Of a stretch of 64,000 nucleotides of DNA, positions 1 to 64,000 are shown one piece after another. The DNA lies in contig CANQQU010000005.1 of assembly GCA_947626085.1 (NCBI GenBank), positions 3,342-67,341 of the forward strand, written 5' to 3'. The position numbers were made by a program, and so were the translations under genes. The stretch is from an uncultured Oscillospiraceae bacterium. GTDB taxonomy: Bacteria > Bacillota > Clostridia > Oscillospirales > Oscillospiraceae. Positions within the stretch are counted from its first letter, which is position 1, and the number at the start of each line of letters is the position of its first letter. Under the pieces are notes generated by a model that saw only the letters and a program-made list of their open reading frames with translations, was not told where the DNA came from and did not search any database.

Positions 1-239
1 TCCGCTCTCTGGCGGTGCTGGAGGAAAAACTGCGGGGACGTGGCCTGAATCCCATCATTGTCACCGGGCATACCGGGTGGACAGACAATATGGACTTTGC
101 TTTTGCCCACAAGGACAAGGTTTGTAACGCCTGGTGCAGACAAAAGCCTCATGATCCCACCGCTCCTTATGACGGCTATGACGAATCGGATGACACCGAG
201 GATAAGGCTCGAAATATCCGCTTACAAAAAGTGAGGTAA
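1..239 (+). CDS. 3' end of an unidentified CDS entering from upstream of the window
   Basis: The frame is open from base 3 to TAA at 237-239. The composition is protein-like, but I recognise no motif. Confidence 0.25.
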   Translation, partial: RSLAVLEEKLRGRGLNPIIVTGHTGWTDNMDFAFAHKDKVCNAWCRQKPHDPTAPYDGYDESDDTEDKARNIRLQKVR

Positions 240-580
240 TTTCTATGACAGCAGTAAGTGAAAACAGCCTGTTCCGTATGAAAACGGACTGCTTCCATGC
301 CGAACTGTTTTGTCCCGCCCAGAACGCATATCCGAGAAAAGTGCTGATCTGTTTTACGGGTAGTGATGGCATGTCAACGCCACAGAATGTGACGCACTTT
401 CCGTGGAAATCGTGCCATGTGAGCATAAGGGTTCTTTGGATTCCTAAAGCAGAAATAGAAGAGGATAATAGATGGGAACGGAATTTGCTTTAGCAGGACT
501 ATTTACAGTAGGCGTACTTCTGCTGTGCGAAGCAGTCAAAAGGCTTTGCAGAAATACACTCAGAGGGAGAAAAACGAGCT

Positions 581-2317
581 ATGATGATCGATAAGCGGCT
601 CTTGGGGCTTTCGCCTGAGAGCAAAAAGTATATTGCAGGGAACGTATTCCTGCAATGGCTGTCTCTGGTGGCCAACATTTGCCTGATGACGGCCATTGCC
701 CGGCTTTTGGCGGGACTGTTCACGAAGACGGCGGGACAGCGGCAAATTTCACTGACCGTTCTTGCGGCGGCGGTCTGTGTGGCAGTGCGGTTTTTCTGCA
801 CTGTCGGCGCCAGCCGCATGAGTTACCTGTCCAGCAAGGCGGTGAAGAGGACCCTGCGGGAGAAAATCTATGGAAAGCTCCTGCGCTTAGGGGTCTCCTA
901 CCGGGAGCGGGTCGCCACCAGCGAGGTGGTACAGGTATCCGTAGAGGGTGTGGAACAGCTGGAGACCTATTTCGGCGCGTATCTGCCTCAGTTCTTCTAC
1001 GCCATGCTGGCCCCGCTGACGCTGTTTCTCTATCTCAGCTTCGTGAGCCTCCCGGCGGCCATCGTGCTGCTGGTGTGTGTGCCCCTGATCCCCGTGTCCA
1101 TCGCGGCTGTGCAGACCTGGGCAAAGAAGCTGCTCTCCAAATACTGGGGCCAGTACACCGCCTTGGGAGATACTTTTCTGGAGAATTTGCAGGGTCTGAC
1201 CACACTGAAGATTTATCAGTCCGACGGCTTTAAGAACGAGGAGATGAACGCCGAGGCGGAGAAGTTCCGCAAAATCACCATGAAGGTGCTGACCATGCAG
1301 CTCAACTCCATCACCATCATGGACCTGATCGCCTACGGCGGCGCGGCGCTGGGGGTCATCCTGGCGGCTACGCAGATGCGCTCAGACAGGATCGACATGG
1401 CCGGGGCACTGCTCATCATCCTACTGGCGGCGGACTTTTTCCTTCCCATGCGCCAGCTGGGCTCCTATTTCCATGTGGCTATGAACGGCATGGCGGCCAG
1501 TGGGAAGATTTTCAAGCTCCTGGACCTGCCGGAGCCGGAGGAGCGGACAGAGTCCGTCCCTGCGGACTGCTCTATCGCCTGCAAGGACCTTTCCTTTTCC
1601 TATGACAAGGAGCGGGAGGTTCTGCATAGTGTCGATTTGACTTTCCCCAAAGGCGGCTTTACCGCCATCGTGGGAGAGAGCGGCTGCGGCAAATCCACCG
1701 TGGCGGGCATCCTTATGGGCCGCAATCAAGGCTATACCGGCTCCGTCACCGTGGGCGGCGTGGAACTGTCTAAAATCAACGAGGCGGATCTGCTGCGGAG
1801 CTTCACATACATCAGCCACCAGAGCTATCTCTTCAAGGGCATCGTCCGAGACAATCTGCTCATGGGCAGGCCAGACGCCTCCGACGGGGAGCTGTGGGCC
1901 GTTCTGGAGCGGACAAAGCTGGCGGATTTCCTGCAAGGTGAAAAGGGTCTGGACACCGCTCTCCAGGAGCGGGGCTCCAACCTCTCCGGCGGCCAGTGCC
2001 AGCGGCTGGCCTTGGCGCGGGCCCTTCTCCACGACAGCCCGGTCTACATTTTCGACGAGGCCACCAGCAACATCGACGTGGAGAGTGAAAACGACATCAT
2101 GGCGGAGATCCACCGGATGGCTGAGACGAAAACAGTCATCCTCATCTCTCACCGCCTTGCCAATGTGGCTGCGGCGGACAACATCTACGCCATGGAAAAC
2201 GGCTGTATCGCCGAGAGCGGGACGCATGAGGCGCTTCTGGCGCGGGGCGGCGTGTATGCCGACCTCTGGAACGCCCAGCAGGCCCTGGAAAACTACGCGA
2301 AGGAGGCGAGCGTATGA
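581..2317 (+). CDS. cydD: ABC transporter fused permease/ATPase, CydD-type thiol-reductant exporter subunit
   Basis: 578 aa with an N-terminal multi-TM domain. Walker A is GESGCGKST, the ABC signature is LSGGQCQRLALARAL, and Walker B is IFDEATS. An ATGA overlap couples it to the next gene. Confidence 0.7.
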   Translation: MMIDKRLLGLSPESKKYIAGNVFLQWLSLVANICLMTAIARLLAGLFTKTAGQRQISLTVLAAAVCVAVRFFCTVGASRMSYLSSKAVKRTLREKIYGKLLRLGVSYRERVATSEVVQVSVEGVEQLETYFGAYLPQFFYAMLAPLTLFLYLSFVSLPAAIVLLVCVPLIPVSIAAVQTWAKKLLSKYWGQYTALGDTFLENLQGLTTLKIYQSDGFKNEEMNAEAEKFRKITMKVLTMQLNSITIMDLIAYGGAALGVILAATQMRSDRIDMAGALLIILLAADFFLPMRQLGSYFHVAMNGMAASGKIFKLLDLPEPEERTESVPADCSIACKDLSFSYDKEREVLHSVDLTFPKGGFTAIVGESGCGKSTVAGILMGRNQGYTGSVTVGGVELSKINEADLLRSFTYISHQSYLFKGIVRDNLLMGRPDASDGELWAVLERTKLADFLQGEKGLDTALQERGSNLSGGQCQRLALARALLHDSPVYIFDEATSNIDVESENDIMAEIHRMAETKTVILISHRLANVAAADNIYAMENGCIAESGTHEALLARGGVYADLWNAQQALENYAKEASV

Positions 2318-3972
2318 AACGCAGAAGCGGATTTGTTATTATGGCCCGGCTCATCGGACTGGTAAAGCCGCTGACCGGATTTATGGTGCTGGCTATTATC
2401 ATGGGACTCATTGGAAACCTGTGCGCGTCCTTCATCACCATTCTGGGCGGATATGCGGTACTGAACGTTCTGGGCTTTGAGACGTCTCTGGCCCTGGGCT
2501 GGATATTTGCCGCCGTCCTGATTTTTGCGCTGGTACGGGGCGTGCTGCGCTATGCGGAGCAGTCCTGCAACCACTTCATTGCCTTCAAGCTACTGGCCAT
2601 CATCCGGGACAAGGTGTTCCAGGCGCTGCGGAAACACTGTCCGGCGAAGCTGGAGGGCCGGGACCGGGGCGACCTGATCTCCGTGATCACCTCGGACATC
2701 GAGCTTTTGGAGGTATTCTACGCCCACACCATCTCGCCTATCGCCATCGCGGCGCTCTTTACCGCTGTGATGTGCCTGTTCATCGGCTCTTTCCACTGGG
2801 CGCTGGGGCTGCTGGCGCTGTGCGCCTATGCCGTGGTGGGCATCGTCATCCCCATAATTACCTCCCGTCTCAGCGGGGACGCCGGGATGCGGTTCCGCAC
2901 CCAGTCCGGGGAGCTGGCGGGGTTCGTGCTGGACAGTCTCCGGGGGCTGGACGAGACTCTGCAATACGGTCAGGGCGAAAAGCGTCTAACAGAGATGAAT
3001 GCACGCACTGATGCCCTCTCTAAAGACGAAGCCAGCATGAAAAAGACCGCCGGGCGAAACGCGGCGGTGACGAATACGGTGATTTTGATTTTTGACCTCG
3101 TAATGCTCTTTGTGAGCGCCTCGCTGTATCAGGCTGGTGCGGTGGGCTTAAACGGGGTGCTGATCCCGACCATCGCCCTGTTCTCCTCCTTTGGCCCGGC
3201 GGTAGCCCTGGCGGCCCTGGGCAGCACCTTACAGAGTACCTTCGCCGCCGGGAACCGGGTGCTGGACATTCTGGACGATACTCCGGCAGTGGAGGAGGTC
3301 ACAGGCAAGGCGGCGGTGACCTTTACCGGCGCGTCCGTGGAGAACGTGTCCTTCTCCTACGGCGGCGAGGAAGTACTGCGGGATGTGTCCCTGACCGTTC
3401 CGGAAGGGGAGATCGTGGGTATCACGGGCCGGAGCGGCAGCGGAAAGTCCACGCTCCTAAAGCTCCTGATGCGTTTCTGGGACGTGCAGAAGGGGAGCGT
3501 CAAGGTCTCCGGCGTGCCGGTTCGTGAGATCGACACAAGGAATCTCCGGGAACTGGAGAGCTTCGTCAAACAGGAGACGCACCTGTTCCATGACAGCATC
3601 AAGAACAACCTGCGCCTGGCCAAGCTGGACGCCACGGACGAGGAAATTGTGGCTGCCTGCAAAAAGGCGTCGGTTCACGATTTCATTATGACTCTCCCAA
3701 AGGGCTACGACACTTCGGTGGGAGAGTTGGGGGACACCCTTTCCGGAGGGGAGCGTCAGCGGCTGGGCCTGGCCCGTGCGTTCCTTCATAATGCGCCGTT
3801 GATGCTCCTGGACGAGCCCACCAGCAATCTGGACAGCCTCAACGAGGCGGTGATTTTGAAATCCCTCCGGGAGGAGCGGGAGAAGAAAACCGTTGTTATA
3901 GTGTCCCACCGTGCCTCCACCATGCGGATCGCTGATACCGTAATTTCCGTGGAGAGCGGGAAGGTCAGCTGA
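2314..3972 (+). CDS. cydC: ABC transporter fused permease/ATPase, CydC-type partner subunit
   Basis: 552 aa with a TM domain followed by GRSGSGKST, LSGGERQRLGLARAF and LLDEPTS. It is translationally coupled to cydD. No cydAB is present in the window. Confidence 0.7.
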   Translation: MKRRSGFVIMARLIGLVKPLTGFMVLAIIMGLIGNLCASFITILGGYAVLNVLGFETSLALGWIFAAVLIFALVRGVLRYAEQSCNHFIAFKLLAIIRDKVFQALRKHCPAKLEGRDRGDLISVITSDIELLEVFYAHTISPIAIAALFTAVMCLFIGSFHWALGLLALCAYAVVGIVIPIITSRLSGDAGMRFRTQSGELAGFVLDSLRGLDETLQYGQGEKRLTEMNARTDALSKDEASMKKTAGRNAAVTNTVILIFDLVMLFVSASLYQAGAVGLNGVLIPTIALFSSFGPAVALAALGSTLQSTFAAGNRVLDILDDTPAVEEVTGKAAVTFTGASVENVSFSYGGEEVLRDVSLTVPEGEIVGITGRSGSGKSTLLKLLMRFWDVQKGSVKVSGVPVREIDTRNLRELESFVKQETHLFHDSIKNNLRLAKLDATDEEIVAACKKASVHDFIMTLPKGYDTSVGELGDTLSGGERQRLGLARAFLHNAPLMLLDEPTSNLDSLNEAVILKSLREEREKKTVVIVSHRASTMRIADTVISVESGKVS

Positions 3973-4217
3973 TGGACACCCAAACAAAACGGGAGCGGGA
4001 AAGAGCCATGGTGACGAAAATGATCGCCCTTGGTTGCCTGGGGCTGGGTTCGGGAGCAGTGGTGGCTGTGCTGTCCATCTTACCCACCGTACCCTTTCTC
4101 TTACTGGCGGCGTTCTGCTTTGCGAAAAGCCCTGAACGCTTACATACTTGATTCATCGGCACAAAACTCTACAAGAACAACCTGGAAAGCTGGGCTCGCG
4201 GCCAAGGCATGACCTGA
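3972..4217 (+). pseudogene. DUF454/YbaN-family inner-membrane protein gene, nonsense-mutated and 3'-truncated
   Basis: The ATG overlaps the cydC stop (TGATG). The translation ...LPTVPFLLLAAFCFAKSPERLHT*FIGTKLYKNNLESWARGQGMT* matches the YbaN core (PF-LLAA-CFA-S-R-H-W). TGA at 4149-4151 sits where the family has a conserved Trp. The frame dies at the intron boundary, about 40 codons short of normal length. Confidence 0.6.
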
Positions 4218-7011
4218 TAGCGATAGGTGAGTCTTTGATGCTATCTCCAACTTTTCCCCCGCTTCACACCGTACATGCGACTTTCACCGCATACGGCGTT
4301 CCATCGTTGTTACTTTTTACTCATCTGTACAAACAAACATAGGTGATTATAATGGTTGAGTTGGTTGCTTTGTGCGGTCATATTTCTTCAAGGTCGGCCA
4401 GCTTGCGTAGCTTGTTCAGCTTTGCTAGTTGTTCGGCGCTTAGCTTTAGCAGGTTCTTGTAATACTGGATCGTTTCCACTTTCTGAGCATGGATCAGCCT
4501 GTGTACCAGATCATGGACCAACACCAGGTTTTCATATGCGTCAGATCCACCTTTGGAGCGGGGCTCCTTATGATGGCAGTGGATATCTTCCAGATCTTCA
4601 AAGGGCGTTCCCATGACAGCGCATTTGCCCCATTGCGCGGAGAACAGGGATATGCGGTTGTCCGCATATTCCACGCTCCTGTGCCACAATGGTTGCCACA
4701 TCATAGCCAGCATCAACCGCCGGTCCAAGCGCAAATCCTGGTGGATTTCCGTCCGCCCTTGTGGCGTGTACTGGTTGACGCTGCGTTTCTTTGCCATGGG
4801 GTACTTGTGCTGCACATATCCTACGGGATAGATAGGTTCATCCGAGCCAGATACATATCTTAGCATTTCAGACTTTCCATATCTCTTTTTCTCGTAGTCT
4901 GTTAGCTCTCGCCCTTTCCTTACAAGACGGCCTCCTTTCTGGGTGGATAGCCGATTTTTGAAAATCGTCATCACCGCCCTATTCAGCCTGCCGCAGTCGA
5001 GGCTTATTTCCGTGGCAATGCAGTAGTAATTCTGCATCCCCATGACCTTCTGATTGTAGAGCAGAATTTCCTCCCGCTCTGTTCTTCCGGCCCTAGGTCT
5101 TGCCACGTTTTTTGCCTGCTCCGTCAGCTCCTGCTTTTGCTTCTTAAAGGCTTTATCGCACATATGAGATTTTGCGACCCATTTGTTTCCTTTAGGTCTG
5201 AGTTTATACTTAAACCCAAGAAACTCTGAGTTGCGGCGTTTGACATTGACGATTCTCGTTTTCTCCTGCGAAACTTCCAGTTTCAGCCGCTCAGATAGCC
5301 ATTGCGTAACCGCAAATTTCGTTCTGATGGCGTCACTTCTGATTCGACAAAATATACGGAAATCATCAGCATATCGTACAATATACATCTCTTTTAGACC
5401 AGTTTTTCTCATGGCCGCATAGCCATGTCCGAGATTTTCTGATCCATTATCGTTTATATTAACAGAATATTTTCTTGCTACCGGGTTATTCTGCCATTGA
5501 CTCTCAATCCAACGGTCCAACTCATTCAGCACGATGTTTGCCAGCAGGGGAGAAATAATCCCACCCTGGGGCGTTCCCTTTGTAGGGAACATCATCGTAC
5601 CATCTGGCATTTTAACCGGAGCTTTCAATATCTGCCGTATGACATAAATGAGATGCTTGTCGTGTATGCCCATTGCCCAGATTTGCCGTATCAGCTTGGG
5701 GTGGTTCACGTTATCAAAGAAACCCTTGATGTCAAATTCTATCACCTGCGTTAGGTGGGCTTGATTCACCAAGAACATTGTTCTTGAAATAGCGTTTTCC
5801 ACACTTCGCTGGGGCCGAAATCCATAACTGTTATCACTGAATTTGGCCTCGCAGATCGGCTCCATGACCTGTTTGATACATTGCTGCACCAGTCGGTCCC
5901 ACATACATGGGATACCGAGGGATCTGGTGGAACCGTTGGGCTTTGGAATGTCCTTGCGCCTTACCGGTTTGGGCCGATAGCCGTGGGCGCTGCCTGCGAC
6001 GATGAACCTTACCTTGTCAACGACTTCTTCCGGCGATAGCTTTCCAATGTCTTTGATGGTAACGTGATCCGTGCCTGGGGTATGGCTTCCACTGTTGGTT
6101 TTGATATTCCGGTATGCCAGCAGGATATTTTCTCGACTGAGAATAATATCCATAAGGTCCTCAAAGGTTTCCCTTCTCAGACTCCTGGCGTACAGGTCAT
6201 CGAATACCTCCTGCATGGCGTAATACTCCGCATGGCGTAGATCATCAACGCACAGGACTTTTTCTTTAATCACCTTTGCCGTAGGAATCACCTCTTTCCA
6301 ATGAATTGAGTGACCCTCTTGGTCGTACTCGTAATCCTACGTTGTTTGTACGACTTTCATCCATAAACAATGACTCGAGGCCATTCCTCCTTTTCCCATT
6401 ACAGGAGCTATCAACAGTTCGACCTCTGCTTTTCAGCACCGGTTCAGCGTCTTATTGTTCTTCGTCCGCTTATGCTTTATATAATGTATATAAAGTACCC
6501 GATACCTTTCCTTGTTCCGATAATCCTATCTGTACATATACCTTTAGGCGCTTGCTTTGAGCCTGTCAGCTTGAATTGCCCCGCCACCTTTGCAGGTTTC
6601 GGCAATTATGGTCTTTCATAGTTCTCATTTTTACTCAACCACACTGACTGTGCTGTAACAACAGACGTACATTTCTATACGACTCCTTTTTTAGACCCGT
6701 ACTTCCGCAAGTTCGTCAGGCGTCTCCGCCATTCTCGCCATGGGTATTTTATAGACCTCCGACATATAGGCGCCACCATCCACCGCTGGACAGCTTTCGT
6801 GATGTTGCTTCCGCAGCCACCTTACGGGCACTCTCTGCCGACTTCACCGGGCTTCTGACGGTCAGCGTTTCCGCTTACACCGCCAGCCGGAGTATCAGGG
6901 TAGGCGCTTCAGGGCGTTACTCCTTCATTTCACCTATCGGATTATCAGTTCGCTGGTTTGGACCCAGCGCCGCTTTTCGTCATTTCTGACTTGTAGCGGA
7001 ACAAGTCGCAC
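4209..7011 (-). mobile_element. Group II intron, full length (ends +/- ~10 nt)
   Basis: On the minus strand the 5' end reads GTGCGAC starting at 7011. A domain V-like hairpin GCCGTATGCGGTGAAAGTCGCATGTACGGTGT lies at about 4264-4297. A short domain VI region then ends near 4209-4215. The intron-encoded ORF sits in domain IV. Confidence 0.85.
4378..6291 (-). CDS. Group II intron reverse transcriptase/maturase with C-terminal HNH endonuclease domain
   Basis: 637 aa. It carries RT motifs including RYADDFRIF (YADD), a maturase X region, and the HNH-like CHHKEPRSKGGSDAYENLVLVHDLVHRLIH. Confidence 0.9.
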   Translation of the reverse strand: MIPTAKVIKEKVLCVDDLRHAEYYAMQEVFDDLYARSLRRETFEDLMDIILSRENILLAYRNIKTNSGSHTPGTDHVTIKDIGKLSPEEVVDKVRFIVAGSAHGYRPKPVRRKDIPKPNGSTRSLGIPCMWDRLVQQCIKQVMEPICEAKFSDNSYGFRPQRSVENAISRTMFLVNQAHLTQVIEFDIKGFFDNVNHPKLIRQIWAMGIHDKHLIYVIRQILKAPVKMPDGTMMFPTKGTPQGGIISPLLANIVLNELDRWIESQWQNNPVARKYSVNINDNGSENLGHGYAAMRKTGLKEMYIVRYADDFRIFCRIRSDAIRTKFAVTQWLSERLKLEVSQEKTRIVNVKRRNSEFLGFKYKLRPKGNKWVAKSHMCDKAFKKQKQELTEQAKNVARPRAGRTEREEILLYNQKVMGMQNYYCIATEISLDCGRLNRAVMTIFKNRLSTQKGGRLVRKGRELTDYEKKRYGKSEMLRYVSGSDEPIYPVGYVQHKYPMAKKRSVNQYTPQGRTEIHQDLRLDRRLMLAMMWQPLWHRSVEYADNRISLFSAQWGKCAVMGTPFEDLEDIHCHHKEPRSKGGSDAYENLVLVHDLVHRLIHAQKVETIQYYKNLLKLSAEQLAKLNKLRKLADLEEI

Positions 7012-7027
7012 GAAAACAAAGATCCAT

Positions 7028-7258
7028 ATGCTGGACAAGCTCCTTCAATCCCTTTCCGTGCTGTCTGAGGATGAGCGGAATTTGATTCACGCTTTATTCT
7101 TTGACGGAATGACGGAGCGGGAATACGCGGCCCGGGAAGGCGTCTTTCATAACGCCATTCACAAGCGTAAGACGCGGATTCTCAAAAAACTAAAAAACTT
7201 ATGGAAAACTAATTTTTCAAGGTGTGCGGCCCCCTCGCTTTTTCGGCATGGAAAGTGA
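7028..7258 (+). pseudogene. C-terminal (region 4 HTH) fragment of a sigma-70-family factor of the kind carried by conjugative elements
   Basis: LSEDERNLIHALFFDGMTEREYAAREGVFHNAIHKRKTRILKKLKNL is a region-4 helix-turn-helix. No regions 2-3 lie upstream, and the fragment starts directly at the intron 5' boundary. Confidence 0.5.
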
Positions 7259-7498
7259 GGGGGCCGTGGACAATATCGGTAAAGAGCAAAACGATTGATA
7301 CGATAAGGCGGCCGTATGCGCGAATGGGGATCGCTTCTTTTTCACGCCATACGGCTGGGGTGCTTTTTATAGGTCAGCAGGCTGACGGAGACCAGCAGGA
7401 CCAGGCAGACCGCCGCGCCGGGCAAGGTCGGCCCCAGACCCAGCGGGGACCCGGCCGTCCGCCATAGGGCGCAGGTGAGGAATCCGCCGGAAAATGAT

Positions 7499-7814
7499 CC
7501 TTTTGTAAAAATCGGAAGGGTCTCGCCCGAAAAGCGTCGAACACCCGCTCCGACTGCCCGGATAGATAGATCAGCACCGCTTCCGGAAGAGCGTCTCCCA
7601 GATGGACCCCCAGCTCGATGCCGTCCAGCCCCGGCATATCCACATCCAGCAGTACCAGATCGAACCGCTTTCCCGCCTGGACATCCTTCCATAGCGCGGC
7701 AGGGTCGGTGTAGCTGGCAATCTCCGACTCGGCGCCCAGGTCGCTGGCGAGCAGCACCTGCCGGGCGGCGGCAATGGCGACGGCCTCGTCGTCGCAGATG
7801 GCGATTTTCAGCAT
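7499..7814 (-). pseudogene. Response-regulator receiver-domain fragment (LytTR-family type), lacking the DNA-binding domain
   Basis: MLKIAICDDE...DLVLLDVDMPGLDG...AFRARPFRFLQKD is a complete REC domain. Downstream the frame becomes low-complexity nonsense, while a different frame (7342-~7490) carries the hydrophobic tail of some membrane protein. This looks like a deletion junction. Confidence 0.55.
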
Positions 7815-7900
7815 ATGGCCGTCCCCTTCCTAAATAGATAAAAAATACTTATTTATTGTAATAAAAAATTTGCCCTAATCAAGTGGAAAGGAGTGTGGGC

Positions 7901-9662
7901 ATGAAACGAAGAATATTTGCCCTTTTTCTTGCCTGCATGTTCCTGACCGCCTGCACCCCTACCACGATTCGGACCGACATTCAGGTGTATATCCTTCCTG
8001 GAGAGGGCGTGATCGTTCAGAACAACGGCCTCTGGATTCAACCCGGTGCCGATGCGGTCTTCCGGCTCCACCTCCGGCAGGGCTATGAGATCGCCGAAGT
8101 GGACTACTGGGGAGCGTATGACCTGATTCTGGAGAATGGGACCTACCTTCTGACCCTGCGGGGAGTGGCCTACCCCACCGGGGTGGCGGTTACGGCGGAA
8201 AAGGCCCCCGACGCCGGACCCCGCGCCATCGTCTACCAACCCAACGGCGGGGAGGGAGAGCCGGTCCAGGTCCCTGTTTTCTCTCAGCGGCGGCCAAACA
8301 CCCAGACAGACCTCTTTGCCGACCGGGATTCACGCTGACGGGCTGGAATACCGTCCCCGACGGCTCTGGCATTGCCATTGGCCTAGGCAGCCGGGTCACG
8401 GTGGAGGATTCGGGCCTGACCCTCTATGCCCAGTAGGCGAAGTGGACGACGCGGAGGAATTTACCTATGAAGAGACGGATTCGGGCGTCATCTTGACCGG
8501 TTATTCGGGGGATGAGGCCCAACTGGTCCTGCCCGCACAGATCGACGGCCTGCCCGTCACCGCCATCGGGGAGGACGCCTTCCAAAACTGTCCCGCCATA
8601 GAGATCATTTTCCCAAACACCCTCCAAACCGTGGTGGAAGGGGCCTTCTCCGGGGCAAAACTCACGGAGCTGACGCTGTTTGACAATTTGGAGACCATCT
8701 CTAACGCCGCCTTCGCTGGGGCGGAGGCGCTTCAGACCCTACATATCAACGCCATCGAGGACCCCTATGGCTATCAGTACCGCCGAGAGAGCTTGTACGC
8801 CGACAAGGTGGACCTGCTGATCCAGGTCCAGGGGCAAAAGAAGCTGATCTTCTATGGCGGCTGCTCCATGTGGTACAATCTGATCGGGGAGGAGGCGGCC
8901 CACCGGTTCGGGGATACCTATACCGTCATCAATCTGGGTCTTAACGGCACCGTTAATTCCCTGATGCAGATGGAGATCCTGGGGGCCTTTTTGGAGCCGG
9001 GGGACATCGTTTTCCACGCCCCGGAGCTATCCAGCCCCTACCAGCTTTTAACCTTTACCGACATGGGGGAGGGAGACAGGCCCCTCTGGTGCGGCTTGGA
9101 GTATAACTACGACCTGTTCTCCCTAGCGGACCTGCGGGACTTGGAGGGCGTTTTTGACAGTCTGTCCCTCTACTGGTCCATTAAACAGCCCGGCGGTAGC
9201 TATGATGACACCTATACCGATTCCAGCGGCCGGGTCTATCTGGATTATACCGGCAGCTTGCCGCTCCTGCGGACCAAGGGGAGGGCGGATCTGGCCGACA
9301 CCGTCACATTGGACCCCGATCTGCTTTCGGACGGCCTGCCCCTGCTCACCCAAATGTACCGGCGCTATTTGGCCAAGGGTGCGGAAGTGTACCTCTCCTA
9401 CGGCTGTGTGGACGTGGACGCCCTACCGGATGGGGAGCGGGACAATGTGGAGAAAATGGACGCCCGGTTTCGTGAGATTACGCAGGCCGCTGGAGCAAAG
9501 GTGATCTCCCAGCTGAAAAACTACCTCTACCACACAGAGGACTTTTACGACACCCACTACCATCTGCTCACACAGGCGGCCTATCGGAACACGGAAGCCT
9601 GGCTGAAGGACCTGGAAACCCAGATGGTGCTGGACGGACTTTGGGAAGGAGCCGCCCCATGA
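7901..9662 (+). pseudogene. Surface lipoprotein (Flg_new/InlB B-repeat + BspA-type LRR + DHHW/SGNH-like acyl-transfer domain) broken by two frameshifts
   Basis: There is a lipobox (FLTAC) after the RBS. Frame 2 ends at 8338. Frame 1 continues as RPGFTLTGWNTVPDGSGIAIGLGSRVTVEDSGLTLYAQ and stops at TAG 8434-8436. Frame 0 then continues as EVDDAEEFTYEE...LRR...FYDTHYHL to 9662. The shifts lie near 8320 and 8430. Confidence 0.6.
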
Positions 9663-10704
9663 GAAATCTCTCTGAATACCTGATCCAATATGCTGCCGCC
9701 CATCCCCAGGCAAGCTCCTGGGCAAGGGTGACCAATGGCTCTCCGCCGCCCAGGTCCGCCGCCTGACGGACAACACCGCCGCCGAAATGGCCCGGCTGGG
9801 GCTGAAACAGGGGGATCTGGTGGTGGTCCGCACAGACCAGAGCGTCCGCACGGCGATTATCCTCTTTGCCGTGGCGCGGATTGGGGCCACGGCGGCGCTT
9901 CTGGACCCCAGGGCCGACTTGGACGCCGCCCGCTTTGGAACGCCCATGATCATTGGAGCGGGGATCTGCCGGACAGCGGCGGGGACCTTTCCCCTGGACC
10001 CAGCGGCTCTGCCCGATGCCCTTGCGGGGGACAATTCTACTGACCCCAACGGGCCGAGCTTTGTGCTGCTCACCTCCGGTTCCACCGGGGAGCAGAAGGC
10101 GGTGGTACTGAGCCAGGCCAATCTGATCGAAAATCTTTTGGAATCGGCCCCCCTGGGGGACTACCGGCCCGGCGACCTAGCCCTGGGGGCGGCGCCCATG
10201 GACCATGTCTTTGGCCTGGTACTGCTGTTTGGCACAGTGGTGTTGGGCTATGGGCTGTACCTGCTGGCGGAGAAGGAGGCCGGGGCCGTACTCGCCGCCA
10301 TTGAGAAGCAGCGCCTCACGCGGATGAACGGGGTGCCCTCCTTGTACCTGGCCATGGCCGAGCATCGGACGGGGTACGACCTGGGAAGTCTGCGCTGCGG
10401 CTTTATTGGCGGCGGCCCCTGGACGGCGGAGGCATTATGGGGCGCGGAAGCGCTGGTAGAGCTGCGGATCCCGGCCACGGTGGAGAGCCTGCCGGGACGG
10501 GTGTTTGCGGGCGCACCCAATTTGACCCGCTTGATTTTGGAGCACACGGATCGCGTCGTTACCATCCAGCCGGACACCTTTGCCGGGGCGGAGCAGGTGA
10601 AGATTTATGTTCCGTCGATTGCCTATCCGCTCTACCGGAAGGTCCCCGGCTGCGAGGTTTCTCCATGGGCGGAATACTGGGATCGGATCGTGCCGATGGG
10701 ATAA
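9659..10704 (+). pseudogene. AMP-dependent synthetase/ligase (DltA-like) fragment, frameshifted at 5' end and fused at about 10440 to an LRR C-terminal fragment
   Basis: The ATG at 9659 (ATGA overlap with the previous ORF) gives MRNLSEYLIQYAAAHPQ. A shift at the C-run 9704-9707 then leads into GKLLGKGDQWLSAAQVRRLTDNTAAEMARLGLKQGDLVV... The AMP-binding motif LLTSGSTGEQKAV is present. The enzyme stops after GGGPWTAE, and the frame continues as the LRR text IPATVESLPGRVFAGAPNLTRLIL. Confidence 0.6.
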
Positions 10705-10721
10705 ATTTGCAGACAAAAACC

Positions 10722-10845
10722 CGCCCATAGAGGGAAGCGCTTTGCCGGAAGAAATGCTGTGGATATAACTGTTGCTGTGACCCAGATCAATACTCATCTT
10801 ATATTCTGAAATGTTTTTCTTGGTCCTCAACACCGAAATTGCGCC
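10722..10845 (-). pseudogene. XRE-family helix-turn-helix fragment
   Basis: The minus-strand translation ...ISVLRTKKNISEYKMSIDLGHSNSYIHSISSGKALPSM resembles an XRE HTH. There is no ATG, and the C-terminus is lost into the preceding gene. Confidence 0.4.
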
Positions 10846-10995
10846 AGGTGCCTCCGTGTATCAAAAGACAGCCTTTCCTTAATTCTACCCATTCGATTGG
10901 ACCGTTTCTGTGATAGACTATCCTCCGATGGGGGCTTGCAAGCCCTTCCAGAAAGCGCTATTCTACGACCTGTTGAGAAAAAGGAGAGATTCACC

Positions 10996-11286
10996 ATGCC
11001 CACGTCCCACACCATGCGATATTATCAAGACCAGGAAATCAAAGTATTCCGGACTATTCCCGGAATGGACGCCTTGATGCAAAACCCCGCCCTGGAAGCG
11101 AAGTTCCCGGATGTGGCCTTTGCTCTGGAAATGGCGAACAGCCTTTCTACCGGGGACAATGAACAGAACGCCATTCATCAGCGGGCCTATCTGGCAATCC
11201 TTCACGGTGAAAGCATCGCCGCGGTCCAGCATCGGTATAAGCTGGACATGGAGAGATATGTGGAACGGCATATGTGGGATGATTAA
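10996..11286 (+). CDS. Hypothetical protein (96 aa)
   Basis: The RBS AAGGAGAG lies 7 nt upstream of the ATG, and a stem-loop follows. I recognise no family. Confidence 0.45.
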   Translation: MPTSHTMRYYQDQEIKVFRTIPGMDALMQNPALEAKFPDVAFALEMANSLSTGDNEQNAIHQRAYLAILHGESIAAVQHRYKLDMERYVERHMWDD

Positions 11287-11289
11287 AAA

Positions 11290-11310
11290 GGAGCCGCTTT
11301 CCACGGCTCC
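11290..11310. terminator. Stem-loop GGAGCCG-N7-CGGCTCC; the T-run is only on the minus strand
   Basis: A perfect 7-bp GC-rich stem. The minus-strand reading is followed by TTTTTAATC; the plus-strand reading is followed by TTAAAAC. Confidence 0.5.
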
Positions 11311-11586
11311 TTAAAACATATTCTGGTGGGACGAATGCGCCCGCTTTCGCGGCGCCATGTTGGTTTTTCTGGCCAATCTTAGCAATGATGGCGGAGCGGT
11401 CTTCCTCGGGAATGCCCAGAAGCTCATAGCCTTTACTATGCGTAGACTCTGAATCTGCCTTTTCATTTTTATTTTCCGCCAATGGGGTTCTCTCCTTGCA
11501 TTTGTTCCATTCTTGGATTATAATCAAAAAAGGAAGGAAATCGGTAGGCACATTTGACATCTATAAACAAAAAATGGAGGGATGCT

Positions 11587-13065
11587 ATGCTTTACATCGG
11601 AATCGATCTGGGTACCTCCGCCTTAAAGCTGCTGCTGGTGGATGAGACCGGCCGCGTTTGCCGGGAGGTCAGCCGGACCTATCCGCTGTCCTTTCCCCAT
11701 CCGGGCTGGTCGGAGCAAAACCCGGAGGACTGGTGGAACGCCTGCCTGACGGGCATCCCGGAGCTTCTGCAGGGCTTTGACCCGAACCAGGTGGCGGGTA
11801 TCGGCGCCGGCGGCCAGATGCACGGTCTGGTGGCGCTGGACGAGCAGGATCGGGTGATCCGCCCGGCGATTTTGTGGAACGACGGCCGGACGGAGCGGGA
11901 GGTGGAATATCTCAACGAAAAGATCGGCCGGGAGACCCTCTCCCGTTACACCGCCAACATCGCCTTTGCTGGGTTTACCGCCCCGAAGCTGCTGTGGATG
12001 CGGGCCAACGAGCCGGAGAATTTCCGCCGCATCCGTAAAATCATGCTGCCGAAAGATTATGTAAACTATAAGCTCACCGGCGTCCACTGCTGTGACTATT
12101 CGGATGCCTCCGGGATGCTGCTGCTGGATGTGGCCAACCGGCGCTGGTCTGAGGAGATGCTTGCCATCTGCGGCGTGACTCTGGCACAGATGCCCCGGCT
12201 CTTTGAAAGCTATGAGACGGTGGGCTGCCTGACGGCGGAGGCCGCCCGGGCGCTGGGCCTGCCCCAAAGGGTTCGAGTGGTGGCCGGGGCAGGGGACAAT
12301 GCCGCCGCCGCGGTAGGGACCGGCGTGGTGGGGGCCGGGGGCTGCAATATCTCCCTTGGCACCTCCGGCACGATCTTCATTTCCAGCGATACCTTCCGGG
12401 TAGATCCCAACAACGCCCTGCATGCCTTTGCCCATGCGGACGGCGGCTATCACCTGATGGGCTGTATGCTGTCCGCCGCCTCCTGCAACAAGTGGTTCTG
12501 CCAGGACATTCTGGGTACGGCGGATTTTGGGGCGGAGCAGTCTGCCATCCGGCAGGAGGCGTTGGGGCACAATCGGGTGTTTTTCCTGCCGTATCTCATG
12601 GGCGAGCGCAGCCCCATCAACGACACCAACGCCCGGGGCGCCTTCATTGGCATGACCATGGACGCCACCCGGGCCGACCTAGTTCAGGCGGTGCTGGAGG
12701 GCGTGGCCTTCGCCATCCGGGATTCCTTTGAGGTGGCGAGGGGGCTGAGCATCGACATTCCCCGCTCTATGCTCTGCGGCGGCGGCAGCAAGTCGCCCCT
12801 GTGGCGGAAGATCTTTGCCAATGTGCTGGGCATTCCGCTGGACCTGCCCAAGACGGAGCAGGGCCCAGGCTATGGCGGCGCCATGCTGGCCATGGTGGGC
12901 TGCGGCGCGTTTCCCACGGTGCAGTCCGCTGCGGACGCGCTGGTGGAGATCGCCGGCACGGTGGAGCCGGAGGCGGCGCTCACCGGCCTGTACGAAGCCC
13001 GCTACCGCCAGTTCCGGCAGATCTACCCGGTATGCAAGGCGCTGTTTCCCGCGCTGCGCCAGTGA
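11587..13065 (+). CDS. xylB: Xylulokinase (FGGY carbohydrate kinase)
   Basis: The start is MLYIGIDLGTSALK after the RBS GGAGGG. The C-terminal motif GGGSKSPLWRKI is present. The length and motif order are typical of XylB. Confidence 0.85.
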   Translation: MLYIGIDLGTSALKLLLVDETGRVCREVSRTYPLSFPHPGWSEQNPEDWWNACLTGIPELLQGFDPNQVAGIGAGGQMHGLVALDEQDRVIRPAILWNDGRTEREVEYLNEKIGRETLSRYTANIAFAGFTAPKLLWMRANEPENFRRIRKIMLPKDYVNYKLTGVHCCDYSDASGMLLLDVANRRWSEEMLAICGVTLAQMPRLFESYETVGCLTAEAARALGLPQRVRVVAGAGDNAAAAVGTGVVGAGGCNISLGTSGTIFISSDTFRVDPNNALHAFAHADGGYHLMGCMLSAASCNKWFCQDILGTADFGAEQSAIRQEALGHNRVFFLPYLMGERSPINDTNARGAFIGMTMDATRADLVQAVLEGVAFAIRDSFEVARGLSIDIPRSMLCGGGSKSPLWRKIFANVLGIPLDLPKTEQGPGYGGAMLAMVGCGAFPTVQSAADALVEIAGTVEPEAALTGLYEARYRQFRQIYPVCKALFPALRQ

Positions 13066-13092
13066 ATAAAAACAAAATAGGAGGAATTATAT

Positions 13093-14580
13093 ATGTTTCA
13101 AAACATTCCCCAGGTGAAGCTGGGCATCATTGCTGTCAGCCGGGACTGCTTCGTGATCTCTCTGTCCCAGCGCCGGCGGAGCGCCGTCGCGGCCGCCTGC
13201 GCCGAAAAGGGGCTGTCCCTCTACGAGGCCCAGACCACCGTGGAAAACGAGAAGGATATGGAAAAGGCCGTGGCGGAGGTCCGCTCCGCCGGGTGCAACG
13301 CCCTGGTGGTGTTCCTGGGCAACTTCGGCCCGGAGACGCCGGAGACCCTGATCGCCCAGAAATTTGACGGCCCGGTGATGTACGCCGCCGCCGCGGAAGG
13401 GGACGGCGACCTGATCAACGGCCGGGGGGACGCCTTCTGCGGGATGCTGAACTGCTCTTATAATCTGGGCCTGCGGAAAACCAAGGCCTACATCCCGGAG
13501 TACCCCGTGGGCACGGCGGAGGACGTGGCGGAGATGATTTTGGACTTCGTGCCTGTGGCCCGGGCGCTGATCGGTCTGAAAAACCTGAAAATTATCACTT
13601 TCGGCCCTCGGCCCCAGGACTTTTTCGCCTGCAACGCCCCCATTCAGGGGCTCTATGAGCTGGGGGTGGAGATCGAGGAAAACTCCGAGCTGGACCTTCT
13701 GGTGAGCTACAAGGCCCACGCCGGGGACCCCCGAATCCCCGAAGTCTGCGCCGATATGGCCGCCGAAATGGGCGAGGGAAGGTACTATCCCGAGTTGCTT
13801 CCCCGGATGGCCCAGTTTGAGTTGACGCTGCTGGACTGGGCGGAGAACCACAAGGGCGCCCGAAAGTTTGTGGCCTTCGCCGACAAGTGCTGGCCCGCGT
13901 TTCCCGAGGCCTTTGGATTTGAGCCATGTTATGTCAACTCCCGCCTGGCCGCCCGGGGCATTCCCGTGGCCTGCGAGGTGGATATTTACGGCGCGCTGAG
14001 CGAGTACATCGGCGCCTGCGTCTCTGCCGACGCCGTGACCCTGCTGGACATCAACAACTCCGTGCCAAAATCCCTGTATGATTCCGAAATTGCCGGAAAA
14101 TATAGCTACCAGCTCACCGACACCTTCATGGGCTTCCACTGCGGCAACACCCCGTCCTGCAAGCTCTGCGCGGACCGGGCGGTGAAGTACCAGCTGATCC
14201 AGCACCGGCTGCTGGAGCCCAAGGACTCGGAGCCGGACTTCACCCGGGGCACCCTGGAGGGGGACATCGCCCCCGGGGCCATCACCTTCTACCGCCTCCA
14301 GTGCGACAGTGAAGGCAATCTCCGGGCCTACATCGCCCAGGGCGAGGTGCTGAACGTGGCAACAGGCAGCTTCGGTGGAATCGGCGTCTTCGCCATTCCC
14401 GAAATGGGCCGGTTTTACCGCCACGTCCTCATCCAGAAGCGCTATCCCCACCACGGGGCCGTTGCCTTCGGCCACTACGGCAAGGCCCTGTTTGAGGTGT
14501 TCAAATTCCTGGGCATCCAGGACATCTCCTACAACCAGCCCAAGAGCCTGCCCTATCCCACGGAGAATCCCTTTTGCTAA
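13093..14580 (+). CDS. L-fucose/L-arabinose isomerase-family protein
   Basis: 495 aa after the RBS AGGAGG. The N-terminal MFQNIPQVKLGIIAVSRDCF... and overall layout fit the FucI-like family. It lies in an operon with xylB and GH43. Confidence 0.7.
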   Translation: MFQNIPQVKLGIIAVSRDCFVISLSQRRRSAVAAACAEKGLSLYEAQTTVENEKDMEKAVAEVRSAGCNALVVFLGNFGPETPETLIAQKFDGPVMYAAAAEGDGDLINGRGDAFCGMLNCSYNLGLRKTKAYIPEYPVGTAEDVAEMILDFVPVARALIGLKNLKIITFGPRPQDFFACNAPIQGLYELGVEIEENSELDLLVSYKAHAGDPRIPEVCADMAAEMGEGRYYPELLPRMAQFELTLLDWAENHKGARKFVAFADKCWPAFPEAFGFEPCYVNSRLAARGIPVACEVDIYGALSEYIGACVSADAVTLLDINNSVPKSLYDSEIAGKYSYQLTDTFMGFHCGNTPSCKLCADRAVKYQLIQHRLLEPKDSEPDFTRGTLEGDIAPGAITFYRLQCDSEGNLRAYIAQGEVLNVATGSFGGIGVFAIPEMGRFYRHVLIQKRYPHHGAVAFGHYGKALFEVFKFLGIQDISYNQPKSLPYPTENPFC

Positions 14581-14607
14581 AGACTGCTAAAATTGGAGGC
14601 GTATCGG

Positions 14608-16047
14608 ATGAAAAATCAGGTTTTTAACCCCTACCTCCCCAGTTGGGAGTACATTCCCGACGGGGAGCCTCATGTGTTTGGCGGTCGGGTCTATGTCTAC
14701 GGTTCCCATGACCGGTTCAACGCCCCTATTTTCTGCGTCAACGACTATGCCTGCTGGTCCGCCCCGGTGGAGGACCTGTCCGATTGGCGGTACGAGGGCG
14801 TCATCTACCGGAAAAACCAGGACCCCAAGAATAAACTGGGCCTGCGGCTGCTGTTCGCCCCGGACGTGTGCCGGGGGCCGGATGGGCGGTACTACCTCTA
14901 TTATGCCTTTGATTTCATGGGCGTCATGGGGGTGGCGGTGTGCGACACCCCGGCGGGGCAGTATGAATTCCTGGGCCATGTCCACTATCCGGACGGCACG
15001 GTCTGGGGCCGGCGGAAGGGGGACCAGTTCCCCTTCGACCCCGGCGTCCTGGCGGATGACGACGGGCGGATCTGGCTCTACTCCGGCTTTTACACCCCCA
15101 CCCCCGCCATCGTCACCGGCGGGCGGAAGCTGCGCAACGACGGCGGCGTGGTGCTGGAGCTGGAGCCGGACATGGTGACCATCAAGACAGAGCCCAAGGT
15201 GATTTTCCCAAAAGAGGGCCCCGGGTCTTTCCCGAACCACGAATTTTTCGAGGCCAGCTCCATCCGCCGGGATGGGGACCGATACATTTTCGTCTACTCC
15301 TCCCGGCACAACCATGAGCTGTGCTACGCCGTGAGCCACCGCCCCGACGGGGACTTCACCTTTGGCGGCACCCTGGTGGACCAGGGGGACCTGTTCCTGG
15401 ATGGGAACGAGGACGAAAGCAAGGCTGTCAACTACCTGGGCAACACCCACGGCGGCCTGCTGCACCTCGGCGAGGACTGGTACATTTTCTACCACCGGCA
15501 GACCAACCGCCACTCCTATTCCCGGCAGGCCTGCGCGGAGAAGCTGACCCGGAATCCGGACGGCTCCTTCCGGCAGGCAGAGGTCACCTCCTGTGGCTTA
15601 AACGGCGGGCCCCTGGAGGGCCGGGGATGGTACGAGGCCCGGATCGCCTGCAATTTGTGGTCGAAGGATGGCGTGGGCCGGTACGACGGCCCTAACCCCC
15701 AAAAGCGCCTGGCGGACCACCCCTATTTTACCCAGACCGGGCCGGATCGGGAGGACCATGGGGACCAGTACATCGCCAATATGCGCGACGGCGCGGTGGC
15801 GGGCTTTAAATATTTCACCTTCGACGGGCCCCGGACCCTGACATTGGAGCTGGGGGGCGCCGGGCGGGGGGAGATGCGGGTGTCCGCCTCCCCGGATTTT
15901 GAGACCGGCTGCGTGATCCCAGTGGAGACCGCCGGGCATAAGGACCGGTTCGTCGGCACCCTGGATGTGGGCAGCGGCGTCAAAGCCCTGTACTTCCGGT
16001 TCCAGGGGGAGGGGACCGTGGATTTCCACGCCTTTCTTTTGGAATAA
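14608..16047 (+). CDS. Glycoside hydrolase family 43 (beta-xylosidase/alpha-L-arabinofuranosidase type)
   Basis: MKNQVFNPYLPSWEYIPDGEPHVFGGRVYVYGSHD... matches the GH43 five-bladed propeller N-terminus. A C-terminal beta-sandwich follows. There is no signal peptide. Confidence 0.75.
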   Translation: MKNQVFNPYLPSWEYIPDGEPHVFGGRVYVYGSHDRFNAPIFCVNDYACWSAPVEDLSDWRYEGVIYRKNQDPKNKLGLRLLFAPDVCRGPDGRYYLYYAFDFMGVMGVAVCDTPAGQYEFLGHVHYPDGTVWGRRKGDQFPFDPGVLADDDGRIWLYSGFYTPTPAIVTGGRKLRNDGGVVLELEPDMVTIKTEPKVIFPKEGPGSFPNHEFFEASSIRRDGDRYIFVYSSRHNHELCYAVSHRPDGDFTFGGTLVDQGDLFLDGNEDESKAVNYLGNTHGGLLHLGEDWYIFYHRQTNRHSYSRQACAEKLTRNPDGSFRQAEVTSCGLNGGPLEGRGWYEARIACNLWSKDGVGRYDGPNPQKRLADHPYFTQTGPDREDHGDQYIANMRDGAVAGFKYFTFDGPRTLTLELGGAGRGEMRVSASPDFETGCVIPVETAGHKDRFVGTLDVGSGVKALYFRFQGEGTVDFHAFLLE

Positions 16048-16147
16048 CCATTGCAGCACCCTGTCGAAAATAGGGCGGTCCAGTCAAATGCAGGCCCGAA
16101 AGGTTTCCTTTCGGGCCTTAGCATGTCAAAAAAGCCTTGCAGAGTTT

Positions 16148-16170
16148 GACGCCCTGGGGGCGTCGATTTT
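16148..16170 (+). terminator. Likely intrinsic terminator of the xylB-GH43 operon
   Basis: GACGCCC-TGG-GGGCGTC is followed by GATTTT. It is flanked by two further strong hairpins at 16092-16118 and 16169-16193. Confidence 0.45.
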
Positions 16171-16196
16171 GCCCCCGGGAAGTCCGGGGGCAAAGC

Positions 16197-16260
16197 TTGT
16201 GCGGCAGGAAGGAAAGGTTGTGCGGTTTTCCTTTCTTTGTATCGGCGCGGGTGCTAAAAT
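16197..16260 (+). promoter_or_regulatory. Box A: direct repeats TTGTGCGG (16197-16204, 16218-16225), then TAAAAT -10 at 16255-16260 with upstream TG
   Basis: The repeats are exactly 21 bp apart. A 29-nt gap separates the proximal repeat from the -10. The -35 is poor. The box lies upstream of GH78. Confidence 0.6.
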
Positions 16261-16291
16261 AACAATGGAAAAAAAGAAGGAGGAGAACCCT

Positions 16292-18691
16292 ATGAACAAA
16301 CGGATCGCCCGCGTTTTCAGTCTGCTTCTGGCGGCGGTGCTGCTGCTGACCGCCTGCAATGTTCAGCAGGGCCCCACCCAGACTACCGGTGGGACCACTG
16401 CCGGGACAGAGCCTGCCCAGCCCGCCGGGGTGCCGGAGCGGGGCCAGCCCGATAAATCGGACCTTCTTTACACCGCTGCCATCGACAGCTATAAGAAAAC
16501 CGATTGGACCGCCAACTGGATCTGGACCAAGAGCAGCTCAGACGACAGCTACGTTGCTTTCCGCAAGACCGTCAACCTGGACGCCGATACTCAGGCCACG
16601 GCCTATATTTCCGCCGTGGACAAGTACACCCTCTGGGTCAACGGGGAAATGGTGGTGCTGGACGGTTCGCTGAAGCGGGGTCCAACGCCTTATGACAGCT
16701 ATTATGACACCGTGGAGCTGGACCTGAAGGCCGGAGAGAACGTGATCGCGCTGCTGGTGGCCTTCAATGGCCGCTCCGGCGACGGCTCCATCGTCCCCGT
16801 GGCCCAGGACGAGGAGGGAGACGACTACAACCAAGCCGGCCTGCTCTTTGAGATGGAGGCCGACGGCCAGACGATCGTCTCCGACAGCTCCTGGAAGGCC
16901 ATCCGCCACGCCGCCTATAAAAACCGGGTCACCGCCGGGGCCGACTATCCTGGCTATGACCAGTCCTCCATGCTGGCGGAGCGGAACGTGTATTTTGCCG
17001 CTGCCGACGACATCGGACCCTTTATGGACGTCGGGTACGACGACAGCGCCTGGGAAGACGCCACCCTGGTGGCCAAGCCCGGAGATCTGCCCTTTGGCGA
17101 CCTGTACAGCGCCATCATCCGGCCCATCAAATTTGCCGGGATCACGGATTTTGAAAATTCCGCCGACTATGTGGGCCAGACCCTGACTTCCGATACGGTC
17201 CTGGAGCTGGAGCTTCCCGGCAACATCCAGTTCACCACCTATTTTGAGCTGGAAGCCCCCGCCGGGAAAAAGCTGACCTTCTACACCGATTCCTACACCG
17301 ATCAGGACGGCATGGCCAACTTCAAAGATACCTATGTGACCAAGGACGGGGCCCAAAGCTATGAAAACCTTCCCTGGCGCAGCGGCAGCAAGCTCTACAT
17401 CGAGGCGGAGGCCGGGGTGACCTTCACCGCCCTGGGCTACCGGAAGAGTGAATTCAACGGGACCTGGGCCGGAAGCTTCACCTCCTCCAATCCGGAGCTG
17501 GATCAGCTCTGGCAGGAGAGCCTGAACACCGTGGCAATCTGTATGCGAGACACCTTTATGGACTGCCCCGAGCGGGAGCGGGGCCCCTACATGGGCGATG
17601 CTTCCAACCAGATCGACGCGGCCCTCTACGGCTATGACCAGGGGGGCTACGACATGACGAAAAAGGCGATCCTGGCCTGTGTCGGCTGGACCACCGCTTC
17701 CGGCGCGATCCCCAGCCGAGCCCCCTCTGTCAAGCCCCAGGAGATCCCCAACCAGAGCCTGGCCTTTATGACCAGCGCCTATCACTACTATCTCCACTCC
17801 GGGGACGCCGAGACCATGCGTTCCTACTACACCGCCTTTATAAACTATCTAAAGCTCTTTGAAATGGCCGACGGCCTGCCGGTATACCGGGAGGGCTCCT
17901 GGACCTGGAACGACTGGGGCGACCGGATCGACGCGGACCTGCTCCAGGTGGGCTTCTACTATTACGCCCTGCGCCTGACCAAGTCCCTGGCGGAGAGCCT
18001 GGGCATTCCTGACGATCTGCCCTTCCTGACGGAGCGGATGGAGTCCATCCAGGGCGCCTACCACGACGCCTACTATACCCCCGAGGGCTTCAAGTCCCCC
18101 GATAGCAAGTATATCGACGACCGGGCCAACGCCCTGCTGGCGCTGTCCGGCCTAGCGGGGGAAGAGGACTATGATCTGATCTGCCAGGTGATCATGAACA
18201 CCTATCAGGCCAGCCCCTTCTGCGAAAAGTACATTTTGGAGGCTCTGTGCGTCATGGGCCGGGAGGACCTGGCGGTGCAGCGGATGCTGGACCGGTATGG
18301 CTTCATGCTCACCGACGACCACGACACCCTCTGGGAGCAATTCACCACCGACACCGGCACCTTTAACCACGGCTGGTCCGCCGCGCCGATGTATATCCTG
18401 AGTAAATATGTGGCGGGCATCCGTCCCACCGAGGCTGGGTTTGCCGCCTATGAGATCGCACCCTCGGACCTACTGGAGAGCTTCAGCTGCACGGTCTATA
18501 CCCCCAAGGGCAACATCACCGTGGTCAAAGAGGGGAACACCCTCACTGTCACCGCCATTGACAGCCCCGCCATCGTCTATCTGCCCGCCTCCTTTGGCTC
18601 TGCCGCCGTCTCCGGCGGGGAGTACACCGTGGCGGAGGACGGGAGCATCCTCCTGCCCGGCGCGGGCACCTACACCTTTACTGCCAACTGA
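16292..18691 (+). CDS. Lipoprotein, alpha-L-rhamnosidase-like (GH78-type six-hairpin) glycosidase
   Basis: The ATG follows the RBS GAAGGAGGAG. There is a signal peptide and lipobox (LLLTAC). The motif FMDCPERERGPYMGDA and the N-terminal beta-sandwich region are typical of bacterial rhamnosidases. Confidence 0.6.
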   Translation: MNKRIARVFSLLLAAVLLLTACNVQQGPTQTTGGTTAGTEPAQPAGVPERGQPDKSDLLYTAAIDSYKKTDWTANWIWTKSSSDDSYVAFRKTVNLDADTQATAYISAVDKYTLWVNGEMVVLDGSLKRGPTPYDSYYDTVELDLKAGENVIALLVAFNGRSGDGSIVPVAQDEEGDDYNQAGLLFEMEADGQTIVSDSSWKAIRHAAYKNRVTAGADYPGYDQSSMLAERNVYFAAADDIGPFMDVGYDDSAWEDATLVAKPGDLPFGDLYSAIIRPIKFAGITDFENSADYVGQTLTSDTVLELELPGNIQFTTYFELEAPAGKKLTFYTDSYTDQDGMANFKDTYVTKDGAQSYENLPWRSGSKLYIEAEAGVTFTALGYRKSEFNGTWAGSFTSSNPELDQLWQESLNTVAICMRDTFMDCPERERGPYMGDASNQIDAALYGYDQGGYDMTKKAILACVGWTTASGAIPSRAPSVKPQEIPNQSLAFMTSAYHYYLHSGDAETMRSYYTAFINYLKLFEMADGLPVYREGSWTWNDWGDRIDADLLQVGFYYYALRLTKSLAESLGIPDDLPFLTERMESIQGAYHDAYYTPEGFKSPDSKYIDDRANALLALSGLAGEEDYDLICQVIMNTYQASPFCEKYILEALCVMGREDLAVQRMLDRYGFMLTDDHDTLWEQFTTDTGTFNHGWSAAPMYILSKYVAGIRPTEAGFAAYEIAPSDLLESFSCTVYTPKGNITVVKEGNTLTVTAIDSPAIVYLPASFGSAAVSGGEYTVAEDGSILLPGAGTYTFTAN

Positions 18692-18716
18692 TCATTTCCT
18701 TCCTTTTCTTCCTCAC

Positions 18717-18753
18717 GGCAAGGTCCCCGGCGAATTTCGCCGGGGACCTTGCC
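18717..18753. terminator. Bidirectional stem-loop between the convergent GH78 and kinase genes
   Basis: GGCAAGGTCCCCGGCG-loop-CGCCGGGGACCTTGCC forms a stem of about 16 bp. Confidence 0.6.
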
Positions 18754-18785
18754 ACTTCTAAAGGAGGATCTGCGCTTTAGCGCGT

Positions 18786-20135
18786 TTAGGCGGGTTTTTG
18801 GGCAGGGAAGTGGATACTCAGGAAGAACATATCCTCCTGCACCGCTGTCTCCACCGTGCCGCCATACTGGGCGGCGATGTATTGGATGCTCTTGATGCCG
18901 AAGCCGTGGCGGGCCTGATCGGGCTTGGTGGTGTCCAGGGCGTCCCGGTCCGTATGGAGTACCCCGTCAAAATAGTTGGAGGTCTCGATCTCCAGGCCGC
19001 CGCCGGTGCTTTGCAGCGTCAGGGTGATGACCTTTTTCTCCTGGTCCGGCAGCTTCTGTACCGCCTCCACGGCGTTGTCGATCAGGTTGCCGAAGATGGT
19101 GTAGGTCTGCACCGGGGTAAGGAAGGAGAAGGGCGCCCCGCTGCCCATGCAGGTGAACTGGATGCCGTTTTTCTGGCACAGCAGGGATTTTTCGCACAGC
19201 ACCACGTCCAGTACCTCGTTGCCGGTCTTAATATTGGCGTCATAGAAGGTGATTGCCTCCTGGAGCTGGTCCAGCTCCTCCTGGTTCAGCTTGCCTTCGA
19301 TCCGGCGGAAGATGTGCTTTAAGTCGTGGCACTTCATATTGATGGCGTCCATGCTGGCCTTCACCGACTGGAACTGGGCCTGGTCCTGTTTCCAGAGCTG
19401 CTGCAGCACCTCCATCTGGTGGTCCTGCTCGTTCTGATGGAACACAAAGCCGCACAAAAACAGGATCATGGCGTTGATATCAATGCTGAAGGCCTTGATG
19501 AGCATACTCACCGCCATGCTCTCCGACTCATAGACCCGGCCCAGGCAGATCAGCACATTCACGGTGATCACCATGAAGACCGAAAGCAGCGCCACGTTCC
19601 GTTCCGTCCGCTTATTCCGGACCACCTTTCCCTTGGGGCGGAAGAAATAGGCCAGCAGCAGGAAGGCGGCGATCCGAAAGACGTAAAACAGGACCCATTC
19701 CCATTCCTGGAGGGTGGTGTAGTCCGGGTGGATCAGGGAAATGGTGAGCTTGTCGTTGATCCCCAGCAGGTTCTGAATGAGCGGATAGAGCTTGTTCACC
19801 ACCTGATAGGTGGCGGTACCGGCGCAGACCACCAGCAGCACGCCCTCCAAATTGTCCTGGAAGCAGCCGTAGGTGAAGACCAGGCAGTATGCGGTCACCG
19901 CCAGGTAGCACAGCACCCGAATCCAGATGGCAGGGTAGTTAAAGTAGATCACGCCCAGGCCGTAGCTCATTACGATCCCCAGGATCCACATCAGCCCGAT
20001 CCGCAGGAAGAAGTGCCGCCGCCGTCCTAAGTGCCGGGCAAACAGGGCGATGCACAGCTGGGTCTCCAGAAAGGTCATGATCAGGGAAAAGGAGTCGAAA
20101 ACCGAGGGCCCCAGCAGGGTGAAAATCTTATCCAT
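18786..20135 (-). CDS. AgrC-like (HPK10-type) membrane sensor histidine kinase
   Basis: The start is MDKIFTLLG (an 8-nt overlap with the regulator stop). The N-terminal region of about 200 aa has multiple TM segments. The H-box is CHDLKHIF, the N-box GNLIDNAVEA and the G-box GFGIKSI. Confidence 0.8.
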   Translation of the reverse strand: MDKIFTLLGPSVFDSFSLIMTFLETQLCIALFARHLGRRRHFFLRIGLMWILGIVMSYGLGVIYFNYPAIWIRVLCYLAVTAYCLVFTYGCFQDNLEGVLLVVCAGTATYQVVNKLYPLIQNLLGINDKLTISLIHPDYTTLQEWEWVLFYVFRIAAFLLLAYFFRPKGKVVRNKRTERNVALLSVFMVITVNVLICLGRVYESESMAVSMLIKAFSIDINAMILFLCGFVFHQNEQDHQMEVLQQLWKQDQAQFQSVKASMDAINMKCHDLKHIFRRIEGKLNQEELDQLQEAITFYDANIKTGNEVLDVVLCEKSLLCQKNGIQFTCMGSGAPFSFLTPVQTYTIFGNLIDNAVEAVQKLPDQEKKVITLTLQSTGGGLEIETSNYFDGVLHTDRDALDTTKPDQARHGFGIKSIQYIAAQYGGTVETAVQEDMFFLSIHFPAQKPA

Positions 20136-20847
20136 ATTTTTTACTCCCTGAAAATTCCTCGAACCGGCGGGTAAATTCGTTCTTCCGGGGGTGGCTGATC
20201 TGCAGCTCCGTGTCCCCCACAAAGACGCTCATGCCCGCGATCCGGGTCACATGGGCCAGATTGACCAGCAGGAAATTGTTGCACCGGGCAAAGCCGCAGG
20301 GCTCCAGCAGGGCCTCCACGCTTTTCATGGTCTGGTACTGCCGGAACTCGCCGGAGGCGGTGTGGTAGACGCAGTGGTGGGCTCGGACCTCTACATAGGA
20401 GATCTGCCGGGAGAAGAGCCGGACCACCCCGGTTTCCGTCTTGACCAGGATATCTACGCTGCTGGGCTTCCGGGACTGGAGCCGCTGGAAGGAGCGGGTG
20501 AATTTCAGCTTAAATTCCGGGTACCGGATCGGCTTGACGATGAAATCCGCCGCCTCCACCTCATAGCCGTGGATGGCGTACTGCTGCATACTGGTGACGA
20601 AGATCAGCATCACCTGCCCGTCCTTCTCCCGGAGGATTCGGGAGGCGTCCAGGCCGTTCATCAGGGGCATCAAAATGTCCATGAACACGATGTCCCACTC
20701 GGCGGTGTACCGCTCCAGGAAGGGCACGGCGTTGTAAAAAATGGAAATGTCAAAGGGCAGCTTGTACTCGGCGGCATACTGCCGCAGGGCCGCCTCCAGC
20801 TGGGCGGCGGCGTCCTTACTGTCCTCCACGATGGCGATTTTATACAA
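20128..20847 (-). CDS. LytTR-family response regulator
   Basis: A TTG start follows the RBS GGGGGA. The receiver has DIVFMDILMP, and the C-terminal LytTR domain contains ...ISYVEVRAHHCVYHT... Confidence 0.85.
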   Translation of the reverse strand: MYKIAIVEDSKDAAAQLEAALRQYAAEYKLPFDISIFYNAVPFLERYTAEWDIVFMDILMPLMNGLDASRILREKDGQVMLIFVTSMQQYAIHGYEVEAADFIVKPIRYPEFKLKFTRSFQRLQSRKPSSVDILVKTETGVVRLFSRQISYVEVRAHHCVYHTASGEFRQYQTMKSVEALLEPCGFARCNNFLLVNLAHVTRIAGMSVFVGDTELQISHPRKNEFTRRFEEFSGSKKYG

Positions 20848-20878
20848 GCGGCATCCCCCCGTCGATCATTTCATTTTT

Positions 20879-20907
20879 ATTATAACAAGCTCGTCCAAAA
20901 GAGTCAA
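20879..20907 (-). promoter_or_regulatory. Near-consensus sigma-70 promoter of the regulator-kinase operon
   Basis: The minus strand reads TTGACT-17 nt-TATAAT. Confidence 0.6.
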
Positions 20908-20932
20908 TTCACCGACTGAGAAAAAAGTAAAT

Positions 20933-20996
20933 TTGTGCGGTGGGAGAGCAAGGTTGTGCGGTTTTCCTTGTATTGCGGTTGGCGGGGGAGTATGCT
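20933..20996 (+). promoter_or_regulatory. Box B: direct repeats TTGTGCGG (20933-20940, 20954-20961), then TATGCT -10 at 20991-20996
   Basis: It has the same 21-bp phasing and 29-nt gap as box A. It is divergent from the regulator promoter and lies upstream of the lipoprotein-GH3 operon. Confidence 0.6.
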
Positions 20997-21050
20997 GAAA
21001 CTGCCAATAAAAGGGCCTCCGGCCCGGACTACTTTAAGGAGGAAACCCAA

Positions 21051-21668
21051 ATGAAAAAGACTATCAGCCTTCTGCTCACCGCCTGTCTGGTGGTTTGCCT
21101 GCTCTGCGCCTGCGACAGCGGCAGCTCCGCCGGCGGCAAGATCACCGGGATCTACCTGTCCCCGGCGAACCTGTCCTACCAGAATATGCGCCCCCAGTAC
21201 AACTACTATCTCACCACCTTCACCCAGCAGGAGCTGACCCTGATGGACGACAACACCTACTGCCTGGTGATCTCCGCCTCCACCTTCTCCGCTCTGGAGC
21301 TGGCCGAAAGCACCAACGATGCCAAGGGCAACGAGCGGGAGAACTACATCACCAAGATCTACGGTACTTACACCAGCGCCGTCAATGACCTGGACGAGGA
21401 TCTGCTGGATGTGACCCTGTCCGCCCCCACCCGGGTGGTCAAGAGCTACGACCAGACCTATTGGCTGGACACCGACGCCTGGACCGACAACATGGGCAAG
21501 CTGGTAGTGCCGCCCACCGGCTATGACGACAACGGCCAGCCCATCCGGGACGAGAACGCCACTCCCTGGACCGCTCAGCAGTATCTGGAGAGCGTCACCC
21601 TGACGACCACCACCATTCAGGTCAACCAGAAAACCGCCAGCTTCGACTTTACCGACTTCGGCGTGTAA
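21051..21668 (+). CDS. Lipoprotein of unknown function (205 aa)
   Basis: The RBS is AAGGAGG. The start MKKTISLLLTACLVVCLLCAC carries a lipobox. No family recognised. Confidence 0.7.
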   Translation: MKKTISLLLTACLVVCLLCACDSGSSAGGKITGIYLSPANLSYQNMRPQYNYYLTTFTQQELTLMDDNTYCLVISASTFSALELAESTNDAKGNERENYITKIYGTYTSAVNDLDEDLLDVTLSAPTRVVKSYDQTYWLDTDAWTDNMGKLVVPPTGYDDNGQPIRDENATPWTAQQYLESVTLTTTTIQVNQKTASFDFTDFGV

Positions 21669-21692
21669 GCCTCTGCCTTTGGAGGAATCGCC

Positions 21693-24584
21693 ATGGGAAA
21701 GAGTAATCTATGGCGGGGCATGACGGCGCTTTTGGCGCTGATCGTGTGCCTGACCAGCTTCGGCACCAGCCTGGCCTTCACCCGGGAGGGAGATGTGAAC
21801 CTGTTTTTGGGCACGCTGCCCCCGGCGGCGGCGGTGACGGACGACACCAATTACTATAAGTCCAGCTACGCCAGCATGGACGAGATGCGCCAGGCCCAGC
21901 AGGACTACCTGATCGAGAGTCAGATCGAAGGCTCCGTGCTGCTGCGCAACGAGAACGCCGCCCTGCCCCTGGCCAAGGATGCGGCCGTCACCCTCTTCGG
22001 CTTTGCAGCCGCCACCCCCGTGTATCATGGCGGCTCCGGCGGCCCCCCCAACACCGGCATCAACCTCTACGACGCCCTCAAGGCCGAAGGCGTCCGGGTC
22101 AACGACACGGTGTACAACGCCATTGTGAACACCCCCTCCGACCGGACCAAGACCGGTCTGATCGGGGAGATCCCCGCCTCCGCCTACGCCGGCACCGAGA
22201 GCTCCTACGCCTCCGACTACAATGACGCGGCCATTTACGTCATGAGCCGGTTCGGCGGCGAGGAAGGCGACCTGAACCACGGTCTCCAGGGCGACTGGCA
22301 GGAGGGCCCGGCGGACATCCCCGAGCTCAAGCTCCATCCGGAGGAGCTTGACACCCTGAACCTTATCAAGAATTCCGGCAAATTCGACAAGATCATTGTG
22401 GTTCTGAACTCCGGCTACGCCATGGAGCTCCAAGAGCTGATCGACCTGGGGGTGGACGCCATCCTCTGGATCGGCTATCCCGGCAACTACGGCATGACCG
22501 GCGTGGCAAAGATCCTCAACGGCCAGGCAGACCCTTCCGGCCGGAACGTGATCACCTATGCCGCCGATTCCCTGTCCAGCGCCGCGATGCAGAACGCCGG
22601 AGACTTCACCTTCACCAACCTGACGGGCCTTTACAAGAACAAGTACCTGGTCTACGCCGAGGGCATCTATGTGGGCTACAAGTACTATGAGACCCGGTAT
22701 CAGGATGAGATCCTGGGCCTGCACAACGCGACCTCGGAGAAGGGCGTCTACGCCTCCCAGAACGGGGCCTGGAACTATGCCGACGAGATGGTTTACACCT
22801 TCGGCGCGGGCCAAAGCTACGCAAGCTTCACCCAGGAGCTTCTCAGCGTCAACTGGGACAAGACCGCGCACACCCTCACCGCTCAGGTGAAGGTCACCAA
22901 CAACGGCGGCTTTGATGGCAAGTCCATGGATGTGGTCCAGCTCTATGTCCAGCTCCCCTGGCAGGAGGGACAGACGGAAAAGAGCGCCATCCAGCTCGTG
23001 GACTTTGCCAAGACCGGCCCCCTGGCCTCCGGTGAGAGCGAGACCGTGACGCTGGAGGTCTCCGACTATCTGTTCGCCGCCTATGACGCGAACGCCGTCA
23101 ACGGCGCGGATGGGACCAAGCAGGGCTGCTACGTCTTCGACGCTGGGGATTACTACTTCGCCATCGGCAGCGACGCCCACGACGCCCTGAACAATGTCCT
23201 GGCGGCCCAAGGGGTCACCGGCATGTATGACGCCGAGGGGAATCCAGTCTCCGGCGACAAGGCCAAGGTGGTCAAGGACACCCTAGCGGCCCTGGACAAC
23301 ACGACCTATGCCGTGTCCCAGCGCACCGGCGCGGTGGTTTCCAACCACTTCGAGGACCGGGACATCAACTATTTCCTCCCCGGCACCGTTACCTACCTGA
23401 CCAGGGCGGATTGGAACACCTTCCCCGACACGGTGGCCACCCTCACCGCCAACGAGGAGATCACCGACCTGATGGAGAACTTCCAGTACGAAAAACCCAG
23501 CGACGCCCCGGATATCTCTGCCTATAAGTATAAGCAGGAGAACGGCATCAGCTTCATTGACATGAAGGACGTGCCCTTCGACGATCCCATGTGGGACGAC
23601 TTCATCGATCAGCTCACCGTCACGGAGCTGGCCCAGATCACCGGCGACAAGATGGGCCTGGACAAGATCGAATCCATCGATATGCCCAGCTATGCCGGCG
23701 GCGACGGCCCCGACGGCCACCAGGCCGGCACCCTGTTCAACGCGGAAATGCTGGCGGCCTCCACCTTCAGCAAAGAGATGCTCCGGCTCCGCGGTGACTT
23801 CCTGGCGGAGGAGAGCTACTACATCGGCTTCCGGCAGATCTACGCCCCCGGCGGCAACATCCACCGCACGCCCTACTCCGGTCGGAACTTTGAGTACTAC
23901 TCCGAAGATTCTATCATGAGCTACCTGTGCGGCGAGGTCCAGACCCTGGCCATGGCCCAGAAGGGGTGCGTGGGCACCTTCAAGCACTTCTGCGGCAACG
24001 ATCAGGAGACCAACCGCCACGGCGTGGCCACCTTCATGACTGAGCAGACCTACCGGGAAGGACCCTTGAAGGGCTTCGAGGGCGGCCTGCAGGCCGGCCA
24101 CTCCATGGCCACCATGACGGCATATAACCGGATCGGCTGCATCCCCACCGCCTCCGACTATGCCACCATGACCACCGTCCTGCGGGAGGAGTGGGGCTTC
24201 ACCGGCATCAACATGACGGACTCCTCCAAGGACTCCGCCTCCTACATGGGCACGGCCGACGCCATCACCGCCGGGACCAACCAGTTCAACAACGACCCGG
24301 GCCGGGTGCCCGAGGTGTCCAACCTGCTGACCAAGGACCGGGACGGCTTCATCTGGGGCAAGCTCCGGCAGGTAGCTAAGTATTACCTGTACACCATGAG
24401 CCGGTCCAACCTGGTGAACGGCCTGGCCAAGGAGGTCCCCGTGGCGGACTACACGCCCTGGTGGAAGCCGGCAATGCTGGCTCTGGACGGGGTGCTGGGC
24501 GTCCTCACCGCTGCCAGCCTGGTGCTGTTCCTGGTAAACACCTATGGAAAAAAGAGGAGGAAAAACGATGAAAAATCTGCTTAA
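21693..24584 (+). CDS. Glycoside hydrolase family 3, permuted domain order, N-terminal signal-anchor and C-terminal TM anchor
   Basis: The GH3 C-domain text (VLLRNENAALPL...VGYKYYETRY) and an Fn3-like segment (VVQLYVQLP) precede the GH3 catalytic barrel. The barrel shows HRTPYSGRNFEYYSEDS, KHFCGNDQE and the nucleophile motif GFTGINMTDS. The C-terminal hydrophobic helix is followed by KKRRKNDEKSA. Confidence 0.85.
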   Translation: MGKSNLWRGMTALLALIVCLTSFGTSLAFTREGDVNLFLGTLPPAAAVTDDTNYYKSSYASMDEMRQAQQDYLIESQIEGSVLLRNENAALPLAKDAAVTLFGFAAATPVYHGGSGGPPNTGINLYDALKAEGVRVNDTVYNAIVNTPSDRTKTGLIGEIPASAYAGTESSYASDYNDAAIYVMSRFGGEEGDLNHGLQGDWQEGPADIPELKLHPEELDTLNLIKNSGKFDKIIVVLNSGYAMELQELIDLGVDAILWIGYPGNYGMTGVAKILNGQADPSGRNVITYAADSLSSAAMQNAGDFTFTNLTGLYKNKYLVYAEGIYVGYKYYETRYQDEILGLHNATSEKGVYASQNGAWNYADEMVYTFGAGQSYASFTQELLSVNWDKTAHTLTAQVKVTNNGGFDGKSMDVVQLYVQLPWQEGQTEKSAIQLVDFAKTGPLASGESETVTLEVSDYLFAAYDANAVNGADGTKQGCYVFDAGDYYFAIGSDAHDALNNVLAAQGVTGMYDAEGNPVSGDKAKVVKDTLAALDNTTYAVSQRTGAVVSNHFEDRDINYFLPGTVTYLTRADWNTFPDTVATLTANEEITDLMENFQYEKPSDAPDISAYKYKQENGISFIDMKDVPFDDPMWDDFIDQLTVTELAQITGDKMGLDKIESIDMPSYAGGDGPDGHQAGTLFNAEMLAASTFSKEMLRLRGDFLAEESYYIGFRQIYAPGGNIHRTPYSGRNFEYYSEDSIMSYLCGEVQTLAMAQKGCVGTFKHFCGNDQETNRHGVATFMTEQTYREGPLKGFEGGLQAGHSMATMTAYNRIGCIPTASDYATMTTVLREEWGFTGINMTDSSKDSASYMGTADAITAGTNQFNNDPGRVPEVSNLLTKDRDGFIWGKLRQVAKYYLYTMSRSNLVNGLAKEVPVADYTPWWKPAMLALDGVLGVLTAASLVLFLVNTYGKKRRKNDEKSA

Positions 24585-24975
24585 AGACAGACGCTTCGGA
24601 TTTTACCTCTCCGCCGGCAGCGCCGCTGCCGCCGTCATTGGCGCGGTGGTGTATGTGATCGTGTACATGGTCACCGCCGGGCAGACTGTGGACCGGGTCT
24701 TCGACTGGATGACCTTCGGCTTTGCCCTGGGCGGCGGCCTGGTGGGCCTGGCCTGTGAGATCTTCCGCCTCCGCTTCGGACCCATCCTGGCGACGTGCTG
24801 CCTGAGTGTGGGACTGGCCATTCACCTGGTGGAGTCGGCCTACCCCCTGGCGGATGTACTCACCGGCGTACCCTTCTTCGGGGGCAATTTCACCCTAGCC
24901 CTCATTTTCGCGGTCGTGTTTGGCCTGGCTACCCTTGTACAGGTGGCCGCGGCCTTCATGGAACACAATAAATAA
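24568..24975 (+). CDS. Small 4-TM membrane protein of unknown function
   Basis: The RBS is GAGGAGG. It overlaps the GH3 3' end by 17 nt and has four hydrophobic segments. Confidence 0.6.
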   Translation: MKNLLKDRRFGFYLSAGSAAAAVIGAVVYVIVYMVTAGQTVDRVFDWMTFGFALGGGLVGLACEIFRLRFGPILATCCLSVGLAIHLVESAYPLADVLTGVPFFGGNFTLALIFAVVFGLATLVQVAAAFMEHNK

Positions 24976-24994
24976 GAATTGGAGGAAAATCACA

Positions 24995-26350
24995 ATGAAA
25001 CTGCGTAAACTCCTGGCTCTGGTCCTGGCGGCCGTGATGCTCATGGGCATCTTGGCGGCCTGCGGCCCCACCGAAAACACCGACGGCACCAAGGAAAACA
25101 CCAACGGAAACACCAACGGTACCGAGGCCCCCGCTTCCAACAAGTCCTATCAGCTCTACGGCAAGTACGAGGAGGAGGGCGAGTTCGCCTCCATGATGAA
25201 CATGGCCTTCCTGCTGGATCTGAACGCCGACGGCACCGCCGTTTGCGACCGGTACTCCTTCGGCCAGTACGACGCCTCTCCCGCCGATTCCAACCCCTCC
25301 TACACCCAGAGCTACCTGTCCGGTACCTGGAAGGAAGTGGAAAAGGACGGCGTGCCCTGCCTGCAGATCAAGATCGCCTATGTGGACGAGGCGGGCAACG
25401 AGTCCAACAACCAGACCGCCTACGCCTACGAGGTGGCCGGTACCTACAGCTTTGAAATGACCTTCCCCGTGGTCCCCGGCATGTCCTACACCCGGAACGT
25501 GACCATGGAGGGCACGGAAAACAAGACCTACGCCACCGACGACGACTTCATCGCCGCCTACAAGATCGAGTTTACCGCTCCTGAGAACATCGGCTCCTTC
25601 GTGGACGCCGAGAACAACGGCACCGCTTATCTGCAGGCTGACGGCACCCTGCTGCTCTACGCCGGTTATGATAAGTTTGCTGACGGCAAGTGGACCAAGA
25701 CCGACGACGCCATCACCATTTCCGTGGGCGGCGAGGCCGTGGAAGTGACCATGGATGGCAATAAGGCCTCCTTCTCCTACAGCCGCAGCCTGGATGGCTC
25801 CAACACGGTGGATTACACCTTCGTCTGCGAGGACATCACCGCCATCGCCGCGCCCGAAGTGGGCGAGGACACCCCCTACACCGCTTCCGTTGACATGGGT
25901 GGCAACGAGACCACCGCGGAGCTGACTTTGGCTTCCGACGGCACCGCCAACCTGAAGGTCTTCACCGACATCCCCTGCACCTACACCCAGGTGGGCAGCG
26001 TGGTCATTCTGGAGGCTGCCGGGGAGCTGGAAGGCTACGCCGCTCAGATTTGGCCCGGCGTCAGCCATGCCTACATCCTCAACGAGGACCGGAGCATGGT
26101 GGGCGTGGTCAACGCCTATGAGGCCGGCGATCTGGTGCTGATCCTCCTGGACGAGACCAACATGAAGGTCTGCTTCCCCTCCTACGGGATGGAGCGGGAC
26201 GGCTTCACCTACACCCTCAGCGAGGACGGCACCGCGCTGACCGTCACCGCTCCCAGTGAGGAAGAGCTGGGCGCCTTTGCCCAGATCTGGGCCGGCGTCG
26301 GCGCTGAGAACTGGACCATCGACGGCAACACCGCTACCAAGGCGGAGTAA
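24995..26350 (+). CDS. Lipoprotein of unknown function (451 aa)
   Basis: The RBS is GGAGGA. The start MKLRKLLALVLAAVMLMGILAAC carries a lipobox, and an Asn/Thr/Gly linker follows. No family recognised. Confidence 0.7.
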   Translation: MKLRKLLALVLAAVMLMGILAACGPTENTDGTKENTNGNTNGTEAPASNKSYQLYGKYEEEGEFASMMNMAFLLDLNADGTAVCDRYSFGQYDASPADSNPSYTQSYLSGTWKEVEKDGVPCLQIKIAYVDEAGNESNNQTAYAYEVAGTYSFEMTFPVVPGMSYTRNVTMEGTENKTYATDDDFIAAYKIEFTAPENIGSFVDAENNGTAYLQADGTLLLYAGYDKFADGKWTKTDDAITISVGGEAVEVTMDGNKASFSYSRSLDGSNTVDYTFVCEDITAIAAPEVGEDTPYTASVDMGGNETTAELTLASDGTANLKVFTDIPCTYTQVGSVVILEAAGELEGYAAQIWPGVSHAYILNEDRSMVGVVNAYEAGDLVLILLDETNMKVCFPSYGMERDGFTYTLSEDGTALTVTAPSEEELGAFAQIWAGVGAENWTIDGNTATKAE

Positions 26351-26367
26351 TTCAGAAACTCATTCAC

Positions 26368-26393
26368 AAGGCCCCGGCAACCGCCGGGGCCTT
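26368..26393 (+). terminator. Stem-loop AAGGCCCCGGC-AACC-GCCGGGGCCTT (weak T-tract)
   Basis: A perfect 11-bp stem lies directly after the lipoprotein gene. Confidence 0.45.
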
Positions 26394-26419
26394 GCCATTC
26401 CAAACAGGAGATTCAGAAA

Positions 26420-27418
26420 ATGAAAAGAATTAAGTGGATCGCGCCACTGATTTTGGCGGCGCTCCTTCTGACCGCCTGCGCCGGCGGCGGGCAGGAGCCT
26501 CCCACGACCACCGCCGGGCAGGTGGTCAAGCTGATCGTGGACCAGAGCCCAGATCAGGTGGCCTATGTGGAAGGGGAGACCTTCGACCCTGCCGGAACGG
26601 TGATCAACGCCCAGCTGTCCGACGGCTCGATCCTGGAGGACGTGCCCTATACCGTCACGGTGGACACCCCCCTGACCCGGACTACGCTGTATGCCGAATT
26701 TGCCTACGGCGGCAAGACGGTGAGCATCCAGCTTCGGATCACTCTGGCGGGCAACGGCCCGGAATATACCTGTGAGAATACCCCCTTTGTCCCCGGCAGC
26801 CCTCTGGAGGGCAAGGTCATTTACTTCCTGGGCTCCTCCGTCACCTTGGGTGCCTATTCCGGGAATGAATCCATGGCGGACTACCTTGCCAAGAAGGATG
26901 GGGCTGTGTGCATCAAGGAAGCCGTGTCCGGCACCACCTTGGGGGATTTTAAGGACGGCAGTTATGTGGAGCGGCTGAATGCGTACCTGGCCTCTCCGGA
27001 CCGGGCGGAAAAGCTGGACGCCTTTGTGGTTCAGCTCTCCACCAACGACCGGAAATCCCCCAACCGCTACGGAGCTGTAACCGGCCCGGAGGTGCGGGAC
27101 CCGTCGGCCTTTGACATCACCACCTCCTTTGGCGCCATGGAGTATATCATTGCCACCGTCCGGCAGACCTGGGCTTGCCCGGTCTTCTTCTACACCAACC
27201 CGCCCCTGGACGAGGACTATGCAAAATTAGTGGAGGGCCTGGCTCAGATCGCGGAAAAGTGGAAGATCGGTGTGATCGATCTGTACCATGACCAAGCCTT
27301 CAACGACCTGACGGAGGAGGAATACGCCCTGTACATGGCCGACGAGGTCCATCCCACCAAGGCTGGCTACCGGGACTGGTGGCTACCGAAATTTGAGGAG
27401 GCACTGGCGGGGATCTGA
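26420..27418 (+). CDS. Lipoprotein with Ig-like domain and SGNH/GDSL-type hydrolase (carbohydrate esterase) domain
   Basis: The lipobox is LLTAC. Block I is FLGSSVTLG and block V is DEVHPT. Confidence 0.75.
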   Translation: MKRIKWIAPLILAALLLTACAGGGQEPPTTTAGQVVKLIVDQSPDQVAYVEGETFDPAGTVINAQLSDGSILEDVPYTVTVDTPLTRTTLYAEFAYGGKTVSIQLRITLAGNGPEYTCENTPFVPGSPLEGKVIYFLGSSVTLGAYSGNESMADYLAKKDGAVCIKEAVSGTTLGDFKDGSYVERLNAYLASPDRAEKLDAFVVQLSTNDRKSPNRYGAVTGPEVRDPSAFDITTSFGAMEYIIATVRQTWACPVFFYTNPPLDEDYAKLVEGLAQIAEKWKIGVIDLYHDQAFNDLTEEEYALYMADEVHPTKAGYRDWWLPKFEEALAGI

Positions 27419-27436
27419 GACAGCCCACCGTGAAAT

Positions 27437-27500
27437 CTGTGCCGCCGGATGGCAAGGTTGTGCGGTTTTGGTTGCATCACACGGCGGCAAATTGTACATT
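27437..27500 (+). promoter_or_regulatory. Box C: CTGTGCCG (27437-27444) and TTGTGCGG (27458-27465), then TACATT at 27495-27500
   Basis: It has the same 21-bp phasing and 29-nt gap. It lies upstream of the second GH3. Confidence 0.6.
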
Positions 27501-27536
27501 GTGTATGTTAAGACTACTAAAGGGAGGAAAACCGAT

Positions 27537-30500
27537 ATGAGCAAGAACCCTAAGAAAAAAGGCACGCTGTGGGCGGTCCTCACCGCAGCGCTGGCGGTTT
27601 TTCTGGCAGTTCTCATCGCGGCAATCCCGGTGACGGCCTATTATGAGACCATGATCAACGCCGCCCTGAATGCACGGACCCAGAAAATCATCCCCGGGGA
27701 GGATTCCAGCATCTTCTATTGGACGGAGTATGAGACAGAGGAAGCCCTGACGGAAAATGATTTTGATATTTGCCGTCAGGTGATGGCGGAGGGGGCGGTG
27801 CTCCTGCTCAATCGGGATCAGACCCTGCCTCTGCCTGCGGAAACAAAATTCTCCCTCTTTTCCCAGTCCGCGGCGGACCCGGTGCTCACCGGCACTGGCT
27901 CGGCTTTCATGGCCACCGGCGACGCCGTGAGCTTTTACGGAGCCCTGGAGGACAGCTTCGCTCCCGGCTGCGTCAACCAGGAGGTGTGGAAATTCTACAA
28001 GACCTCCGGCTATAAGCGGGTCAACGCGGATCTGGCTGGCGGCGGCCCGGAGCAGTACCGGATCAACGAGGTGCCCTGGGAGAAATACCCCGAGGCGGTT
28101 AAGGCCACTTTCTCCGATTTTGGGGATGTGGCGCTGGTGGTGCTGTCCCGCTCCTCAGGAGAGGGGGCGGACCTTCCCAGCGGTCTGCCCGAGCTGGAGG
28201 AGTATATGACGGACGGCGACTACCTCCGGCTCTGCCCGGAGGAGGAGGAACTGCTGGAAAACCTGCGGCAGCTCAAGGAGGACGGTGTATTCCGCCGGAT
28301 CGTGGTGCTGCTGAACTCCTCCAGCACCCTGCAGCTGGATTTTCTGGACAAATATGAGATCGATGCCCTGCTGTGGGTGGGCAATTTGGGGCTGAACGGC
28401 ATTCCAGCGGTGGCGGACATCCTGGCGGGGAAGGTCAATCCCTCCGGCCGGATCGTGGATACCTTCCAGAAGGACAACCACGCCGCCCCCGCCATGCAGA
28501 ACTATGATGCCTTTCCCTACACCAACGCAGAGGAGCTGGGCCTGGAGTTCGCCCAGAACAACAACGCCCCCGGGATCGAAAAGTGCAACCGGAATTATGT
28601 GGTCTACCAGGAAGGCATTTATGTGGGCTACCGCTATTTTGAGACCCGGTATGAAGACTACGTTTTGAACCAGGGCAATCCGGGGGACTACCGCTATGAC
28701 GAGCTGGTGGCCTTCCCCTTTGGCTGCGGCTTGAGCTATACCACCTTTGAATATTCCAATTTTGCCATCTCCGACCTGGGCGACGCCATCCGGGCGGAGG
28801 TGGACGTGACCAACACCGGCAGCGTAGACGGAAGCCACACAGTGCAGATTTATTTCCAGTCCCCCTACACCCAGTATGACCGGGAAAACGGGGTGGAGAA
28901 GTCCGCCGTGGAGCTGTGTGGCTTCGACAAGAAGCTGATACCCGCCGGGGCCACAGAGCATTTTTCCATCGAGATTGCCAAGGACGATCTGACCAGCTAT
29001 GATGCCAACAACGCCAGGACCTACATCCTGGACGCGGGAGACTACTATTTTACCGTGGGGACCGACGCCCACGACGCCGTCAACAACATCCTCACCGCCA
29101 AAGGTGCGGACCCCTCCCGCATGAGCGGCACGGGGAACGCCTCCCTCGCCGCCAAGTGGACCCTGGATGCCCTGGACAACACAACCTATGCCGTTTCCGC
29201 CTACACCGGCGTGGCGGTCACTAACCGCTTCGACGATGCGGACCTGAACAAGTACGAGGGGGCGGAGGGCCAGACCGTCACCTATTTGACCCGTTCCGAC
29301 TGGACTGGCACCTTCCCCAGTCCCCAGATCCTGTATGTGACGGATCAGATGTGGGCGGACGGCCTGACCCACAACGAGGACGAGCGGGCCGCCATCGCGG
29401 AAAAGATGAAGGCGCTCTACTGGTCCGACGCCGCCCTGGCTCCCAGCGGCGTGGCCGGGGACGGGAAGGCCATCGATTTTGTGGAGACGTCCTATGATAA
29501 CCCCGCCTGGGACGGCCTCATCAGCCAGATCCCCTATGGTGATATGCTGGACACCATCTACAACGGTGCTTACAACACCCACGCCCAGCCCGCCATCAAC
29601 CTGCCGGGGACCTCGGAATCCGACGGCCCCACCGGCTACACCAAGAGTCTGATGGGCGGTGCCAGCGGCATGGCTTTCCCCTCCGAGGACGTTTTGGCCG
29701 CCTCCTTTGACCGGGAGCTTGCCAAGCTGGTGGGCAAGTGCATGGGGGAGGATATGCTCCACAGCAACCAAAACAGCGGGGAAACCACCATGGCGGGCAT
29801 CTACGCCCCCGGCGCCAACATCCACCGGAGCCAGTATCTGGGCCGCCATAACGAGTATTATTCCGAGGACGGCTGGCTCTCCGGCGAGATCTGCGCCGCC
29901 CAGGTCCAGGGGATCCGGGACCGGGGGATGCTTGCCTTTGTGAAGCACTATGCCCTCAACGATCAGGAGGAGGGCCGATACGGCATCAGCGTCTGGGCCA
30001 ACGAGCAGGCCATCCGGGAACTCTACCTGGAGTCCTTTGAAGGTGCGATTCGGGGCGGTGCCATGAACGTGATGACCAGCTTCAACCGAATCGGCGTGGT
30101 CTGGTCCGGCAGTCACTATGGCCTGATGACCGGCATCCTCCGGGATGAGTGGGGGATGCAGGGAGCCGCCGTCACGGATATGTCCATGAATGCCAAGTGG
30201 ATGGATTACCGCCTTGGCATCCTGGCAGGCCAGGACCTCTGGTGCGGCCAGAAGGGGACTATGGGCACCCTGGACGGCAGTGAGAACGATCCCGCCATCA
30301 CCAGCGCGGTCCACCGGGCTATGAAAAACATCGTCTATTCCGTCACCCGCACCAACGCAATGAACGTAGGCGATGCCACCGTCATTGCAGTGACGCCGGA
30401 GTGGAAAATCGTCCTGTATGCCGCCACGGCGGTCACCGCCGTACTGACCGCCTTGTGCGCCGGCTTGTGGATTCTCCGCCGGTGGGCCGGAAAACAGTAG
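27537..30500 (+). CDS. Glycoside hydrolase family 3, permuted, doubly membrane-anchored (paralog 2)
   Basis: The start is MSKNPKKKGTLWAVLTAALAVFL (signal anchor). It carries KHYALNDQEEGR and the nucleophile motif GMQGAAVTDMS. The C-terminal TM helix is followed by RRWAGKQ. Confidence 0.85.
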   Translation: MSKNPKKKGTLWAVLTAALAVFLAVLIAAIPVTAYYETMINAALNARTQKIIPGEDSSIFYWTEYETEEALTENDFDICRQVMAEGAVLLLNRDQTLPLPAETKFSLFSQSAADPVLTGTGSAFMATGDAVSFYGALEDSFAPGCVNQEVWKFYKTSGYKRVNADLAGGGPEQYRINEVPWEKYPEAVKATFSDFGDVALVVLSRSSGEGADLPSGLPELEEYMTDGDYLRLCPEEEELLENLRQLKEDGVFRRIVVLLNSSSTLQLDFLDKYEIDALLWVGNLGLNGIPAVADILAGKVNPSGRIVDTFQKDNHAAPAMQNYDAFPYTNAEELGLEFAQNNNAPGIEKCNRNYVVYQEGIYVGYRYFETRYEDYVLNQGNPGDYRYDELVAFPFGCGLSYTTFEYSNFAISDLGDAIRAEVDVTNTGSVDGSHTVQIYFQSPYTQYDRENGVEKSAVELCGFDKKLIPAGATEHFSIEIAKDDLTSYDANNARTYILDAGDYYFTVGTDAHDAVNNILTAKGADPSRMSGTGNASLAAKWTLDALDNTTYAVSAYTGVAVTNRFDDADLNKYEGAEGQTVTYLTRSDWTGTFPSPQILYVTDQMWADGLTHNEDERAAIAEKMKALYWSDAALAPSGVAGDGKAIDFVETSYDNPAWDGLISQIPYGDMLDTIYNGAYNTHAQPAINLPGTSESDGPTGYTKSLMGGASGMAFPSEDVLAASFDRELAKLVGKCMGEDMLHSNQNSGETTMAGIYAPGANIHRSQYLGRHNEYYSEDGWLSGEICAAQVQGIRDRGMLAFVKHYALNDQEEGRYGISVWANEQAIRELYLESFEGAIRGGAMNVMTSFNRIGVVWSGSHYGLMTGILRDEWGMQGAAVTDMSMNAKWMDYRLGILAGQDLWCGQKGTMGTLDGSENDPAITSAVHRAMKNIVYSVTRTNAMNVGDATVIAVTPEWKIVLYAATAVTAVLTALCAGLWILRRWAGKQ

Positions 30501-30551
30501 ATTTCAGCGCCGGGCTTTGGCCCGGCGCCTTTCCGCAGCCCAACATGAAAT

Positions 30552-30615
30552 CTGTGCCGCCGGATGGCAAGGTTGTGCGGTTTTGGTTGCATCACGCGGG
30601 GAAAAATTGTACATT
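30552..30615 (+). promoter_or_regulatory. Box D: CTGTGCCG (30552-30559) and TTGTGCGG (30573-30580), then TACATT at 30610-30615
   Basis: It is a near-identical copy of box C and lies upstream of the third GH3. Confidence 0.6.
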
Positions 30616-30651
30616 GTGTATGCTAAGACTACCAAAGGGAGGAAAACCGAT

Positions 30652-33621
30652 ATGAGCAAAAACCCCAAGAAAAAAGGCACGCTTTGGGCGGTCCTCACCG
30701 CCGTCACCGCCGTGCTGCTGATCATTTCCATTGTGGCGATCCCCATCACCAACTTTTTCTCCACCGCCATCAACGTGGCCCTGGGGGCCGTGACCCAGAA
30801 GGTGGTCCCCGACCCCGACGCAAAGATCTACTTCTGGTCCAACTACGACAGCGAGGAGGATCTGGTGGCTTTCGAGAAGCAGCTCTGCCGGGACATCGAG
30901 GGCGAGGGCGCGGCCCTGCTCGTGAACCGGGACAACACCCTGCCCCTTCCAGAAGGGACCAAGTTCACCCCCTTCTCCCAGTCCTCCTTTAACCTCCTCT
31001 ACGGCGGCACCGGCTCCGGCCAGGTCTCCGCCGATGACGCGGTCTCCCTGAAATCCGCCCTGGAGGAGTCCTTCGGCGAGAATACGGTGAACCTGGACCA
31101 GTGGAAATTCTACGCCACCTGCGGCTATGCCCGGGTCAATGCGGACACCACCGGCGGCAACCAGGCCCAGTACCGGATCAACGAGGTGCCCTGGGAGAAG
31201 TACACCGACGCCCTGCAGAGTACCTGGAGCGACTACGGCGACGTGGCCCTGGTGGTCCTGGCCCGGTCCGGCGGCGAGGGCGCGGATTTGCCCAGCGGCC
31301 TGCCGGAGCTGGAAGAGTACATGACGGATGGCGACTATCTCCGCCTGAACCGGGACGAACTGGATATGTTCGAGCATCTGGAGCAGCTGAAGAACGAGGG
31401 CGTCTTTAAGAAGATCGTGGTGCTGCTCAACTCCTCCAACACCCTGCAGCTGGACTTCGTGGACGACTATGGCATCGACGCGGTGCTGTGGATCGGCGAT
31501 GTGGGCATGACCGGTATCAACGCTGTCGCGGATATTTTGGCGGGCAAGATCAATCCCTCCGGCCGGATCGTAGACACCTTCCTGAAGGACAACCACTCCA
31601 GCCCCGCTATGCAGAATTTCGGCGCGTTCCCCTATACTAACGGAGCGGACTACAATGTGGCCACTGCCCAGAACAACACCGACCCTGGCATCAACAAGTG
31701 CAACCGGGACTATGTGGTCTACGCCGAGGGCATCTATGTGGGCTATCGGTACTATGAGACTCGTTATGAGGACTTTGTGCTGAATCAGGGCAACGCCGGG
31801 GACTATGACTATGACTCCGATGTAGCCTTCCCCTTCGGCTTTGGTCTGAGCTACACTGATTTCGCCTACTCTAATTTTAAAGTGGAGGATCAGGGCCAGA
31901 CCTTCCAGGTGGAGGTGGATGTGACCAACACCGGCGCGGTGGACGGCAAGCACACGGTGCAGATCTACTTCCAATCCCCCTACACCCAGTACGATATTGA
32001 CAACCAAGTGGAGAAAGCCGCCGTGGAGCTGTGCGGCTTCGACAAGAAGATGATCCCCGCCGGGGAAACCGAGCATTTCACCATCACGGTCAACAAGGAA
32101 GACCTGACTTCCTACGACCATATGAATGCCAAGACCTACATCTTGGACGCCGGGGACTACTACTTCACCGTGGGCAAGAATGCGCATGACGCGGTAAACA
32201 ACATCCTGATGGCCAAGGGCGCGGACGCGAGCCGCATGAGCGGTACCGGAGACGCCTCTCTGACCTACAAGTGGACTCTGGACGCTCTGGACAGCACCAC
32301 CTATGCGGTTTCCAGCAAGACCGGCAAGCCCATTACGAACCTCTTTGAAAACGCGGACCTGAACAAGTATGAGGGCGCCCAGGGCCAGACGGTCACTTAT
32401 CTGACCCGTTCCGACTGGACCGGCACCTTCCCCCAGACAGTGACCCTTTCCATCACCGACCAGATGTGGGCCGACGGCCTGACCCATGAGGAGGCAGGCA
32501 GGGTCGCCATCGTGGAGAAAATGAAGAGCCAGTATTATCCCGACGCTACCATGCCCGCCATGGGTGTGTCCGGCAGTCTCACCGCCGGCCAGTTTGCCGA
32601 GAAAGCAGCCGATGATCCGGATTGGGACCAGCTCATTGCCCAGATCCCTTATTCCGAGATGACCAACGTTATTTACAACGGCTTCCATCTGACCCAGCCG
32701 GTGCCCTCCATCGGTCTGCCCGGCACCAACGATGAAAACGGACCCCAGGGCTTCACCAAGAGCCTGGTGGGCGGTTCCTCCGCCATGGCCTACACCTCCG
32801 AGGATGTGATGGCCGCCACCTACAACCGGGAGCTCATTGAGAACATGGGCAAGTGCATCGGCGAGGACTTCCTCCACGCCACCGACGGCTCCGGCACCGT
32901 GTTCTCCGGCATCTATGGCCCCGGCGCCAACATCCACCGCACGCCTTACTCCGGCCGGAACTTTGAGTACTACTCCGAGGACGGCTGGCTGGCCGGGCAG
33001 GTCGCCTCCGTGGAGGTGGCCGCCATTCAGGACCGGGGCGTGTATGTGTTCACCAAGCACTTTGCCCTGAACGATCAGGAGGAAGGCCGCTACGGCATCT
33101 CCACCTGGTCTAACGAGCAGGCCATCCGGGAATTGTACCTGGAGGGTTTTGAAGGCAGCGTGAAGAACGGCGGCGGCATGGGCGTCATGAGCTCCTTCAA
33201 CCGGATCGGCGTCACCTGGTCCGGCGCGCACCACGGCCTGATGACCGGCATCCTCCGGGATGAATGGGGCATGACCGGCGCGGCCATCACCGACTGCTCC
33301 GTCATGGCCAATTACATGGACTACCGTATGGGCGTCCTGGCCGGCCAGGATCTTTGGGACGGCTATAGCAGCGGCATGGCCACTCTGGACGGCCTGGACA
33401 GTGATCCCGCCATCGTCACCGCGGTGCAGAACGCGGTGAAGCACATCACCTATTCCATCAGCCACAGCCACGCCATGAATGTGGGCAACGCCACCGTGGT
33501 GCTGGTAACGCCGGCATGGCAAATGGCCCTGTATATCCTGACGGGTGTGCTGGCAGTCCTCACCGCCGGATGCGCCGCGATGCTGGTGATCACCCGCCGG
33601 AAGGCCAAAAAGAACCAATAA
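30652..33621 (+). CDS. Glycoside hydrolase family 3, permuted, doubly membrane-anchored (paralog 3)
   Basis: It has the same architecture as paralog 2: MSKNPKKKGTLWAVLTAVTAVLL, KHFALNDQEEGR and GMTGAAITDCS. The C-terminal TM helix is followed by TRRKAKKNQ. Confidence 0.85.
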   Translation: MSKNPKKKGTLWAVLTAVTAVLLIISIVAIPITNFFSTAINVALGAVTQKVVPDPDAKIYFWSNYDSEEDLVAFEKQLCRDIEGEGAALLVNRDNTLPLPEGTKFTPFSQSSFNLLYGGTGSGQVSADDAVSLKSALEESFGENTVNLDQWKFYATCGYARVNADTTGGNQAQYRINEVPWEKYTDALQSTWSDYGDVALVVLARSGGEGADLPSGLPELEEYMTDGDYLRLNRDELDMFEHLEQLKNEGVFKKIVVLLNSSNTLQLDFVDDYGIDAVLWIGDVGMTGINAVADILAGKINPSGRIVDTFLKDNHSSPAMQNFGAFPYTNGADYNVATAQNNTDPGINKCNRDYVVYAEGIYVGYRYYETRYEDFVLNQGNAGDYDYDSDVAFPFGFGLSYTDFAYSNFKVEDQGQTFQVEVDVTNTGAVDGKHTVQIYFQSPYTQYDIDNQVEKAAVELCGFDKKMIPAGETEHFTITVNKEDLTSYDHMNAKTYILDAGDYYFTVGKNAHDAVNNILMAKGADASRMSGTGDASLTYKWTLDALDSTTYAVSSKTGKPITNLFENADLNKYEGAQGQTVTYLTRSDWTGTFPQTVTLSITDQMWADGLTHEEAGRVAIVEKMKSQYYPDATMPAMGVSGSLTAGQFAEKAADDPDWDQLIAQIPYSEMTNVIYNGFHLTQPVPSIGLPGTNDENGPQGFTKSLVGGSSAMAYTSEDVMAATYNRELIENMGKCIGEDFLHATDGSGTVFSGIYGPGANIHRTPYSGRNFEYYSEDGWLAGQVASVEVAAIQDRGVYVFTKHFALNDQEEGRYGISTWSNEQAIRELYLEGFEGSVKNGGGMGVMSSFNRIGVTWSGAHHGLMTGILRDEWGMTGAAITDCSVMANYMDYRMGVLAGQDLWDGYSSGMATLDGLDSDPAIVTAVQNAVKHITYSISHSHAMNVGNATVVLVTPAWQMALYILTGVLAVLTAGCAAMLVITRRKAKKNQ

Positions 33622-33656
33622 ACAGCTTCCAATCCTCCTCGTTTCTTCCTTAAATA

Positions 33657-33687
33657 GGGACCCGTCCATCGACGATGGGCGGGTCCC
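33657..33687 (+). terminator. Stem-loop GGGACCCGTCCATCG / CGATGGGCGGGTCCC
   Basis: A long GC-rich hairpin lies after the third GH3. Confidence 0.5.
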
Positions 33688-33719
33688 GCCCTATATTTGA
33701 ACAAAGGAGACAAATTTCG

Positions 33720-34565
33720 ATGATCAAAGCGGTCCAACAGTTTATGCTGGGAACGGTGACAGGCCGGGAAAAGCAGGCCCGGCAGACCCTGGAAGCCATG
33801 GCGGCGGCAGGGTATAATGGGATCGAGCTGTGCGGGTTTATGGTCCGCCCGGCTAATCTGGCGGTGCGGCTGCTGACCTCCGCCGCGGGAATGCCCGTGG
33901 GCGGCGGAGGCAAGCTGGACTGGGCGAAGCTGACCCGTGAGGCGAGCCTTCAGGTGGTGAGCCTTCACCAGGACCTGGACACGCTGGAGAAGGACCCTGA
34001 CGCGGTCCTTCAGCAGGCGGAGCGCTACGGCACCCAAACAGTGGTCATCACGGGAATGTACGGCTTTGACTATGGCAGCAGGGAGCAGGTGGAGCGCCTG
34101 GCGGACCGCCTTAACCGGGCGGGGAAGACCCTGGCGGAGCGGGGAGGGGAACTGCTGTACCACAACCACAACTGCGAGCTGCAAAAGCCCATCCCCGGCG
34201 TCACGGCCTATGAACTGCTGATGGACCGGCTGGATGAAAATTATGTAAACTTCGAGTTTGATTCCTACTGGTTTGCCGAGGGCGGCGCGGACCCCCTGGC
34301 CTGGATGGTCAAGCTGGGCAGCCGGATGAAGCTCTGGCACATCAACGACCGGGGCACCCGGCACACTGGCCCAGCCGTGACCCCCATCCTCAAGACCGAC
34401 AGTATGGAGCTGGGGGATGGCAATCTGGACCTGGATGCCCTGACCCGCCAGGCCAAGGCCGTCGGCATCCGGGCGGTGATTCTGGAGAGCCACCGCAACT
34501 GGGTGGACGGCTCTCCCGTCAAGAGCTTCCAGCGCAGCGCGCAATATTTGAACCGGCATTTTTAG
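33720..34565 (+). CDS. Sugar phosphate isomerase/epimerase (xylose-isomerase-like TIM barrel)
   Basis: The RBS is AAAGGAGA. The text MIKAVQQFMLGTV...GYNGIELCGFM...LWHINDRG... is typical of the AP-endonuclease-2/TIM family. Confidence 0.7.
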   Translation: MIKAVQQFMLGTVTGREKQARQTLEAMAAAGYNGIELCGFMVRPANLAVRLLTSAAGMPVGGGGKLDWAKLTREASLQVVSLHQDLDTLEKDPDAVLQQAERYGTQTVVITGMYGFDYGSREQVERLADRLNRAGKTLAERGGELLYHNHNCELQKPIPGVTAYELLMDRLDENYVNFEFDSYWFAEGGADPLAWMVKLGSRMKLWHINDRGTRHTGPAVTPILKTDSMELGDGNLDLDALTRQAKAVGIRAVILESHRNWVDGSPVKSFQRSAQYLNRHF

Positions 34566-34577
34566 GAGGAAGAAGCC

Positions 34578-36974
34578 ATGCGTCCGATCTCATTCAACGA
34601 TGGCTGGACCGTCCGCCATGTGGAGGAGGACGGCCCCGGGACAGCCGTCCGGCTGCCCCACGACGCCATGCTCTCTGAGCCCCGAAGCGGACAGGCCGAA
34701 GGCGGGACGAATACCGGCTGGTTTGCCGGAGCGGATTATCTGTACACCAAGACCTTTTCCTTCGACCCGGCCTGGGCGGGGAAACGGCTGATCTTGGAGC
34801 TGGAGGGGGTCTACCGGAATGCCGAGATCTACCTCAACGGTCGGAAGGCCGCCTTCCGGCCCTATGGCTATACCAATTTCTATGTGCCGCTCAACTGCTT
34901 CCTCCGGCCGGGGGAGAACACCCTGGAGGTGGTGGCCCGGAATGCGGACCAGCCCAACAGCCGCTGGTATACCGGCGCGGGGATCTACCGCCCGGTGTGG
35001 CTGTGGGTCGGCCCGGAGGCTTATATTCCACCAAACGGCGTCCGCATCCGCACCCTCTCCCTGGACCCGGCCCGGGTGGAGGTGACAGTTCGCGCCTCCC
35101 AGCCCGGTCAAGTCCAGGTAGAGATTCTGGACGGCGGCAGTCTGATCGCGTCGGGAGCGGGGGAGGAGCGAATCGAGCTGACCATTCCGAATGCCCGGTC
35201 CTGGTCTCCTGAGGAACCCCAGCTCTACACCTGCCGGGTGACCTTCGGGGAAGACAGTTGGGAGGGAACCTTCGGTCTCCGCACTTTGGAATGGGGGGAG
35301 GACGGCCTGCTGCTCAATGGGCGGCGGATTCTTCTCCGGGGCGCCTGTGTCCACCACGACCTGGGTCTGCTGGGCGCGGCCTGTTGGCAGGATGGGGAGG
35401 ACCGACGAGTCCGGCTGCTAAAGGAGGCTGGCTACAATGCCCTCCGCTCTGCCCACAACCCCTGCTCCAAGGCCCTGCTCTCCGCCTGCGACCGGTTGGG
35501 AATGCTGGTGATGGACGAATACATCGACCACTGGTACATCCACAAGACCCAGTATGACTATGTTCCCTACTTCGATTCCTGGTATCGTCAGGACCTGACG
35601 GATCTGGTGGACAAGGACTATAACCATCCCTCGGTGATCCTCTACTCCACCGGAAACGAGGTTTCCGAGACGGCTCAGCCCCGGGGGGCGGCCCTGGCCG
35701 GGGAGCTGACGGAGCTGCTCCACCGGCTGGACCCCACCCGGCCGGTGACCTGCGGGGTAAATCTGTTCTTCAATTACCTGTCCAGCCTGGGCTTTGGGGT
35801 GTACAGCGACGAAAAAGCGCGAAAAGAGGCCGCCCGGGCGGAAAAACGGAAATCCGGCGCCCCAAAAAAGAAAAAAGCGGTGAGCAGCCAGTTTTTCAAC
35901 GACCTGGCGGGCCTGTTGGGGGCGAATTTTATGAAAATGGGAGCGGCCCTCCCTGGCAGTGACGCCAAAACCCGGGACGCCTTTGCCCTGATGGACGTCG
36001 CCGGGTATAACTACGGCATCCGCCGCTACCAAAAGGACCTGAAAAAATACCCCCGCCGCCTGATTTTGGGCACGGAAACCTTCTGCCAGGATGCCTGGGA
36101 ATTTTACGAATTGGCAAAAAATCAGCCCCGGCTGCTGGGGGACTTTGTCTGGACCGGAATGGACTACCTGGGGGAGGTGGGCATCGGCGCCTGGGAGTAC
36201 CGGGCCTACGCCCCGGACTTTTCCCATGGCCCCGGGTGGATCGCGGCAGGTAGCGGCCGCCTGGACCTGACGGGCCGGGCCTGGGCGGAAATGGCCTATA
36301 CCCGGGTGGCCATGGGTCTGGAGGACGGCCCCCGGATCGGGGTACGGCCGGTGTGCTTTTCCGGCCAGGCCCATTCTCCCTCCGCCTGGAGAATGACCGA
36401 CGCCATGGAGAGCTGGTCCTGGCGAGGGTGCGAGGGGAAAATGGCCCAGGTGGATGTCTACGCCCGGGCCCCGTCGGTAGCGCTGTTCCTGAACAGCCGC
36501 GTTGTGGGGAAAAAGGTCAAAGGAAAAAATGGCCGCTTCTCCTTCCACATCCCCTATGAAAATGGGACATTGGAGGCGGTGAGCTTTGATGAAAATGGCA
36601 TGGAAACCGGCAGAACTGCCCTGAAAACCGCCGGAGAGGAGCTGTTTCTCCGAGTCGAGCCGGAGGAAGCTTCCGTCCGGCCCGGACATCTGGTCTATTT
36701 CCGCCTGCGGTATACCGACGGCGCTGGCGTCCTCCAGCCCATGGCCCGGGGCAGTCTGCACCTCCAGGTCCAAGGCGGTGTCCTTCTGGCCGCCGGCAGC
36801 GCCAGTCCCTATTACCCGGACAGCTATCTGGAGCCTGCCGCCGAAACCTACTACGGCGAGGCCCTGGCCATTATTCAGGCCGGGGAAAGGGAGAAGGTCC
36901 TTCTCACCGCCACCGACGGGACCCGCACCGCCCAGGGAACCATACCGGTATGCGGTTGCGGTGCGGACAACTAA
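34578..36974 (+). CDS. Glycoside hydrolase family 2 (beta-galactosidase/beta-glucuronidase type)
   Basis: It has the sugar-binding N-domain, AHNPCSKALLSACDRLGMLVMDE, and the acid/base motif NHPSVILYSTGNE. Confidence 0.8.
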   Translation: MRPISFNDGWTVRHVEEDGPGTAVRLPHDAMLSEPRSGQAEGGTNTGWFAGADYLYTKTFSFDPAWAGKRLILELEGVYRNAEIYLNGRKAAFRPYGYTNFYVPLNCFLRPGENTLEVVARNADQPNSRWYTGAGIYRPVWLWVGPEAYIPPNGVRIRTLSLDPARVEVTVRASQPGQVQVEILDGGSLIASGAGEERIELTIPNARSWSPEEPQLYTCRVTFGEDSWEGTFGLRTLEWGEDGLLLNGRRILLRGACVHHDLGLLGAACWQDGEDRRVRLLKEAGYNALRSAHNPCSKALLSACDRLGMLVMDEYIDHWYIHKTQYDYVPYFDSWYRQDLTDLVDKDYNHPSVILYSTGNEVSETAQPRGAALAGELTELLHRLDPTRPVTCGVNLFFNYLSSLGFGVYSDEKARKEAARAEKRKSGAPKKKKAVSSQFFNDLAGLLGANFMKMGAALPGSDAKTRDAFALMDVAGYNYGIRRYQKDLKKYPRRLILGTETFCQDAWEFYELAKNQPRLLGDFVWTGMDYLGEVGIGAWEYRAYAPDFSHGPGWIAAGSGRLDLTGRAWAEMAYTRVAMGLEDGPRIGVRPVCFSGQAHSPSAWRMTDAMESWSWRGCEGKMAQVDVYARAPSVALFLNSRVVGKKVKGKNGRFSFHIPYENGTLEAVSFDENGMETGRTALKTAGEELFLRVEPEEASVRPGHLVYFRLRYTDGAGVLQPMARGSLHLQVQGGVLLAAGSASPYYPDSYLEPAAETYYGEALAIIQAGEREKVLLTATDGTRTAQGTIPVCGCGADN

Positions 36975-37198
36975 AATAATTGCGGCACTGCTTCTGCGGC
37001 GCCGCAATTACAAAACGGCCATGAGGACAGTCTTATTGCTTCGATGTGGACGCGAGCAAGCAGCTTCAACAGACTTTCTCTAAAAAAGACGAACTCCGAA
37101 AGTACAGTGCTATTTCTTGTTGGAATTTGACAAAATTGCCGGCGTTTCGACGGTTTTTCTACTGTTTCATACAGTATACTTTCTCCATCGATTAATTT

Positions 37199-37232
37199 TA
37201 ATGGGGAGAGTTATATAAATCTGTCATACTGT
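37199..37232 (+). repeat. 34-bp direct repeat, left copy: TAATGGGGAGAGTTATATAAATCTGTCATACTGT
   Basis: It matches 41513-41546 at 32 of 34 positions in the same orientation. It lies in the convergent, AT-rich intergenic region between GH2 and the LysR gene. Confidence 0.8.
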
Positions 37233-37459
37233 GCATAAAGCATAACAACAACATCAGCGGTGCGGAGGTAATCGGAAATCCAAAATATAAGACCAAACGC
37301 CCGTTTCCGGCGGCTGGAATCTATTAGCCATATTGGAGACGGGCGCTTTATTTTGAGTGGCTTATGCAGGAGCATTTGTCCTTGAAATTCTCTCCAAAGA
37401 CACCAATATAATCACACGAAGGATCCGACAGCAGGATGGAAACCTGAAACCATTAAAAT

Positions 37460-38335
37460 TTATGCAAATCTATCTTTCAATTCCACAAGCAGACGTTCCG
37501 CGATAGGCGTAAATGCCTGATACTTTCTCCAAATCAAGTACATCTTTGCCTCCAATTTCGGTGAAAGCGGTCGGAACACAAGTCCGCTTCCCGGACTCGT
37601 ATCAATCAAATGGTCAAAGGTCAGCAGGAACCCCAGACCCTCCTTAACAAACAAAGACGCGTTATAGGACAGACGAAAGGAGCCTTCCAGACGTAGCTTG
37701 TCCATTTTTTCTCCGGCCCAGCGTGGGATGTCGCGTTTCCACCCTTGCTCCGAGCAAAACAGTGGCAGCCCGGCAACGTCATTCACAAGGACGCAGTCCT
37801 TTTTCGCCAAAGGGTGATCCACAGGTATGACGAGCCCCCATACGTCCGCCTCCGGGAAGGTGAGATAGTGATACTTCGCTGTATCCGGCTCCTCCGCAAG
37901 TACGGCAAAGTCAAGAATGCCCTTGTCCAGCTTTTCTGTGACCTGTTCCGTATCCCCACTGCTGATGTGATAGCGCAGTCCTGGATAAATCTCTTTGAAA
38001 CGCTTGATCTCCTGCGCAAGGTAACGAATTTGATAGGATTCAGCCAGCCCAAAATAAATATCTCCGCCGGTTATATCGTCCAAAGACACAAATTCGCCGA
38101 TGATCTTATCCGCCATCGAAACTAAATCTTCCGCCCGCTTTCTTAGAAGGATTCCTTCCTCGGTCAGCGAAATACTGAAGCTGTGCCGGGTAAACAGCTT
38201 TTTCCCCAGCTCGTCCTCTAATGCCCGCAGCGTCTTGGAAAGAGTGGGCTGCGTAACGTGTAGGATCTCTGCAGCTTTGGTCATGTTTTCTTCTCTTGCA
38301 ATGGCGAGAAAATATCTTAAAGTACGAATTTCCAT
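37460..38335 (-). CDS. LysR-family transcriptional regulator
   Basis: MEIRTLRYFLAIAREENMTKAAEILHVTQPTLSKTLRALEDELG is the LysR HTH. A substrate-binding domain follows. Confidence 0.85.
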   Translation of the reverse strand: MEIRTLRYFLAIAREENMTKAAEILHVTQPTLSKTLRALEDELGKKLFTRHSFSISLTEEGILLRKRAEDLVSMADKIIGEFVSLDDITGGDIYFGLAESYQIRYLAQEIKRFKEIYPGLRYHISSGDTEQVTEKLDKGILDFAVLAEEPDTAKYHYLTFPEADVWGLVIPVDHPLAKKDCVLVNDVAGLPLFCSEQGWKRDIPRWAGEKMDKLRLEGSFRLSYNASLFVKEGLGFLLTFDHLIDTSPGSGLVFRPLSPKLEAKMYLIWRKYQAFTPIAERLLVELKDRFA

Positions 38336-38352
38336 ATTGGTGTCCCCCATTC

Positions 38353-38389
38353 AATATCGTGATATTCGCCATAAGAATATCACGATATT
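38353..38389. promoter_or_regulatory. Perfect 15-bp inverted repeat AATATCGTGATATTC-N7-GAATATCACGATATT, candidate LysR operator
   Basis: It lies in the divergent intergenic region immediately upstream of the LysR start. Each arm contains an ATATC-N2-GATAT dyad, and the dyad centres are about 22 bp apart. An extended -10 (TGCTATACT, 38422-38430) follows for the plus-strand operon. Confidence 0.55.
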
Positions 38390-38471
38390 CATTATAACCA
38401 TTAGCGATGGGTATGTCAACGTGCTATACTGTAGATGTCATAAAAAAGTCGGACTCGGAAAGGGTGAGAGA

Positions 38472-38699
38472 ATGAGCGAACAAACAGAGAGTCTGCTTAC
38501 GGGAATGGCCGACGCGGGATGCAAAGCGGAGGAAATCGAGAAGGCCGGGCGTATTTTGCAAACGGGCAGCCTGAGCGAACTGACAAAATTCCTCAAGCAA
38601 TGCCGCTGCGGCCTGCTTGACCGGATGCACGAAAGCCAACAGCGGGTAGACCTAATGGATTATCTGATACGGAAGACCGAAAAACAATCAATAAAATAA
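38472..38699 (+). CDS. Small hypothetical protein (75 aa)
   Basis: The RBS is AAAGGGTGAGAG. It is the first gene of the operon divergent from the LysR gene. No family recognised. Confidence 0.45.
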   Translation: MSEQTESLLTGMADAGCKAEEIEKAGRILQTGSLSELTKFLKQCRCGLLDRMHESQQRVDLMDYLIRKTEKQSIK

Positions 38700-38706
38700 C
38701 GAAAGG

Positions 38707-39717
38707 ATGGCAAACATCATGAAAAAAGAAGACCTGAAACTGACGGCGGAATGGGATAAAACCTTCCCAAAGAGCGAGAAGGTAGACCACAGCAAGGTGA
38801 CCTTCGTGAACCGTTACGGCATCACCCTGGCGGCGGATTTATATGTGCCGAAAAATGTGGTAGGCAAGCGCCCGGCCATTGCCGTCTGCGGCCCCTTCGG
38901 AGCGGTGAAGGAGCAGGCGGCGGGACTCTATGCCCAGACCATGGCGGAAAGAGGATTTCTGACGGTTGCCTTTGACCCCTCCTTTACCGGCGAGAGCGGA
39001 GGAAATGTCCGTTACATGGCGTCCCCTGACATCAATACTGAGGACTTTATGGCGGCGGTGGATTTTCTGTCGCTGCACGATAAAGTTGATCCTGACCGAA
39101 TCGGCATCATCGGTATCTGTGGCTGGGGCGGCATGGCGCTGAATACGGCGGCGCTGGATACAAGAATCAAAGCGACCGTCGCCTCCACCATGTACGACAT
39201 GACGAGAGTAAACGCCAACGGCTACTTTGACGCCGAGGACAGCGAAGAAGCCCGGTATCAGAAAAAAGCGGCTATGTGCGCACAGAGACTTGCGGACTTG
39301 AAAGCGGGAGACTACGCTCTTGGCGGCGGTGTCGTCGATCCGCTGCCGGAGGATGCGCCGTTCTTCGTCAAGGATTATTACGATTACTACAAAACCGAGC
39401 GGGGATATCATCCCCGGTCCCTCAACTCCAACGGCGGCTGGAATGTGATCGGCTGTGAATCTTTTTTGAATCAGCCGATTCTCCAATACAGCAACGAGAT
39501 CCGCAGCGCCGTGCTGATCATGCACGGAGAGAAGGCCCACTCCTGCTATTTCAGCAAAGATGCCTATGCAGCTATGACAAAGGACAGCAAGTATACGGAC
39601 AACAAAGAACTGCTGATTATCCCGGACGCCGTTCACACTGACCTCTATGACGGTGGTGGGAAGAATGCAATACCGTTTGACAAGCTCACACAGTTTTTCA
39701 CAAAATATTTGAAGTAA
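38707..39717 (+). CDS. Alpha/beta-fold hydrolase (dienelactone-hydrolase-like)
   Basis: 336 aa. The nucleophile elbow GICGWGG follows the G-x-C-x-G pattern. The C-terminal region reads HGEKAH...DAVHTDLY. Confidence 0.75.
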   Translation: MANIMKKEDLKLTAEWDKTFPKSEKVDHSKVTFVNRYGITLAADLYVPKNVVGKRPAIAVCGPFGAVKEQAAGLYAQTMAERGFLTVAFDPSFTGESGGNVRYMASPDINTEDFMAAVDFLSLHDKVDPDRIGIIGICGWGGMALNTAALDTRIKATVASTMYDMTRVNANGYFDAEDSEEARYQKKAAMCAQRLADLKAGDYALGGGVVDPLPEDAPFFVKDYYDYYKTERGYHPRSLNSNGGWNVIGCESFLNQPILQYSNEIRSAVLIMHGEKAHSCYFSKDAYAAMTKDSKYTDNKELLIIPDAVHTDLYDGGGKNAIPFDKLTQFFTKYLK

Positions 39718-39743
39718 AATATCAAGAGTACAGAAACGGAGGG

Positions 39744-40256
39744 GTGAAGGTGAAACGTCTGATTTCGGTGGTTCTCATATTGGCGATGATTTTCTGCTGT
39801 GCCGCTTGCGGCGGCAAGGACGGGCCGGCAGCGCCTCCAGAGGCGGCGATAATCGAAGAAACCGAGGCGGAAGCTCCGGCAGAATCAAAATACGAGGAGG
39901 AGAATACCTTGAAAATGACCATTGGCGACACAGACGTGACGGTAGTGTGGGAGCGCAACGAGTCTGTTGCCGCCCTAAAGGAATTGGTGAAGGGCCATCC
40001 GCTCACGGTGCGGCTATCCATGTACGGTGGCTTTGAGCAGGTGGGCTCTCTGGGGACGGAGCTGCCCCTGAGCGATGAGCAAACCGTGACCCAGGCCGGG
40101 GATATCGTGCTGTATTCCGGCAACCAGATCGTGGTGTTTTACGGCTCCAACTCCTGGGCTTACACAAGGCTTGGACATATTACGGACAAGACCGCTGAGG
40201 AGTTGGCGGCGCTTCTTGGGAACGGGGACGTCACGCTTATATTGTCGGCAGAATAA
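39744..40256 (+). CDS. Cyclophilin-like-fold lipoprotein
   Basis: The signal and lipobox are AMIFCCAAC. The text TIGDTDVTVVWERNESVAALKELV...GDIVLYSGNQIVVFYGSNSWAYTRLG is typical of the cyclophilin-like superfamily of unknown function. Confidence 0.6.
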   Translation: MKVKRLISVVLILAMIFCCAACGGKDGPAAPPEAAIIEETEAEAPAESKYEEENTLKMTIGDTDVTVVWERNESVAALKELVKGHPLTVRLSMYGGFEQVGSLGTELPLSDEQTVTQAGDIVLYSGNQIVVFYGSNSWAYTRLGHITDKTAEELAALLGNGDVTLILSAE

Positions 40257-40280
40257 CAGAGATCATTTACGGAGGTACTT

Positions 40281-41366
40281 ATGGAATATCGTACATTGGG
40301 CGGCGAAAAAATCAGCGTGATCGGACTTGGCGCGGGAAGTCTTTCCGGCACCAAAGAGGAAATGGTCGCGGTTTTGAATGCGGCCATAGAAAACGGGATC
40401 AACTATTTTGACCTGGCTCCTTCAGTGGAGGCGCCTTGGTATGCCTATGGGGAGGCATTCGCCGGGCGGCGGGAGCAGATTCTGACCCAGATGCACTTCG
40501 GCGCTATTTACAAAAGCGGAAAATACGGCTGGACAAGAAACCTGGCCGAGATCAAAGAGCAGATTTCATGGAATTTCAGAATGCTGAAAACGGATTACAC
40601 CGACATGGGGTTCATTCATTGTGTGGATGATGAAGAAGACCTGAACGAAGTGATGAACGGCGGCCTGTGGGAATATATGAAATCCCTCAAGGCGGACGGA
40701 ACCATCCGGCATCTGGGCTTTTCCTCCCACAATCCCGCTATCGCCAGACAGATCCTCGATACCGGGCTTGTGGACCTGTTCATGTTCAGTATCAACCCGG
40801 CCTACGACTACCAAAAGGGGGAGTACGCCATTGGCGAGGCGGCGGAGCGGGCCGCGCTGTACCGGGACTGCGAAAAAATGGGCGTGGGCATATCAGTGAT
40901 GAAGCCCTTCGCCGGCGGGCAGCTTCTGGACGCCAGGCGGTCTCTTTTCAAGCGGGCCCTCACCCATACCCAGTGCATCCAGTATGCCCTGGACCGCCCC
41001 GGGGTGGTGACGGTCCTTCCGGGCGTCCGCGACATGGACGACCTTCAGACCGTGCTGGCCTATGGGAACGCCTCTCCGGAGGAACGGGACTATTCCGTGA
41101 TCGGAGCGTTTACGCCCCAGGACGCCGACGGGATCTGCGTCTACTGTAACCACTGCCAGCCCTGCGCTATGGGGCTGAACGTGGGCCTCATCAACAAATA
41201 TTATGACCTGGCCCTAGCCGGGGACGAGATGGCGAAAGGTCACTATCAAAAGCTGCCCGTCCACGCGGATGCGTGCGTCCAGTGCGGCCACTGTGAGCGC
41301 CGCTGCCCCTTCCATGTAAAGCAAGAGGCGCGGATGAAGGAAATCGCCGCTTATTTTGGGAAATAG
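40281..41366 (+). CDS. Aldo/keto reductase with C-terminal 4Fe-4S ferredoxin-type domain
   Basis: An AKR barrel at the N-terminus is followed by the Cys clusters CVYCNHCQPC and CVQCGHCERRCP. Confidence 0.8.
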   Translation: MEYRTLGGEKISVIGLGAGSLSGTKEEMVAVLNAAIENGINYFDLAPSVEAPWYAYGEAFAGRREQILTQMHFGAIYKSGKYGWTRNLAEIKEQISWNFRMLKTDYTDMGFIHCVDDEEDLNEVMNGGLWEYMKSLKADGTIRHLGFSSHNPAIARQILDTGLVDLFMFSINPAYDYQKGEYAIGEAAERAALYRDCEKMGVGISVMKPFAGGQLLDARRSLFKRALTHTQCIQYALDRPGVVTVLPGVRDMDDLQTVLAYGNASPEERDYSVIGAFTPQDADGICVYCNHCQPCAMGLNVGLINKYYDLALAGDEMAKGHYQKLPVHADACVQCGHCERRCPFHVKQEARMKEIAAYFGK

Positions 41367-41423
41367 TAGGCAGTATTTCTTCGCTCCGGGTGAAGAGGCT
41401 AATTCCTGCCGTGGGGACAAAAA

Positions 41424-41468
41424 CGAAAAACCTTCCTCTGGCGAATAAAGCCAGCGGAAGGTTTTTCG
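41424..41468 (+). terminator. Long hairpin CGAAAAACCTTCC...GGAAGGTTTTTCG after the reductase gene
   Basis: A 13-bp outer stem encloses an inner CTGGC/GCCAG stem. Confidence 0.5.
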
Positions 41469-41512
41469 TGTCTTATAGTTTCGCTGGCTTTACCCACTCG
41501 ATCGACATGTTC

Positions 41513-41546
41513 TAATGGGGAGAGTTAAATAAATGTGTCATACTGT
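41513..41546 (+). repeat. 34-bp direct repeat, right copy: TAATGGGGAGAGTTAAATAAATGTGTCATACTGT
   Basis: It matches 37199-37232 at 32 of 34 positions in the same orientation. Confidence 0.8.
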
Positions 41547-41852
41547 CCCCAAAAGGGGATATTATGCTGCATAGAAAGACAGACTGCCACATAAGGCCGC
41601 CCAAGAATTATTTAAATCGCGATCTACATACTGCAGTCCTCAAGGGGATTGCGGTATTTTTTGTTCGACACAAAACCCCAGAAAATATTATACATCGCCT
41701 GTTTTCATACTCCATTCGACGAAGAGCGCACCCAATAAAAACTGGGTGCGCCTCTTTAATGGAGGCGAAGGGAATTTGTGAAGGTTTTGATTGACGATTT
41801 ACCCAAATTCAGCTAGTATAGTAGCAGAATTAAAAACACGGGAGGAACTTTG

Positions 41853-42416
41853 ATGACGGAGCTTGAAGTTATGCGCAGGGCCAAGATGTACATCGATCAT
41901 ATGGCCAATGGGGTCAACCCCATCGACGGCGCCCCTGTGCCGGACGGGGATATTCTGAATAACGTGCGGATTTCCAGGTGCCTGTTTTATGTATCCGATA
42001 TTTTAAGGCAGGTTATTGAAAATAACGGAGTTATTGGCAGCCATCAGACCATCCGAAAGGCATATACCATTCCGGATGTGCGGAAATTTGCCCTTTCTGA
42101 GACGCCGATCCCTGTAAGCGAGATTGCCAAACGGTTAAACGACACCATCGATTTGGAGACATGCCGCAAATTCAGCTACACAGTCATCACTTCCTGGCTT
42201 CTTGAAATTGGGGCTTTGGAGGTAAGTAGTACCGCGGAGGGCAAAAACGCCAAGCGACCCACCTCCCAGGGAAACGCTCTGGGGATATCGGAAGAATTGC
42301 GAACAGGCGCAAAAGGAGAATATACGGTCGTCGTCTACAACAGAGAAGCCCAGCAGTTCCTCTTGGACAATATCGAATCCATCGTCGGCTCCGCAAATAC
42401 CCCAGGGAAAAAGTAG
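41853..42416 (+). CDS. Hypothetical protein (187 aa)
   Basis: The promoter-like TTGACG-17-TAGTAT lies at about 41792-41820 and the RBS is GGGAGG. No family recognised. Confidence 0.55.
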   Translation: MTELEVMRRAKMYIDHMANGVNPIDGAPVPDGDILNNVRISRCLFYVSDILRQVIENNGVIGSHQTIRKAYTIPDVRKFALSETPIPVSEIAKRLNDTIDLETCRKFSYTVITSWLLEIGALEVSSTAEGKNAKRPTSQGNALGISEELRTGAKGEYTVVVYNREAQQFLLDNIESIVGSANTPGKK

Positions 42417-42559
42417 ATCACGCAGACGGCAAAGCGCCATAAAACGCGGTGAAAAGGCCGCTCCGGCGGAACCACCCCGTTTCGGGCCCGCGCCGTGGGG
42501 CATGGACAGTGAATAAACTTTCAAATTACCGGCAGTCCCAACAGACCAAAGCGGCGGGA

Positions 42560-43291
42560 TCAGTCCCGCCGCTCGTTTTCGTTTTCATACCGCTCCCGGA
42601 ACCGGGCGGAGAAGGCCGGCTCCTCGCCGGCAGCGTAGAGATGGGAGATGTCCCCAAAGGCGCTCATCCGGAAATAGGCCAGCCCCTTCCGCCGTTCCTC
42701 CGTCACCAGGGTGGTCACCGACGAGGGGGCGGCGCAGAGCCCATGCCACAGCGGCATGGGGGAGATGTTCAGCAGGTGGCTCAGCAGCACACACTCCACG
42801 CCAAAGTGGCAGAAAAAGGCCAGGGTGTCTCCGTTTCCCGCCTCTGTCCGGTACAGCTGCCCCGCCCGGACGTAGCCGTGTTCCGCCAGGACCAGGTCCA
42901 AGCCCTGGCAGACCCAGTCGTAGGCCTGTTTGACCCCGCCCGCCTCCATGGCCGGGTGGCGATACCACCGATCCGGCAGGAAAAAGTCCGGCTCCGCCGT
43001 CCAGTCCCCAGGAAGCCAGTCCCAGGGCACCATGTCCCGGTCCGGGGCGTCGGGGCGGCGAATGGGGGCCTGAAATTCCCGGAGCCAGGGCTTGACCTCC
43101 GCTTCCCGATTTAGTTTCTCCAGGGTGGGGGCGGCGGTATCCCGGGCACGGCCCAATGGAGATGAATAAAACTTCCGTATTTCCAGAGCGGAAAGCCGGG
43201 ACGCCAGGAGCCAGGCTTCCCGGAAGCCCTTGGGTGTGAGAGAATCCCGGGCGTAGTCCGGGTCGGCGTGGCGGATGAGCAGCAGCTTCAT
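42560..43291 (-). CDS. Histidine phosphatase (phosphoglycerate-mutase-like) family protein
   Basis: MKLLLIRHADPDY carries the RHG-type motif. The length is typical of the family. Confidence 0.8.
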   Translation of the reverse strand: MKLLLIRHADPDYARDSLTPKGFREAWLLASRLSALEIRKFYSSPLGRARDTAAPTLEKLNREAEVKPWLREFQAPIRRPDAPDRDMVPWDWLPGDWTAEPDFFLPDRWYRHPAMEAGGVKQAYDWVCQGLDLVLAEHGYVRAGQLYRTEAGNGDTLAFFCHFGVECVLLSHLLNISPMPLWHGLCAAPSSVTTLVTEERRKGLAYFRMSAFGDISHLYAAGEEPAFSARFRERYENENERRD

Positions 43292-43413
43292 AGGGACCTC
43301 CCAATTTTTTGTCCATTATATCAGACCCTTTGGAACTTTGCAAGGGATGGGCAAAAAAGAGCGGGCGGAACGATTCCATCGCCACTTTTCTTCCGGGGAA
43401 AATGAAAAAATAC

Positions 43414-43442
43414 TTGTATATTTCCCAAAAATGTGATACGAT
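43414..43442 (+). promoter_or_regulatory. Candidate promoter TTGTAT-17 nt-TACGAT for the structured RNA
   Basis: The spacing is exactly 17 nt. The predicted start near 43449 coincides with the 5' strand of the closing helix. Confidence 0.5.
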
Positions 43443-43447
43443 ATCTT

Positions 43448-44058
43448 TTAGACGGCGCAGTATCCTAGTCGAAGCGGCCGGTTCCCAAGAAGGGCCTAAA
43501 AATCCTTTGAAGGGCATATCGATGAAGTCCCTGGTGTTTGCTTTTTGCGCCCAGCTTAGGGTGGATGCTGGGGGTTAAGGATCCCGGGCGCACCCCAATG
43601 GCATGGGGTATCCGACCCGGTTTCCGTGGAGACCTTTTCTTGTGCGACGGCGGAAGAGCCCCTGTTGGACCCGTCCGCGTACGAACTAGGTATGAACCTG
43701 CAAGGCGGTGCACAGAATCGTGTGCTGCGTGCAGAGTAGCCTGCCTTGCGTGGGTATGCGGGGAAAGGGGACAGGCGGAACGTTTCATGGCCATGGAATT
43801 TCCGCTATTGCTCCTGGAAACCATGCCTGCAAAAGAGGCTAAGAATCGGATCGCTTCGCAGTGGAAAACACCTAGGCTGTCTTAACCGGGCGGGCAGGGG
43901 ATTGCAGTACGGACTCAGTGGCAATCGGGTAGTCAGAACCGGCAACGCCTGAACAGACGGATCAAACGGAAACGGCCCGCACGGCAACGGCGGGTACCGT
44001 CCGGGGAAAACCAACCCGACCTAAGCCGTAAGATTTATCCTGCCTGCCGCCGTCTTAC
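43448..44058 (+). ncRNA. ole: Candidate OLE (ornate, large, extremophilic) RNA, about 610 nt
   Basis: The stretch of about 600 nt has no credible ORF. A long-range closing helix pairs GACGGCGCAG (43451-43460) with CTGCCGCCGTC (44044-44054), and there are many internal GC hairpins. It lies immediately upstream of a 4-TM DxxxD protein and dxs-tlyA-nadK-argR-recN, the published OLE context. No terminator separates it from the next gene. Confidence 0.6.
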
Positions 44059-44085
44059 TTAAACAATAAGGAGCGTTTCTTCCAA

Positions 44086-44679
44086 GTGGCTAAATCCGAC
44101 CCCGACGCAGGGAAAAAAGAGCGAAATAAGACGATCCGCTGGGTCGTCACCATTTTCCTGGTCACGCTTCTTGTCTCCGCGGTGATTTCCCTGATCTCCG
44201 AGGAGCTTTTGGACGGAAGCGGCATTTTCGCCGCCTTCCTGATCCTGTTTACCATCGTCTTTGTGGGCATCGTCTTTGATATCGTGGGCGTGGCCGTCAC
44301 CTCCGCTGATGAGCGGCCCTTCCACTCCATGGCCGCCAGGAAGGTCCCCGGGGCCCAGGAGGCCATCCGGCTTCTGCGCAACGCCGAGCGGGTCAGCTCC
44401 ATCTGCAACGACGTGGTGGGGGATATCTGCGGCGTGGTATCCGGCGCGGCTTCGGCGGTGATCGCGACCCAACTGATCCAAAATTTCTCCTTCAGCTGGC
44501 CCCGGGCGGCAGGCCTTTTCATGTCCGCCCTGGTGGCGGGTGTGACGGTGGGGGGTAAGGCCGTGGGCAAGACCCTTGCCATCGGCTCGGCCACCCAGAT
44601 CGTCCACCTGGTGGGGCGGCTGATCCACTGGTTCCGCACCTTGCCGGACTTGTTCCGCAAGGCAAAAAAGAAAAGTTAG
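44086..44679 (+). CDS. oapA: OLE-associated protein A-like small membrane protein
   Basis: 197 aa with four hydrophobic segments. It carries the DxxxD motif (NDVVGDICGVVSG) and sits between the RNA and dxs. Confidence 0.6.
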   Translation: MAKSDPDAGKKERNKTIRWVVTIFLVTLLVSAVISLISEELLDGSGIFAAFLILFTIVFVGIVFDIVGVAVTSADERPFHSMAARKVPGAQEAIRLLRNAERVSSICNDVVGDICGVVSGAASAVIATQLIQNFSFSWPRAAGLFMSALVAGVTVGGKAVGKTLAIGSATQIVHLVGRLIHWFRTLPDLFRKAKKKS

Positions 44680-44691
44680 GAAGATTATGCC

Positions 44692-46551
44692 GTGAGCATA
44701 TTGGAAAATATTCAGGGCCATCAGGACCTGCTGTGCCTGAACAATCAGGAGAGGCTCATTCTGTGCCGGGAGATCCGGGAATTTTTGGTCAGGAACGTCT
44801 CTCAAACCGGGGGCCATCTGGCCTCCAATTTAGGCGTGGTGGAGTTGACGGTGGCTTTGGAGACGGTATTTGATACCGCCGTTGACCGCCTGGTATTTGA
44901 CGTGGGTCATCAGTCTTATGTTCATAAGCTGCTGACCGGCCGCCAGGCGGATTTTAAGCGTCTGCGCCAGTTTGGCGGCATGGCGGGCTTTCCCAAGCCG
45001 GAGGAGAGCGATACCGACGCCTTTGTGGCGGGCCACGCCTCCAGCGCGGTGTCCGTGGCCCTGGGAATGGCCCGGGCAAGGACGCTGATGGGGGAGACCT
45101 ACTGCGTGGCCGCTGTTCTGGGGGACGGGGCCGCCACAGGGGGCTTGGCCTTCGAGGGCCTCAGCGATACCGCCGTCAGCGGGGAGCCCATGGTTATCAT
45201 TCTCAACGACAATGAGATGTCCATCGACAAAAATGTGGGGGGCCTTGCCAAGCACCTGGCCCATCTGCGCACCGACCAGCGGTATCTGGACATCAAGCAG
45301 TGGTACAAGCGGGCGCTGCTGAAAATTCCCGGCGGCGCCGCCCTCTATCGGTTTTCGCACAATCTGAAAAGCTGGCTCAAGCGTTCCCTGATCCCCTCCA
45401 CCATCTTTGACGAGATGGGCCTGACCTATTTGGGCCCGGTGGACGGCCACGATCTGCCCGCGCTTATCGCCTTGCTGCAATACGCGAAGAACGCGGAAAA
45501 GCCGGTGGTGGTCCATGTGCTGACCCAGAAGGGCCGGGGCTACGCCCCGGCGGAGCAGGACCCAGCCAAGTTCCATGGCGTGGGACCCTTCGATCCCGTC
45601 ACCGGCGAGGTGCCGGAAAAGGCCTGCGAGACCTTTTCCAAGCGGTTCGGGGAAGTTCTGTGCCATCTGGCGGAGGAGGATCGACGAATCTGCGCCATTA
45701 CCGCCGCCATGCCCGGTGGGACTGGGCTGCTGCCTTTCAAGGAGCTGTTTCCCAACCGCCTGTTCGACGTGGGCATTGCCGAGGGCCACGCCGTTACCAT
45801 GGCCGGGGGCCTTGCCAAGCAGGGCATGATCCCCGTAGCGGCCATCTATTCCACCTTCCTCCAGCGGTCCTATGATATGATCCTCCAGGACGTGGTCATG
45901 CTGGGACTCCATGTGGTGCTGGCGGTGGACCGGGCAGGACTGGTGGGCGAGGACGGGGCCACCCATCAAGGCACCTTCGATGTGGGATTTCTCCGTCAGG
46001 CCCCGGGATTGACCCTATTGGCCCCCGGCAGCCTGCTGGAATTGGAGCAAATGCTGACCTGGGCGGTCAAGGAGCAGTCCGGCCCCGTGGCGATCCGCTA
46101 TTCCCGGGGCGGGGAAGGGTCCTACCGGGATTCCGACTGGGGCGAGGGGCGGGTCTGCCGCCACAGAACCGGCGGGGACGCCGCGATTTTGACCTATGGA
46201 TGCCGGATGCTGGACAACGCCCTGGCGGCGGCGGACCGCCTGGCCGGGGAGGGGATTCAGTTAACGGTGCTGCGGCTGCTGGAGTTGTCCCCGCTGCCGT
46301 CGGAGGAGGTCCTTGCCCTGCTGCCCGACGGGCCCCTGATCATCGCGGAGGAGACCTGCGCCGGCGCCGGGATCAAGGAAGCTCTTGCCTGGGAGCTGGA
46401 GAGGCTGGGATTCGGCGGGACCGTTTTGGGCCTGGATCTGGGGCACCGGTTCATCCCCCACGGAGACATGAAATCCCTCTATGGGATGTGCGGCTTGGAC
46501 GGGGAATCCCTTGCCGCCGCCGTGAGAAAGGCGGTGGGCCGTGAAGATTAA
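44692..46551 (+). CDS. dxs: 1-deoxy-D-xylulose-5-phosphate synthase
   Basis: 619 aa with a GTG start. The TPP motif is LGDGAATGG, and DVGIAEGHAVTMAGGLA is present. Confidence 0.9.
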   Translation: MSILENIQGHQDLLCLNNQERLILCREIREFLVRNVSQTGGHLASNLGVVELTVALETVFDTAVDRLVFDVGHQSYVHKLLTGRQADFKRLRQFGGMAGFPKPEESDTDAFVAGHASSAVSVALGMARARTLMGETYCVAAVLGDGAATGGLAFEGLSDTAVSGEPMVIILNDNEMSIDKNVGGLAKHLAHLRTDQRYLDIKQWYKRALLKIPGGAALYRFSHNLKSWLKRSLIPSTIFDEMGLTYLGPVDGHDLPALIALLQYAKNAEKPVVVHVLTQKGRGYAPAEQDPAKFHGVGPFDPVTGEVPEKACETFSKRFGEVLCHLAEEDRRICAITAAMPGGTGLLPFKELFPNRLFDVGIAEGHAVTMAGGLAKQGMIPVAAIYSTFLQRSYDMILQDVVMLGLHVVLAVDRAGLVGEDGATHQGTFDVGFLRQAPGLTLLAPGSLLELEQMLTWAVKEQSGPVAIRYSRGGEGSYRDSDWGEGRVCRHRTGGDAAILTYGCRMLDNALAAADRLAGEGIQLTVLRLLELSPLPSEEVLALLPDGPLIIAEETCAGAGIKEALAWELERLGFGGTVLGLDLGHRFIPHGDMKSLYGMCGLDGESLAAAVRKAVGRED

Positions 46552-47344
46552 AAAGCGCTTGGACGTGCTGCTGACGGAGCGGGGCTTCGCGGAAAACCGC
46601 ACCAAAGCCCAGGCTGTCATCATGAGCGGCCAGGTCTATGTCAACGGGCAGAAGGCCGATAAACCGGGGGCTTCCTTTGAGGAGACGGCGGCTCTGGAGG
46701 TGCGGGGGGAGACCTGTCCCTATGTCAGCCGGGGCGGCTATAAGCTGGAAAAGGCCCTGGATACCTTCGGCATTGACCCACAGGGCTATGTGTGCAGTGA
46801 TTCCGGCGCCTCCACCGGCGGCTTTACCGACTGCCTGTTACAGCGGGGCGCCAAGAAGGTGTTCGCCATCGACGTGGGCTACGGGCAGCTGGACTACCGG
46901 CTCCGTTCCGACCCCCGGGTGGTGGTGATGGAACGCACCAATATCCGCTACGTCACCCCGGAGCAAATCGGGGAGCAGCTGGATCTGTCGGTGGTGGACG
47001 TGAGCTTTATCTCCTTGAAGCTGGTGCTGCCGGTCATTGACCGGCTTCTGAAGGAAACCGGCCAGGTGGTCTGCCTGATCAAGCCCCAGTTTGAGGCGGG
47101 GCGGGAAAAGGTGGGCAAGAAAGGCGTGGTCCGGGAAAAGGACACCCATTTGGAGGTGCTGCGGGACTTTTTGACCATGGCCCAGGCGCTGGGATTTACT
47201 GTGCTGGGGCTGACCTATTCCCCGGTCAAGGGGCCGGAGGGAAATATCGAGTTTTTGGCGCACCTAAGCAAGCTGCCGGGGGAACAGACCTGCCCGGAGC
47301 CTGCCCAGGTGGTGGAGGATGCCCATGAGGCGCTGAAGGGGTGA
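46541..47344 (+). CDS. tlyA: TlyA-family rRNA 2'-O-methyltransferase
   Basis: An S4 domain at the N-terminus (RLDVLLTERGF) is followed by the SAM motif DSGASTGGFTD. Confidence 0.8.
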   Translation: MKIKKRLDVLLTERGFAENRTKAQAVIMSGQVYVNGQKADKPGASFEETAALEVRGETCPYVSRGGYKLEKALDTFGIDPQGYVCSDSGASTGGFTDCLLQRGAKKVFAIDVGYGQLDYRLRSDPRVVVMERTNIRYVTPEQIGEQLDLSVVDVSFISLKLVLPVIDRLLKETGQVVCLIKPQFEAGREKVGKKGVVREKDTHLEVLRDFLTMAQALGFTVLGLTYSPVKGPEGNIEFLAHLSKLPGEQTCPEPAQVVEDAHEALKG

Positions 47345-48207
47345 AATTGTTGAAAAAGGTGGTCATGACCCCCAATCCCTACCGGGATAAGAGCTTTTCC
47401 ACCGTCCGGGCGGCGATGGAGATCCTCAGAGCCGCTGGGGTGGAGGTGAAGCTCTGCCTGCCCTTCGAGGTGGACCGGAGCTACAGCATGCCCAAGGATC
47501 TGCGCTTTTCCCGGCTGGACCGGGAGCTGCCGGAGGCGGACGCGGTGATCTGCTTTGGCGGGGACGGGACGATCCTGCACATGGCAAAGGCGGCGACCCG
47601 CTGCGGAAAGCCGGTGCTGGGTGTGAACATCGGAACCATGGGCTTCATGGCGGAACTGGAAAGTACCGAGCTGGATCAGCTGCCCCGGCTCACCACCGGG
47701 GACTTTACGCTGGACAGCCGGATGATGCTGGACGTCTCCGTCCAGCGGGGCCGGGACATTCTCTTTCACGATATCTGCCTCAACGACGCGGTGGTGACCA
47801 AGGGCGCGGTGGCCCGGATCATTCAGCTGGCGGTGAAGTGCGACGGGGTGGAGTGCCTGGAATTTGGCGGGGATGGGCTGATCATTGCCACGCCCACCGG
47901 CTCCACAGCTTACAGCCTCTCCGCCGGGGGTCCCATTGTGGAGCCGGAGGCCGCCAACATTCTGATCACCCCCATCTGCGCCCACGACGTGGGCAGCCGC
48001 TGCGTTGTGGCCTCGGATCAGCGGGTGGTGACGGTGAGCCTGGGGAAAAACGCCCGCCGGAACGCCTTTTTATCCGTGGACGGGGGCAAGGCCCTGCGCC
48101 TGGAGGCGGGAGACGTGGCCACGGTGCGCAAGTCGCGGCTGGTGACCAAACTGATCCGTCTGAAAAGCCGGAGCTTTTACGATGTGCTGAATATGAAATT
48201 TAAATAA
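47341..48207 (+). CDS. nadK: NAD kinase
   Basis: It has the GGDGT motif (ICFGGDGTILH) and typical length. The true start may be the ATG at 47365. Confidence 0.85.
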   Translation: MKLLKKVVMTPNPYRDKSFSTVRAAMEILRAAGVEVKLCLPFEVDRSYSMPKDLRFSRLDRELPEADAVICFGGDGTILHMAKAATRCGKPVLGVNIGTMGFMAELESTELDQLPRLTTGDFTLDSRMMLDVSVQRGRDILFHDICLNDAVVTKGAVARIIQLAVKCDGVECLEFGGDGLIIATPTGSTAYSLSAGGPIVEPEAANILITPICAHDVGSRCVVASDQRVVTVSLGKNARRNAFLSVDGGKALRLEAGDVATVRKSRLVTKLIRLKSRSFYDVLNMKFK

Positions 48208-48231
48208 CCAACAGATATAGGGAGGAACAAC

Positions 48232-48684
48232 ATGAAGAATCAACGTCAGGCCAAGATCCTGGAATTGATCACCACCCGCCAGGTGGAGACCCAGGAGCAG
48301 CTCCTCGCCCTTTTGGAGGCGGAGGGGATCCATACCACCCAGGCCACCATTTCCCGGGACGTGAAGGAGCTACGCATTGTCAAGGAGCTGACCGGCTTGG
48401 GCACCTACCGCTACACCACGGCGGACAACGCGGTGTCCGGCAATTTTTCCACCCGGCTCCACACCATTTTCCGGGAGAGCGTTACATCTCTGGACTATGC
48501 CCAGAATATCATCGTCATCCGCACCCTGCCGGGCCTGGCCTCCGCCGCCGGTTCCGCTCTGGACGCCATGAGCCTCAGCGCCGTGGTGGGTACTCTGGCA
48601 GGGGACGACACCCTGATCGTGATCATGCGGGACAGCAATACCGCCGCCTCCTTCTGCGGCGAGATCAAGAATCTGCTGAACTGA
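48232..48684 (+). CDS. argR: Arginine repressor
   Basis: 150 aa with a winged-helix N-terminus and the C-terminal motif GTLAGDDT. Confidence 0.85.
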   Translation: MKNQRQAKILELITTRQVETQEQLLALLEAEGIHTTQATISRDVKELRIVKELTGLGTYRYTTADNAVSGNFSTRLHTIFRESVTSLDYAQNIIVIRTLPGLASAAGSALDAMSLSAVVGTLAGDDTLIVIMRDSNTAASFCGEIKNLLN

Positions 48685-48702
48685 TGGGAAAGGAGCGCCG
48701 GG

Positions 48703-50355
48703 ATGCTGAGTCTTCTGCATATTGAAAATATCGCGGTGGTGGAGCGGGCGGAGATCGCCTTTCACCCCGGTTTCAACGTGCTGACCGGCGAGACCGGCGC
48801 GGGCAAATCCATCGTGATCGACGCCATTTCCGCCATTCTGGGCCGCCGGGCCTACCGGGACATGATCCGCACCGGGGAGAGCCGGGCCAGCGTCCGGGCG
48901 ATTTTCACCCAGGTGCCGGAGCTAGACTGGTTTCAGGAAAACGGGGTGCCCTATGACCCGGAGACGGTGATCCAGCGGGAGATCTACCTGGACGGGCGGA
49001 ACGTGTGCCGTGTCAACGGCAGCCTGGTGACGGTGTCCATCCTCCACTCACTGGGAATCCAGCTGATCAACATTCATGGGCAGCACGACGCCGCCACCCT
49101 CTTTGACGAGGAAAACCACCTGCAATATCTGGACGCCTACGCTGAAAATCAGGCTCTGCGCCAGGACTACGGGGAAAAATACACCGCCCTGGCCGCTCTG
49201 CGAAAGAAAATCGACAGCCTGACCATGGACGAGGGGGAGAAGCTCCGGCGGATGGAGTCCCTGCAATACCAGATCCAGGAGATCACCCGGGCCAACCTGA
49301 CCCCGGGGGAGGACGAGGCCCTGGAGGAGCGGCGCAAGATTTTGCAAAACGCGGAAAAACTGAGCAGCGGGATGGATGCCGCCGTGGAGTGCCTCTACGG
49401 CGGGGAGGATACCGACGGCGCCGCCGGATTGCTTTCGGAGGCGGAGCGGGAGCTGAGCCGCCTGGCCCGGTTCGGGGAGCCCTTCGCGACCCTACACCGG
49501 CAGGTGGCGGACCTTAAATATCAGGTACAGGACGCCGCCGAGGAGGCCCGCGCCGCTAGGGACGATCTGAGCTACTCCGCCGACGAGCTGGAACAGATCG
49601 AGAGCCGCCTGGATGTGATCCACCGCCTTCGGCGGAAATATGGCGCCACTTGCGCCGACATCCTGGAATACCTGGACAAGGCCCAGGCGGAGCTGGACAA
49701 GATCCAGTTTTCCGACGAGGAGCTGGAAAAGTTGAAGGCGCTGCGCGCCGCCGCGGAAAAAGCGGCCCTGGACGCGGCCCAGGCTCTGTCTCAAAACCGG
49801 CAGGAGGCCGGGAAGCGCCTTTCCCAGGCCATTTTGGAGGAGCTGCGGCAGCTGGATATGCCCAGGGTGCAGTTTGCCTGTCCATTCACCCAGACCCCTC
49901 TGGGGCCCAACGGCATGGATGCCGCCGCCTTTTATCTCTCCGCCAACGCCGGGGAGGCGCTGAAGCCTCTGAGCCGGGTGGCCTCCGGCGGCGAGCTGGC
50001 CCGGATCATGCTGGCAATGAAAAATGTCCTGGCCCGGCAGGATCAGGTGGCGACTCTGATTTTCGATGAAGTGGATACCGGCGTCTCCGGCCGGGCGGCC
50101 CAGAAGGTGGCGGAGAAGCTCCGCAATCTGGCCCGGGACAAGCAGGTACTCTGCGTCACCCATTTGCCCCAGCTGGCGGCCCTGGGGGATACCCATCTGC
50201 TCATCTCCAAGTCCGAGCGGGATGGCCGGACCTACACCACCGTTACCCCCCTGGACCGGGAGGGCCGGATCCGGGAGCTTGCCCGGATCATCGGCGGGGC
50301 CAGCATCACCCCCATCACCCTGCAAAGCGCGGCGGAAATGCTGGACCATACTTGA
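48703..50355 (+). CDS. recN: DNA repair protein RecN
   Basis: Walker A is GETGAGKS. A coiled-coil middle region is followed by the C-terminal ASGGELARIMLA and LIFDEVDTG. Confidence 0.9.
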   Translation: MLSLLHIENIAVVERAEIAFHPGFNVLTGETGAGKSIVIDAISAILGRRAYRDMIRTGESRASVRAIFTQVPELDWFQENGVPYDPETVIQREIYLDGRNVCRVNGSLVTVSILHSLGIQLINIHGQHDAATLFDEENHLQYLDAYAENQALRQDYGEKYTALAALRKKIDSLTMDEGEKLRRMESLQYQIQEITRANLTPGEDEALEERRKILQNAEKLSSGMDAAVECLYGGEDTDGAAGLLSEAERELSRLARFGEPFATLHRQVADLKYQVQDAAEEARAARDDLSYSADELEQIESRLDVIHRLRRKYGATCADILEYLDKAQAELDKIQFSDEELEKLKALRAAAEKAALDAAQALSQNRQEAGKRLSQAILEELRQLDMPRVQFACPFTQTPLGPNGMDAAAFYLSANAGEALKPLSRVASGGELARIMLAMKNVLARQDQVATLIFDEVDTGVSGRAAQKVAEKLRNLARDKQVLCVTHLPQLAALGDTHLLISKSERDGRTYTTVTPLDREGRIRELARIIGGASITPITLQSAAEMLDHT

Positions 50356-50380
50356 CAAAACGGTTTTTTTCTGCTAGGAT
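50352..50380 (+). promoter_or_regulatory. Promoter TTGACA-17 nt-TAGGAT
   Basis: It has a consensus -35 and exact 17-nt spacing, and overlaps the recN stop. Confidence 0.55.
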
Positions 50381-50386
50381 ACTACC

Positions 50387-50638
50387 AACGCGATGAAGGG
50401 ATGCTTAGTCGCCCCCAACCCCTCCAGAGAGCTGCCGGTCGGTGCGAGGCAGCGGGGCAGGCGATGAAATTACCTCCCGGAGCGGCCCGCCTGAAAAGTT
50501 GTAGGGCGGGACGGGTCGGCCCGATAGCGCCGGGGTGTGCTTCACACCGTGAGGGCATGGCCGGGAGGCCCTGCCGAATCAGAGGTGGTACCGCGTAAAT
50601 TACGCCCTCTGTCCAATTGGACAGGGGGATTTTCATTT
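50387..50638 (+). promoter_or_regulatory. T-box leader (tRNA-sensing riboswitch), probable Tyr specifier
   Basis: It has the AGAGAG box and a distal GGTGCGAGG loop. GAAATTACC contains UAC. The T-box sequence AGAGGTGGTACCGCG lies at 50581-50595. The terminator CCCTCTGTCC-AATT-GGACAGGGGG is followed by a T-run at 50605-50638. Confidence 0.85.
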
Positions 50639-50651
50639 GGGAGGGAGAAAA

Positions 50652-51287
50652 ATGGTAAACATCACTTATTTGGGCCACGCCTGCTTCCTGCTGGAGGCGG
50701 AGGGCTACCGGACGGTGCTGGACCCATACGCAAACGGCGCCGTGCCGGGCCTTTTGGACCTGGATCTGGCGGCGGAAGCGGTGTATTGCAGCCACGGCCA
50801 CGGGGACCACAACGCCGCGGACCGGGTGAAGCTGACCCGGACGGCTCTCCGGCCCCCTTACACCCTGGCCGAGATTCCCGTGCCCCACGACGACGCCGGC
50901 GGTGCCAAGCGGGGGATGTGTACCGCCCGGGTGTTTGACTTCGGCGGCCTCCGGGTGGCCCACCTGGGGGACATCGGCCGGACGCTGACCCAGGAGGAGG
51001 CGGAAATTTTGGCGGGTGTGGACTGCCTGCTCCTGCCGGTGGGCGGCTTTTTCACCGTGGACGCGGCTCAGGCCGCCCAGATCGTCCGGCAGGCGGGGGC
51101 GAAGGTCGTGATCCCCATGCACTACCGGACGAAAACCACCGGCTATCCCGTCATCGGCAAGCTGGACCGATTCACCCGGCAGTTTGGCGCCGTCTATCAG
51201 GAGGGCGACACCCTGGCCCTGACGGTGGATACCCCGGCGGGGATCCATGTACTCAAACAAAAAATGGCAAAAGGAGAAGAATCATGA
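50652..51287 (+). CDS. MBL-fold metallo-hydrolase
   Basis: It has the HxHxDH motif (CSHGHGDHN). It lies between the T-box leader and tyrS, with an ATGA overlap to tyrS. Confidence 0.75.
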   Translation: MVNITYLGHACFLLEAEGYRTVLDPYANGAVPGLLDLDLAAEAVYCSHGHGDHNAADRVKLTRTALRPPYTLAEIPVPHDDAGGAKRGMCTARVFDFGGLRVAHLGDIGRTLTQEEAEILAGVDCLLLPVGGFFTVDAAQAAQIVRQAGAKVVIPMHYRTKTTGYPVIGKLDRFTRQFGAVYQEGDTLALTVDTPAGIHVLKQKMAKGEES

Positions 51288-52507
51288 AGCTTTACGACGA
51301 GCTGGTGGCCCGGGGGTTGATCGCCCAGGTCACGGATGAAAACGAGATCCGCACCATGATCGACGAGGGCAAGGCCACCTTCTATATCGGCTTTGACTGC
51401 ACGGCGGACAGCCTGACCGCCGGGCATTTCATGGCTCTGACCCTGATGAAGCGGCTGCAAATGGCGGGGAACAAGCCCATCGCCCTGATCGGCGGGGGCA
51501 CCACCATGATCGGAGACCCCTCCGGCCGGACGGATATGCGGAAAATGCTGACCAAGGAGGACATCGACCACAACGCCGCCTGCTTCAAGCGGCAGATGGA
51601 GCGGTTCATCGAATTCGGCCCGGGCAAGGCCCAGATGGTGAACAATGCGGACTGGCTGCTGGATTTGAATTATGTTAACCTTTTGCGGGAGGTGGGGGCC
51701 TGCTTCTCCGTGAACAATATGCTCCGGGCGGAGTGCTATAAGCAGCGGATGGAGCGGGGACTGTCCTTCCTGGAGTTCAACTACATGATCATGCAGTCCT
51801 ACGACTTTTACTACCTGTTCCAGCACTACGGCTGCAATATGCAGTTTGGCGGCAACGACCAGTGGAGCAATATGCTGGGCGGCACCGAGCTGATTCGCCG
51901 GAAGCTGGGCAAGGACGCCCACGCCATGACCATCACCCTGCTCACCGACTCCCAGGGCAATAAGATGGGCAAGACCGCCGGCAACGCCGTCTGGCTGGAC
52001 CCCAACAAGACCAGCCCCTTTGACTTCTACCAGTACTGGCGGAACGTGGGAGACGCGGACGTGATGAAGTGCGTCCGGATGCTGACCTTCCTGCCCATGG
52101 AGCAGATCGCGGAGATGGACGCCTGGAAGGACGCCAAGCTCAACGAGGCCAAGGAGATCCTGGCCTTCGAGCTGACCAAGCTGGTCCACGGTCCGGAGGA
52201 GGCGGAGAAGGCCCAGGCCGCCGCTCGGGCCCTGTTTGCCGGTTCCGGGACATCCGGGGAGATGCCCACCACCAAGATCCAGCCGGAGGCGCAGAAGGAC
52301 GGGAAAATCGGCATTCTGACCTTGATGGTTTCCTGCGGCCTGGCCGCCTCCAACGGCGAGGCCCGCCGCCTGGTGCAGCAGGGGGGCGTGTTCCTGAACG
52401 GGGACAAGGTCCCCGGAGCCGACGCCGCCGTTACCGAGGATCAGCTCCGGGCCGGGGCGGTCCTGCGCAAGGGCAAAAAGGTCTTCCACAAGGCGATCCT
52501 GGACTAA
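51284..52507 (+). CDS. tyrS: Tyrosine--tRNA ligase
   Basis: It has a HIGH-like TAGHFM, the KMSKS variant KMGKT, and a C-terminal S4 domain. Confidence 0.9.
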   Translation: MKLYDELVARGLIAQVTDENEIRTMIDEGKATFYIGFDCTADSLTAGHFMALTLMKRLQMAGNKPIALIGGGTTMIGDPSGRTDMRKMLTKEDIDHNAACFKRQMERFIEFGPGKAQMVNNADWLLDLNYVNLLREVGACFSVNNMLRAECYKQRMERGLSFLEFNYMIMQSYDFYYLFQHYGCNMQFGGNDQWSNMLGGTELIRRKLGKDAHAMTITLLTDSQGNKMGKTAGNAVWLDPNKTSPFDFYQYWRNVGDADVMKCVRMLTFLPMEQIAEMDAWKDAKLNEAKEILAFELTKLVHGPEEAEKAQAAARALFAGSGTSGEMPTTKIQPEAQKDGKIGILTLMVSCGLAASNGEARRLVQQGGVFLNGDKVPGADAAVTEDQLRAGAVLRKGKKVFHKAILD

Positions 52508-52518
52508 ATCCAAAAAAC

Positions 52519-52550
52519 GCGGCTTCCACGCTCGGAAGCCGCATTTTTTT
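52519..52550 (+). terminator. Intrinsic terminator GCGGCTTCC-N6-GGAAGCCGC plus T7
   Basis: A perfect 9-bp stem is followed by ATTTTTTT. Confidence 0.8.
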
Positions 52551-52623
52551 CTGGACATTTGGCAAAAAACCTGTATAATAGAGATATCTAACAAAAAGGA
52601 ACAGGAAAATGGAGGAGAAATTT

Positions 52624-53952
52624 ATGAAACTTGACACAAAACGTACCGTTTTGGTGGGCTTTGCTTTCCTGGCCATCTCCGCCTTCTGGCAGATGTACGA
52701 CAATCTGATCCCGCTGATGCTCTCCGACACCTTCAAGATCAAGGAAACATACGCAGGCTTCATCATGTCCCTGGACAACATCCTGGCCCTGTTCCTGCTG
52801 CCGCTCTTCGGCGGCCTGTCGGACAAGTGCCGCAGCGCCCTGGGCCGGCGGCGGCCCTTCATCCTCTTTGGCACCCTGGTCTCCGTGGCGCTGATGATCC
52901 TGCTGCCCCTGCTGGACAACAGCTACGCCGCCTCTCCGGCTCTGTGGAAGCTGGTGGGCTTTATCGCGGTGCTGGGGCTGCTGCTCATCGCCATGGGCAC
53001 CTACCGGAGCCCCGCCGTGGCCCTGATGCCCGACGTGACCCCCAAGCCCCTGCGGAGCAAGGCCAACGCCATTATCAATCTCATGGGCGCCGTGGGCGGC
53101 GTTATCTATCTGCTGGTCTCCTCGGTCCTCTACCGGCAAAAGCCCGGGGAGCTGGCCGCCCATATCAACTATCTGCCCCTGTTCTCCATCGTGGGCGGCA
53201 TCATGCTGGGGGCCCTGGCCGTGATCATGTTCCTGGTGGACGAGCCCAAGCTGGCAGCCCGGCAGAAGGAATATGAGCAGGCCCACCCGGAGGACAATTT
53301 GGCCGAGCAGACCGAGAACGGCGAGGCCCTGCCCGAGGATGTGAAGTGGAGCCTGGGCTTCCTGCTGGCGTCCATTTCCCTGTGGTTCATCGGCTACAAC
53401 GGCGTCACCACCTGGTTCTCAAAATACGCCACCACCGTATGGAACATGCCCCTGGGCAGCGCCAATACCTGCCTGACCGTGGCCACCGCGGGCGCCATCG
53501 TCAGCTACATCCCCGTGGGCAACATTGCTAGCAAGGTGGGCCGCCGGAAGACCATCCGCTTTGGCGCCTTGCTCCTGGCCGCCTGCTTCTTCGCGGCCTT
53601 CCTGTACACCGTCTTTGCCAAGGAGTTCAGCCCTCTGCTGTATGTGCTGTTCATTCTGGTGGGCATGGCCTGGGCGGCCATCAACGTCAACAGCCTGCCC
53701 ATGGTGGTGGAGATGTGCAAGGGCAGCGAAGTGGGCAAATTCACAGGGCTGTACTACACCTTCTCCATGGCGGCTCAGATCGTCACCCCCATCGTGGCCG
53801 GCTTCCTGCTGGAAAACGTGAGCTACCACACCCTGTTCCCCTATGCCGCGCTGGCGGTGCTGGCCTCCTTCATCACCATGGGCTTTGTCCGCCACGGGGA
53901 CAACAAGGTGGAGGCCAAGAAGGGCCTGGAAGCCTTTGACGTGGGGGACTGA
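52624..53952 (+). CDS. MFS transporter (GPH/SLC45-like)
   Basis: The RBS is GGAGGAG. It has about 12 TM segments and the loop GGLSDKCRSALGRRRPF, typical of glycoside-type MFS transporters. Confidence 0.75.
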   Translation: MKLDTKRTVLVGFAFLAISAFWQMYDNLIPLMLSDTFKIKETYAGFIMSLDNILALFLLPLFGGLSDKCRSALGRRRPFILFGTLVSVALMILLPLLDNSYAASPALWKLVGFIAVLGLLLIAMGTYRSPAVALMPDVTPKPLRSKANAIINLMGAVGGVIYLLVSSVLYRQKPGELAAHINYLPLFSIVGGIMLGALAVIMFLVDEPKLAARQKEYEQAHPEDNLAEQTENGEALPEDVKWSLGFLLASISLWFIGYNGVTTWFSKYATTVWNMPLGSANTCLTVATAGAIVSYIPVGNIASKVGRRKTIRFGALLLAACFFAAFLYTVFAKEFSPLLYVLFILVGMAWAAINVNSLPMVVEMCKGSEVGKFTGLYYTFSMAAQIVTPIVAGFLLENVSYHTLFPYAALAVLASFITMGFVRHGDNKVEAKKGLEAFDVGD

Positions 53953-53955
53953 GCC

Positions 53956-54762
53956 ATGATCTGGGTTCTGATTATCGCACTGGTTCTGGCAGCCGGTTTC
54001 CTGCTGGCCCTCCGGGGCCGGAAGGGGCACCCGGGCTGGAAGGACCTGCTGGGCTGGAACTATGCCCACCGGGGCCTCCATGACGAGGCGCTGCCGGAAA
54101 ACAGTATGGCCGCCTTTCGGGCCGCCCTGGAGCAGGGCTATGGCATCGAGCTGGACCTGCATTTGATCAAGGACGGCTCCCTGGCGGTGCTCCACGACCA
54201 CACCCTAAAGCGTATGACCGGCAGGGAGGGGAAAATTGAGGACCTGACCGCCCCCGAGCTGAAAACCTGCTTCCTCCAGGGCACCCAGGAGACCATCCCT
54301 CTCTTTGAGGACGTGCTGGCGCTGTTCGACGGGAAGGCCCCCATGATTATCGAGCTGAAATCCGACGGGACCAACGTCAGCGCCCTGTGCGAAGCGGCCA
54401 TGGCCGCCTTGAAGGACTACCACGGTCCCTACTGTATTGAGTCCTTTGACAGCCGGTGCCTGATGTGGCTGAAAAAGCACGCCCCCCAGGTGATCCGGGG
54501 GCAGCTGGCGGAGGACTATCTCCATGAGAAAACGATCCTGCCCTGGCCCCTGGCCTTCGCCGTGACCTACAATCTGGAGAACTTCCTGACCGTGCCGGAC
54601 TTCCTGGCGTACCGGTTCAACAACCGGACCCTGCTGCCCAACCGGATCTGCCGGAAGCTGTGGGGCATCCAGGGCGTCACCTGGACCCTGCGGAATAAGG
54701 CGGATTTTGATACCGCCGTGGAGGAGGGCTGGGTCCCCATTTTCGAGGGCTTCCGGCCATAG
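53956..54762 (+). CDS. Glycerophosphodiester phosphodiesterase-family protein with N-terminal TM anchor
   Basis: AHRGLHDEALPENSMAAF...GIELDLH is the GDPD motif. Confidence 0.75.
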   Translation: MIWVLIIALVLAAGFLLALRGRKGHPGWKDLLGWNYAHRGLHDEALPENSMAAFRAALEQGYGIELDLHLIKDGSLAVLHDHTLKRMTGREGKIEDLTAPELKTCFLQGTQETIPLFEDVLALFDGKAPMIIELKSDGTNVSALCEAAMAALKDYHGPYCIESFDSRCLMWLKKHAPQVIRGQLAEDYLHEKTILPWPLAFAVTYNLENFLTVPDFLAYRFNNRTLLPNRICRKLWGIQGVTWTLRNKADFDTAVEEGWVPIFEGFRP

Positions 54763-54780
54763 TCCCAAGTCCTAAAAAAT

Positions 54781-54823
54781 AACAGAACCGCTCCGAAGGC
54801 CCAATCTTCGGAGCGGTTCTGTT
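54781..54823. terminator. Bidirectional 18-bp stem-loop between convergent genes
   Basis: AACAGAACCGCTCCGAAG-N7-CTTCGGAGCGGTTCTGTT. Confidence 0.7.
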
Positions 54824-54833
54824 CGATTGGCGT

Positions 54834-55553
54834 TTAGCGGTTGTGGCCGAATTGGATTTTGGGGTCGGAGAATTCCTTCACTCGCTGATCGAAGGCGGCC
54901 CGGGCCGCCTGGGGGTAGGGGAGTTGGGCCTCCACCCCGGCCAGGCCAAGAAAGTAGGCGCAGAAATCCGGGTTCAGCACCAGCAGGGGACCCAGCAGCT
55001 GGGTGCAGATCAGATTCTTCTTCCGCAGGCCCTCCAGCTTGCTCGCCGGATTCAGGCCCACGCCCCGGACGCACTTGAGAAAATAGGAATCGGTATTGTC
55101 CCCATAGAGGAAGCTGAACTGGCTCTTGAAGCCCACCACGGTCCTGCCGCCCATGTCCCCCAGGACCTTGCCGTTGAACCGGCGGAACAGGTCGGTTTTC
55201 ACCGTCACATCAAAAATGCCCAGGCCCTGGACCTTCACGCCCTCGGTGATAAAGTCGATCTCCCGGGCGAACAGCTCGGAGGCGTTGCCCGTGGCCAGGA
55301 TGGGCACGCCCGCGTCGATCAGCTCCTCCAAGCGGGCCTTGAATGGCCGCAGCTTTTCCAAAACTCGGCGCTGGGCGTCCTCGGTCATGGCGCCGATATA
55401 GAGAAGATCCACCGGATGTGTGGCAAAATAGGGCTCCTCCGTAAAGGGCGTATAGTGAAAGTCCCACTGGGGGCAGGCCATGGCCAAATATTTTCCGTTG
55501 TAAGCATCCCCGTAGAGGCCGCAGATCTCGGGAAATAGAATTTCAGCGGTCAT
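54834..55553 (-). CDS. GatD-like (CobB/CobQ-type glutamine-amidotransferase fold) protein lacking the canonical catalytic Cys and His
   Basis: The start MTAEILFPEICGLYGDAYNG has an ATGA overlap with the upstream ligase gene. It aligns by eye with GatD blocks (LYxDxGN, IGxxxxxxQ, GLGIxD, VGFxxxxG, KNLxxTxLxGP). At the CGG nucleophile position it reads ILATGNASE, and at the HGP position it reads TQLLGP. Confidence 0.65.
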   Translation of the reverse strand: MTAEILFPEICGLYGDAYNGKYLAMACPQWDFHYTPFTEEPYFATHPVDLLYIGAMTEDAQRRVLEKLRPFKARLEELIDAGVPILATGNASELFAREIDFITEGVKVQGLGIFDVTVKTDLFRRFNGKVLGDMGGRTVVGFKSQFSFLYGDNTDSYFLKCVRGVGLNPASKLEGLRKKNLICTQLLGPLLVLNPDFCAYFLGLAGVEAQLPYPQAARAAFDQRVKEFSDPKIQFGHNR

Positions 55554-56920
55554 TTCCCGGCCTCCTTTTCCAGCAGGGCCTTTTTCACGCTCAGCGCCTC
55601 TTTGTCCAGGTACACATCGTACAGGATATAGATATCCCGGCATTTTTCGGTGTCCACCAGATGGCCGCCGCCCTGGAAGGAGGGCCACAGGGCGATCTTT
55701 TCCTGAGGAACCCCGGCGATCAGCGCCCGCAGCTGCTGATCCAGGCACCGGGGCCCGGAAAAGACCAACTGGGAGATGGAGGGATGGGCCAGGGGGCTGT
55801 AATCGCAGTCATAGATCCAGCAGGGATTCTCCGAGCTGCCCTGGCTGTCCCCCTTGTCGTCGATGAGGAAGAACACCGCCTTATTTTCCCCGGGCTGATC
55901 CGCCACATACTGGAAGCTCCGGGCGCAGGCGTCGGGGTTCTGCCCCTTGGCCGACTGCATGGTGATTTTCAGCCCGCCGGATTCCACATGGTCATAGCGG
56001 CTCTTCACGATCTCCACGGTGTCCAGCCCGGCGGCGATCTTCTCTGGGGACAGGCCAAGCCGGGACAGCACCGCCACCACGCAGCACTGGTTGTAGATGT
56101 TCACGATATTGTCGTTCAGGAGCTTATAGGTCTGGGGCTGCCCGTCCTGGGAAATGGCGACCGTTCCCGCCTCCCGGCAGATTTCCGTCACCAGAAAATC
56201 CGGGGCAGGGGAGGCATGGCCGCAGCTGGGGCAGCGCATCCGGCCAATGTGGTCATAGCGCAGGTATTCCGCCTCCAGCTTTCCGCCGCAGTGGGGGCAG
56301 TACACCAGGTCCAGCCCCTCCAGATCGGGCGCCCCTTCGGGGGCCTCCGCCTGAATGCCGAAATAGGTCCGTTCCGCGCACTGGGGCGCCAGCTCGGCGC
56401 AGATCAGATCGTCCCCATTGAGGATCAGCTTGGTTCCGGCGGGGATCGCCTTGTCCAGAAGATAGCGGATAAAGCCGGGGTGGGCGTTGCGCTTGATGGA
56501 GTCCCGCATCACATTGGTGCAGACCAGATAGTCTGGTTTCAGGTCCCCATACACCAGCAGAGAGCTGCGCTCGTCCACCTCCAGCACGGCGGCGTCGGTC
56601 TTTACTCGGCCGGAAAGAGTGGCGTTTTCCAGCAGCGCGGCGACCACGCCGCCCTGAATATTGGAGCCTAGGGCGTTGTTGGCCACCGTGTAGCCACTTT
56701 TCCGCAGCAAGGAGGTGAGCAGGTTGCTCACCGTGGTTTTTCCATTGGTGCCGGTGACGGCGATCACCGTCTTAGGCGGAATGATGTGGGCCAGAATGTC
56801 CGGGCACAGCTTCACCGCCAGCTTTCCCGGCAGATAGGAGGCGTTGCGGCCCAGAAGCCGCATGGCCAGCCTGACGGCCTTGGCCATCCAGAGGGCGAAG
56901 TAAAACCGCAGCTTTTTCAA
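55550..56920 (-). CDS. MurT-like Mur-ligase-family protein (central ATPase domain, 4-Cys ribbon, DUF1727-type C-domain)
   Basis: The P-loop is VTGTNGKTTVSNL and the Zn ribbon is CPHCGG...CPSCGH. The C-terminal CWIYDCDY resembles the MurT block SWIYDADF. Confidence 0.75.
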   Translation of the reverse strand: MKKLRFYFALWMAKAVRLAMRLLGRNASYLPGKLAVKLCPDILAHIIPPKTVIAVTGTNGKTTVSNLLTSLLRKSGYTVANNALGSNIQGGVVAALLENATLSGRVKTDAAVLEVDERSSLLVYGDLKPDYLVCTNVMRDSIKRNAHPGFIRYLLDKAIPAGTKLILNGDDLICAELAPQCAERTYFGIQAEAPEGAPDLEGLDLVYCPHCGGKLEAEYLRYDHIGRMRCPSCGHASPAPDFLVTEICREAGTVAISQDGQPQTYKLLNDNIVNIYNQCCVVAVLSRLGLSPEKIAAGLDTVEIVKSRYDHVESGGLKITMQSAKGQNPDACARSFQYVADQPGENKAVFFLIDDKGDSQGSSENPCWIYDCDYSPLAHPSISQLVFSGPRCLDQQLRALIAGVPQEKIALWPSFQGGGHLVDTEKCRDIYILYDVYLDKEALSVKKALLEKEAGK

Positions 56921-56948
56921 AAGATCACGTCTTCTCTATCCGAAATTT

Positions 56949-58199
56949 TTACAGGATCTCCTGGACCGACTTTTTCAGCAGCTCCAGGCCCCGCAGGAGG
57001 ATCGGCTCCTCGATTACCAGGGGCGGCATCAGCTTGAGGACCTGGTTGTCCCGGCCCACCCGCTCGGCGATCAAGCCGTTGTGGAAGCAGGCGGCCACCA
57101 GGGGCTTGGTCATGTCCTTGCCGAAGGCGCCGAAGTCCACACCCCAGAGAAGCCCTAAGCCCCGGTATTGGATTCGGCTGTCCAGAGGCGCGATCTCCTC
57201 CCGGAGGAAGGCCTCCACCAGCTTGCCCTTTTCCTGGACCTGCCGCTCCACCTGCTCTTCCACCATGATCTCCAGGCCCGCCAGGCCCGCCACCATGGAC
57301 AGCTGATTGCCCCGGAAGGTGCCGGTGTGCTGGCCGGGCTCCCAGAAATCCAGCTCGGGCTTGAACAGCACCAGGCTCAGCGGCATTCCACAGCCGCCGA
57401 TGGACTTGGATAATGTCACGATATCGGGCACGATCCCCGCCCGCTCGAAGGAGAAGAAGGTGCCGGTCCGGCCGTTTCCCACCTGAATGTCGTCCACCAT
57501 CAGCAAAATGCCATACTTGTCGCACAGAGCCCGCAGCCGCCGGAGCCATTCCACCGGCAGCACATAGATGCCGCCGTCGGCCTGCAGGGTCTCGATCACC
57601 ACGGCGGCGGGCTTCTCCGCGCCGGAGTGGTCGTCGGTCAGCAGCCGCTCCATGTAGTCGATGGTGTCCAGCTCCGGGAACATATAGGGGGCGGGGACGT
57701 GGACCACGTTCCCCATGACCGCCCCGGCGCCCTCCCGGCTGGACCGGTCGGTGGTCAGGGCCAGAGCGCCCAGAGTCATGCCATGGAACGCGCCCATCAG
57801 GGCAAAGACGGTCTGCCGCCCGGTGCTTTTCCGGGCGATCTTCAGCGCCGCCTCCACCGCGTTGGTGCCGGTGGGACCGGCGAACTGGATCTTGTAATTC
57901 AGGCCCTTCTTTTCCAGGATGTTCTTTTCAAAGTATTCCAGAAACGCCCGCTTGGCGGGGGTATAGAAGTCCATACCGTGGAGGATTCCATCGTTTTCCA
58001 GATATTCGATCATCCGCTTCTTCATTTTGTCCGGATTGTGGCCGTAGTTCAATGCGCCGGAGCCGGCGAAGAAATCCACATATTCCCGGCCTTCCTCGTC
58101 CCAGATCAGGGCGCCCTTGGCCCGGGTGAGGACGGTGGGGAAGCTGCGGCAGTAGGAGCGGACGTTGGACTCGTAGTTTTCAAAAACCGAGGTGTTCAT
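56949..58199 (-). CDS. Class-III aminotransferase, diaminobutyrate--2-oxoglutarate transaminase (EctB/Dat)-like
   Basis: It reads FENYESNVRSYCRSFPTVLTRAKGALIWDEEGREYVDFFAGSGALNYGHN. The PLP lysine lies in TLSKSIGG. No ectA or ectC is nearby. Confidence 0.7.
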   Translation of the reverse strand: MNTSVFENYESNVRSYCRSFPTVLTRAKGALIWDEEGREYVDFFAGSGALNYGHNPDKMKKRMIEYLENDGILHGMDFYTPAKRAFLEYFEKNILEKKGLNYKIQFAGPTGTNAVEAALKIARKSTGRQTVFALMGAFHGMTLGALALTTDRSSREGAGAVMGNVVHVPAPYMFPELDTIDYMERLLTDDHSGAEKPAAVVIETLQADGGIYVLPVEWLRRLRALCDKYGILLMVDDIQVGNGRTGTFFSFERAGIVPDIVTLSKSIGGCGMPLSLVLFKPELDFWEPGQHTGTFRGNQLSMVAGLAGLEIMVEEQVERQVQEKGKLVEAFLREEIAPLDSRIQYRGLGLLWGVDFGAFGKDMTKPLVAACFHNGLIAERVGRDNQVLKLMPPLVIEEPILLRGLELLKKSVQEIL

Positions 58200-58240
58200 T
58201 TTAAGACTTCCTTATTTTAGGATGGGAAAACGCTACGCAC

Positions 58241-58269
58241 AATATACCACAGCCCGCCCGCAAAATCAA
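58241..58269 (-). promoter_or_regulatory. Promoter TTGATT-17 nt-TATATT for the aminotransferase/ligase operon
   Basis: Read on the minus strand, with exact 17-nt spacing. It lies about 40 nt upstream of the ATG. Confidence 0.5.
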
Positions 58270-58339
58270 GGGTCCAGTTGGGAACAATCGGTGAATCCTG
58301 CAGAATGTGCCGAATTTCAAGCAGTTTGAGAATTGCCTC

Positions 58340-58368
58340 TTGTAAAAATTGCCGGAATGAAATATAAT
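58340..58368 (+). promoter_or_regulatory. Promoter TTGTAA-17 nt-TATAAT for pgmB-glk-GH65
   Basis: It has a consensus -10 and exact spacing. Confidence 0.55.
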
Positions 58369-58433
58369 AGGATGGTCAAAAAGTGGATTCGCCGGGGCAC
58401 CCGGCAAATTGAATGTTTAAGGAGGAATTTTTT

Positions 58434-59078
58434 ATGAAATTTCAAAAGAAAGCCGTGATCTTCGACCTGGACGGGGTCATCTGCTTCACCGACAAGTTCC
58501 ATTACCTGGCCTGGAAGGCCCTGGCGGACCGGCTGGGCATCTATTTTGACGAGAAGATCAACAACCGGCTCCGGGGCGTCAGCCGCATGGCCAGCCTGGA
58601 GATCATTCTGGAGCGGGCCACTAAGGAGTATACCCAGGCGGAGAAGGAAGCCTTCGCGGAGGAGAAGAACAATACTTACCGGGAGCTGCTGAAGAACATG
58701 AGCCCCAAGGACCTGACCGACGAGGTCCGGGACACCCTGAACGAGCTTCGGGCCCGGGGCTACAAGCTGAGCATTGGCTCCTCCAGCAAGAACACCAAGT
58801 TCATCCTGGGTCAGATCGGCCTGGGGGACTTCTTTGACGCCATTGCCGACGGCACGGACATCACCCATTCCAAGCCCGATCCCGAGGTGTTCCTGAAATC
58901 CGCTGAGAAGCTGGGTATCGACCCGGCGGACTGCGCCGTGGTGGAGGACGCCAAGGCCGGCATCCAGGCCGCCAAGGCCGGCGGTATGACCGCCCTGGCC
59001 CTGTTTGGCGACGCCAAGGGCTGCGGCGAGGAGGACTACGACCTTAAGAGCTTCTCCGACCTGCTGAACATCCTGTAA
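58434..59078 (+). CDS. pgmB: Beta-phosphoglucomutase
   Basis: It has the HAD motif I, FDLDGVI, and the text RLRGVSRMASLEIIL. It is linked to a GH65 phosphorylase. Confidence 0.8.
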   Translation: MKFQKKAVIFDLDGVICFTDKFHYLAWKALADRLGIYFDEKINNRLRGVSRMASLEIILERATKEYTQAEKEAFAEEKNNTYRELLKNMSPKDLTDEVRDTLNELRARGYKLSIGSSSKNTKFILGQIGLGDFFDAIADGTDITHSKPDPEVFLKSAEKLGIDPADCAVVEDAKAGIQAAKAGGMTALALFGDAKGCGEEDYDLKSFSDLLNIL

Positions 59079-59095
59079 GGGTGGAGGGACTTTCC

Positions 59096-60043
59096 ATGAG
59101 ACCCTATGGGTTTGGCATCGATATCGGCGGCACCGCCATCAAGCTGGGCCTGTTCCACACCGAGGGGGAGCTGCTGGAAAAGTGGCAGATCCCGACCCGC
59201 CGGAAGGACTGCGGCAAATGGGTCCTGCCCGACGCCCTGGATTCCGTCCGGGCCAAAATGGCGGAGCGGGGCATTGGCTGGGACCAGGTGGAGGGCATCG
59301 GCATGGGCGTCCCCGGCCCCGTCACCGAGGACGGCACGGTGCTGCGGTGCATCAACCTGGGCTGGGACGTGTTCAACATCCCCAACGCCGTGAAAAAGAT
59401 GGAGCCCCATATTGAAAACATCCAGGTCTCCAACGACGTGAACGCCGCCGCCCTGGGCGAGCTGTGGCTGGGCGGGGCCAAGGGCCGCTGGAGCGCCGTC
59501 ATGGTCACGCTGGGCACCGGCATCGGCGGCGGCATCGTGGTAGGCCATAAGATGATCTACGGCAGCGGCGGCGCCGGCGGCGAGATCGGCCATATCTGCA
59601 TCGAGCCCGACGAGCCGGTGCGGTGCAAATGCGGCGGCCGGGGCTGCCTGGAGCAGTACTGCTCCGCCACCGGGCTGCTCCGAGTCACCCGGCAGCACCT
59701 CCACGACCACCCCGGCACCCAGACCGTCCTGGCGGACACCCCGGAGCTGACGGCCAAGGACATCTGCGATGCCGCCCGGGAGGGGGACGCCTTCGCCCTG
59801 TCCCAGCTGGACCTGCTGGGCAAGCGGCTGGGCCGGGCCCTCACCGCCGTGGCCGCCACCATCGACCCCCAGATCTTTGTCATTGGCGGGGGACTGTCCA
59901 ACGCCGGGCAGATCCTTCTGGACCCCATTGAATTTTACTACCGCAAATACGCCTTCCACGCCTTCCGCCATACGGAATTTGCCCTGGCGGAGCTGGGCAA
60001 CGACGCCGGAATTTACGGCTGCGTGAAAATGATCCTATCCTAA
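59096..60043 (+). CDS. glk: ROK-family glucokinase
   Basis: It has FGIDIGGT, the Zn motif CKCGGRGCLEQY and GIGGGIV. Confidence 0.8.
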   Translation: MRPYGFGIDIGGTAIKLGLFHTEGELLEKWQIPTRRKDCGKWVLPDALDSVRAKMAERGIGWDQVEGIGMGVPGPVTEDGTVLRCINLGWDVFNIPNAVKKMEPHIENIQVSNDVNAAALGELWLGGAKGRWSAVMVTLGTGIGGGIVVGHKMIYGSGGAGGEIGHICIEPDEPVRCKCGGRGCLEQYCSATGLLRVTRQHLHDHPGTQTVLADTPELTAKDICDAAREGDAFALSQLDLLGKRLGRALTAVAATIDPQIFVIGGGLSNAGQILLDPIEFYYRKYAFHAFRHTEFALAELGNDAGIYGCVKMILS

Positions 60044-60063
60044 TTTTTACAAGGAGGAAGACC

Positions 60064-62379
60064 ATGCTGCAAATTTTGGACCAAAGCGGCTGGAAGATCA
60101 CCGAGGTCAATTTTGACCCCAACGCCCTGGGAAAGGTGGAGGCCAATTTCTGCCTGGGCAACGGCTACCTGGGCCTCCGCTCCGCCACCGAGGAAAAGTA
60201 CCTGGGGGAGACCCGGGACCTGCTGGTGGCCGGCACCTTCGACCGCTTTTCCCCCGAGGAGGTCACGGAGCTGCCCAACGCCGCCGACGTGACCAACATT
60301 GAGCTGACCCTGAACGGCGCCCGGTTCGACCTGACCCAGGGAACCATCCGGTCCTACCACCGGACCCTGGACCTGAAGACGGGCCTGTTGACCCGGGAGG
60401 TGGAGTGGACCTCCCCCAAGGGCGAGGTATTTGCCCTGAAATTTGAGCGGGTGGTGTCATTGAAGCGGCTCCACACCATCGCTGCCCGGGTTTCCGTCAC
60501 CCCCAAGGCCGGCGCTTCCGTCAAATTCCAGTCCGGCATCGACGGGCGCGTGACCTGCGACGGCTCCCAGCACTTCACCGAGGGCCAGACTCGGTTCTAT
60601 GACAAGAAGTATCTCCAGTTTGTCCCCCGCACCATTCAGTCGAACATCACCTTTGTCTTGGACGCCACCCACCGCTTTGCCGTTGACGGCGCGCCGGTGG
60701 AGCCCAAGAGCGACATCAATATTCTCCGTCGCCGGATGTTCTCCAACTTCACCGTGGAGGTTCCCGCGGGCCAGACCGTGGTGATGGAGAAGTTCGCCAA
60801 CGTCTACACCACCCGGGACAAGGAGGCTGCGAACCTCACCGTTTCCGACATCCAGCGCTACGCCCTGGAGCAGTTGAAGATCGACGAGGCCGACGGCTTT
60901 GACGCCATCTACGCCGAATCCGCTCGAGCCTGGGCCGAGAAGGTCTGGGACCGGGCGCCCATCACCATCGAGGGGCCCCAGTTCGACCAGGTGGCCATCC
61001 GCTTCGCCCAGTACCAGATGCAGCTCATGACCCCGGCCCACGACAACCGGATGAACATCGGCGCCAAGGGCTTCTCCGGGGAGGGCTACAAGGGCCACAC
61101 CTTCTGGGACACGGAAATTTTCCTGCTGCCCTACTTTATCTTCACCATGCCGGAGGTGGCCCGGAGCCTGGAGGAGTACCGGTATCTGTCCCTGCCCGGC
61201 GCCCACGCCAAGGCCGCTCACAACGGCTATCAGGGTGCCCAGTTCCCCTGGGAGTCCGCCTGGCTGGACGACGGCGAGGTGACGCCGGAGTACATGGGCA
61301 CGGACATCGTCACGGGCCAGCTGATCAAGGTCTGGACCGGGTTCATTGAAATTCACATCACCTCTGACGTGGCCTTCGGCGCCTGGCAGTACTACGCCTG
61401 CACCGGGGACCAGGACTACATGGACCGGTACGGCTATGAGCTGATTCTGGACTGCGCCAAGTTCTGGGGCAGCCGCCTGGAGCCCGGCGAGGACGGGAAG
61501 CTCCACATCAACGACGTGGTGGGTCCTGACGAATATAAGGAGCATGTCAACGACAACGCCTACACCAACTACCTGGCCTGGTGGACCATCCGCAAGGCCA
61601 TCGAGTACACGGACCTGCTGAAAACCGAAAAGCCGGCGCTGTACCAGAAGCTGGATCAGAAGCTGGGCCTGGCGGCCTGCTGCGCTTCCTGGAAAGATCA
61701 GGTGGACCGGATTTTCCTGACCCAGCCCAACGAGCAGAACGTCCTGCCCCAGGACACTACTTATCTGACCCTGAAGGACATCGACCTGTCCAAGTACAAG
61801 GCCCAGGCCCATGTGGGCGGCATCTACAAGGACTACAATCAGGAGCAGATCACCAAAATTCAGGTCTCCAAGCAGGCTGACGTGATGGTGCTGTTCTACC
61901 TGCTGGAGGAGCTGTTCCCCCGGGAGGTGAAGCTGGCCAGCTGGAATTACTACGAGCCCCGGTGCCTCCACGATTCCAGCCTGAGCCTGTCCACCCACTC
62001 CGTGCTGGCCTCCGATATCGGCGACCAGGAGCTGGGCTACAAAATGTTCCAGAAGGCCTGCCTCATCGACCTGGACAACGCCAATCCCCACTCCTCCGAC
62101 GCCGGCATCCACGCCGCGTCCTATGGCGGACTGTGGCAGTGTGTGGTCTATGGCTTCGGCGGTCTGCGGATGCTGGGCGGGGAGCTGCGGATCAGCCCCA
62201 ATTTGCCCAAGGCCTGGACCAAGTTGGGTTATACCATTGTCTGGCGGGGCCAGAAGCTCGCCGTCACCGTGACCCAGGAAGACGTGACCATCGAGAACAC
62301 CACCGGCGCCGCCCCCGTGACCCTGGAAATCTGGGGCAAGAAGTACACCCTGGAGGACAAGCTCACCGTCAAGAAGTAA
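60064..62379 (+). CDS. Glycoside hydrolase family 65 disaccharide phosphorylase (maltose/kojibiose/trehalose type)
   Basis: 771 aa. The catalytic-acid context GPDEYKEH is present, and it is linked to pgmB. Confidence 0.85.
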   Translation: MLQILDQSGWKITEVNFDPNALGKVEANFCLGNGYLGLRSATEEKYLGETRDLLVAGTFDRFSPEEVTELPNAADVTNIELTLNGARFDLTQGTIRSYHRTLDLKTGLLTREVEWTSPKGEVFALKFERVVSLKRLHTIAARVSVTPKAGASVKFQSGIDGRVTCDGSQHFTEGQTRFYDKKYLQFVPRTIQSNITFVLDATHRFAVDGAPVEPKSDINILRRRMFSNFTVEVPAGQTVVMEKFANVYTTRDKEAANLTVSDIQRYALEQLKIDEADGFDAIYAESARAWAEKVWDRAPITIEGPQFDQVAIRFAQYQMQLMTPAHDNRMNIGAKGFSGEGYKGHTFWDTEIFLLPYFIFTMPEVARSLEEYRYLSLPGAHAKAAHNGYQGAQFPWESAWLDDGEVTPEYMGTDIVTGQLIKVWTGFIEIHITSDVAFGAWQYYACTGDQDYMDRYGYELILDCAKFWGSRLEPGEDGKLHINDVVGPDEYKEHVNDNAYTNYLAWWTIRKAIEYTDLLKTEKPALYQKLDQKLGLAACCASWKDQVDRIFLTQPNEQNVLPQDTTYLTLKDIDLSKYKAQAHVGGIYKDYNQEQITKIQVSKQADVMVLFYLLEELFPREVKLASWNYYEPRCLHDSSLSLSTHSVLASDIGDQELGYKMFQKACLIDLDNANPHSSDAGIHAASYGGLWQCVVYGFGGLRMLGGELRISPNLPKAWTKLGYTIVWRGQKLAVTVTQEDVTIENTTGAAPVTLEIWGKKYTLEDKLTVKK

Positions 62380-62418
62380 ATTCTAGGCTCGCCGTGGGGG
62401 CGGCAGGAGGACAGGAGC

Positions 62419-62670
62419 ATGAAAAAAGCAATAAACTGGGTGCTGCTCGCCGCGTTTGTCGTTTTTTGTCTCGATTGGGCCGCCCTTGGCGTGAGGCTGC
62501 TAAGCGGGAGCTATGACATTCTGGTGGAGGTGTCCGTTGGGGCCGTTTGCTGGGTGGTCATCATCGTCTGTATTCTGCTCCGCCTCTTTTCCAACAGATG
62601 TCCTCATTGCGGGAAACCGATCGACCCGGCGAGAAATTACTGCCCACATTGCGGGAAGAAGCTGAATTGA
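62419..62670 (+). CDS. Small membrane protein with C-terminal zinc ribbon
   Basis: It has two TM segments followed by CPHCGKPIDPARNYCPHCGKKL. Confidence 0.5.
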   Translation: MKKAINWVLLAAFVVFCLDWAALGVRLLSGSYDILVEVSVGAVCWVVIIVCILLRLFSNRCPHCGKPIDPARNYCPHCGKKLN

Positions 62671-62677
62671 AAATCAC

Positions 62678-62701
62678 CCCGGTTTCCAAGGAAACCGGGG
62701 C
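62678..62701. terminator. Bidirectional stem-loop CCCCGGTTTCC/GGAAACCGGGG
   Basis: An 11-bp stem lies between convergent genes. Confidence 0.6.
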
Positions 62702-62725
62702 GAAATTTCGGTTGAAAGCGTCTAC

Positions 62726-63727
62726 TCAGCCCTTCAGCGCCTCTTCCACGGCCACCGCCACGGAGACCGTCGCGCCGACCATGGGGTTGTTGCCCATACC
62801 CAGGAAGCCCATCATTTCCACATGGGCGGGCACGGAGGAGGAGCCGGCGAACTGGGCGTCGGAGTGCATCCGGCCCATGGTGTCGGTCATGCCGTAGGAG
62901 GCGGGACCGGCGGCCATGTTGTCGGGATGCAGGGTCCGGCCGGTGCCGCCGCCGGAGGCCACGGAGAAGTACTTCTTGCCCTGCTCCACACACTCCTTCT
63001 TGTAGGTGCCGGCCACGGGATGCTGGAACCGGGTGGGGTTGGTGGAGTTGCCGGTGATGGACACGTCCACGCCCTCGTGGTGCATGATGGCCACGCCCTC
63101 CCGGACGTCGTCGGCGCCGAAGCAGCGGACGGCGGCCCGCTCGCCGTCGGAGTACTTGTACTCCTTGACGATGTGCAGCTCGCCGGTGTAGTAGTCGAAC
63201 TGGGTCTGCACATAGGTGAAGCCGTTGATCCGGCTGATGATCTGAGCGGCGTCCTTGCCCAGGCCGTTCAGGATGACCCGCAGGGGCTCCTTCCGGGCCT
63301 TGTTGGCGGAGCGGGCGATGCCGATAGCGCCCTCGGCGGCGGCGAAGGACTCGTGGCCGGCCAGGAAGGCGAAGCACTTGGTCTCGTCCCGCAGGAGCAT
63401 GGCGCCCAGGTTGCCGTGGCCCAGACCCACCTTCCGGTCCTCAGCCACGGAGCCGGGGATGCAGAAGGCCTGCAGGCCGATGCCGATAGCCTCGGCGGCC
63501 TCGGCGGCGTTCTTCACGTTCTTCTTCAGGGCGATGGCGGCGCCCACGGTGTAGGCCCAGGCGGCGTCCTCAAAGCAGATGGGCTGGATATTCTTGGTGA
63601 TGGTGTAAGGATCAAAGCCCTTGGCCTGGCAAATCTCCCGGCATTCCTCCACGCTGGAGATGCCGTACTGGGCCAGGACCCCGTTGATCTTGTCGATTTT
63701 CCGTTCGTAACCTTCAAACAAAGCCAT
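62726..63727 (-). CDS. GGGtGRT-family protein
   Basis: It contains the signature ASGGGTGRTLHPDN. 333 aa. Confidence 0.75.
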   Translation of the reverse strand: MALFEGYERKIDKINGVLAQYGISSVEECREICQAKGFDPYTITKNIQPICFEDAAWAYTVGAAIALKKNVKNAAEAAEAIGIGLQAFCIPGSVAEDRKVGLGHGNLGAMLLRDETKCFAFLAGHESFAAAEGAIGIARSANKARKEPLRVILNGLGKDAAQIISRINGFTYVQTQFDYYTGELHIVKEYKYSDGERAAVRCFGADDVREGVAIMHHEGVDVSITGNSTNPTRFQHPVAGTYKKECVEQGKKYFSVASGGGTGRTLHPDNMAAGPASYGMTDTMGRMHSDAQFAGSSSVPAHVEMMGFLGMGNNPMVGATVSVAVAVEEALKG

Positions 63728-63742
63728 GTCCGCGCCCTCCTC

Positions 63743-64000
63743 TTAGTCTTTCCGGGGGTCGATATACTTATGGGCGTTCTCAAAACGGCCATAGTGACCC
63801 TTCGCTTTTTCCAGAGCGACAGCGGCATCGTCGCCCTTTTTGATAAAGTCCATCATCTTGCCCAGGTTGATGAATTCGTAACCAATGATCAGGTTGTCCT
63901 CGTCCAGGGCACAGCGGGTGACGTAGCCCTCCGCCATTTCCAGGTAACGGGGTCCCTTGAGCTTGGTGGCGAACATGGTGCCCACCTGGCTCCGCAGGCC
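63743..64000 (-). CDS. Hypothetical protein, 5' end probably outside the window
   Basis: The frame is open to the window edge. It lies upstream of and co-oriented with the GGGtGRT gene (15-nt gap). Confidence 0.4.
   Translation of the reverse strand, partial: GLRSQVGTMFATKLKGPRYLEMAEGYVTRCALDEDNLIIGYEFINLGKMMDFIKKGDDAAVALEKAKGHYGRFENAHKYIDPRKD

Follow-up and report, generated by a model that had tools for sequence, protein, structure and literature searches.

Four copies of a phased direct-repeat box in a stretch of DNA from an uncultured Oscillospiraceae bacterium (64,000 nucleotides; hereafter, the window) are likely to be operators of the adjacent LytTR two-component system, through which weak promoters of glycoside hydrolase (GH) genes would be activated. 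This LytTR regulon had been proposed in a preliminary description of the same DNA, and the reading was supported by conservation of the motif and by its co-occurrence with the response regulator (RR) orthogroup in every locus that was examined. Binding by the RR, activation rather than repression, and the transcription starts are features that we infer from sequence. The regulon appears to be local, with two to four promoters flanking the regulator genes.

Table 1. Features of the GH cluster and its regulatory sites (positions in the window)
Feature	Position	Strand	Details and basis
Box A	16193-16229	+	distal AAGCTTGTGCGG 16193-16204, proximal AAGGTTGTGCGG 16214-25, then TTTT; PWM 52.0 bits
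Predicted GH78 promoter	16232-16260	+	-35-like TTTCTT 16232-37, 17-nt spacer, TG-extended -10 TAAAAT 16255-60; conservation in 18 promoters
GH78 alpha-L-rhamnosidase-family lipoprotein (proposed Box A target)	16292-18691	+	Pfam Bac_rhamnosid6H, 2.8e-32; lipobox LLTAC
Sensor histidine kinase (HK), 449 aa	18786-20135	-	AgrC-like (HPK10); Pfam HATPase_c_5, 5.2e-21
Response regulator (RR)	20128-20847	-	REC (D57, T85, K105) and LytTR; candidate box-binding activator
Predicted RR-HK operon promoter	20879-20907	-	TTGACT-17-TG-TATAAT, near consensus
Box B	20929-20965	+	distal AAATTTGTGCGG 20929-40, proximal AAGGTTGTGCGG 20950-61, then TTTT; PWM 53.4 bits
Predicted lipoprotein-GH3 operon promoter	20968-20996	+	-35-like TTGTAT 20968-73, 17 nt, -10 TATGCT 20991-96
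Operon B	21051-27418	+	Pfam, NCBIfam, conserved gene order
Operon B gene 1, 205-aa lipoprotein	21051-21668	+	fold without match
Operon B gene 2, GH3a	21693-24584	+	permuted domains
Operon B gene 3, ~140-aa membrane protein	24544-24975	+	
Operon B gene 4, second lipoprotein	~24995-26350	+	
Operon B gene 5, GDSL esterase	26420-27418	+	
Box C	27433-27469	+	AAATCTGTGCCG ... AAGGTTGTGCGG TTTT; PWM 45.4 bits
Predicted Box C promoter	up to 27500	+	TTGCAT 27472-77, TACATT 27495-500
GH3b, membrane-anchored	27537-30500	+	Pfam order GH3_C, Fn3-like, GH3_N (permuted); N-terminal anchor
Box D	30548-30584	+	copy of C
Predicted Box D promoter	up to 30615	+	TTGCAT 30587-92, TACATT 30610-15
GH3c, paralogue of GH3b (65% aa identity)	30652-33621	+	Pfam, tblastn
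AP_endonuc_2 TIM-barrel protein	33675-34565	+	3' of GH3c
GH2	34578-36974	+	3' of AP_endonuc_2 protein

Phased direct repeats precede the hydrolase genes

The 16-mer AAGGTTGTGCGGTTTT occurred four times on the plus strand (at 16214, 20950, 27454, and 30569), compared with a chance expectation of 0.04, even when two mismatches were allowed. All four boxes were intergenic and lay 5' of plus-strand genes, namely those encoding the GH78 lipoprotein, the lipoprotein-GH3 operon, GH3b, and GH3c; Box B occupied the divergent gap between the RR and lipoprotein genes. Each 16-mer was preceded by a distal core (TTGTGCGG at 16197 and 20933, CTGTGCCG at 27437 and 30552), and the repeat period was exactly 21 bp in the four window boxes as well as in all AAGnTTGTGCGG-type boxes of close RR orthologues. 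The pair YTGTGCSG-N13-TTGTGCGG was found four times versus 0.00 expected from shuffles. Eight exact copies of TTGTGCGG were present in the window, six of them within the boxes, and the remaining two approximated chance (2.3 expected). The conserved unit exceeded 8 bp, comprising AAGnTTGTGCGG(T), and could be read either as 12 nt with a 9-nt spacer or as a GTTGTGCGG core in a 9+12 arrangement. The preliminary description was correct at every coordinate of the 16-mer, in its strand and intergenic placement, and in reporting a second core 21 bp upstream of each copy. Its four boxed promoters are indeed four boxes, but they amount to fewer independent sites. Two blocks of ~165 bp (27423-27590 and 30538-30705), each spanning a box with its promoter and 5' UTR as well as the first 17 codons, were ~94% identical, compared with ~55-65% identity in the flanking coding sequence. 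Judged by this pattern, the C/D block is a gene-conversion tract produced by one event, with Box D copying Box C, so that three independent sites should be counted rather than four.

Such copying raises the question of whether the 16-mer is simply a promoter cassette, spread by duplication or gene conversion, instead of a regulator site. The C/D tract and the paralogy of the GH3 genes are compatible with this idea, which we nevertheless regard as very improbable: Boxes A and B shared only the repeats and hexamers with C or D, other species conserved the motif positions only, with diverged spacers, and the internal 21-bp duplication was maintained in more than 40 promoters.

Predicted promoters lie in fixed register with the boxes

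A -10-like hexamer started 29 nt past the proximal core in four of four boxes, exactly as had been described. The accompanying statement that no good -35 is present holds in that the hexamer is weak; however, a -35-like hexamer does occur 6 nt 3' of the proximal core, separated from the -10 by 17 nt (TTTCTT, TTGTAT, TTGCAT, and TTGCAT for Boxes A to D), and the orthologues have TTGaaa at this position (T in 18/18 and T in 16/18 sites), including TTGAAA at the offset of the lipoprotein-GH3 operon -35. The predicted promoters combine conserved hexamer positions, a weak -35, and a box just upstream of that -35. The boxed promoters did not pass a sigma-70 consensus scan of positions 15900-31000, which indicates that the GH78 promoter is probably weak. 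The best match in the same region (11/12 positions) was the predicted RR-HK operon promoter, the -35 and -10 of which were kept throughout the aligned orthologous loci. Box B is oriented away from this promoter and is situated ~21 bp upstream of its -35, on the opposite strand. A two-component system operon behind its own box promoter, as in auto-induction, was not found; the RR-HK promoter is separate and conserved across species. A hairpin, confined to operon B and separate from the box, was conserved in the 5' UTR of the lipoprotein gene.

The proximity of Box B to the RR-HK promoter would be compatible with a role chiefly in autoregulation, or the RR might bind the boxes mainly as a repressor or anti-activator, as some LytTR proteins do (e.g., AgrA at bsaA; PMC4227749). 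Both possibilities are improbable. The boxes were located upstream of the -35 and did not cover the -10 or start site, the target promoters appeared intrinsically weak, and the register to the -35 and -10 was fixed toward the GH genes; furthermore, there is no divergent gene at Boxes A, C, and D. The least probable reading, to which we give hardly any credence, is that the conserved sequence belongs to a transcribed RNA (a leader, riboswitch, or attenuator) or serves as a promoter for an alternative sigma factor. The hairpin in the lipoprotein 5' UTR would fit an RNA element, but it is distinct from the boxes, which lie before the -10, and an Rfam search gave no match at any box. Two identical units 21 bp apart are unlike a -35/-10 pair, and the form of the sequence led us to reject both a cre/CcpA site and a promoter of the alternative-sigma type.

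The regulator and kinase form a LytTR two-component system

The product of the gene in the divergent gap's minus-strand flank is a LytTR-family response regulator with both domains and intact phospho-acceptor residues, in agreement with the earlier call. Pfam assigned Response_reg (56.4 bits) and LytTR (PF04397, 41.4 bits against a cut-off of 22.6 bits), and the receiver residues E8/D9, D57, T85, and K105 were invariant in 28 homologues. A Foldseek search with the AF2 model (pLDDT 85.9) retrieved ComE (4cbv, E 8e-14), and the LytTR domain matched 3d6w and the AgrA-DNA structures 4xqn, 4xqj, and 3bs1 (TM 0.77-0.81, rmsd ~2 Å). In NCBIfam, neither the RR nor the HK nor the proteins of no assigned family had an equivalog; the best match of the RR was BtsR (1e-16, full length), at 60.9 bits versus an equivalog cut-off of 246 bits. 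In a PDB sequence search, the RR matched receiver domains only and the HK gave no useful match, and tblastn of the RR against plasmids identified LytTR proteins of at most 32% identity, none of them relevant. Elsewhere in the window (7374-7814, minus strand), a second regulator survives as a REC-only remnant with a frameshift, which tblastn with the RR misses.

Hydropathy and sequence analysis of the HK revealed six to seven transmembrane segments, no large extracellular domain, and the H-box CHDLKH. The HK and RR genes overlap by 8 nt, as they do in the orthologues. Neither the cluster nor seven annotated orthologous loci contained a gene for AgrB or a peptidase-ABC exporter or a conserved small ORF.

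Predicted targets encode surface hydrolases and a conserved lipoprotein

Pfam upheld the initial calls of GH78, the AgrC-like kinase, the lipoprotein-GH3 operon, and the two GH3 paralogues. All of the hydrolases possess a lipobox or membrane anchor. The AP_endonuc_2 protein and GH2 are probably co-transcribed with GH3c, and the PWM detected no box before either gene. The best NCBIfam match of GH3, exo-alpha-(1->6)-L-arabinopyranosidase, was far below the cut-off and was not adopted, making any substrate assignment speculative. The putatively co-regulated 205-aa lipoprotein is strongly conserved (a family of more than 300 members with 67-83% identity). It had no Pfam match, and its AF2 model (pLDDT 77.7) had no fold match in the PDB, the best being SecB (E 0.17); a resemblance to the bile-salt co-sensor VtrC was dropped as not significant (E 0.49, TM 0.2-0.3). 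No ABC, MFS, or PTS transporter was conserved in the GH78-to-GH2 module of the window and the annotated orthologous loci. A gpPUL combines GH, transporter, and regulator genes (Sheridan 2016), and the co-located transporter is absent here.

The box accompanies a single regulator orthogroup

The first set of loci with an RR orthologue (56-73% identity) kept the GH78 / RR-HK / lipoprotein-GH3 synteny, and the LytTR RR with its HK was the sole regulator conserved in synteny in L001-L007, L021, L042, L081, and L122-L133 (RR identity of 53-73%). Among 18 independent promoters, the information was concentrated in two 12-mers and both hexamers, with the -35 (TTGaaa) placed 6 nt downstream of the repeats and the -10 following after a 17-nt spacer. 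Conservation also extended to positions on which site selection had not drawn: an AA at -4/-3, the trailing T's, and both promoter hexamers. When the lipoprotein and GH78 upstream regions were aligned by MAFFT without anchoring, the repeats, -35, and -10 were the only conserved blocks; the spacing of the repeats and their register to the -35 and -10 were retained while the spacers diverged. The PWM was built from the first locus set, with 12 validation loci kept out of training. The PWM, like some of the conservation analysis, began from motif-similar sites, a bias that is mitigated by the unanchored alignments and the validation loci.

In 12/12 new orthologous loci, the PWM match fell where it was expected and on the expected strand, and the Box B position was occupied in these as well as in 10/10 earlier RR loci. 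By comparison, a search of 68 loci (~560 kb) whose LytTR regulators are more distant gave no match of at least 18 bits, so that the box co-occurred with this RR orthogroup in 22/22 loci versus 0/68 other LytTR loci. A box was present upstream of GH78 in L001, L003, L004, L005, L007, L075, L123, L125, and L130 and 5' of GH3b or GH3c in L001, L007, L023, L129, and L132; the PWM revealed none before the downstream GH3 genes of L003-L006, and regulon size therefore varies. A pattern scan of 185,579 species genomes returned at least 114 matching stretches. Among the matches listed, every promoter-like one derived from this same locus, the genomes concerned being those of Gemmiger formicilis DFI.6.10 (contig NZ_JANGCG010000021), the MAG Lapin-011__bin95 that is probably the source, and several Oscillospiraceae MAGs. 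Approximately 100 of the at least 114 were scattered chance matches, in unrelated phyla or inside coding sequence, and the other Clostridia matches inspected among those listed were not promoter-like.

RR relatives with 32-45% identity retained the order RR-HK-(lipoprotein)-permuted GH3, and the gap after the kinase gene contained different direct repeats with a period of 20-21 bp (L134-L141), which ranked in the top one to four among the phased pairs of their own locus. This indicates that the operator drifts with its regulator. The lipoproteins of these distant modules had no homology to the window lipoprotein that was detectable by BLAST.

AraC-family activators also use direct repeats with a periodicity of ~21 bp that abut the -35. 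The architecture alone therefore does not discriminate between the adjacent RR and a transcription factor encoded elsewhere, such as an AraC/XylS-type sugar regulator, for which the LytTR system would be an unrelated neighbor. Among Firmicute glycan loci, moreover, AraC regulators and AraC-type RRs are the most frequent regulators (PMC5320581, PMC2914790). We nonetheless consider a reader other than the adjacent RR unlikely. AraC and LacI genes were absent from the cluster and from every orthologous locus, and no ORF of at least 90 aa in the window and orthologous loci contained an HTH_18/AraC domain. The box followed this RR orthogroup without exception, Box B was always inside the divergent gap of the RR, and different repeats occupied the same place in distant RR relatives, as expected if the RR is the reader.

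Discussion

In the model that we propose, the RR-HK operon would be transcribed from its own near-consensus promoter, and a cue reaching the polytopic AgrC-like kinase would result in phosphorylation of the RR at D57. The RR would bind the two direct repeats AAGnTTGTGCGG, 21 bp apart, as a tandem (head-to-tail) dimer, with the repeats centered at approximately -68 and -47 from the predicted transcription start. It would thereby activate otherwise weak sigma-A promoters (poor -35, TAnnnT -10), and the output would be expression of the surface-exposed GH78, GH3, esterase, and lipoprotein genes.

LytTR operators consist of two 9-11-nt repeats with 11-13-nt spacers, direct or inverted (PMC4847170), and the boxes conform to the published operator form (PMC4847170, PMC4005675, PMC4227749). 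The 21-bp period, which had been taken to indicate a LytTR-type architecture, fits published operators such as the 9+12 arrangement of ComE: in Streptococcus pneumoniae, ComE boxes are two imperfect 9-bp direct repeats joined by a 12-bp linker, which gives a 21-bp period, and they precede the regulated promoters (PMC4005675). ComD/ComE likewise pairs an HPK10-type polytopic kinase with a REC-LytTR regulator, and ComE was the best structural match to the RR model. ComDE differs in sensing the peptide CSP, encoded in the same operon, and in auto-inducing comCDE, whereas the window system has no peptide or AgrB/ComAB gene, a consensus promoter of its own for RR-HK, glycosidase targets, and an unrelated repeat sequence. 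In Staphylococcus aureus, AgrA dimers occupy direct repeats that immediately precede the suboptimal P2/P3 promoters (PMC4227749). The RR LytTR domain superposed on AgrA-DNA structures (TM ~0.8), and the HK shares HATPase_c_5 with AgrC; however, agrBD is absent here, the LytTR domain identity is ~20%, and the Agr promoters have over-long spacers (18-20 nt), in contrast to the optimal 17 nt and weak -35 described above. The E. coli systems BtsS/BtsR and YpdA/YpdB similarly combine LytTR regulators, very small local nutrient-related regulons, and direct-repeat operators (PMC4847170), but with LytS-type kinases (5TMR-LYT/GAF/His_kinase) and transporter targets, unlike the HATPase_c_5 AgrC-like kinase and secreted hydrolases of this module.

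The preliminary description had called the wiring of a LytTR system to glycan degradation unusual. This is overstated because LytTR regulators adjoining secreted GH3 enzymes were noted in 2010 for PUL7, 21, and 33 of Butyrivibrio proteoclasticus B316 (PMC2914790), and the Roseburia gpPUL Ros-7 lists RR[LytTR]+HK (PMC5320581). The likeness is one of gene neighborhood, a LytTR RR with membrane-anchored or secreted GH3, and those papers list the neighborhood only, whereas the operator, promoter, and regulon are not defined there. The same LytTR-GH3 module was seen in the distant relatives L134, L135, L137, and L141. Another clostridial pairing of an AgrC-like kinase and a LytTR RR, VirS/VirR of Clostridium perfringens, ultimately controls secreted hydrolases as well. 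Its VirR boxes are reported (Cheung & Rood 2000, as cited in PMC4847170) to be a pair of imperfect direct repeats directly 5' of the -35, with critical spacing and register. VirS responds to an Agr peptide, and the VirR regulon comprises toxins and regulatory RNAs, with glycosidases affected indirectly.

To our knowledge, the AgrC-like (HPK10) kinases characterized so far are peptide quorum-sensing receptors. As a tentative suggestion, on which we would not insist, the kinase described here may sense a non-peptide substrate cue (a plant glycoside, hydrophobic aglycone, or released sugar), possibly via the co-regulated lipoprotein; the module (LytTR two-component system, lipoprotein, and permuted GH3), which is conserved across Clostridia of 24-59% GC, might then be a circuit dedicated to substrate induction of surface GH3/GH78 deglycosylases.

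The control of glycan and plant-glycoside degradation is poorly understood in gut Firmicutes compared with Bacteroides. The operator layout is of the textbook LytTR kind, as in ComE and AgrA, and what it serves is very probably an uncharacterized, widespread gut regulon. A neighborhood association known for 15 years would thus gain a concrete model with an operator, a promoter architecture, and a small local regulon, and the PWM is ready for annotating this regulon in metagenomes. Dozens of Oscillospiraceae share the conserved locus, the cultured Gemmiger formicilis DFI.6.10 among them, so the cue of an AgrC-like kinase that lacks a peptide gene is directly testable.

Repeat boxes and weak promoters

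The preliminary description had reported four intergenic copies of a 16-mer, AAGGTTGTGCGGTTTT, each with a second core 21 bp upstream and a -10-like hexamer starting 29 nt after the proximal core (the repeat nearer the -35), and every one of these elements was recovered (Table). Only 0.04 matches to the 16-mer were expected in the window versus four found, and no further copy was detected there even with two mismatches allowed; the pair pattern likewise gave four matches in the window compared to 0.00 in shuffles. The boxes account for six of the window's eight exact TTGTGCGG cores, and all four boxes are intergenic. The count of four shared-box promoters stands for copies, but the independent sites number three because boxes C and D appear to share one conversion tract. 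A block of ∼165 bp (27423-27590 versus 30538-30705), about 94% identical, spans the box and promoter and runs through the UTR into GH3b and GH3c, where it takes in the first 17 codons; outside it, their coding DNA is about 55-65% identical (65% at the amino acid level), which points to gene conversion or to selection on the whole control region.

The earlier statement that no good -35 is present was correct in that the hexamers are weak, but a -35-like element does occur at each box, 6 nt after the proximal core and separated from the -10 by 17 nt. The boxed promoters all failed a sigma-70 consensus scan. The operon of the response regulator (RR) and its kinase (HK) has a separate promoter, TTGACT-17-TG-TATAAT, the top sigma-70 match of the region (11/12 positions); repression or autoregulation by the RR is a less supported reading of this layout. 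Given an assumed start about 7 nt after the predicted -10, the repeat centers lie near -68 and -47.

Table. Positions of boxes, genes, and other features in the window
Feature	Position	Strand	Details
Box A (before GH78)	16214	+	distal core TTGTGCGG at 16197; TTTCTT; TAAAAT
Box B (before lipoprotein-GH3a)	20950	+	distal core TTGTGCGG at 20933; TTGTAT; TATGCT
Box C (before GH3b)	27454	+	distal core CTGTGCCG at 27437; TTGCAT; TACATT
Box D (before GH3c)	30569	+	distal core CTGTGCCG at 30552; TTGCAT; TACATT
GH78 lipoprotein	16292-18691		Pfam
HK, AgrC-like HATPase_c_5 kinase	18786-20135	-	Pfam
RR, REC+LytTR regulator	20128-20847	-	Pfam
Leader hairpin	21013-21025	+	5'-UTR, lipoprotein operon
205-aa lipoprotein, then GH3a	21051-24584	+	21051-21668, 21693-24584
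GDSL esterase	between GH3a and GH3b		Pfam
GH3b	27537-30500	+	Pfam
GH3c	30652-33621	+	Pfam
LysR regulator	37460-38350	-	
Group II intron	4217-6953	-	RF02004 + RF00029; low-GC patch
RT ORF of intron	4378-6291	-	RVT_1
REC-only response-regulator remnant	7374-7814	-	frameshifted; directly upstream of intron
ORF flanking OLE RNA	42585-43517	-	no Pfam match
Ornate Large Extremophilic (OLE) RNA	43436-44069	+	RF01071, full-length, 429.6 bits
ORF flanking OLE RNA	44055-44660	-	no Pfam match
T-box leader	50384-50612	+	RF00230, 102 bits; upstream of small ORF
GGGtGRT-family protein	62726-63727	-	PF14057, E 6e-198; window end

Regulator, kinase, and proposed target genes

Pfam confirmed the gene calls of the preliminary description. 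The window (59% GC) has near-identical GTDB matches in the rabbit-gut Oscillospiraceae MAGs Lapin-011__bin95 and Lapin-020__bin86. The RR possesses the phospho-acceptor residues. In structure comparison, its AF2 model (pLDDT 85.9) was matched to full-length ComE with E 8e-14 and to LytTR-DNA structures of AgrA with a TM of about 0.8 and an rmsd of about 2 Å. The HK has 6-7 transmembrane segments and an HD-type H-box without a sizeable extracellular domain. Other regulators in the window are the LysR protein, ArgR, a ROK protein, and the REC-only remnant, probably the "non-intact" regulator alluded to earlier. Reading of the boxes by a different transcription factor, such as one of AraC type, is less supported; around the cluster, annotation of the remaining sequence turned up neither an AraC nor a LacI regulator.

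Each of the three GH3 enzymes is permuted in domain order (GH3_C, Fn3-like, GH3_N), and GH3b and GH3c carry an N-terminal membrane anchor. Their closest NCBIfam likeness, far under the cut-off, is exo-alpha-(1->6)-L-arabinopyranosidase, and the set of GH3, GH78, GDSL esterase, GH43, and GH2 proteins is suggestive of deglycosylation of plant glycosides or saponins. The 205-aa lipoprotein, first gene of its boxed operon, is conserved at 67-83% identity versus 56-73% for the regulator. Neither Pfam nor NCBIfam assigned it to a family, and its AF2 model, confident and rich in beta structure, found no fold match in the PDB; it may represent an undescribed family.

Conservation in orthologous loci

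RR homologues number in the hundreds. Seven loci fetched through RR orthologues (56-72% identity) all (7/7) had the arrangement GH78(-GDSL) ←, RR → HK, ← lipoprotein-GH3-∼135 aa-∼445 aa-GH3-GH3, with the LytTR system as the sole conserved regulator and with variable outer neighbors (OmpR TCS, phage genes, IS, Rrf2). The repeat pair was found before GH78 and before the lipoprotein gene, and in some loci before a downstream GH3 gene. Across 18 independent promoters, information peaked at two 12-mers (AAGnTTGTGCGG) repeating every 21 bp, at the T's following the proximal unit, at a -35 TTGaaa 6 nt downstream (T in 18/18, T in 16/18), and, beyond a 17-nt spacer, at a -10 TAnnnT; site selection had made no use of the two hexamers, of an AA dinucleotide, or of the T's. 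MAFFT alignments made without motif anchoring confined conservation to the repeat, T, -35, and -10 blocks, with the RR promoter and 5'-UTR hairpin also kept in the divergent gap. Beside this pattern, the boxes are less supported as a copied promoter cassette, despite the C/D block, or as an RNA element or alternative sigma promoter. A matrix (PWM) of the boxes scored true sites at 35-53 bits, and the top-scoring position in a background of 1.49 million reached 33.7, the background being stretches pre-selected as chance pattern matches.

The leader hairpin, about 15-25 nt past the -10, occupies the matching position in L001, L003, L004, L006, L042, and L081, with compensatory changes between species (GGGCCTCCGGCCC, GGGGCAGTACCCC, GGGGGAGAGCCCC, GGGCTTGCGCCC, GGGCGTATGCCC). 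The GH78 and GH3b leaders lack it; its role could be that of an mRNA-stabilizing 5' stem-loop or a second regulatory layer. In a goat-rectum Oscillospiraceae MAG (L021, ∼785-848 (-)), three repeats rather than two stand in 21-bp phase before the lipoprotein promoter (TTATGCTG-13-TTGTGCGG-13-TTACGCGG). In L006, an IS (DDE_Tnp_1 transposase, 16574-17557 (+)) separates a GH78-type box and promoter (∼18045 (-)) from the DUF6273-GH78 genes, and in that strain GH78 has probably lost its link to the regulator.

For validation, we used 80 loci from a metagenome scan with RR alignment. Twelve had RR orthologues (53-63% identity) and lay outside the training set, and all 12 contained a PWM box (23.8-52 bits) in the gap between RR and lipoprotein on the lipoprotein strand, several with additional boxes before GH78 or GH3; the other 68, with more distant LytTR regulators (∼560 kb), yielded no match at ≥18 bits. 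Scanning 185,579 species genomes with YTRYGCNG-N10-AGN-TTGTGCGGT gave at least 114 matching stretches. The promoter-like matches listed (Gemmiger formicilis DFI.6.10, several Oscillospiraceae and Clostridia MAGs, and source-like MAGs) were all in the same locus and the others were scattered chance matches, so among the matches listed the regulon looks local.

Distant relatives (L134, L135, L137/138, and L141; 32-45% RR identity, GC 24-56%) keep a module in which RR-HK is accompanied by a permuted GH3 (about 970-1080 aa), a membrane protein of ∼145 aa and, optionally, a lipoprotein. Each has its own direct repeats of 20-21-bp period in the short gap past the kinase gene: CAAGGTTAGGAC/CAAGTTTGGGAC followed by TTGACG-17-TATACT in L134, ACGACTTAGGAC/ACGGCTTAGGAC in L137, AATGTTAAGTAG/AATGTTAGTTAG in L141, and CAGATTATGAAC/CAGATTCTGAAC in L135. 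Every pair ranked in the top 1-4 among phased 12-mer pairs of its own 7-13-kb locus. The putative operator sequence thus shifts with the regulator and the architecture and target class stay, the outcome expected if the RR reads the repeats.

Discussion

Judged from sequence, the motif is a real, well-conserved cis-regulatory element, and the LytTR two-component system encoded next to it very probably uses it as its operator. The box layout is that of published LytTR operators, i.e., two 9-11-nt repeats with 11-13-nt spacers (PMC4847170), as in the 9+12 ComE operator (PMC4005675), and the promoters bound upstream by AgrA are suboptimal (PMC4227749); so far as sequence can show, the locus has both a LytTR RR and a candidate operator of this type. 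We consider it likely that activation proceeds from kinase through RR and repeats to weak promoters: a constitutively expressed AgrC-like kinase would phosphorylate the regulator, which would bind as a tandem dimer across both direct repeats and switch on weak sigma-A promoters of surface-exposed GH78, GH3, and esterase enzymes and lipoproteins. We infer RR binding and whether it activates or represses, as well as where transcription starts and the nature of the signal.

Unlike Agr/Com quorum-sensing cassettes, with their adjacent peptide and processing genes and auto-induced TCS promoter, the boxed system has neither feature; no peptide precursor or AgrB-like gene accompanies it in the cluster or annotated orthologous loci. 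In the window and those loci, no transporter is conserved inside the GH78-to-GH2 module, in contrast to a canonical gpPUL. Candidate signals are a molecule derived from the substrate and a peptide whose gene lies elsewhere. LytTR regulators were earlier associated with secreted GH3 enzymes in Butyrivibrio proteoclasticus (PMC2914790), and a LytTR RR+HK is listed for a Roseburia gpPUL (PMC5320581); searches of the literature returned no account of either operator or regulon. This is a new regulon with an ordinary architecture; of greater interest is the cue sensed by an AgrC-like kinase that has no peptide gene beside it.

Follow-up and report, generated by a model that had tools for sequence, protein, structure and literature searches.

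[quoted passage not shown] The locus raises the question of how these enzymes are switched on, where they are held and what their partners do. We analysed it within a window of 64 kb, the whole stretch of DNA under study, in which the gene coordinates agree with those given for the array in an earlier note made from the sequence. Our overall explanation, which we consider reasonably probable, is that the locus encodes a LytTR-controlled, membrane-proximal exo-glycosidase system of gut Clostridia. Its genes, from left to right, are:

16265..18691, + strand: GH78-like (Bac_rhamnosid6H) lipoprotein, extracellular (Pfam Bac_rhamnosid6H, E = 2.9e-32, and Bac_rhamnosid_N; lipobox LLTAC)
18786..20135, - strand: sensor histidine kinase, polytopic, of the AgrC-like class (Pfam HATPase_c_5, E = 4.7e-21)
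20128..20847, - strand: response regulator with a LytTR DNA-binding domain (Pfam Response_reg and LytTR)
21051..21668, + strand: lipo205, an orphan lipoprotein, the first gene of its operon
21693..24584, + strand: GH3_1, a permuted GH3; signal-peptide-like at the N-terminus, TM helix with basic tail at the C-terminus
24568..24975 (alternative start 24544), + strand: TM4, an orphan 4-TM protein with four hydrophobic segments
24995..26350, + strand: lipo451, an orphan multi-domain lipoprotein (predicted model all-beta)
26420..27418, + strand: SGNH/GDSL esterase lipoprotein (Lipase_GDSL_2, E = 2.6e-14)
27537..30500, + strand: GH3_2, a permuted GH3; hydrophobic helix of 22 residues at the N-terminus, TM helix with basic tail at the C-terminus
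30652..33621, + strand: GH3_3, a permuted GH3 with two hydrophobic ends as in GH3_2
33675-34565, + strand: sugar-phosphate isomerase-like TIM barrel, cytoplasmic (Pfam; no signal sequence)
34578-36974, + strand: GH2, cytoplasmic (Pfam; no signal sequence)

The enzyme set of the locus comprises the three GH3 proteins, the GH78-like protein, a GH43, the GH2 and the SGNH esterase; the GH2, the GH43 and the isomerases lack signal sequences. Lipoboxes of the locus lipoproteins read LLCAC, LAAC and LTAC. The esterase had been described as an Ig-SGNH lipoprotein, and its SGNH part is borne out by the Lipase_GDSL_2 match, while the Ig part corresponds only to a sub-threshold Big_3 match (E = 0.0095). 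The locus sequence was found in no RNA run.

All three GH3 proteins place the sandwich and the Fn3-like domain before the barrel, as the earlier note had read them. Pfam assigns Glyco_hydro_3_C to residues ~82-365, the Fn3-like domain to ~413-510 and the Glyco_hydro_3 barrel to ~677-892, and in each protein both PF00933 and PF01915 exceed their gathering cut-offs. When GH3_2 is aligned with T. neapolitana Bgl3B (2X40), 'aavtD' falls opposite 'fvmsD' and 'ssgEg' opposite 'isgEg'. Reading of the GH3_1 translation against this alignment locates the nucleophile Asp (MTD) and the acid/base Glu (GEEG), and the GH3_3 translation contains the same catalytic residues (ITD and GEG). Judged by sequence, the three proteins are catalytically intact, circularly permuted exo-glycosidases. 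GH3_2 and GH3_3 are 65% identical to one another and GH3_1 is 31-33% identical to both; the best NCBIfam equivalogs (alpha-L-arabinopyranosidase, beta-glucosidase and xylosidase) all score far below their cut-offs.

Permuted GH3 enzymes form an already described subfamily with solved crystal structures (PMC5104943; 5K6L and 5WUG). GlyA1 (5K6L, PMC5104943), the Paenibacillus barengoltzii beta-glucosidase (5WUG) and BrGH3A (PMC11233000) share the order of (alpha/beta)6 sandwich, FnIII and (beta/alpha)8 barrel, and the locus GH3s are clearly homologous to this subfamily in sequence (E ~1e-56), with matches to the 5K6L and 5WUG chains, whose barrels lie at chain residues 523-710 and 563-748, respectively. 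Both the subfamily and the locus enzymes are tied to plant-feeding gut or rumen Firmicutes. However, the characterised permuted enzymes are soluble, BrGH3A having no signal peptide and GlyA1 ending in a lectin-like domain, whereas the locus GH3s carry export or anchor segments at both ends and belong to a fixed cassette that also encodes orphan partners and a LytTR system. A signal peptide plus a C-terminal TM helix, as in the locus GH3 layout, is found in SN243, a metagenomic GH3 beta-glucuronidase that its authors read as cell-surface bound (bioRxiv 10.1101/2022.04.25.489410); the SN243 text makes no mention of permutation or domain order and describes no equivalent gene context.

Kyte-Doolittle windows detect one N-terminal and one C-terminal hydrophobic segment (scores of 1.95-2.75) in each GH3 protein, both flanked by basic tails, and none elsewhere in the chains. 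Across 90 non-redundant orthologues, which cover four paralogue types, both segments and their tails are retained; K+R averages 3-4 for the N-tail and 4-4.7 for the C-tail, and the external flanks are acidic. The positive-inside charge at both ends suggests that the catalytic domains are extracellular, as had been proposed. The accompanying claim that the enzymes are tethered by both ends is overstated; judged by eye, the N-terminus of GH3_1 is likely cleavable, and those of GH3_2 and GH3_3 are ambiguous and more anchor-like. GH3_1 begins with a canonical n-h-c signal peptide whose h-region is ~14 residues long, and N-termini of the GH3_1 type have an invariant Ala at -1 (LA before F or Y) and Gly at -5. 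The h-regions of GH3_2 and GH3_3 are 22-23 residues (TM-length), compared with 13-17 in the signal peptides of the locus lipoproteins.

These features bear on whether all three enzymes could be held as hairpins, with both helices retained and both termini in the cytoplasm, as the earlier note's full model had it. We regard this as possible but rather unlikely. The charge bias occurs in every paralogue type, the long N-terminal h-regions of GH3_2 and GH3_3 reach KD values of 2.5-2.9, and the N-terminal segment is fairly conserved (pairwise identity of 0.65-0.72 versus 0.78-0.82 for the whole protein). In addition, the permutation puts the new termini at the canonical barrel-to-sandwich linker of the GH3 fold (PMC5104943), so they should be spatially close, which would suit a two-helix anchor. 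Against this stand the canonical signal peptides of the GH3_1 type and the end of the GH3_2 and GH3_3 h-regions in Pro followed by small residues (for example PVTNA before F and PVTA before Y), which fits signal peptidase I as well; moreover, Gram-positive signal peptides often have long h-regions, and the sole published GH3 of such layout has been read as a signal peptide plus a C-terminal anchor. At the other end of the chains, the GH3 C-termini read ...YTPWWKPA..., ...VTPEWKI... and ...VTPAWQM..., and a TPWW[K/Q] motif followed by a TM helix and a K/R tail might act as a sorting signal that some as yet unknown sortase-like enzyme cleaves, leaving the GH3s wall-linked or released. This tripartite layout resembles LPXTG, PEP-CTERM and GlyGly-CTERM signals, and the juxtamembrane TPWW is kept across paralogues that are only 31-33% identical. 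Yet LPXTG is absent before the C-terminal helix from the locus GH3s and from every orthologue, NCBIfam sorting-domain models gave no match, sortase-like or protease genes occur in 0 of 41 loci, and Trp-rich juxtamembrane segments are ordinary interfacial anchors, all of which makes a sorting signal highly improbable. We favour membrane retention by at least the C-terminal helix.

The earlier note had also reported no sugar regulator near the array. No LacI, AraC or GntR regulator is encoded between 11.5 and 37 kb, where all sizeable open reading frames were assigned, but a histidine kinase/LytTR pair at 18786-20847 on the - strand adjoins the array and is conserved in ~40 species, and four transcription units here are each preceded by a predicted operator; the claim is not supported. 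That note had left the pair unmentioned. By hydropathy, the kinase begins with ~6-7 hydrophobic helices and lacks a large external domain. At 20907-20879 on the - strand, a sigma-70 promoter close to the consensus (TTGACT-17-TATAAT) precedes the regulator gene. A direct repeat in which AAGGTTGTGCGGT occurs twice, 21 bp centre to centre, adjoins the -35 element of four locus promoters and is found nowhere else within the 64 kb:

16192..16235, + strand: predicted LytTR operator and promoter of the GH78-like gene (exact TGTGC-N16-TGTGC; 37.4 bits)
20928..20971, + strand: predicted LytTR operator with the -35 element of the lipo205 operon, between the divergent regulator and lipo205 genes (38.5 bits)
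27432..27475, + strand: predicted LytTR operator and promoter of GH3_2 (20.9 bits)
30547..30590, + strand: predicted LytTR operator and promoter of GH3_3 (20.9 bits)

An operator PWM trained on other species only was scored over the window and 20 shuffles, and it finds exactly these four leader sites (38.5, 37.4, 20.9 and 20.9 bits), with the next best at 10.9 bits and a shuffle maximum of 16.3. The GH3_2 operator tract of ~165 nt is ~95% identical to the GH3_3 leader; since the two are one duplicated sequence, they count as one independent observation. Two hairpins lie between the GH43 gene and the operator of the GH78-like gene. At 36 loci an equivalent site is found 105-150 nt ahead of lipo205, and at three (L001, L006 and L042) one precedes GH3_3; in relatives the motif also precedes the GH78-like gene, GH3_3 or lipo451. 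LytTR sites such as those of AgrA and ComE are tandem repeats of such spacing beside the -35 element, and the predicted operator fits this pattern. From its position, conservation and architecture, we infer that the LytTR regulator binds the 21-bp-spaced repeat. Systems of the AgrCA, ComDE and BtsSR type resemble the locus in pairing a LytTR regulator with a HATPase_c_5 kinase whose input region is a polytopic membrane domain, and in having tandem direct repeats 21 bp apart beside the -35 element, the last being a prediction for the locus. Unlike them, the locus has no peptide pheromone or AgrB-like genes, and its predicted regulon consists of surface glycosidases.

The genes are kept together as a set in other genomes, so that the lack of such conservation, which the earlier note had named as refuting its reading, does not apply. 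The core order of kinase, regulator, lipo205, GH3, 4-TM protein, lipo451 and GH3 recurs in ~40 species of Oscillospiraceae, Lachnospiraceae and Bacilli, with synteny in 41 genome loci and also around a TM4 homologue of 32% identity. Carriers include Gemmiger formicilis and Pseudoflavonifractor, and G. formicilis and Pseudoflavonifractor capillosus are cultured. Around this core, the GH78-like gene with its own operator adjoins the cassette in L001, L047 and L048, the isomerase-like gene and the GH2 are variable downstream members found in many related loci, and the SGNH gene shifts in position or is absent. Neither the cassette nor the three families of orphan partners in it appear to have been described so far.

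As the earlier note had supposed, lipo205, lipo451 and TM4 are family-less, with no credible Pfam or NCBIfam match. Lipo205 has only 309 homologues among 5.8 billion proteins, all unnamed; its AF2 model is of low confidence (pLDDT 51) and yields no fold match, the best hit being the ToxS sensory partner at a non-significant E = 0.27, a lead only. Lipo451 has 246 homologues and no family, and its AF2 model (pLDDT 74.5) consists of beta-meander/barrel modules, for which Foldseek TM-scores of ~0.1 gave no functional clue. Solute-binding proteins were considered for both lipoproteins and rejected: neither matches an SBP family and the lipo451 model is all-beta, the lipo205 model being low-confidence. 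TM4 has only 70 cluster representatives among 1.8 billion proteins, with no relatives found in Pfam or PDB, and a conserved external loop, HLVE[ST]AYPLADVLTGVPFFGGN. Its gene overlaps that of GH3_1, as had been noted, by 17-41 nt at the GH3_1 stop depending on the start (24568 or 24544), and by this arrangement of the reading frames TM4 is translationally coupled to GH3_1. A TM4 gene follows 51 of 52 GH3_1-type genes and none of 58 GH3 genes of other types.

Lipo205, TM4 and possibly lipo451 might, instead of helping the enzymes, be auxiliary sensor subunits of the kinase that report substrate or GH3 occupancy, by analogy with SaeP (a lipoprotein) and SaeQ (a membrane protein), which serve SaeS in Staphylococcus aureus. 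Auxiliaries of these two kinds have precedent (PMC5083920, PMC3748130), the input domain of the kinase consists of membrane helices only, the first gene past the operator is always lipo205, and the ToxS lead would fit. Moreover, the lipoproteins and TM4 accompany the kinase and regulator in distant lineages, and still do so in the reordered Bacilli loci (L041-L043). SaePQRS and the locus each encode a lipoprotein and a small multi-pass membrane protein with a two-component system, and the Sae kinase senses within the membrane (PMC5083920), but the likeness is a layout analogy only: SaeP and SaeQ have no sequence or fold similarity to the orphans, and TM4 adjoins the GH3_1 gene, not the kinase gene. 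TM4 also tracks GH3_1-type genes rather than the kinase, there is a second GH3_1b-TM4b pair but no second kinase to go with it, and a lipo451 paralogue in L028 stands beside a different GH3 and a different two-component system. Taken together, this analysis leaves the sensor role a tentative option that we tend to doubt. A bolder proposal, that the three orphans and the GH3 TM helices form a new membrane complex in which hydrolysis is coupled to LytTR-kinase signalling or to sugar uptake, strikes us as quite unlikely; if true, a link to uptake would account for the lack of a conventional transporter in the core cassette of most genomes. We prefer to regard the orphans as accessory partners of the GH3 enzymes.

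Between 11.5 and 37 kb there are indeed no ABC, PTS or MFS importers, and the sole MFS gene of the window (52609-53952) has an unrelated context. As a property of the system, however, 'transporter-less' does not hold and is particular to this genome, for Gemmiger formicilis and some Lachnospiraceae relatives have an in-locus MFS_2/GPH symporter (loci L047, L048, L010 and L019). The cytoplasmic GH2 and GH43 imply import by a transporter encoded elsewhere. Gram-positive polysaccharide utilization loci (gpPULs), whose listed regulators include LytTR-type response regulators (Sheridan et al. 2016, PMC5320581), likewise combine genes for glycoside hydrolases and an esterase with one for a transcriptional regulator, and the GPH symporter of the relatives is a common gpPUL transporter type. 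Set against the gpPUL definition (PMC5320581), the window locus has the enzymes and the regulator and lacks the transporter, and its accessory proteins belong to three annotation-less families, not to ABC binding proteins as in gpPULs.

In the mechanism that we propose, the polytopic kinase would phosphorylate the LytTR regulator, which would bind the tandem AAGGTTGTGCGGT repeat abutting the -35 element and activate four units: the GH78-like gene; lipo205-GH3_1-TM4-lipo451(-SGNH); GH3_2; and GH3_3 with downstream genes. The GH3s would be exported and stay attached to the outside of the cytoplasmic membrane through at least a C-terminal stop-transfer helix with its basic tail, and GH3_2 and GH3_3 may retain the long N-terminal helix as well. 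Because the membrane tethers are short, the likely targets for trimming are soluble oligosaccharides or plant glycosides that reach the enzymes by diffusion across the wall. The resulting mono- or disaccharides would be set free beside importers encoded elsewhere or, in some relatives, beside the in-locus GPH symporter, and catabolism would be completed in the cytoplasm by the GH2, the GH43, isomerases and a kinase. TM4 would be a dedicated membrane partner of GH3_1-type enzymes, and lipo205 and lipo451 may be surface accessory proteins for ligand capture or for signalling to the kinase.

Oscillospiraceae and Lachnospiraceae are major, little-studied fibre fermenters of animal and human guts. 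Carbohydrate capture by these Gram-positive bacteria is usually described in terms of secreted or wall-bound enzymes and ABC transporters. The cassette points to another arrangement, in which exo-glycosidases at the membrane surface, comparable to the periplasmic GH3s of Gram-negative bacteria, would be served by three annotation-less protein families and switched by a LytTR system, of a kind more familiar from peptide quorum sensing. The 44-bp predicted operator, the strict GH3_1-TM4 pairing and the cultured carriers provide handles for testing the functions of the orphans and the signal of the kinase.

Seven genes make up the array, all on the plus strand between 21.0 and 33.6 kb of the window:

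21051-21668, plus strand: lipo205, an orphan lipoprotein of 205 amino acids
21693-24584, plus strand: GH3_1, a permuted GH3 protein
24568-24975, plus strand: TM4, a small membrane protein (an alternative upstream ATG at 24544 is possible)
24995-26350, plus strand: lipo451, an orphan lipoprotein of 451 amino acids
26420-27418, plus strand: SGNH lipoprotein
27537-30500, plus strand: GH3_2, a permuted GH3 protein
30652-33621, plus strand: GH3_3, a permuted GH3 protein

The earlier note on this DNA described a permuted domain order in the GH3 proteins, and the Pfam order in all three is indeed C-terminal sandwich, Fn3-like domain, catalytic barrel. When GH3_2 is aligned with 2X40 from Thermotoga neapolitana, its nucleophile Asp and acid/base Glu match those of that enzyme, and the same catalytic Asp and Glu are seen in the translations of GH3_1 and GH3_3; judged from sequence, all three proteins retain their catalytic residues. 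A subfamily of permuted GH3 enzymes, tied to gut Firmicutes, has been described before; it includes GlyA1/5K6L (PMC5104943), BrGH3A (PMC11233000), and 5WUG, and the enzymes of the array are new members of it.

In Kyte-Doolittle analysis, each GH3 enzyme has a single hydrophobic segment at its N-terminus and a single one at its C-terminus. These two segments, like the basic tail at either end, are conserved in 90 non-redundant orthologues that represent four paralogue types (GH3_1, GH3_1b, GH3_2, and GH3_3), some of which are only 31-33% identical. The N-terminal tails have a mean of 3-4 Lys plus Arg residues and about 0 Asp plus Glu, the corresponding means for the C-terminal tails are 4-4.7 and below 1.3, and the external flanks have a low mean of Lys plus Arg and a relatively high mean of Asp plus Glu. 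Such a charge pattern is what the positive-inside rule predicts for a catalytic domain that lies outside. Most of the GH3 paralogues have a TPWW(K/Q) juxtamembrane motif before the C-terminal helix, LPXTG motifs are absent from all orthologues, and the sorting-domain models of NCBIfam gave no match to the GH3 proteins; we read the C-terminal segment as a putative stop-transfer anchor. The N-termini fall into two kinds. Those of the GH3_1 type have an h-region of about 14 residues, equal to that of the four lipoproteins of the locus, with Gly at -5 and an invariant Ala at -1 in 'LA|F/Y', and look like ordinary Sec signal peptides. Those of GH3_2 and GH3_3 have 22-23 strongly hydrophobic residues with a Pro at the end, followed by small residues, and would fit a signal anchor as well as a long Gram-positive signal peptide. 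Double anchoring is plausible from the GH3 fold (PMC5104943): the circular permutation puts the new termini at the former canonical barrel-to-sandwich linker, and therefore the two ends should emerge close together. Membrane anchors are not mentioned in the papers on GlyA1 and BrGH3A (PMC5104943, PMC11233000), whereas the enzymes described here have hydrophobic ends. SN243, a GH3 enzyme that combines a signal peptide with a C-terminal TM domain, was reported earlier and interpreted as surface-bound.

TM4 has four predicted helices with both ends inside, and its third loop, predicted to face outward, is strikingly conserved (HLVE[ST]AYPLADVLTGVPFFGGN). Its gene overlaps or abuts the GH3_1 stop codon. 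A TM4 gene comes next after 51 of 52 GH3_1-type genes, counting the GH3_1b/TM4b pairs, and after none of 58 GH3_2- or GH3_3-type genes. Nothing hints more strongly at the role of TM4 than this strict pairing, which points to a dedicated membrane partner of GH3_1-type enzymes. Since GH3_1 is the type with the cleavable-looking N-terminus, TM4 may serve it as the membrane partner, a role that GH3_2 and GH3_3 would fill by themselves. We also considered, on account of its size, that TM4 could be an SMR- or SemiSWEET-like transporter. This is improbable, as TM4 lacks a family match and its strong positive-inside bias argues for a fixed topology.

All large ORFs between 11.5 and 37 kb could be given an assignment: an FGGY kinase, a FucI-like isomerase, GH43, a GH78-like lipoprotein, a kinase and a LytTR regulator, the array, an AP_endonuc_2 TIM barrel, and GH2. 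A LysR regulator (37460-38350) lies just past 37 kb. The earlier note had seen neither a sugar importer nor a LacI/AraC/GntR-type sugar regulator in this region. No importer is present among the assigned ORFs, in agreement with it, but its picture of the regulation needs correction: a histidine kinase (HATPase_c_5; about 6-7 membrane helices) and a response regulator of the LytTR type adjoin the array. Their genes have a near-consensus promoter and are transcribed divergently from lipo205.

A direct repeat first became apparent on comparison of the duplicated GH3_2 and GH3_3 leaders. TGTGC-N16-TGTGC occurs four times without mismatch in the 64-kb window, each time in a leader of the locus (GH78-like gene, lipo205, GH3_2, and GH3_3), and the extended consensus across species is tAAGgtTGTGCGGt-N8-AAGGTTgTGCGGTt-N4-TTGa. 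This predicted operator consists of two 13-bp repeats that are 21 bp apart and abut the -35 element. LytTR sites of the AgrA and ComE types have the same architecture. When a weight matrix is trained solely on sites of other species, it recovers these four sites and no others in the window, with scores of 38.5, 37.4, 20.9, and 20.9 bits; the runner-up in the window scores 10.9, and 20 shuffles reach at most 16.3. Thirty-six loci have the motif ahead of lipo205, and in relatives it also precedes the GH78-like gene, GH3_3, or lipo451. In the window, a tract of about 165 nt at about 27425-27590 (GH3_2) is about 95% identical to one at about 30540-30705 (GH3_3), the proteins being 65% identical overall. 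The tract spans the predicted operator, promoter, ribosome-binding site, and first 17 codons, and the N-terminus of GH3_2 differs in relatives. It seems that the window GH3_2 gained the promoter and 5' end of GH3_3 by gene conversion, downstream of the inserted SGNH gene. A riboswitch in the duplicated leader was rejected: Rfam has no match in the locus, and the leader is accounted for as a predicted operator with a promoter and a ribosome-binding site, which gene conversion has copied.

The source of the window is an uncultured Oscillospiraceae bacterium from the rabbit gut; the sequence was found only in DNA metagenomes of rabbit gut and in no RNA run. Scanning a genome collection with an alignment of lipo451 homologues retrieved 41 loci, in which gene order was mapped by BLAST of the window proteins. 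The core order is kinase (reverse), regulator (reverse), lipo205, GH3_1, TM4, lipo451, GH3_3, and often GH3_2. It is found in Oscillospiraceae (including Gemmiger formicilis and Pseudoflavonifractor capillosus) and Lachnospiraceae, and is kept in rumen Bacilli MAGs, but with the two-component genes moved downstream. A TM4 homologue that is only 32% identical again lies behind a permuted GH3, together with a lipo205-like gene and a kinase/LytTR pair. Therefore, the possibility that the gene set is not conserved as a unit is not borne out. Many related loci carry a second paralogue pair, GH3_1b (47-49% identical) followed directly by TM4b (about 30% identical). This pair, found in L007 (17423-20750), L021, L024, L029, L031-L036, L039, and L040, comes without a second set of lipoproteins and is absent from the window. 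In L028 (6754-10723), which belongs to the MAG that also contains L027, both a distant GH3 (30% identical to GH3_2) and a different kinase/LytTR pair (25-33% identical) are followed by a lipo451 paralogue, indicating that the lipoprotein/GH3/LytTR association recurs in a diverged second copy.

The orphan families are narrow, with 246 matches for lipo451 and 309 for lipo205 in 5.8 billion proteins, and 70 cluster representatives for TM4 in 1.8 billion proteins. Searches of Pfam, NCBIfam, and PDB sequences with single sequences and with every alignment member at relaxed E-values returned only noise for all three, and no credible Pfam or NCBIfam family emerged. The lipo451 model is usable (pLDDT 74.5) and is built of several modules of the beta-meander or barrel kind, all with a short helix; a Foldseek search of the PDB gave only beta-propeller-like matches with uninformative TM-scores of about 0.1, and the modelled fold is not that of a periplasmic binding protein. 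The lipo205 model is unreliable (pLDDT 51) and its fold search gave no match at E <= 0.001. The lipo451 model and the absence of significant fold matches argue that the two lipoproteins are probably not ordinary solute-binding proteins, with the lipo205 model being unreliable.

The locus had been called transporter-less. This is true of the window between 11.5 and 37 kb, but not of the family. An MFS_2/GPH symporter lies between the GH3 and GH2 genes in G. formicilis and one Lachnospiraceae genome, and in two further loci as well; most loci have none within 10 kb. The GH2 and GH43 of the window are cytoplasmic, which implies that a transporter encoded elsewhere takes up glycosides. The window has a single sugar-type MFS transporter (52609-53952, plus strand), 19 kb downstream of the array. 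It was rejected as the missing transporter because it is not an orthologue of the relatives' in-locus GPH symporters and has unrelated neighbour genes. An ORF resembling glycerophosphodiester phosphodiesterase (53956-54762) directly follows it, and ORFs resembling beta-phosphoglucomutase, ROK kinase, and GH65 maltose phosphorylase occupy 58413-62379 (plus strand); this whole context appears unrelated to the array. As for the substrate, equivalog models gave the GH3 enzymes only scores far below cut-off. Arabinogalactan side chains or plant glycosides are only a guess from weak family scores and neighbour genes, made because of the GH78-like, GH43, GH2, and FucI-like neighbours and because Gemmiger shows enrichment on arabinogalactan.

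Other features were observed elsewhere in the window:

4217-6953, minus strand: group II intron, Rfam domains D1-D4 (RF02004, 168.6 bits) and D5/6 (RF00029), flanking a 637-aa ORF (4378-6291, minus strand) that resembles a reverse transcriptase/maturase/HNH protein
8316-10704, plus strand: BspA-type leucine-rich-repeat protein and an ORF with a partial AMP-binding domain that ends in LRR-like sequence on reading of its translation; this may be a fused or disrupted gene pair
43436-44069, plus strand: full-length OLE (ornate large extremophilic) RNA (RF01071, 429.6 bits, model positions 1-616), then a small membrane-protein ORF (44086-44679), OapA-like by its translation, and, also from translations, dxs, a TlyA/RrmJ-like methyltransferase, NAD kinase, ArgR, and RecN to about 50355
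50384-50612, plus strand: T-box leader (RF00230, 102.3 bits) upstream of a metallo-beta-lactamase-fold-like ORF (50637-51287) and a tyrosyl-tRNA synthetase-like ORF (51284-52507)

A gpPUL is defined by an enzyme, a transporter, and a regulator (PMC5320581); without an in-locus transporter, the window locus fails this formal definition (PMC5320581). Within a limited literature search, we did not find the cassette, its three orphan families, or a LytTR operator before glycosidase genes described. The observation made in the earlier note is confirmed. The conserved cassette unites permuted GH3 enzymes with predicted anchors, a strictly paired 4-TM protein, a pair of orphan lipoproteins, and a dedicated LytTR system with its predicted operator, and is a Gram-positive carbohydrate locus that is new in makeup. 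What is worth following is its regulatory logic and its orphan partners, rather than the permutation itself or the missing transporter.

Follow-up and report, generated by a model that had tools for sequence, protein, structure and literature searches.

Does a structured stretch of about 610 nt in the genome of an uncultured gut Oscillospiraceae bacterium, lying directly in front of a gene for a small membrane protein, encode an OLE RNA, and from where would this RNA be expressed when ispA, its neighbor in a described example, is missing? OLE is among the most intriguing bacterial non-coding RNAs. It has been proposed to span the membrane. The window analyzed herein is the whole stretch of 64,000 nucleotides (64 kb) taken from contig CANQQU010000005.1, and the locus in question occupies positions 43414-44679. 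An earlier note had called the locus OLE RNA with its partner OapA from size, structure and synteny. The call was found to be correct on the covariance model, on protein homology and on gene order. Several of its accompanying claims had to be corrected, as described below.

Identification of a full-length OLE RNA

The Rfam OLE covariance model, which had been proposed as a check, gave a decisive result. Positions 43436-44069 of the plus strand are a full-length match to OLE (RF01071) with a score of 429.6 bits and an E value of 5.2e-124, against a gathering threshold of 50 bits. The alignment covers model positions 1-616 of 616 without truncation, and this match is the sole one in the window. 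Compared with the RF01071 consensus, deletions are of 1-4 nt only, and insertions of 15 and 8 nt are located in helix tips. What had been described as a structured, non-coding region of about 610 nt is thus a complete OLE RNA.

43436-44069, plus strand: OLE RNA gene, given as the extent of the RF01071 covariance-model match; its structured core, bounded by P1, spans 43451-44054 (604 nt)

The full-length match rules out a reading of the region as a single hairpin or as a riboswitch. OLE variants 1 and 2, in which P7-P9 are shortened or missing, occur in uncultured gut Bacillota (PMC11332333). Unlike these variants, the RNA in the window aligns to the whole model without P7-P9 deletions, which places it in the ordinary full-length type. 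It is an ordinary full-length member of a known and well-studied RNA class; a published survey catalogued 2,822 examples from Bacillota. The uncultured Oscillospiraceae host also fits the anaerobic or extremophilic Bacillota that carry OLE.

Conserved folding and the closing stem P1

The minimum free energy of the OLE stretch was -257 kcal/mol, with a z value of -3.79 relative to shuffled sequences. The consensus structure was predicted via RNAalifold from 63 sequences of the clade. It contains 183 pairs, of which 73 show compensatory changes. The long-range closing helix that had been read at 43451-43460 with 44044-44054 was verified as OLE stem P1, with a core of 7 bp.

43451-43457, plus strand: 5' strand of P1, GACGGCG, pairing with 44048-44054
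44048-44054, plus strand: 3' strand of P1, CGCCGUC, pairing with 43451-43457 and then followed by UCUUACUU

All 63 homologues keep the 7 core pairs of P1 (100% paired), and at 3 core positions both sides have changed; here, as in the other comparisons, the related sequences share ancestry, so that the conservation and covariation counts overstate the number of independent events. The exchanges seen in the 63 sequences were GC/AU/GU and UA/UG/CG. In 500 shuffles, neither the paired fraction nor the covariation score of P1 was ever reached.

A terminator-like hairpin at 43619-43634, inside OLE, was also considered. It belongs to a conserved OLE helix and has a U-run only in the clade of the window, and it was treated as chance.

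The downstream gene encodes an OapA homologue

The open reading frame that follows the RNA begins 32 nt past the 3' strand of P1. The N-terminus of its product aligns with the Met starts of the homologues.

44068-44073, plus strand: Shine-Dalgarno-like AAGGAG for oapA, 12 nt 5' of the GTG start
44086-44679, plus strand: oapA, encoding a 197-aa membrane protein, by homology to H. halodurans OapA; GTG start

Comparison of this product with B. halodurans OapA, likewise suggested beforehand, was run by BLASTP and identified a clear homologue, with 40% identity over 178 aa and an E value of 4e-37. The reference was the OapA sequence in Supplementary Table 4 of PMC12286853, which matches an H. halodurans protein at 94% identity. 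The closest OapA relatives are 97-98% identical and are found in MAGs of uncultured Oscillospiraceae, and the next are from Faecousia spp. In 78 of 80 related loci, the gene for an OapA homologue directly follows OLE; the contigs of the other two are too short to show the arrangement.

The earlier reading of a 197-aa protein with a DxxxD motif agrees with these comparisons. The motif is DVVGD at residues 109-113, and both Asp residues are invariant in a 26-sequence alignment. The window protein shares with OapA the CNDV(I/V)GDI sequence around DxxxD, the E(K/R)PFH(A/S)MA block, a length of about 200 aa, the absence of soluble domains and the position of its gene directly 3' of ole. Apart from divergent N- and C-termini, nothing notable separates the two proteins.

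Four transmembrane segments had been claimed for this protein. Three 19-aa windows pass the strict Kyte-Doolittle value of 1.6 (residues 20-38, 46-64 and 110-128), and the fourth putative helix, an Ala/Gly-rich segment at about 141-161, has weaker hydropathy. The AlphaFold2 model based on the 26-sequence alignment is all-helical but of low confidence (pLDDT 54.8, pTM 0.35). Searches of PDB sequences with the protein and with its profile returned only chance-level matches (E of at least 0.66). NCBIfam is without an OapA model, and the only match there was to a conjugal-transfer pilin-like family, which was spurious and sub-threshold.

A Pfam match to the CNNM domain (PF01595) remained sub-threshold, at 24.3 bits against a cut-off of 28.4 (E 2.8e-5). 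This sub-threshold match recurs in 19 of the 26 homologues, with no other domains. Weak CNNM similarity has been published for OapA, and DxxxD is distinctive of OapA and missing from CNNM domains (PMC11332333). The similarity is to the CNNM transmembrane domain of the Mg2+ transporters MpfA, CorB and CorC. Unlike these transporters, the window protein falls below the Pfam cut-off, has neither the CBS pair nor CorC/HlyC, and carries DxxxD. Its membership in the MpfA/CorB/CorC CNNM family was rejected, since the score is sub-threshold and 197 aa leave no room for CBS and CorC.

A conserved promoter in front of ole

A promoter belonging to ole itself, TTGTAT-17-TACGAT, had been proposed from the window. 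The corresponding elements are as follows.

43399-43413, plus strand: A-rich tract aaaatgaaaaaatac, candidate proximal UP-element, directly 5' of the -35 hexamer
43414-43419, plus strand: -35 hexamer TTGTAT, read from the sequence
43434-43442, plus strand: extended -10 element TGaTACGAT (TG at 43434-43435, TACGAT at 43437-43442), from the sequence and the 60-locus comparison
43449-43451, plus strand: predicted transcription start, from promoter geometry; 7-9 nt past the -10 element, at the first bases of P1

The promoter is real as judged by comparative evidence, since its pattern is kept in all 60 non-redundant loci. The -35 hexamer is TTGTAT in 50 of these loci, TTGCAT in 6, TTGAAT in 3 and TTGAAC in 1, and the spacer between -35 and -10 is 17 nt in every locus. 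The TG dinucleotide, which makes the -10 element an extended one and had gone unmentioned before, is invariant (60/60), and TANNAT is found in 60/60 as well. The arrangement TTGNAY-17 nt-TG-TANNAT sits 42+/-1 nt from the conserved GCAGUAU in 60/60 loci. The window has a single copy of the clade pattern TTGNAYA-N13-TGNTANNAT, and 100 shuffles contained none.

In the window, the -35 hexamer agrees with TTGACA at 3 of 6 positions. TACGAT has 4 of 6 matches to TATAAT; it is found in 2 of the 60 loci and is among the least consensus-like -10 variants of the clade. Because of these partial matches, the ole promoter was missed by a generic promoter scan. The A-tract has a consensus, TgAAAaaAtAC, that is kept across the 60 related loci, and its position and composition make it a candidate UP-element.

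The suggestion that transcription would start at the 5' strand of the closing helix fits the promoter geometry, and the distance from promoter to RNA is fixed across the clade. The predicted start also agrees with B. halodurans, where an active proximal promoter boosts ole expression more than 100-fold and the RNA 5' ends were mapped near the start of P1 (PMC3413148). A dedicated proximal ole promoter is therefore not new, as it was already shown experimentally in B. halodurans in 2012 (PMC3413148).

The flanks of the promoter are conserved too. A near-invariant ACTTGTATATTCA surrounds the -35 hexamer. Half of the relatives have TATACA at exactly -22, forming an inverted repeat with the -35, and this distal half-site is lost in the window's own lineage. 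The promoter flank was compared by eye with the ARG-box, the CodY-box, the cre consensus and sporulation-sigma promoters, and none of them fitted.

Gene order downstream and the question of a cis-acting leader

Pfam and NCBIfam confirmed the genes that had been named after oapA.

44692-46551, plus strand: dxs, Pfam and NCBIfam
46541-47344, plus strand: tlyA, Pfam and NCBIfam
47341-48207, plus strand: nadK, Pfam and NCBIfam
48232-48684, plus strand: argR, Pfam and NCBIfam
48703-50355, plus strand: recN, Pfam and NCBIfam

Most junctions in this run have gaps of 12 nt or less, or the genes overlap. From 44000 to 50352, no plus-strand promoter-like site and no convincing terminator were found. Nearly all related loci keep this downstream gene order (55-67 of 55-68 eligible ones). 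At the sequence level, ole, oapA, dxs, tlyA, nadK, argR and recN probably constitute one co-transcribed unit.

A search with tblastn found no OapC or bS21 homologues in the 64-kb window. This says little, because the genes for OapC, bS21 and OapB are normally unlinked to ole.

Such a unit raises the question of whether OLE is chiefly a cis-acting element and not a free trans-acting RNA. It would then be a long 5' leader, and attenuation, processing or stability would set the expression of oapA-dxs-tlyA-nadK-argR-recN. Consistent with a leader, no terminator-like site was found between OLE and oapA, in line with the earlier note, and apart from the ole promoter, no plus-strand promoter-like element was found to precede the roughly 6.9 kb of co-oriented genes. 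A T-run of at least 5 right after P1, present in 20 of the 63 related loci, could give partial termination. A terminator after P1 was rejected as a general feature, as these relatives are just 20 of 63 and the window has only UCUUACUU with no convincing U-tract. However, the OLE that accumulates in B. halodurans is one very stable species of about 600 nt, and the B. halodurans phenotypes are rescued by ole-oapA placed on a plasmid or at a distant chromosomal site (PMC3413148). OLE also makes defined dimers and binds several proteins (PMC12286853, PMC12265935). With about 600 nt and about 25% near-invariant nucleotides, it is far beyond known leaders. These data make an action mainly in cis very unlikely.

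The upstream side and the absence of ispA

The divergent histidine phosphatase gene reported upstream of ole was identified as such. Only the closest relatives (L001-L005) have it in the same place. Its divergent orientation makes read-through into ole from upstream impossible.

42560-43291, minus strand: divergent histidine phosphatase superfamily gene, Pfam His_Phos_1, E 1.6e-16; context only, outside the OLE unit
43343-43315, minus strand: promoter-like TTGCAA-17-TATAAT with TG, for the histidine phosphatase gene, from the promoter scan

By tblastn with E. coli IspA, ispA is absent from the whole 64-kb window; the query was validated by its match to one related locus (L045). Upstream sequence of at least 1.5 kb was available for 57 related loci; in these, ispA was within 10 kb of ole only in L045, 5.5 kb upstream and confirmed by PF00348. 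The earlier description of ole as detached from ispA thus holds for the window, and its contrast with described examples is correct in that ispA is immediately upstream of ole in the H. halodurans contig. The unusualness does not hold, since the detached state is the rule across the sampled Oscillospiraceae/Faecousia clade. The implied novelty of a missing ispA and an own promoter is likewise unsupported, as these features are either usual in this group of bacteria or in the literature already. In about 60 gut Oscillospiraceae/Faecousia genomes, the conserved block begins exactly at the ole promoter, and the genes upstream of it vary freely. The ole-oapA-dxs-tlyA-nadK-argR-recN block is thus seen to travel as one self-contained unit, which does not need to be linked to ispA.

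The altered upstream side might also be taken as the mark of a relic, that is, a decaying or non-functional OLE left after a rearrangement that removed the ispA-side genes. The upstream synteny is indeed unlike the H. halodurans arrangement, and the -10 hexamer departs from consensus more than most in the clade. However, the OLE match covers the whole model without truncation or any large deletion, compensatory changes maintain the paired regions across the clade, and oapA is intact and conserved. The ispA-less arrangement is common to the sampled relatives, which indicates that it is old and stable. A relic is extremely improbable, and this reading is effectively refuted already.

There is a negligible chance that the interval is protein-coding, with one of the overlapping ORFs of 68-119 aa (e.g., 43538-43885 plus or 43465-43824 minus) as a real gene: mechanical ORFs of 50-119 aa do overlap it, but substitutions in the 63 homologues keep base pairs and not reading frames, indels of lengths not divisible by three are present in the variable helix tips, the conservation is explained by the 430-bit covariance-model match, and spurious ORFs are expected in G+C-rich DNA (56% G+C). 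The stretch had been called ORF-poor, which mechanically it is not, as several spurious ORFs of 50-120 aa overlap it.

Comparison with Halalkalibacterium halodurans

The OLE RNAs of the window and of Halalkalibacterium (Bacillus) halodurans C-125 match the same model at full length (429.6 vs 538.6 bits). In both, P1 closes the fold, oapA is directly downstream and is followed by dxs, tlyA, argR and recN, and a proximal extended -10 promoter is placed just 5' of P1, with the sequence TGnTATAAT in H. halodurans. The H. halodurans ole gene is located downstream of accB-accC-asp23-nusB-folD-xseA-xseB-ispA and can be co-transcribed with these genes (PMC3413148), whereas the window has a divergent upstream gene and no ispA in 64 kb. 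The distance from the -10 element to P1 is about 9 nt in the window and about 18 nt in H. halodurans. nadK lies between tlyA and argR in the window, and it is missing from that position in the H. halodurans locus.

Proposed working model

It is nearly certain that positions 43414-44679 of this uncultured gut Oscillospiraceae genome are an ole-oapA module, which is proposed to work in the following way. A sigma-A-type promoter (A-tract, TTGTAT, 17 nt, TGaTACGAT) would start transcription at P1 or 1-2 nt before it. The OLE RNA of about 604 nt would fold into the conserved set of stems that P1 closes. Since no terminator follows, RNA polymerase would run on into oapA and probably through dxs, tlyA, nadK, argR and recN. 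In B. halodurans, OLE is an abundant, very stable and membrane-localized transcript (PMC3413148). By homology with H. halodurans, the stable OLE RNA would bind an OapA dimer (2:1) and be tethered to the membrane. The resulting membrane-bound OLE-OapA ribonucleoprotein may help the cell to withstand short-chain alcohols, cold, excess Mg2+ and poor carbon sources, again by homology with H. halodurans. For this organism, we infer the transcription start, the co-transcription, the 3'-end formation, the RNA-protein binding, the membrane localization and the physiological role.

Significance

The locus has little importance beyond its correct annotation, as it is a standard full-length OLE that is detectable with the public Rfam model. 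What it adds, modestly, is a comparison: every ole gene in about 60 gut Oscillospiraceae/Faecousia genomes has a conserved extended -10 promoter, placed to start transcription at P1. It is conceivable, although rather unlikely, that the Oscillospiraceae ole promoter solely drives the ole-oapA-dxs-tlyA-nadK-argR-recN unit of about 6.9 kb and that a dedicated regulator may bind within its unusually conserved flanks. If this were true, the promoter would provide the first handle on the control of OLE RNA levels, and the isoprenoid-precursor, NADP and repair genes would be controlled along with OLE.

Identity and structure of the OLE RNA

The Rfam scan of all families over positions 42000-46000 returned a single match, OLE (RF01071), at 43436-44069 (+), with 429.6 bits (E 5.2e-124) against a gathering score of 50. 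The match covers the whole model (positions 1-616 of 616), untruncated, and bears out the OLE call made from sequence in the earlier note. No second OLE copy was found in the whole-window Rfam scan. In the printed alignment the RNA agrees with nearly every upper-case (highly conserved) nucleotide of the consensus, and the sole sizeable differences are insertions of 15 nt and 8 nt at two helix tips. The window copy is of the ordinary full-length type. The 15-nt insertion lies at 43659-43673 (+), and its helix tip varies in length and sequence in the clade alignment (columns ~208-242). A terminator-like hairpin inside OLE at 43619-43634 (+), GGUUUCCGUGGAGACC then UUUUCUUGUG, is a conserved OLE helix; the U-run after it is limited to the window's own clade.

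The 607-nt core folds at -257 kcal/mol (z = -3.79 versus dinucleotide shuffles). The long-range closing helix described earlier is P1, the terminal closing stem of OLE; its conservation was assessed on an alignment of 63 distinct homologues of the RNA in related genomes:

43451-43457 with 44048-44054 (+), P1 core, GACGGCG x CGCCGUC

All seven core pairs are paired in 63/63 sequences, and two-sided changes occur at three positions (GC/AU/GU, AU/GC and UA/UG/CG); the eighth, outer pair is unconserved. Neither the paired fraction nor the covariation score seen in the alignment was reached in any of 500 column shuffles, and the signal was lost when the partner strand was slid. RNAalifold predicted 183 pairs from the same RNAs, 73 of them with at least one compensatory double change; these P1 and covariation counts are non-independent, since the 63 RNAs are phylogenetically related. 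Despite this kinship, the pattern in the aligned sequences is that expected from a functional structured RNA. The description of the interval as ORF-poor was loose, since a number of mechanical ORFs (50-119 aa) overlap it, although none has support as a gene. The way substitutions and indels are distributed among the homologues rules out a protein-coding reading of the interval.

The OapA protein

44086-44679 (+), oapA, GTG start, 197 aa, AAGGAG 12 nt upstream

No Pfam or NCBIfam family scored above threshold for this ORF. Only a sub-threshold CNNM/DUF21 match was obtained (24.3 bits versus 28.4), and it recurs in 19 of 26 OapA homologues. OapA has been described as weakly homologous to the MpfA CNNM domain, without CBS and CorC, and with a distinctive DxxxD motif (PMC11332333). 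The window ORF fits this description exactly in its weak CNNM match and its motif, DVVGD at residues 109-113, in which both aspartates are invariant in the 26-sequence alignment. The window protein shows 40% identity over 178 residues (E 4e-37) to the OapA reference sequence from Supplementary Table 4 of Kretsch et al. 2025 (PMC12286853), and that reference is 94% identical to a protein of Halalkalibacterium (Bacillus) halodurans, the model organism for OLE; the mismatches probably reflect text-extraction drop-outs. On this evidence the ORF is OapA, in agreement with the earlier call. As to the four transmembrane segments proposed for it, hydropathy gave three strong windows and a weaker fourth. 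The AlphaFold2 model (pLDDT 54.8) was too poor for a fold test.

Gene neighbourhood and comparison across related loci

42560-43291 (opposite strand), histidine-phosphatase-superfamily gene upstream of ole, with its own promoter-like site
3' of oapA, in order: dxs, tlyA, nadK, argR, recN

Both the divergent phosphatase and the downstream genes are present as noted earlier. Further upstream lie genes for aldo-keto reductase, esterase and LysR proteins, along with an extended row of glycoside-hydrolase genes. For a 188-aa ORF at 41850-42416 (+) neither Pfam nor NCBIfam gave a match, yet it is 87% conserved in the relative L002, and a 221-aa ORF at 42449-43114 (+), antisense to the phosphatase gene, is probably spurious. 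No polyprenyl synthetase gene was found in the 64-kb window by tblastn with E. coli IspA; the query is validated by its match (42%, 1.9e-45) in the related locus L045, confirmed as PF00348.

Scanning a genome collection with OapA yielded 80 loci, every one in a MAG from an animal or human gut that belongs to Oscillospiraceae, Faecousia or unclassified Clostridia. The nearest are five "Lapin" MAGs, apparently rabbit-derived, with 89-98% protein-level identity. OLE lies directly 5' of oapA in 78/80 loci (nhmmer), and the remaining two contigs begin too near oapA to show it. Downstream synteny in the eligible loci is nearly complete: dxs 67/68, tlyA 65/65, nadK 65/65, argR 64/64 and recN 55/55. 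Upstream synteny is unconserved; a Y-family DNA polymerase gene together with a NUDIX gene is the commonest arrangement, SmpB, ZIP transporter, GDSL lipase, MFS transporter and polysaccharide deacetylase genes also occur, and the histidine phosphatase is limited to the window's closest relatives.

The H. halodurans contig reads accB-accC-asp23-nusB-folD-xseA-xseB-ispA-[OLE, 538.6 bits]-oapA-dxs-tlyA-argR-recN-spoIVB-spo0A. The statement that ole follows ispA in described examples is correct for this organism, in which ispA adjoins ole, whereas the window has ole without ispA. This detachment, however, is no peculiarity of the window. It is clade-wide and evidently old: only one related locus has ispA within 10 kb upstream of ole, 5.5 kb away.

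Fourteen of the 80 related metagenome contigs start inside the OLE gene (L006, L010, L015, L022, L027, L033, L037, L038, L048, L049, L050, L060, L067 and L076). Near-identical OLE stretches common to co-occurring species probably break the assemblies; rRNA genes are known to break metagenome assemblies. If this is true, any survey of genes upstream of ole would be biased.

The ole promoter

Directly before the -35 (+), A-rich tract
43414-43419 (+), -35 TTGTAT
43434-43435 (+), TG of an extended -10
43437-43442 (+), -10 TACGAT, 17-nt spacer from the -35

The TTGTAT-17-TACGAT promoter read earlier from the sequence is present and has strong comparative evidence from 60 non-redundant related loci. 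The generic promoter scan missed it because its -35 matches only 3/6 consensus positions. Across the 60 loci the -35 takes one of four forms (TTGTAT, TTGCAT, TTGAAT or TTGAAC), every spacer measures 17 nt, no locus departs from the TG, and each -10 fits TANNAT. The block lies 42+/-1 nt from the invariant GCAGUAU of OLE RNA, and conservation starts at the A-tract, with none further upstream. A search for the clade pattern gave one match in the window and none in 100 shuffles. Since the -10 ends 8-9 nt ahead of P1, the predicted transcription start falls on the first P1 base or immediately ahead of it.

A proximal promoter of this kind is already on record. For B. halodurans ole, Wallace et al. 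2012 demonstrated an active one that increases expression more than 100-fold, responds to short-chain alcohols by induction and yields RNA 5' ends near the P1 start (PMC3413148). The H. halodurans sequence upstream of P1 reads TTGAGC-17-TGgTATAAT, and the first Rfam consensus positions ("uaauau") correspond to this -10 region. The window differs from this setting only in its divergent upstream gene, which leaves ole transcripts in the window no possible origin other than the proximal promoter.

The promoter flank, strongly conserved, may contain a regulator site. In 19/60 related loci TATACA lies upstream at a distance of exactly 22 nt from the start of the -35, and in 4 more TGTATA does. Either motif occurs anywhere in the 37-nt upstream interval in 30/60 loci versus 2.9 expected from shuffles, a count inflated by shared ancestry. 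With the -35 TTGTATA, the TATACA at -22 forms an inverted repeat, TATACAA-N15-TTGTATA. The distal element is missing from the window's own lineage (equivalent position ~43392). It could be an operator or the distal part of an UP element, and the UP-element reading of the flank is at least as likely as a regulator site.

Proposed transcription unit and downstream T-box

50352-50380 (+), promoter-like site TTGACA-17-TAGGAT, preceding the T-box leader
50384-50612 (+), T-box leader, 102 bits
50605-50628 (+), T-box terminator hairpin
50637-51287 (+), MBL-fold hydrolase gene, overlapping tyrS
51284-52507 (+), tyrS

No terminator-like site was found between P1 and oapA, as had been noted earlier. The tail after P1, UCUUACUU, is unconvincing as a U-tract, and only 20/63 relatives have a T-run of at least 5 there. 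From the OLE RNA down to 50352-50380, no plus-strand promoter-like sites or convincing terminators were found. The simplest reading, we infer, is that ole through recN would form one transcription unit, from which processing would free the stable OLE RNA. That OLE is a purely cis-acting leader is unlikely: in the model organism it is a discrete stable RNA, and trans-complementation was demonstrated (PMC3413148). The element cannot be a decaying relic, since its match is full length, its stems show compensatory changes and its partner oapA is intact.

Among the related loci, an MBL gene in this place, after the T-box and ahead of tyrS, was found only in L003 and L005, which are closest to the window; none was found there in the Faecousia loci, which have tyrS closer behind recN.

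Other elements in the window

4217-6953 (-), group II intron
6748-6953 (-), D1-D4 part (Rfam RF02004)
4378-6291 (-), intron-encoded 637-aa ORF with RVT_1 and HNH domains, flanked by the D1-D4 and V/VI matches
4217-4301 (-), domain V/VI (Rfam RF00029)
21693-24584, 27393-30500 and 30517-33621 (+), three large GH3 paralogues, 963-1035 aa

The GH3 paralogues have a permuted order, with the Pfam "C-terminal" GH3 domain ahead of the "N-terminal" catalytic domain. They belong to a long cluster for carbohydrate utilisation, which also has genes for rhamnosidase, GH2, fucose isomerase-like and FGGY kinase proteins.

Novelty and proposed function

Publications already cover the OLE RNA class, its partner, the gene cluster that follows and the promoter of ole itself, and the finding is the correct identification of a known element. 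In a 2024 survey of GTDB, 2,822 OLE genes were counted in Bacillota, and a full-length type was distinguished from two reduced variants (PMC11332333).

No OapC or bS21 homologues were found in the window; the genes for these proteins usually lie apart from ole. By homology with H. halodurans, in which the mechanism has been studied (PMC12265935, PMC3413148, PMC12286853), the window OLE RNA would fold, dimerise and bind an OapA dimer at the membrane. With the further partners OapB, OapC and bS21, it would aid tolerance of alcohols, cold, Mg2+ and poor carbon sources.
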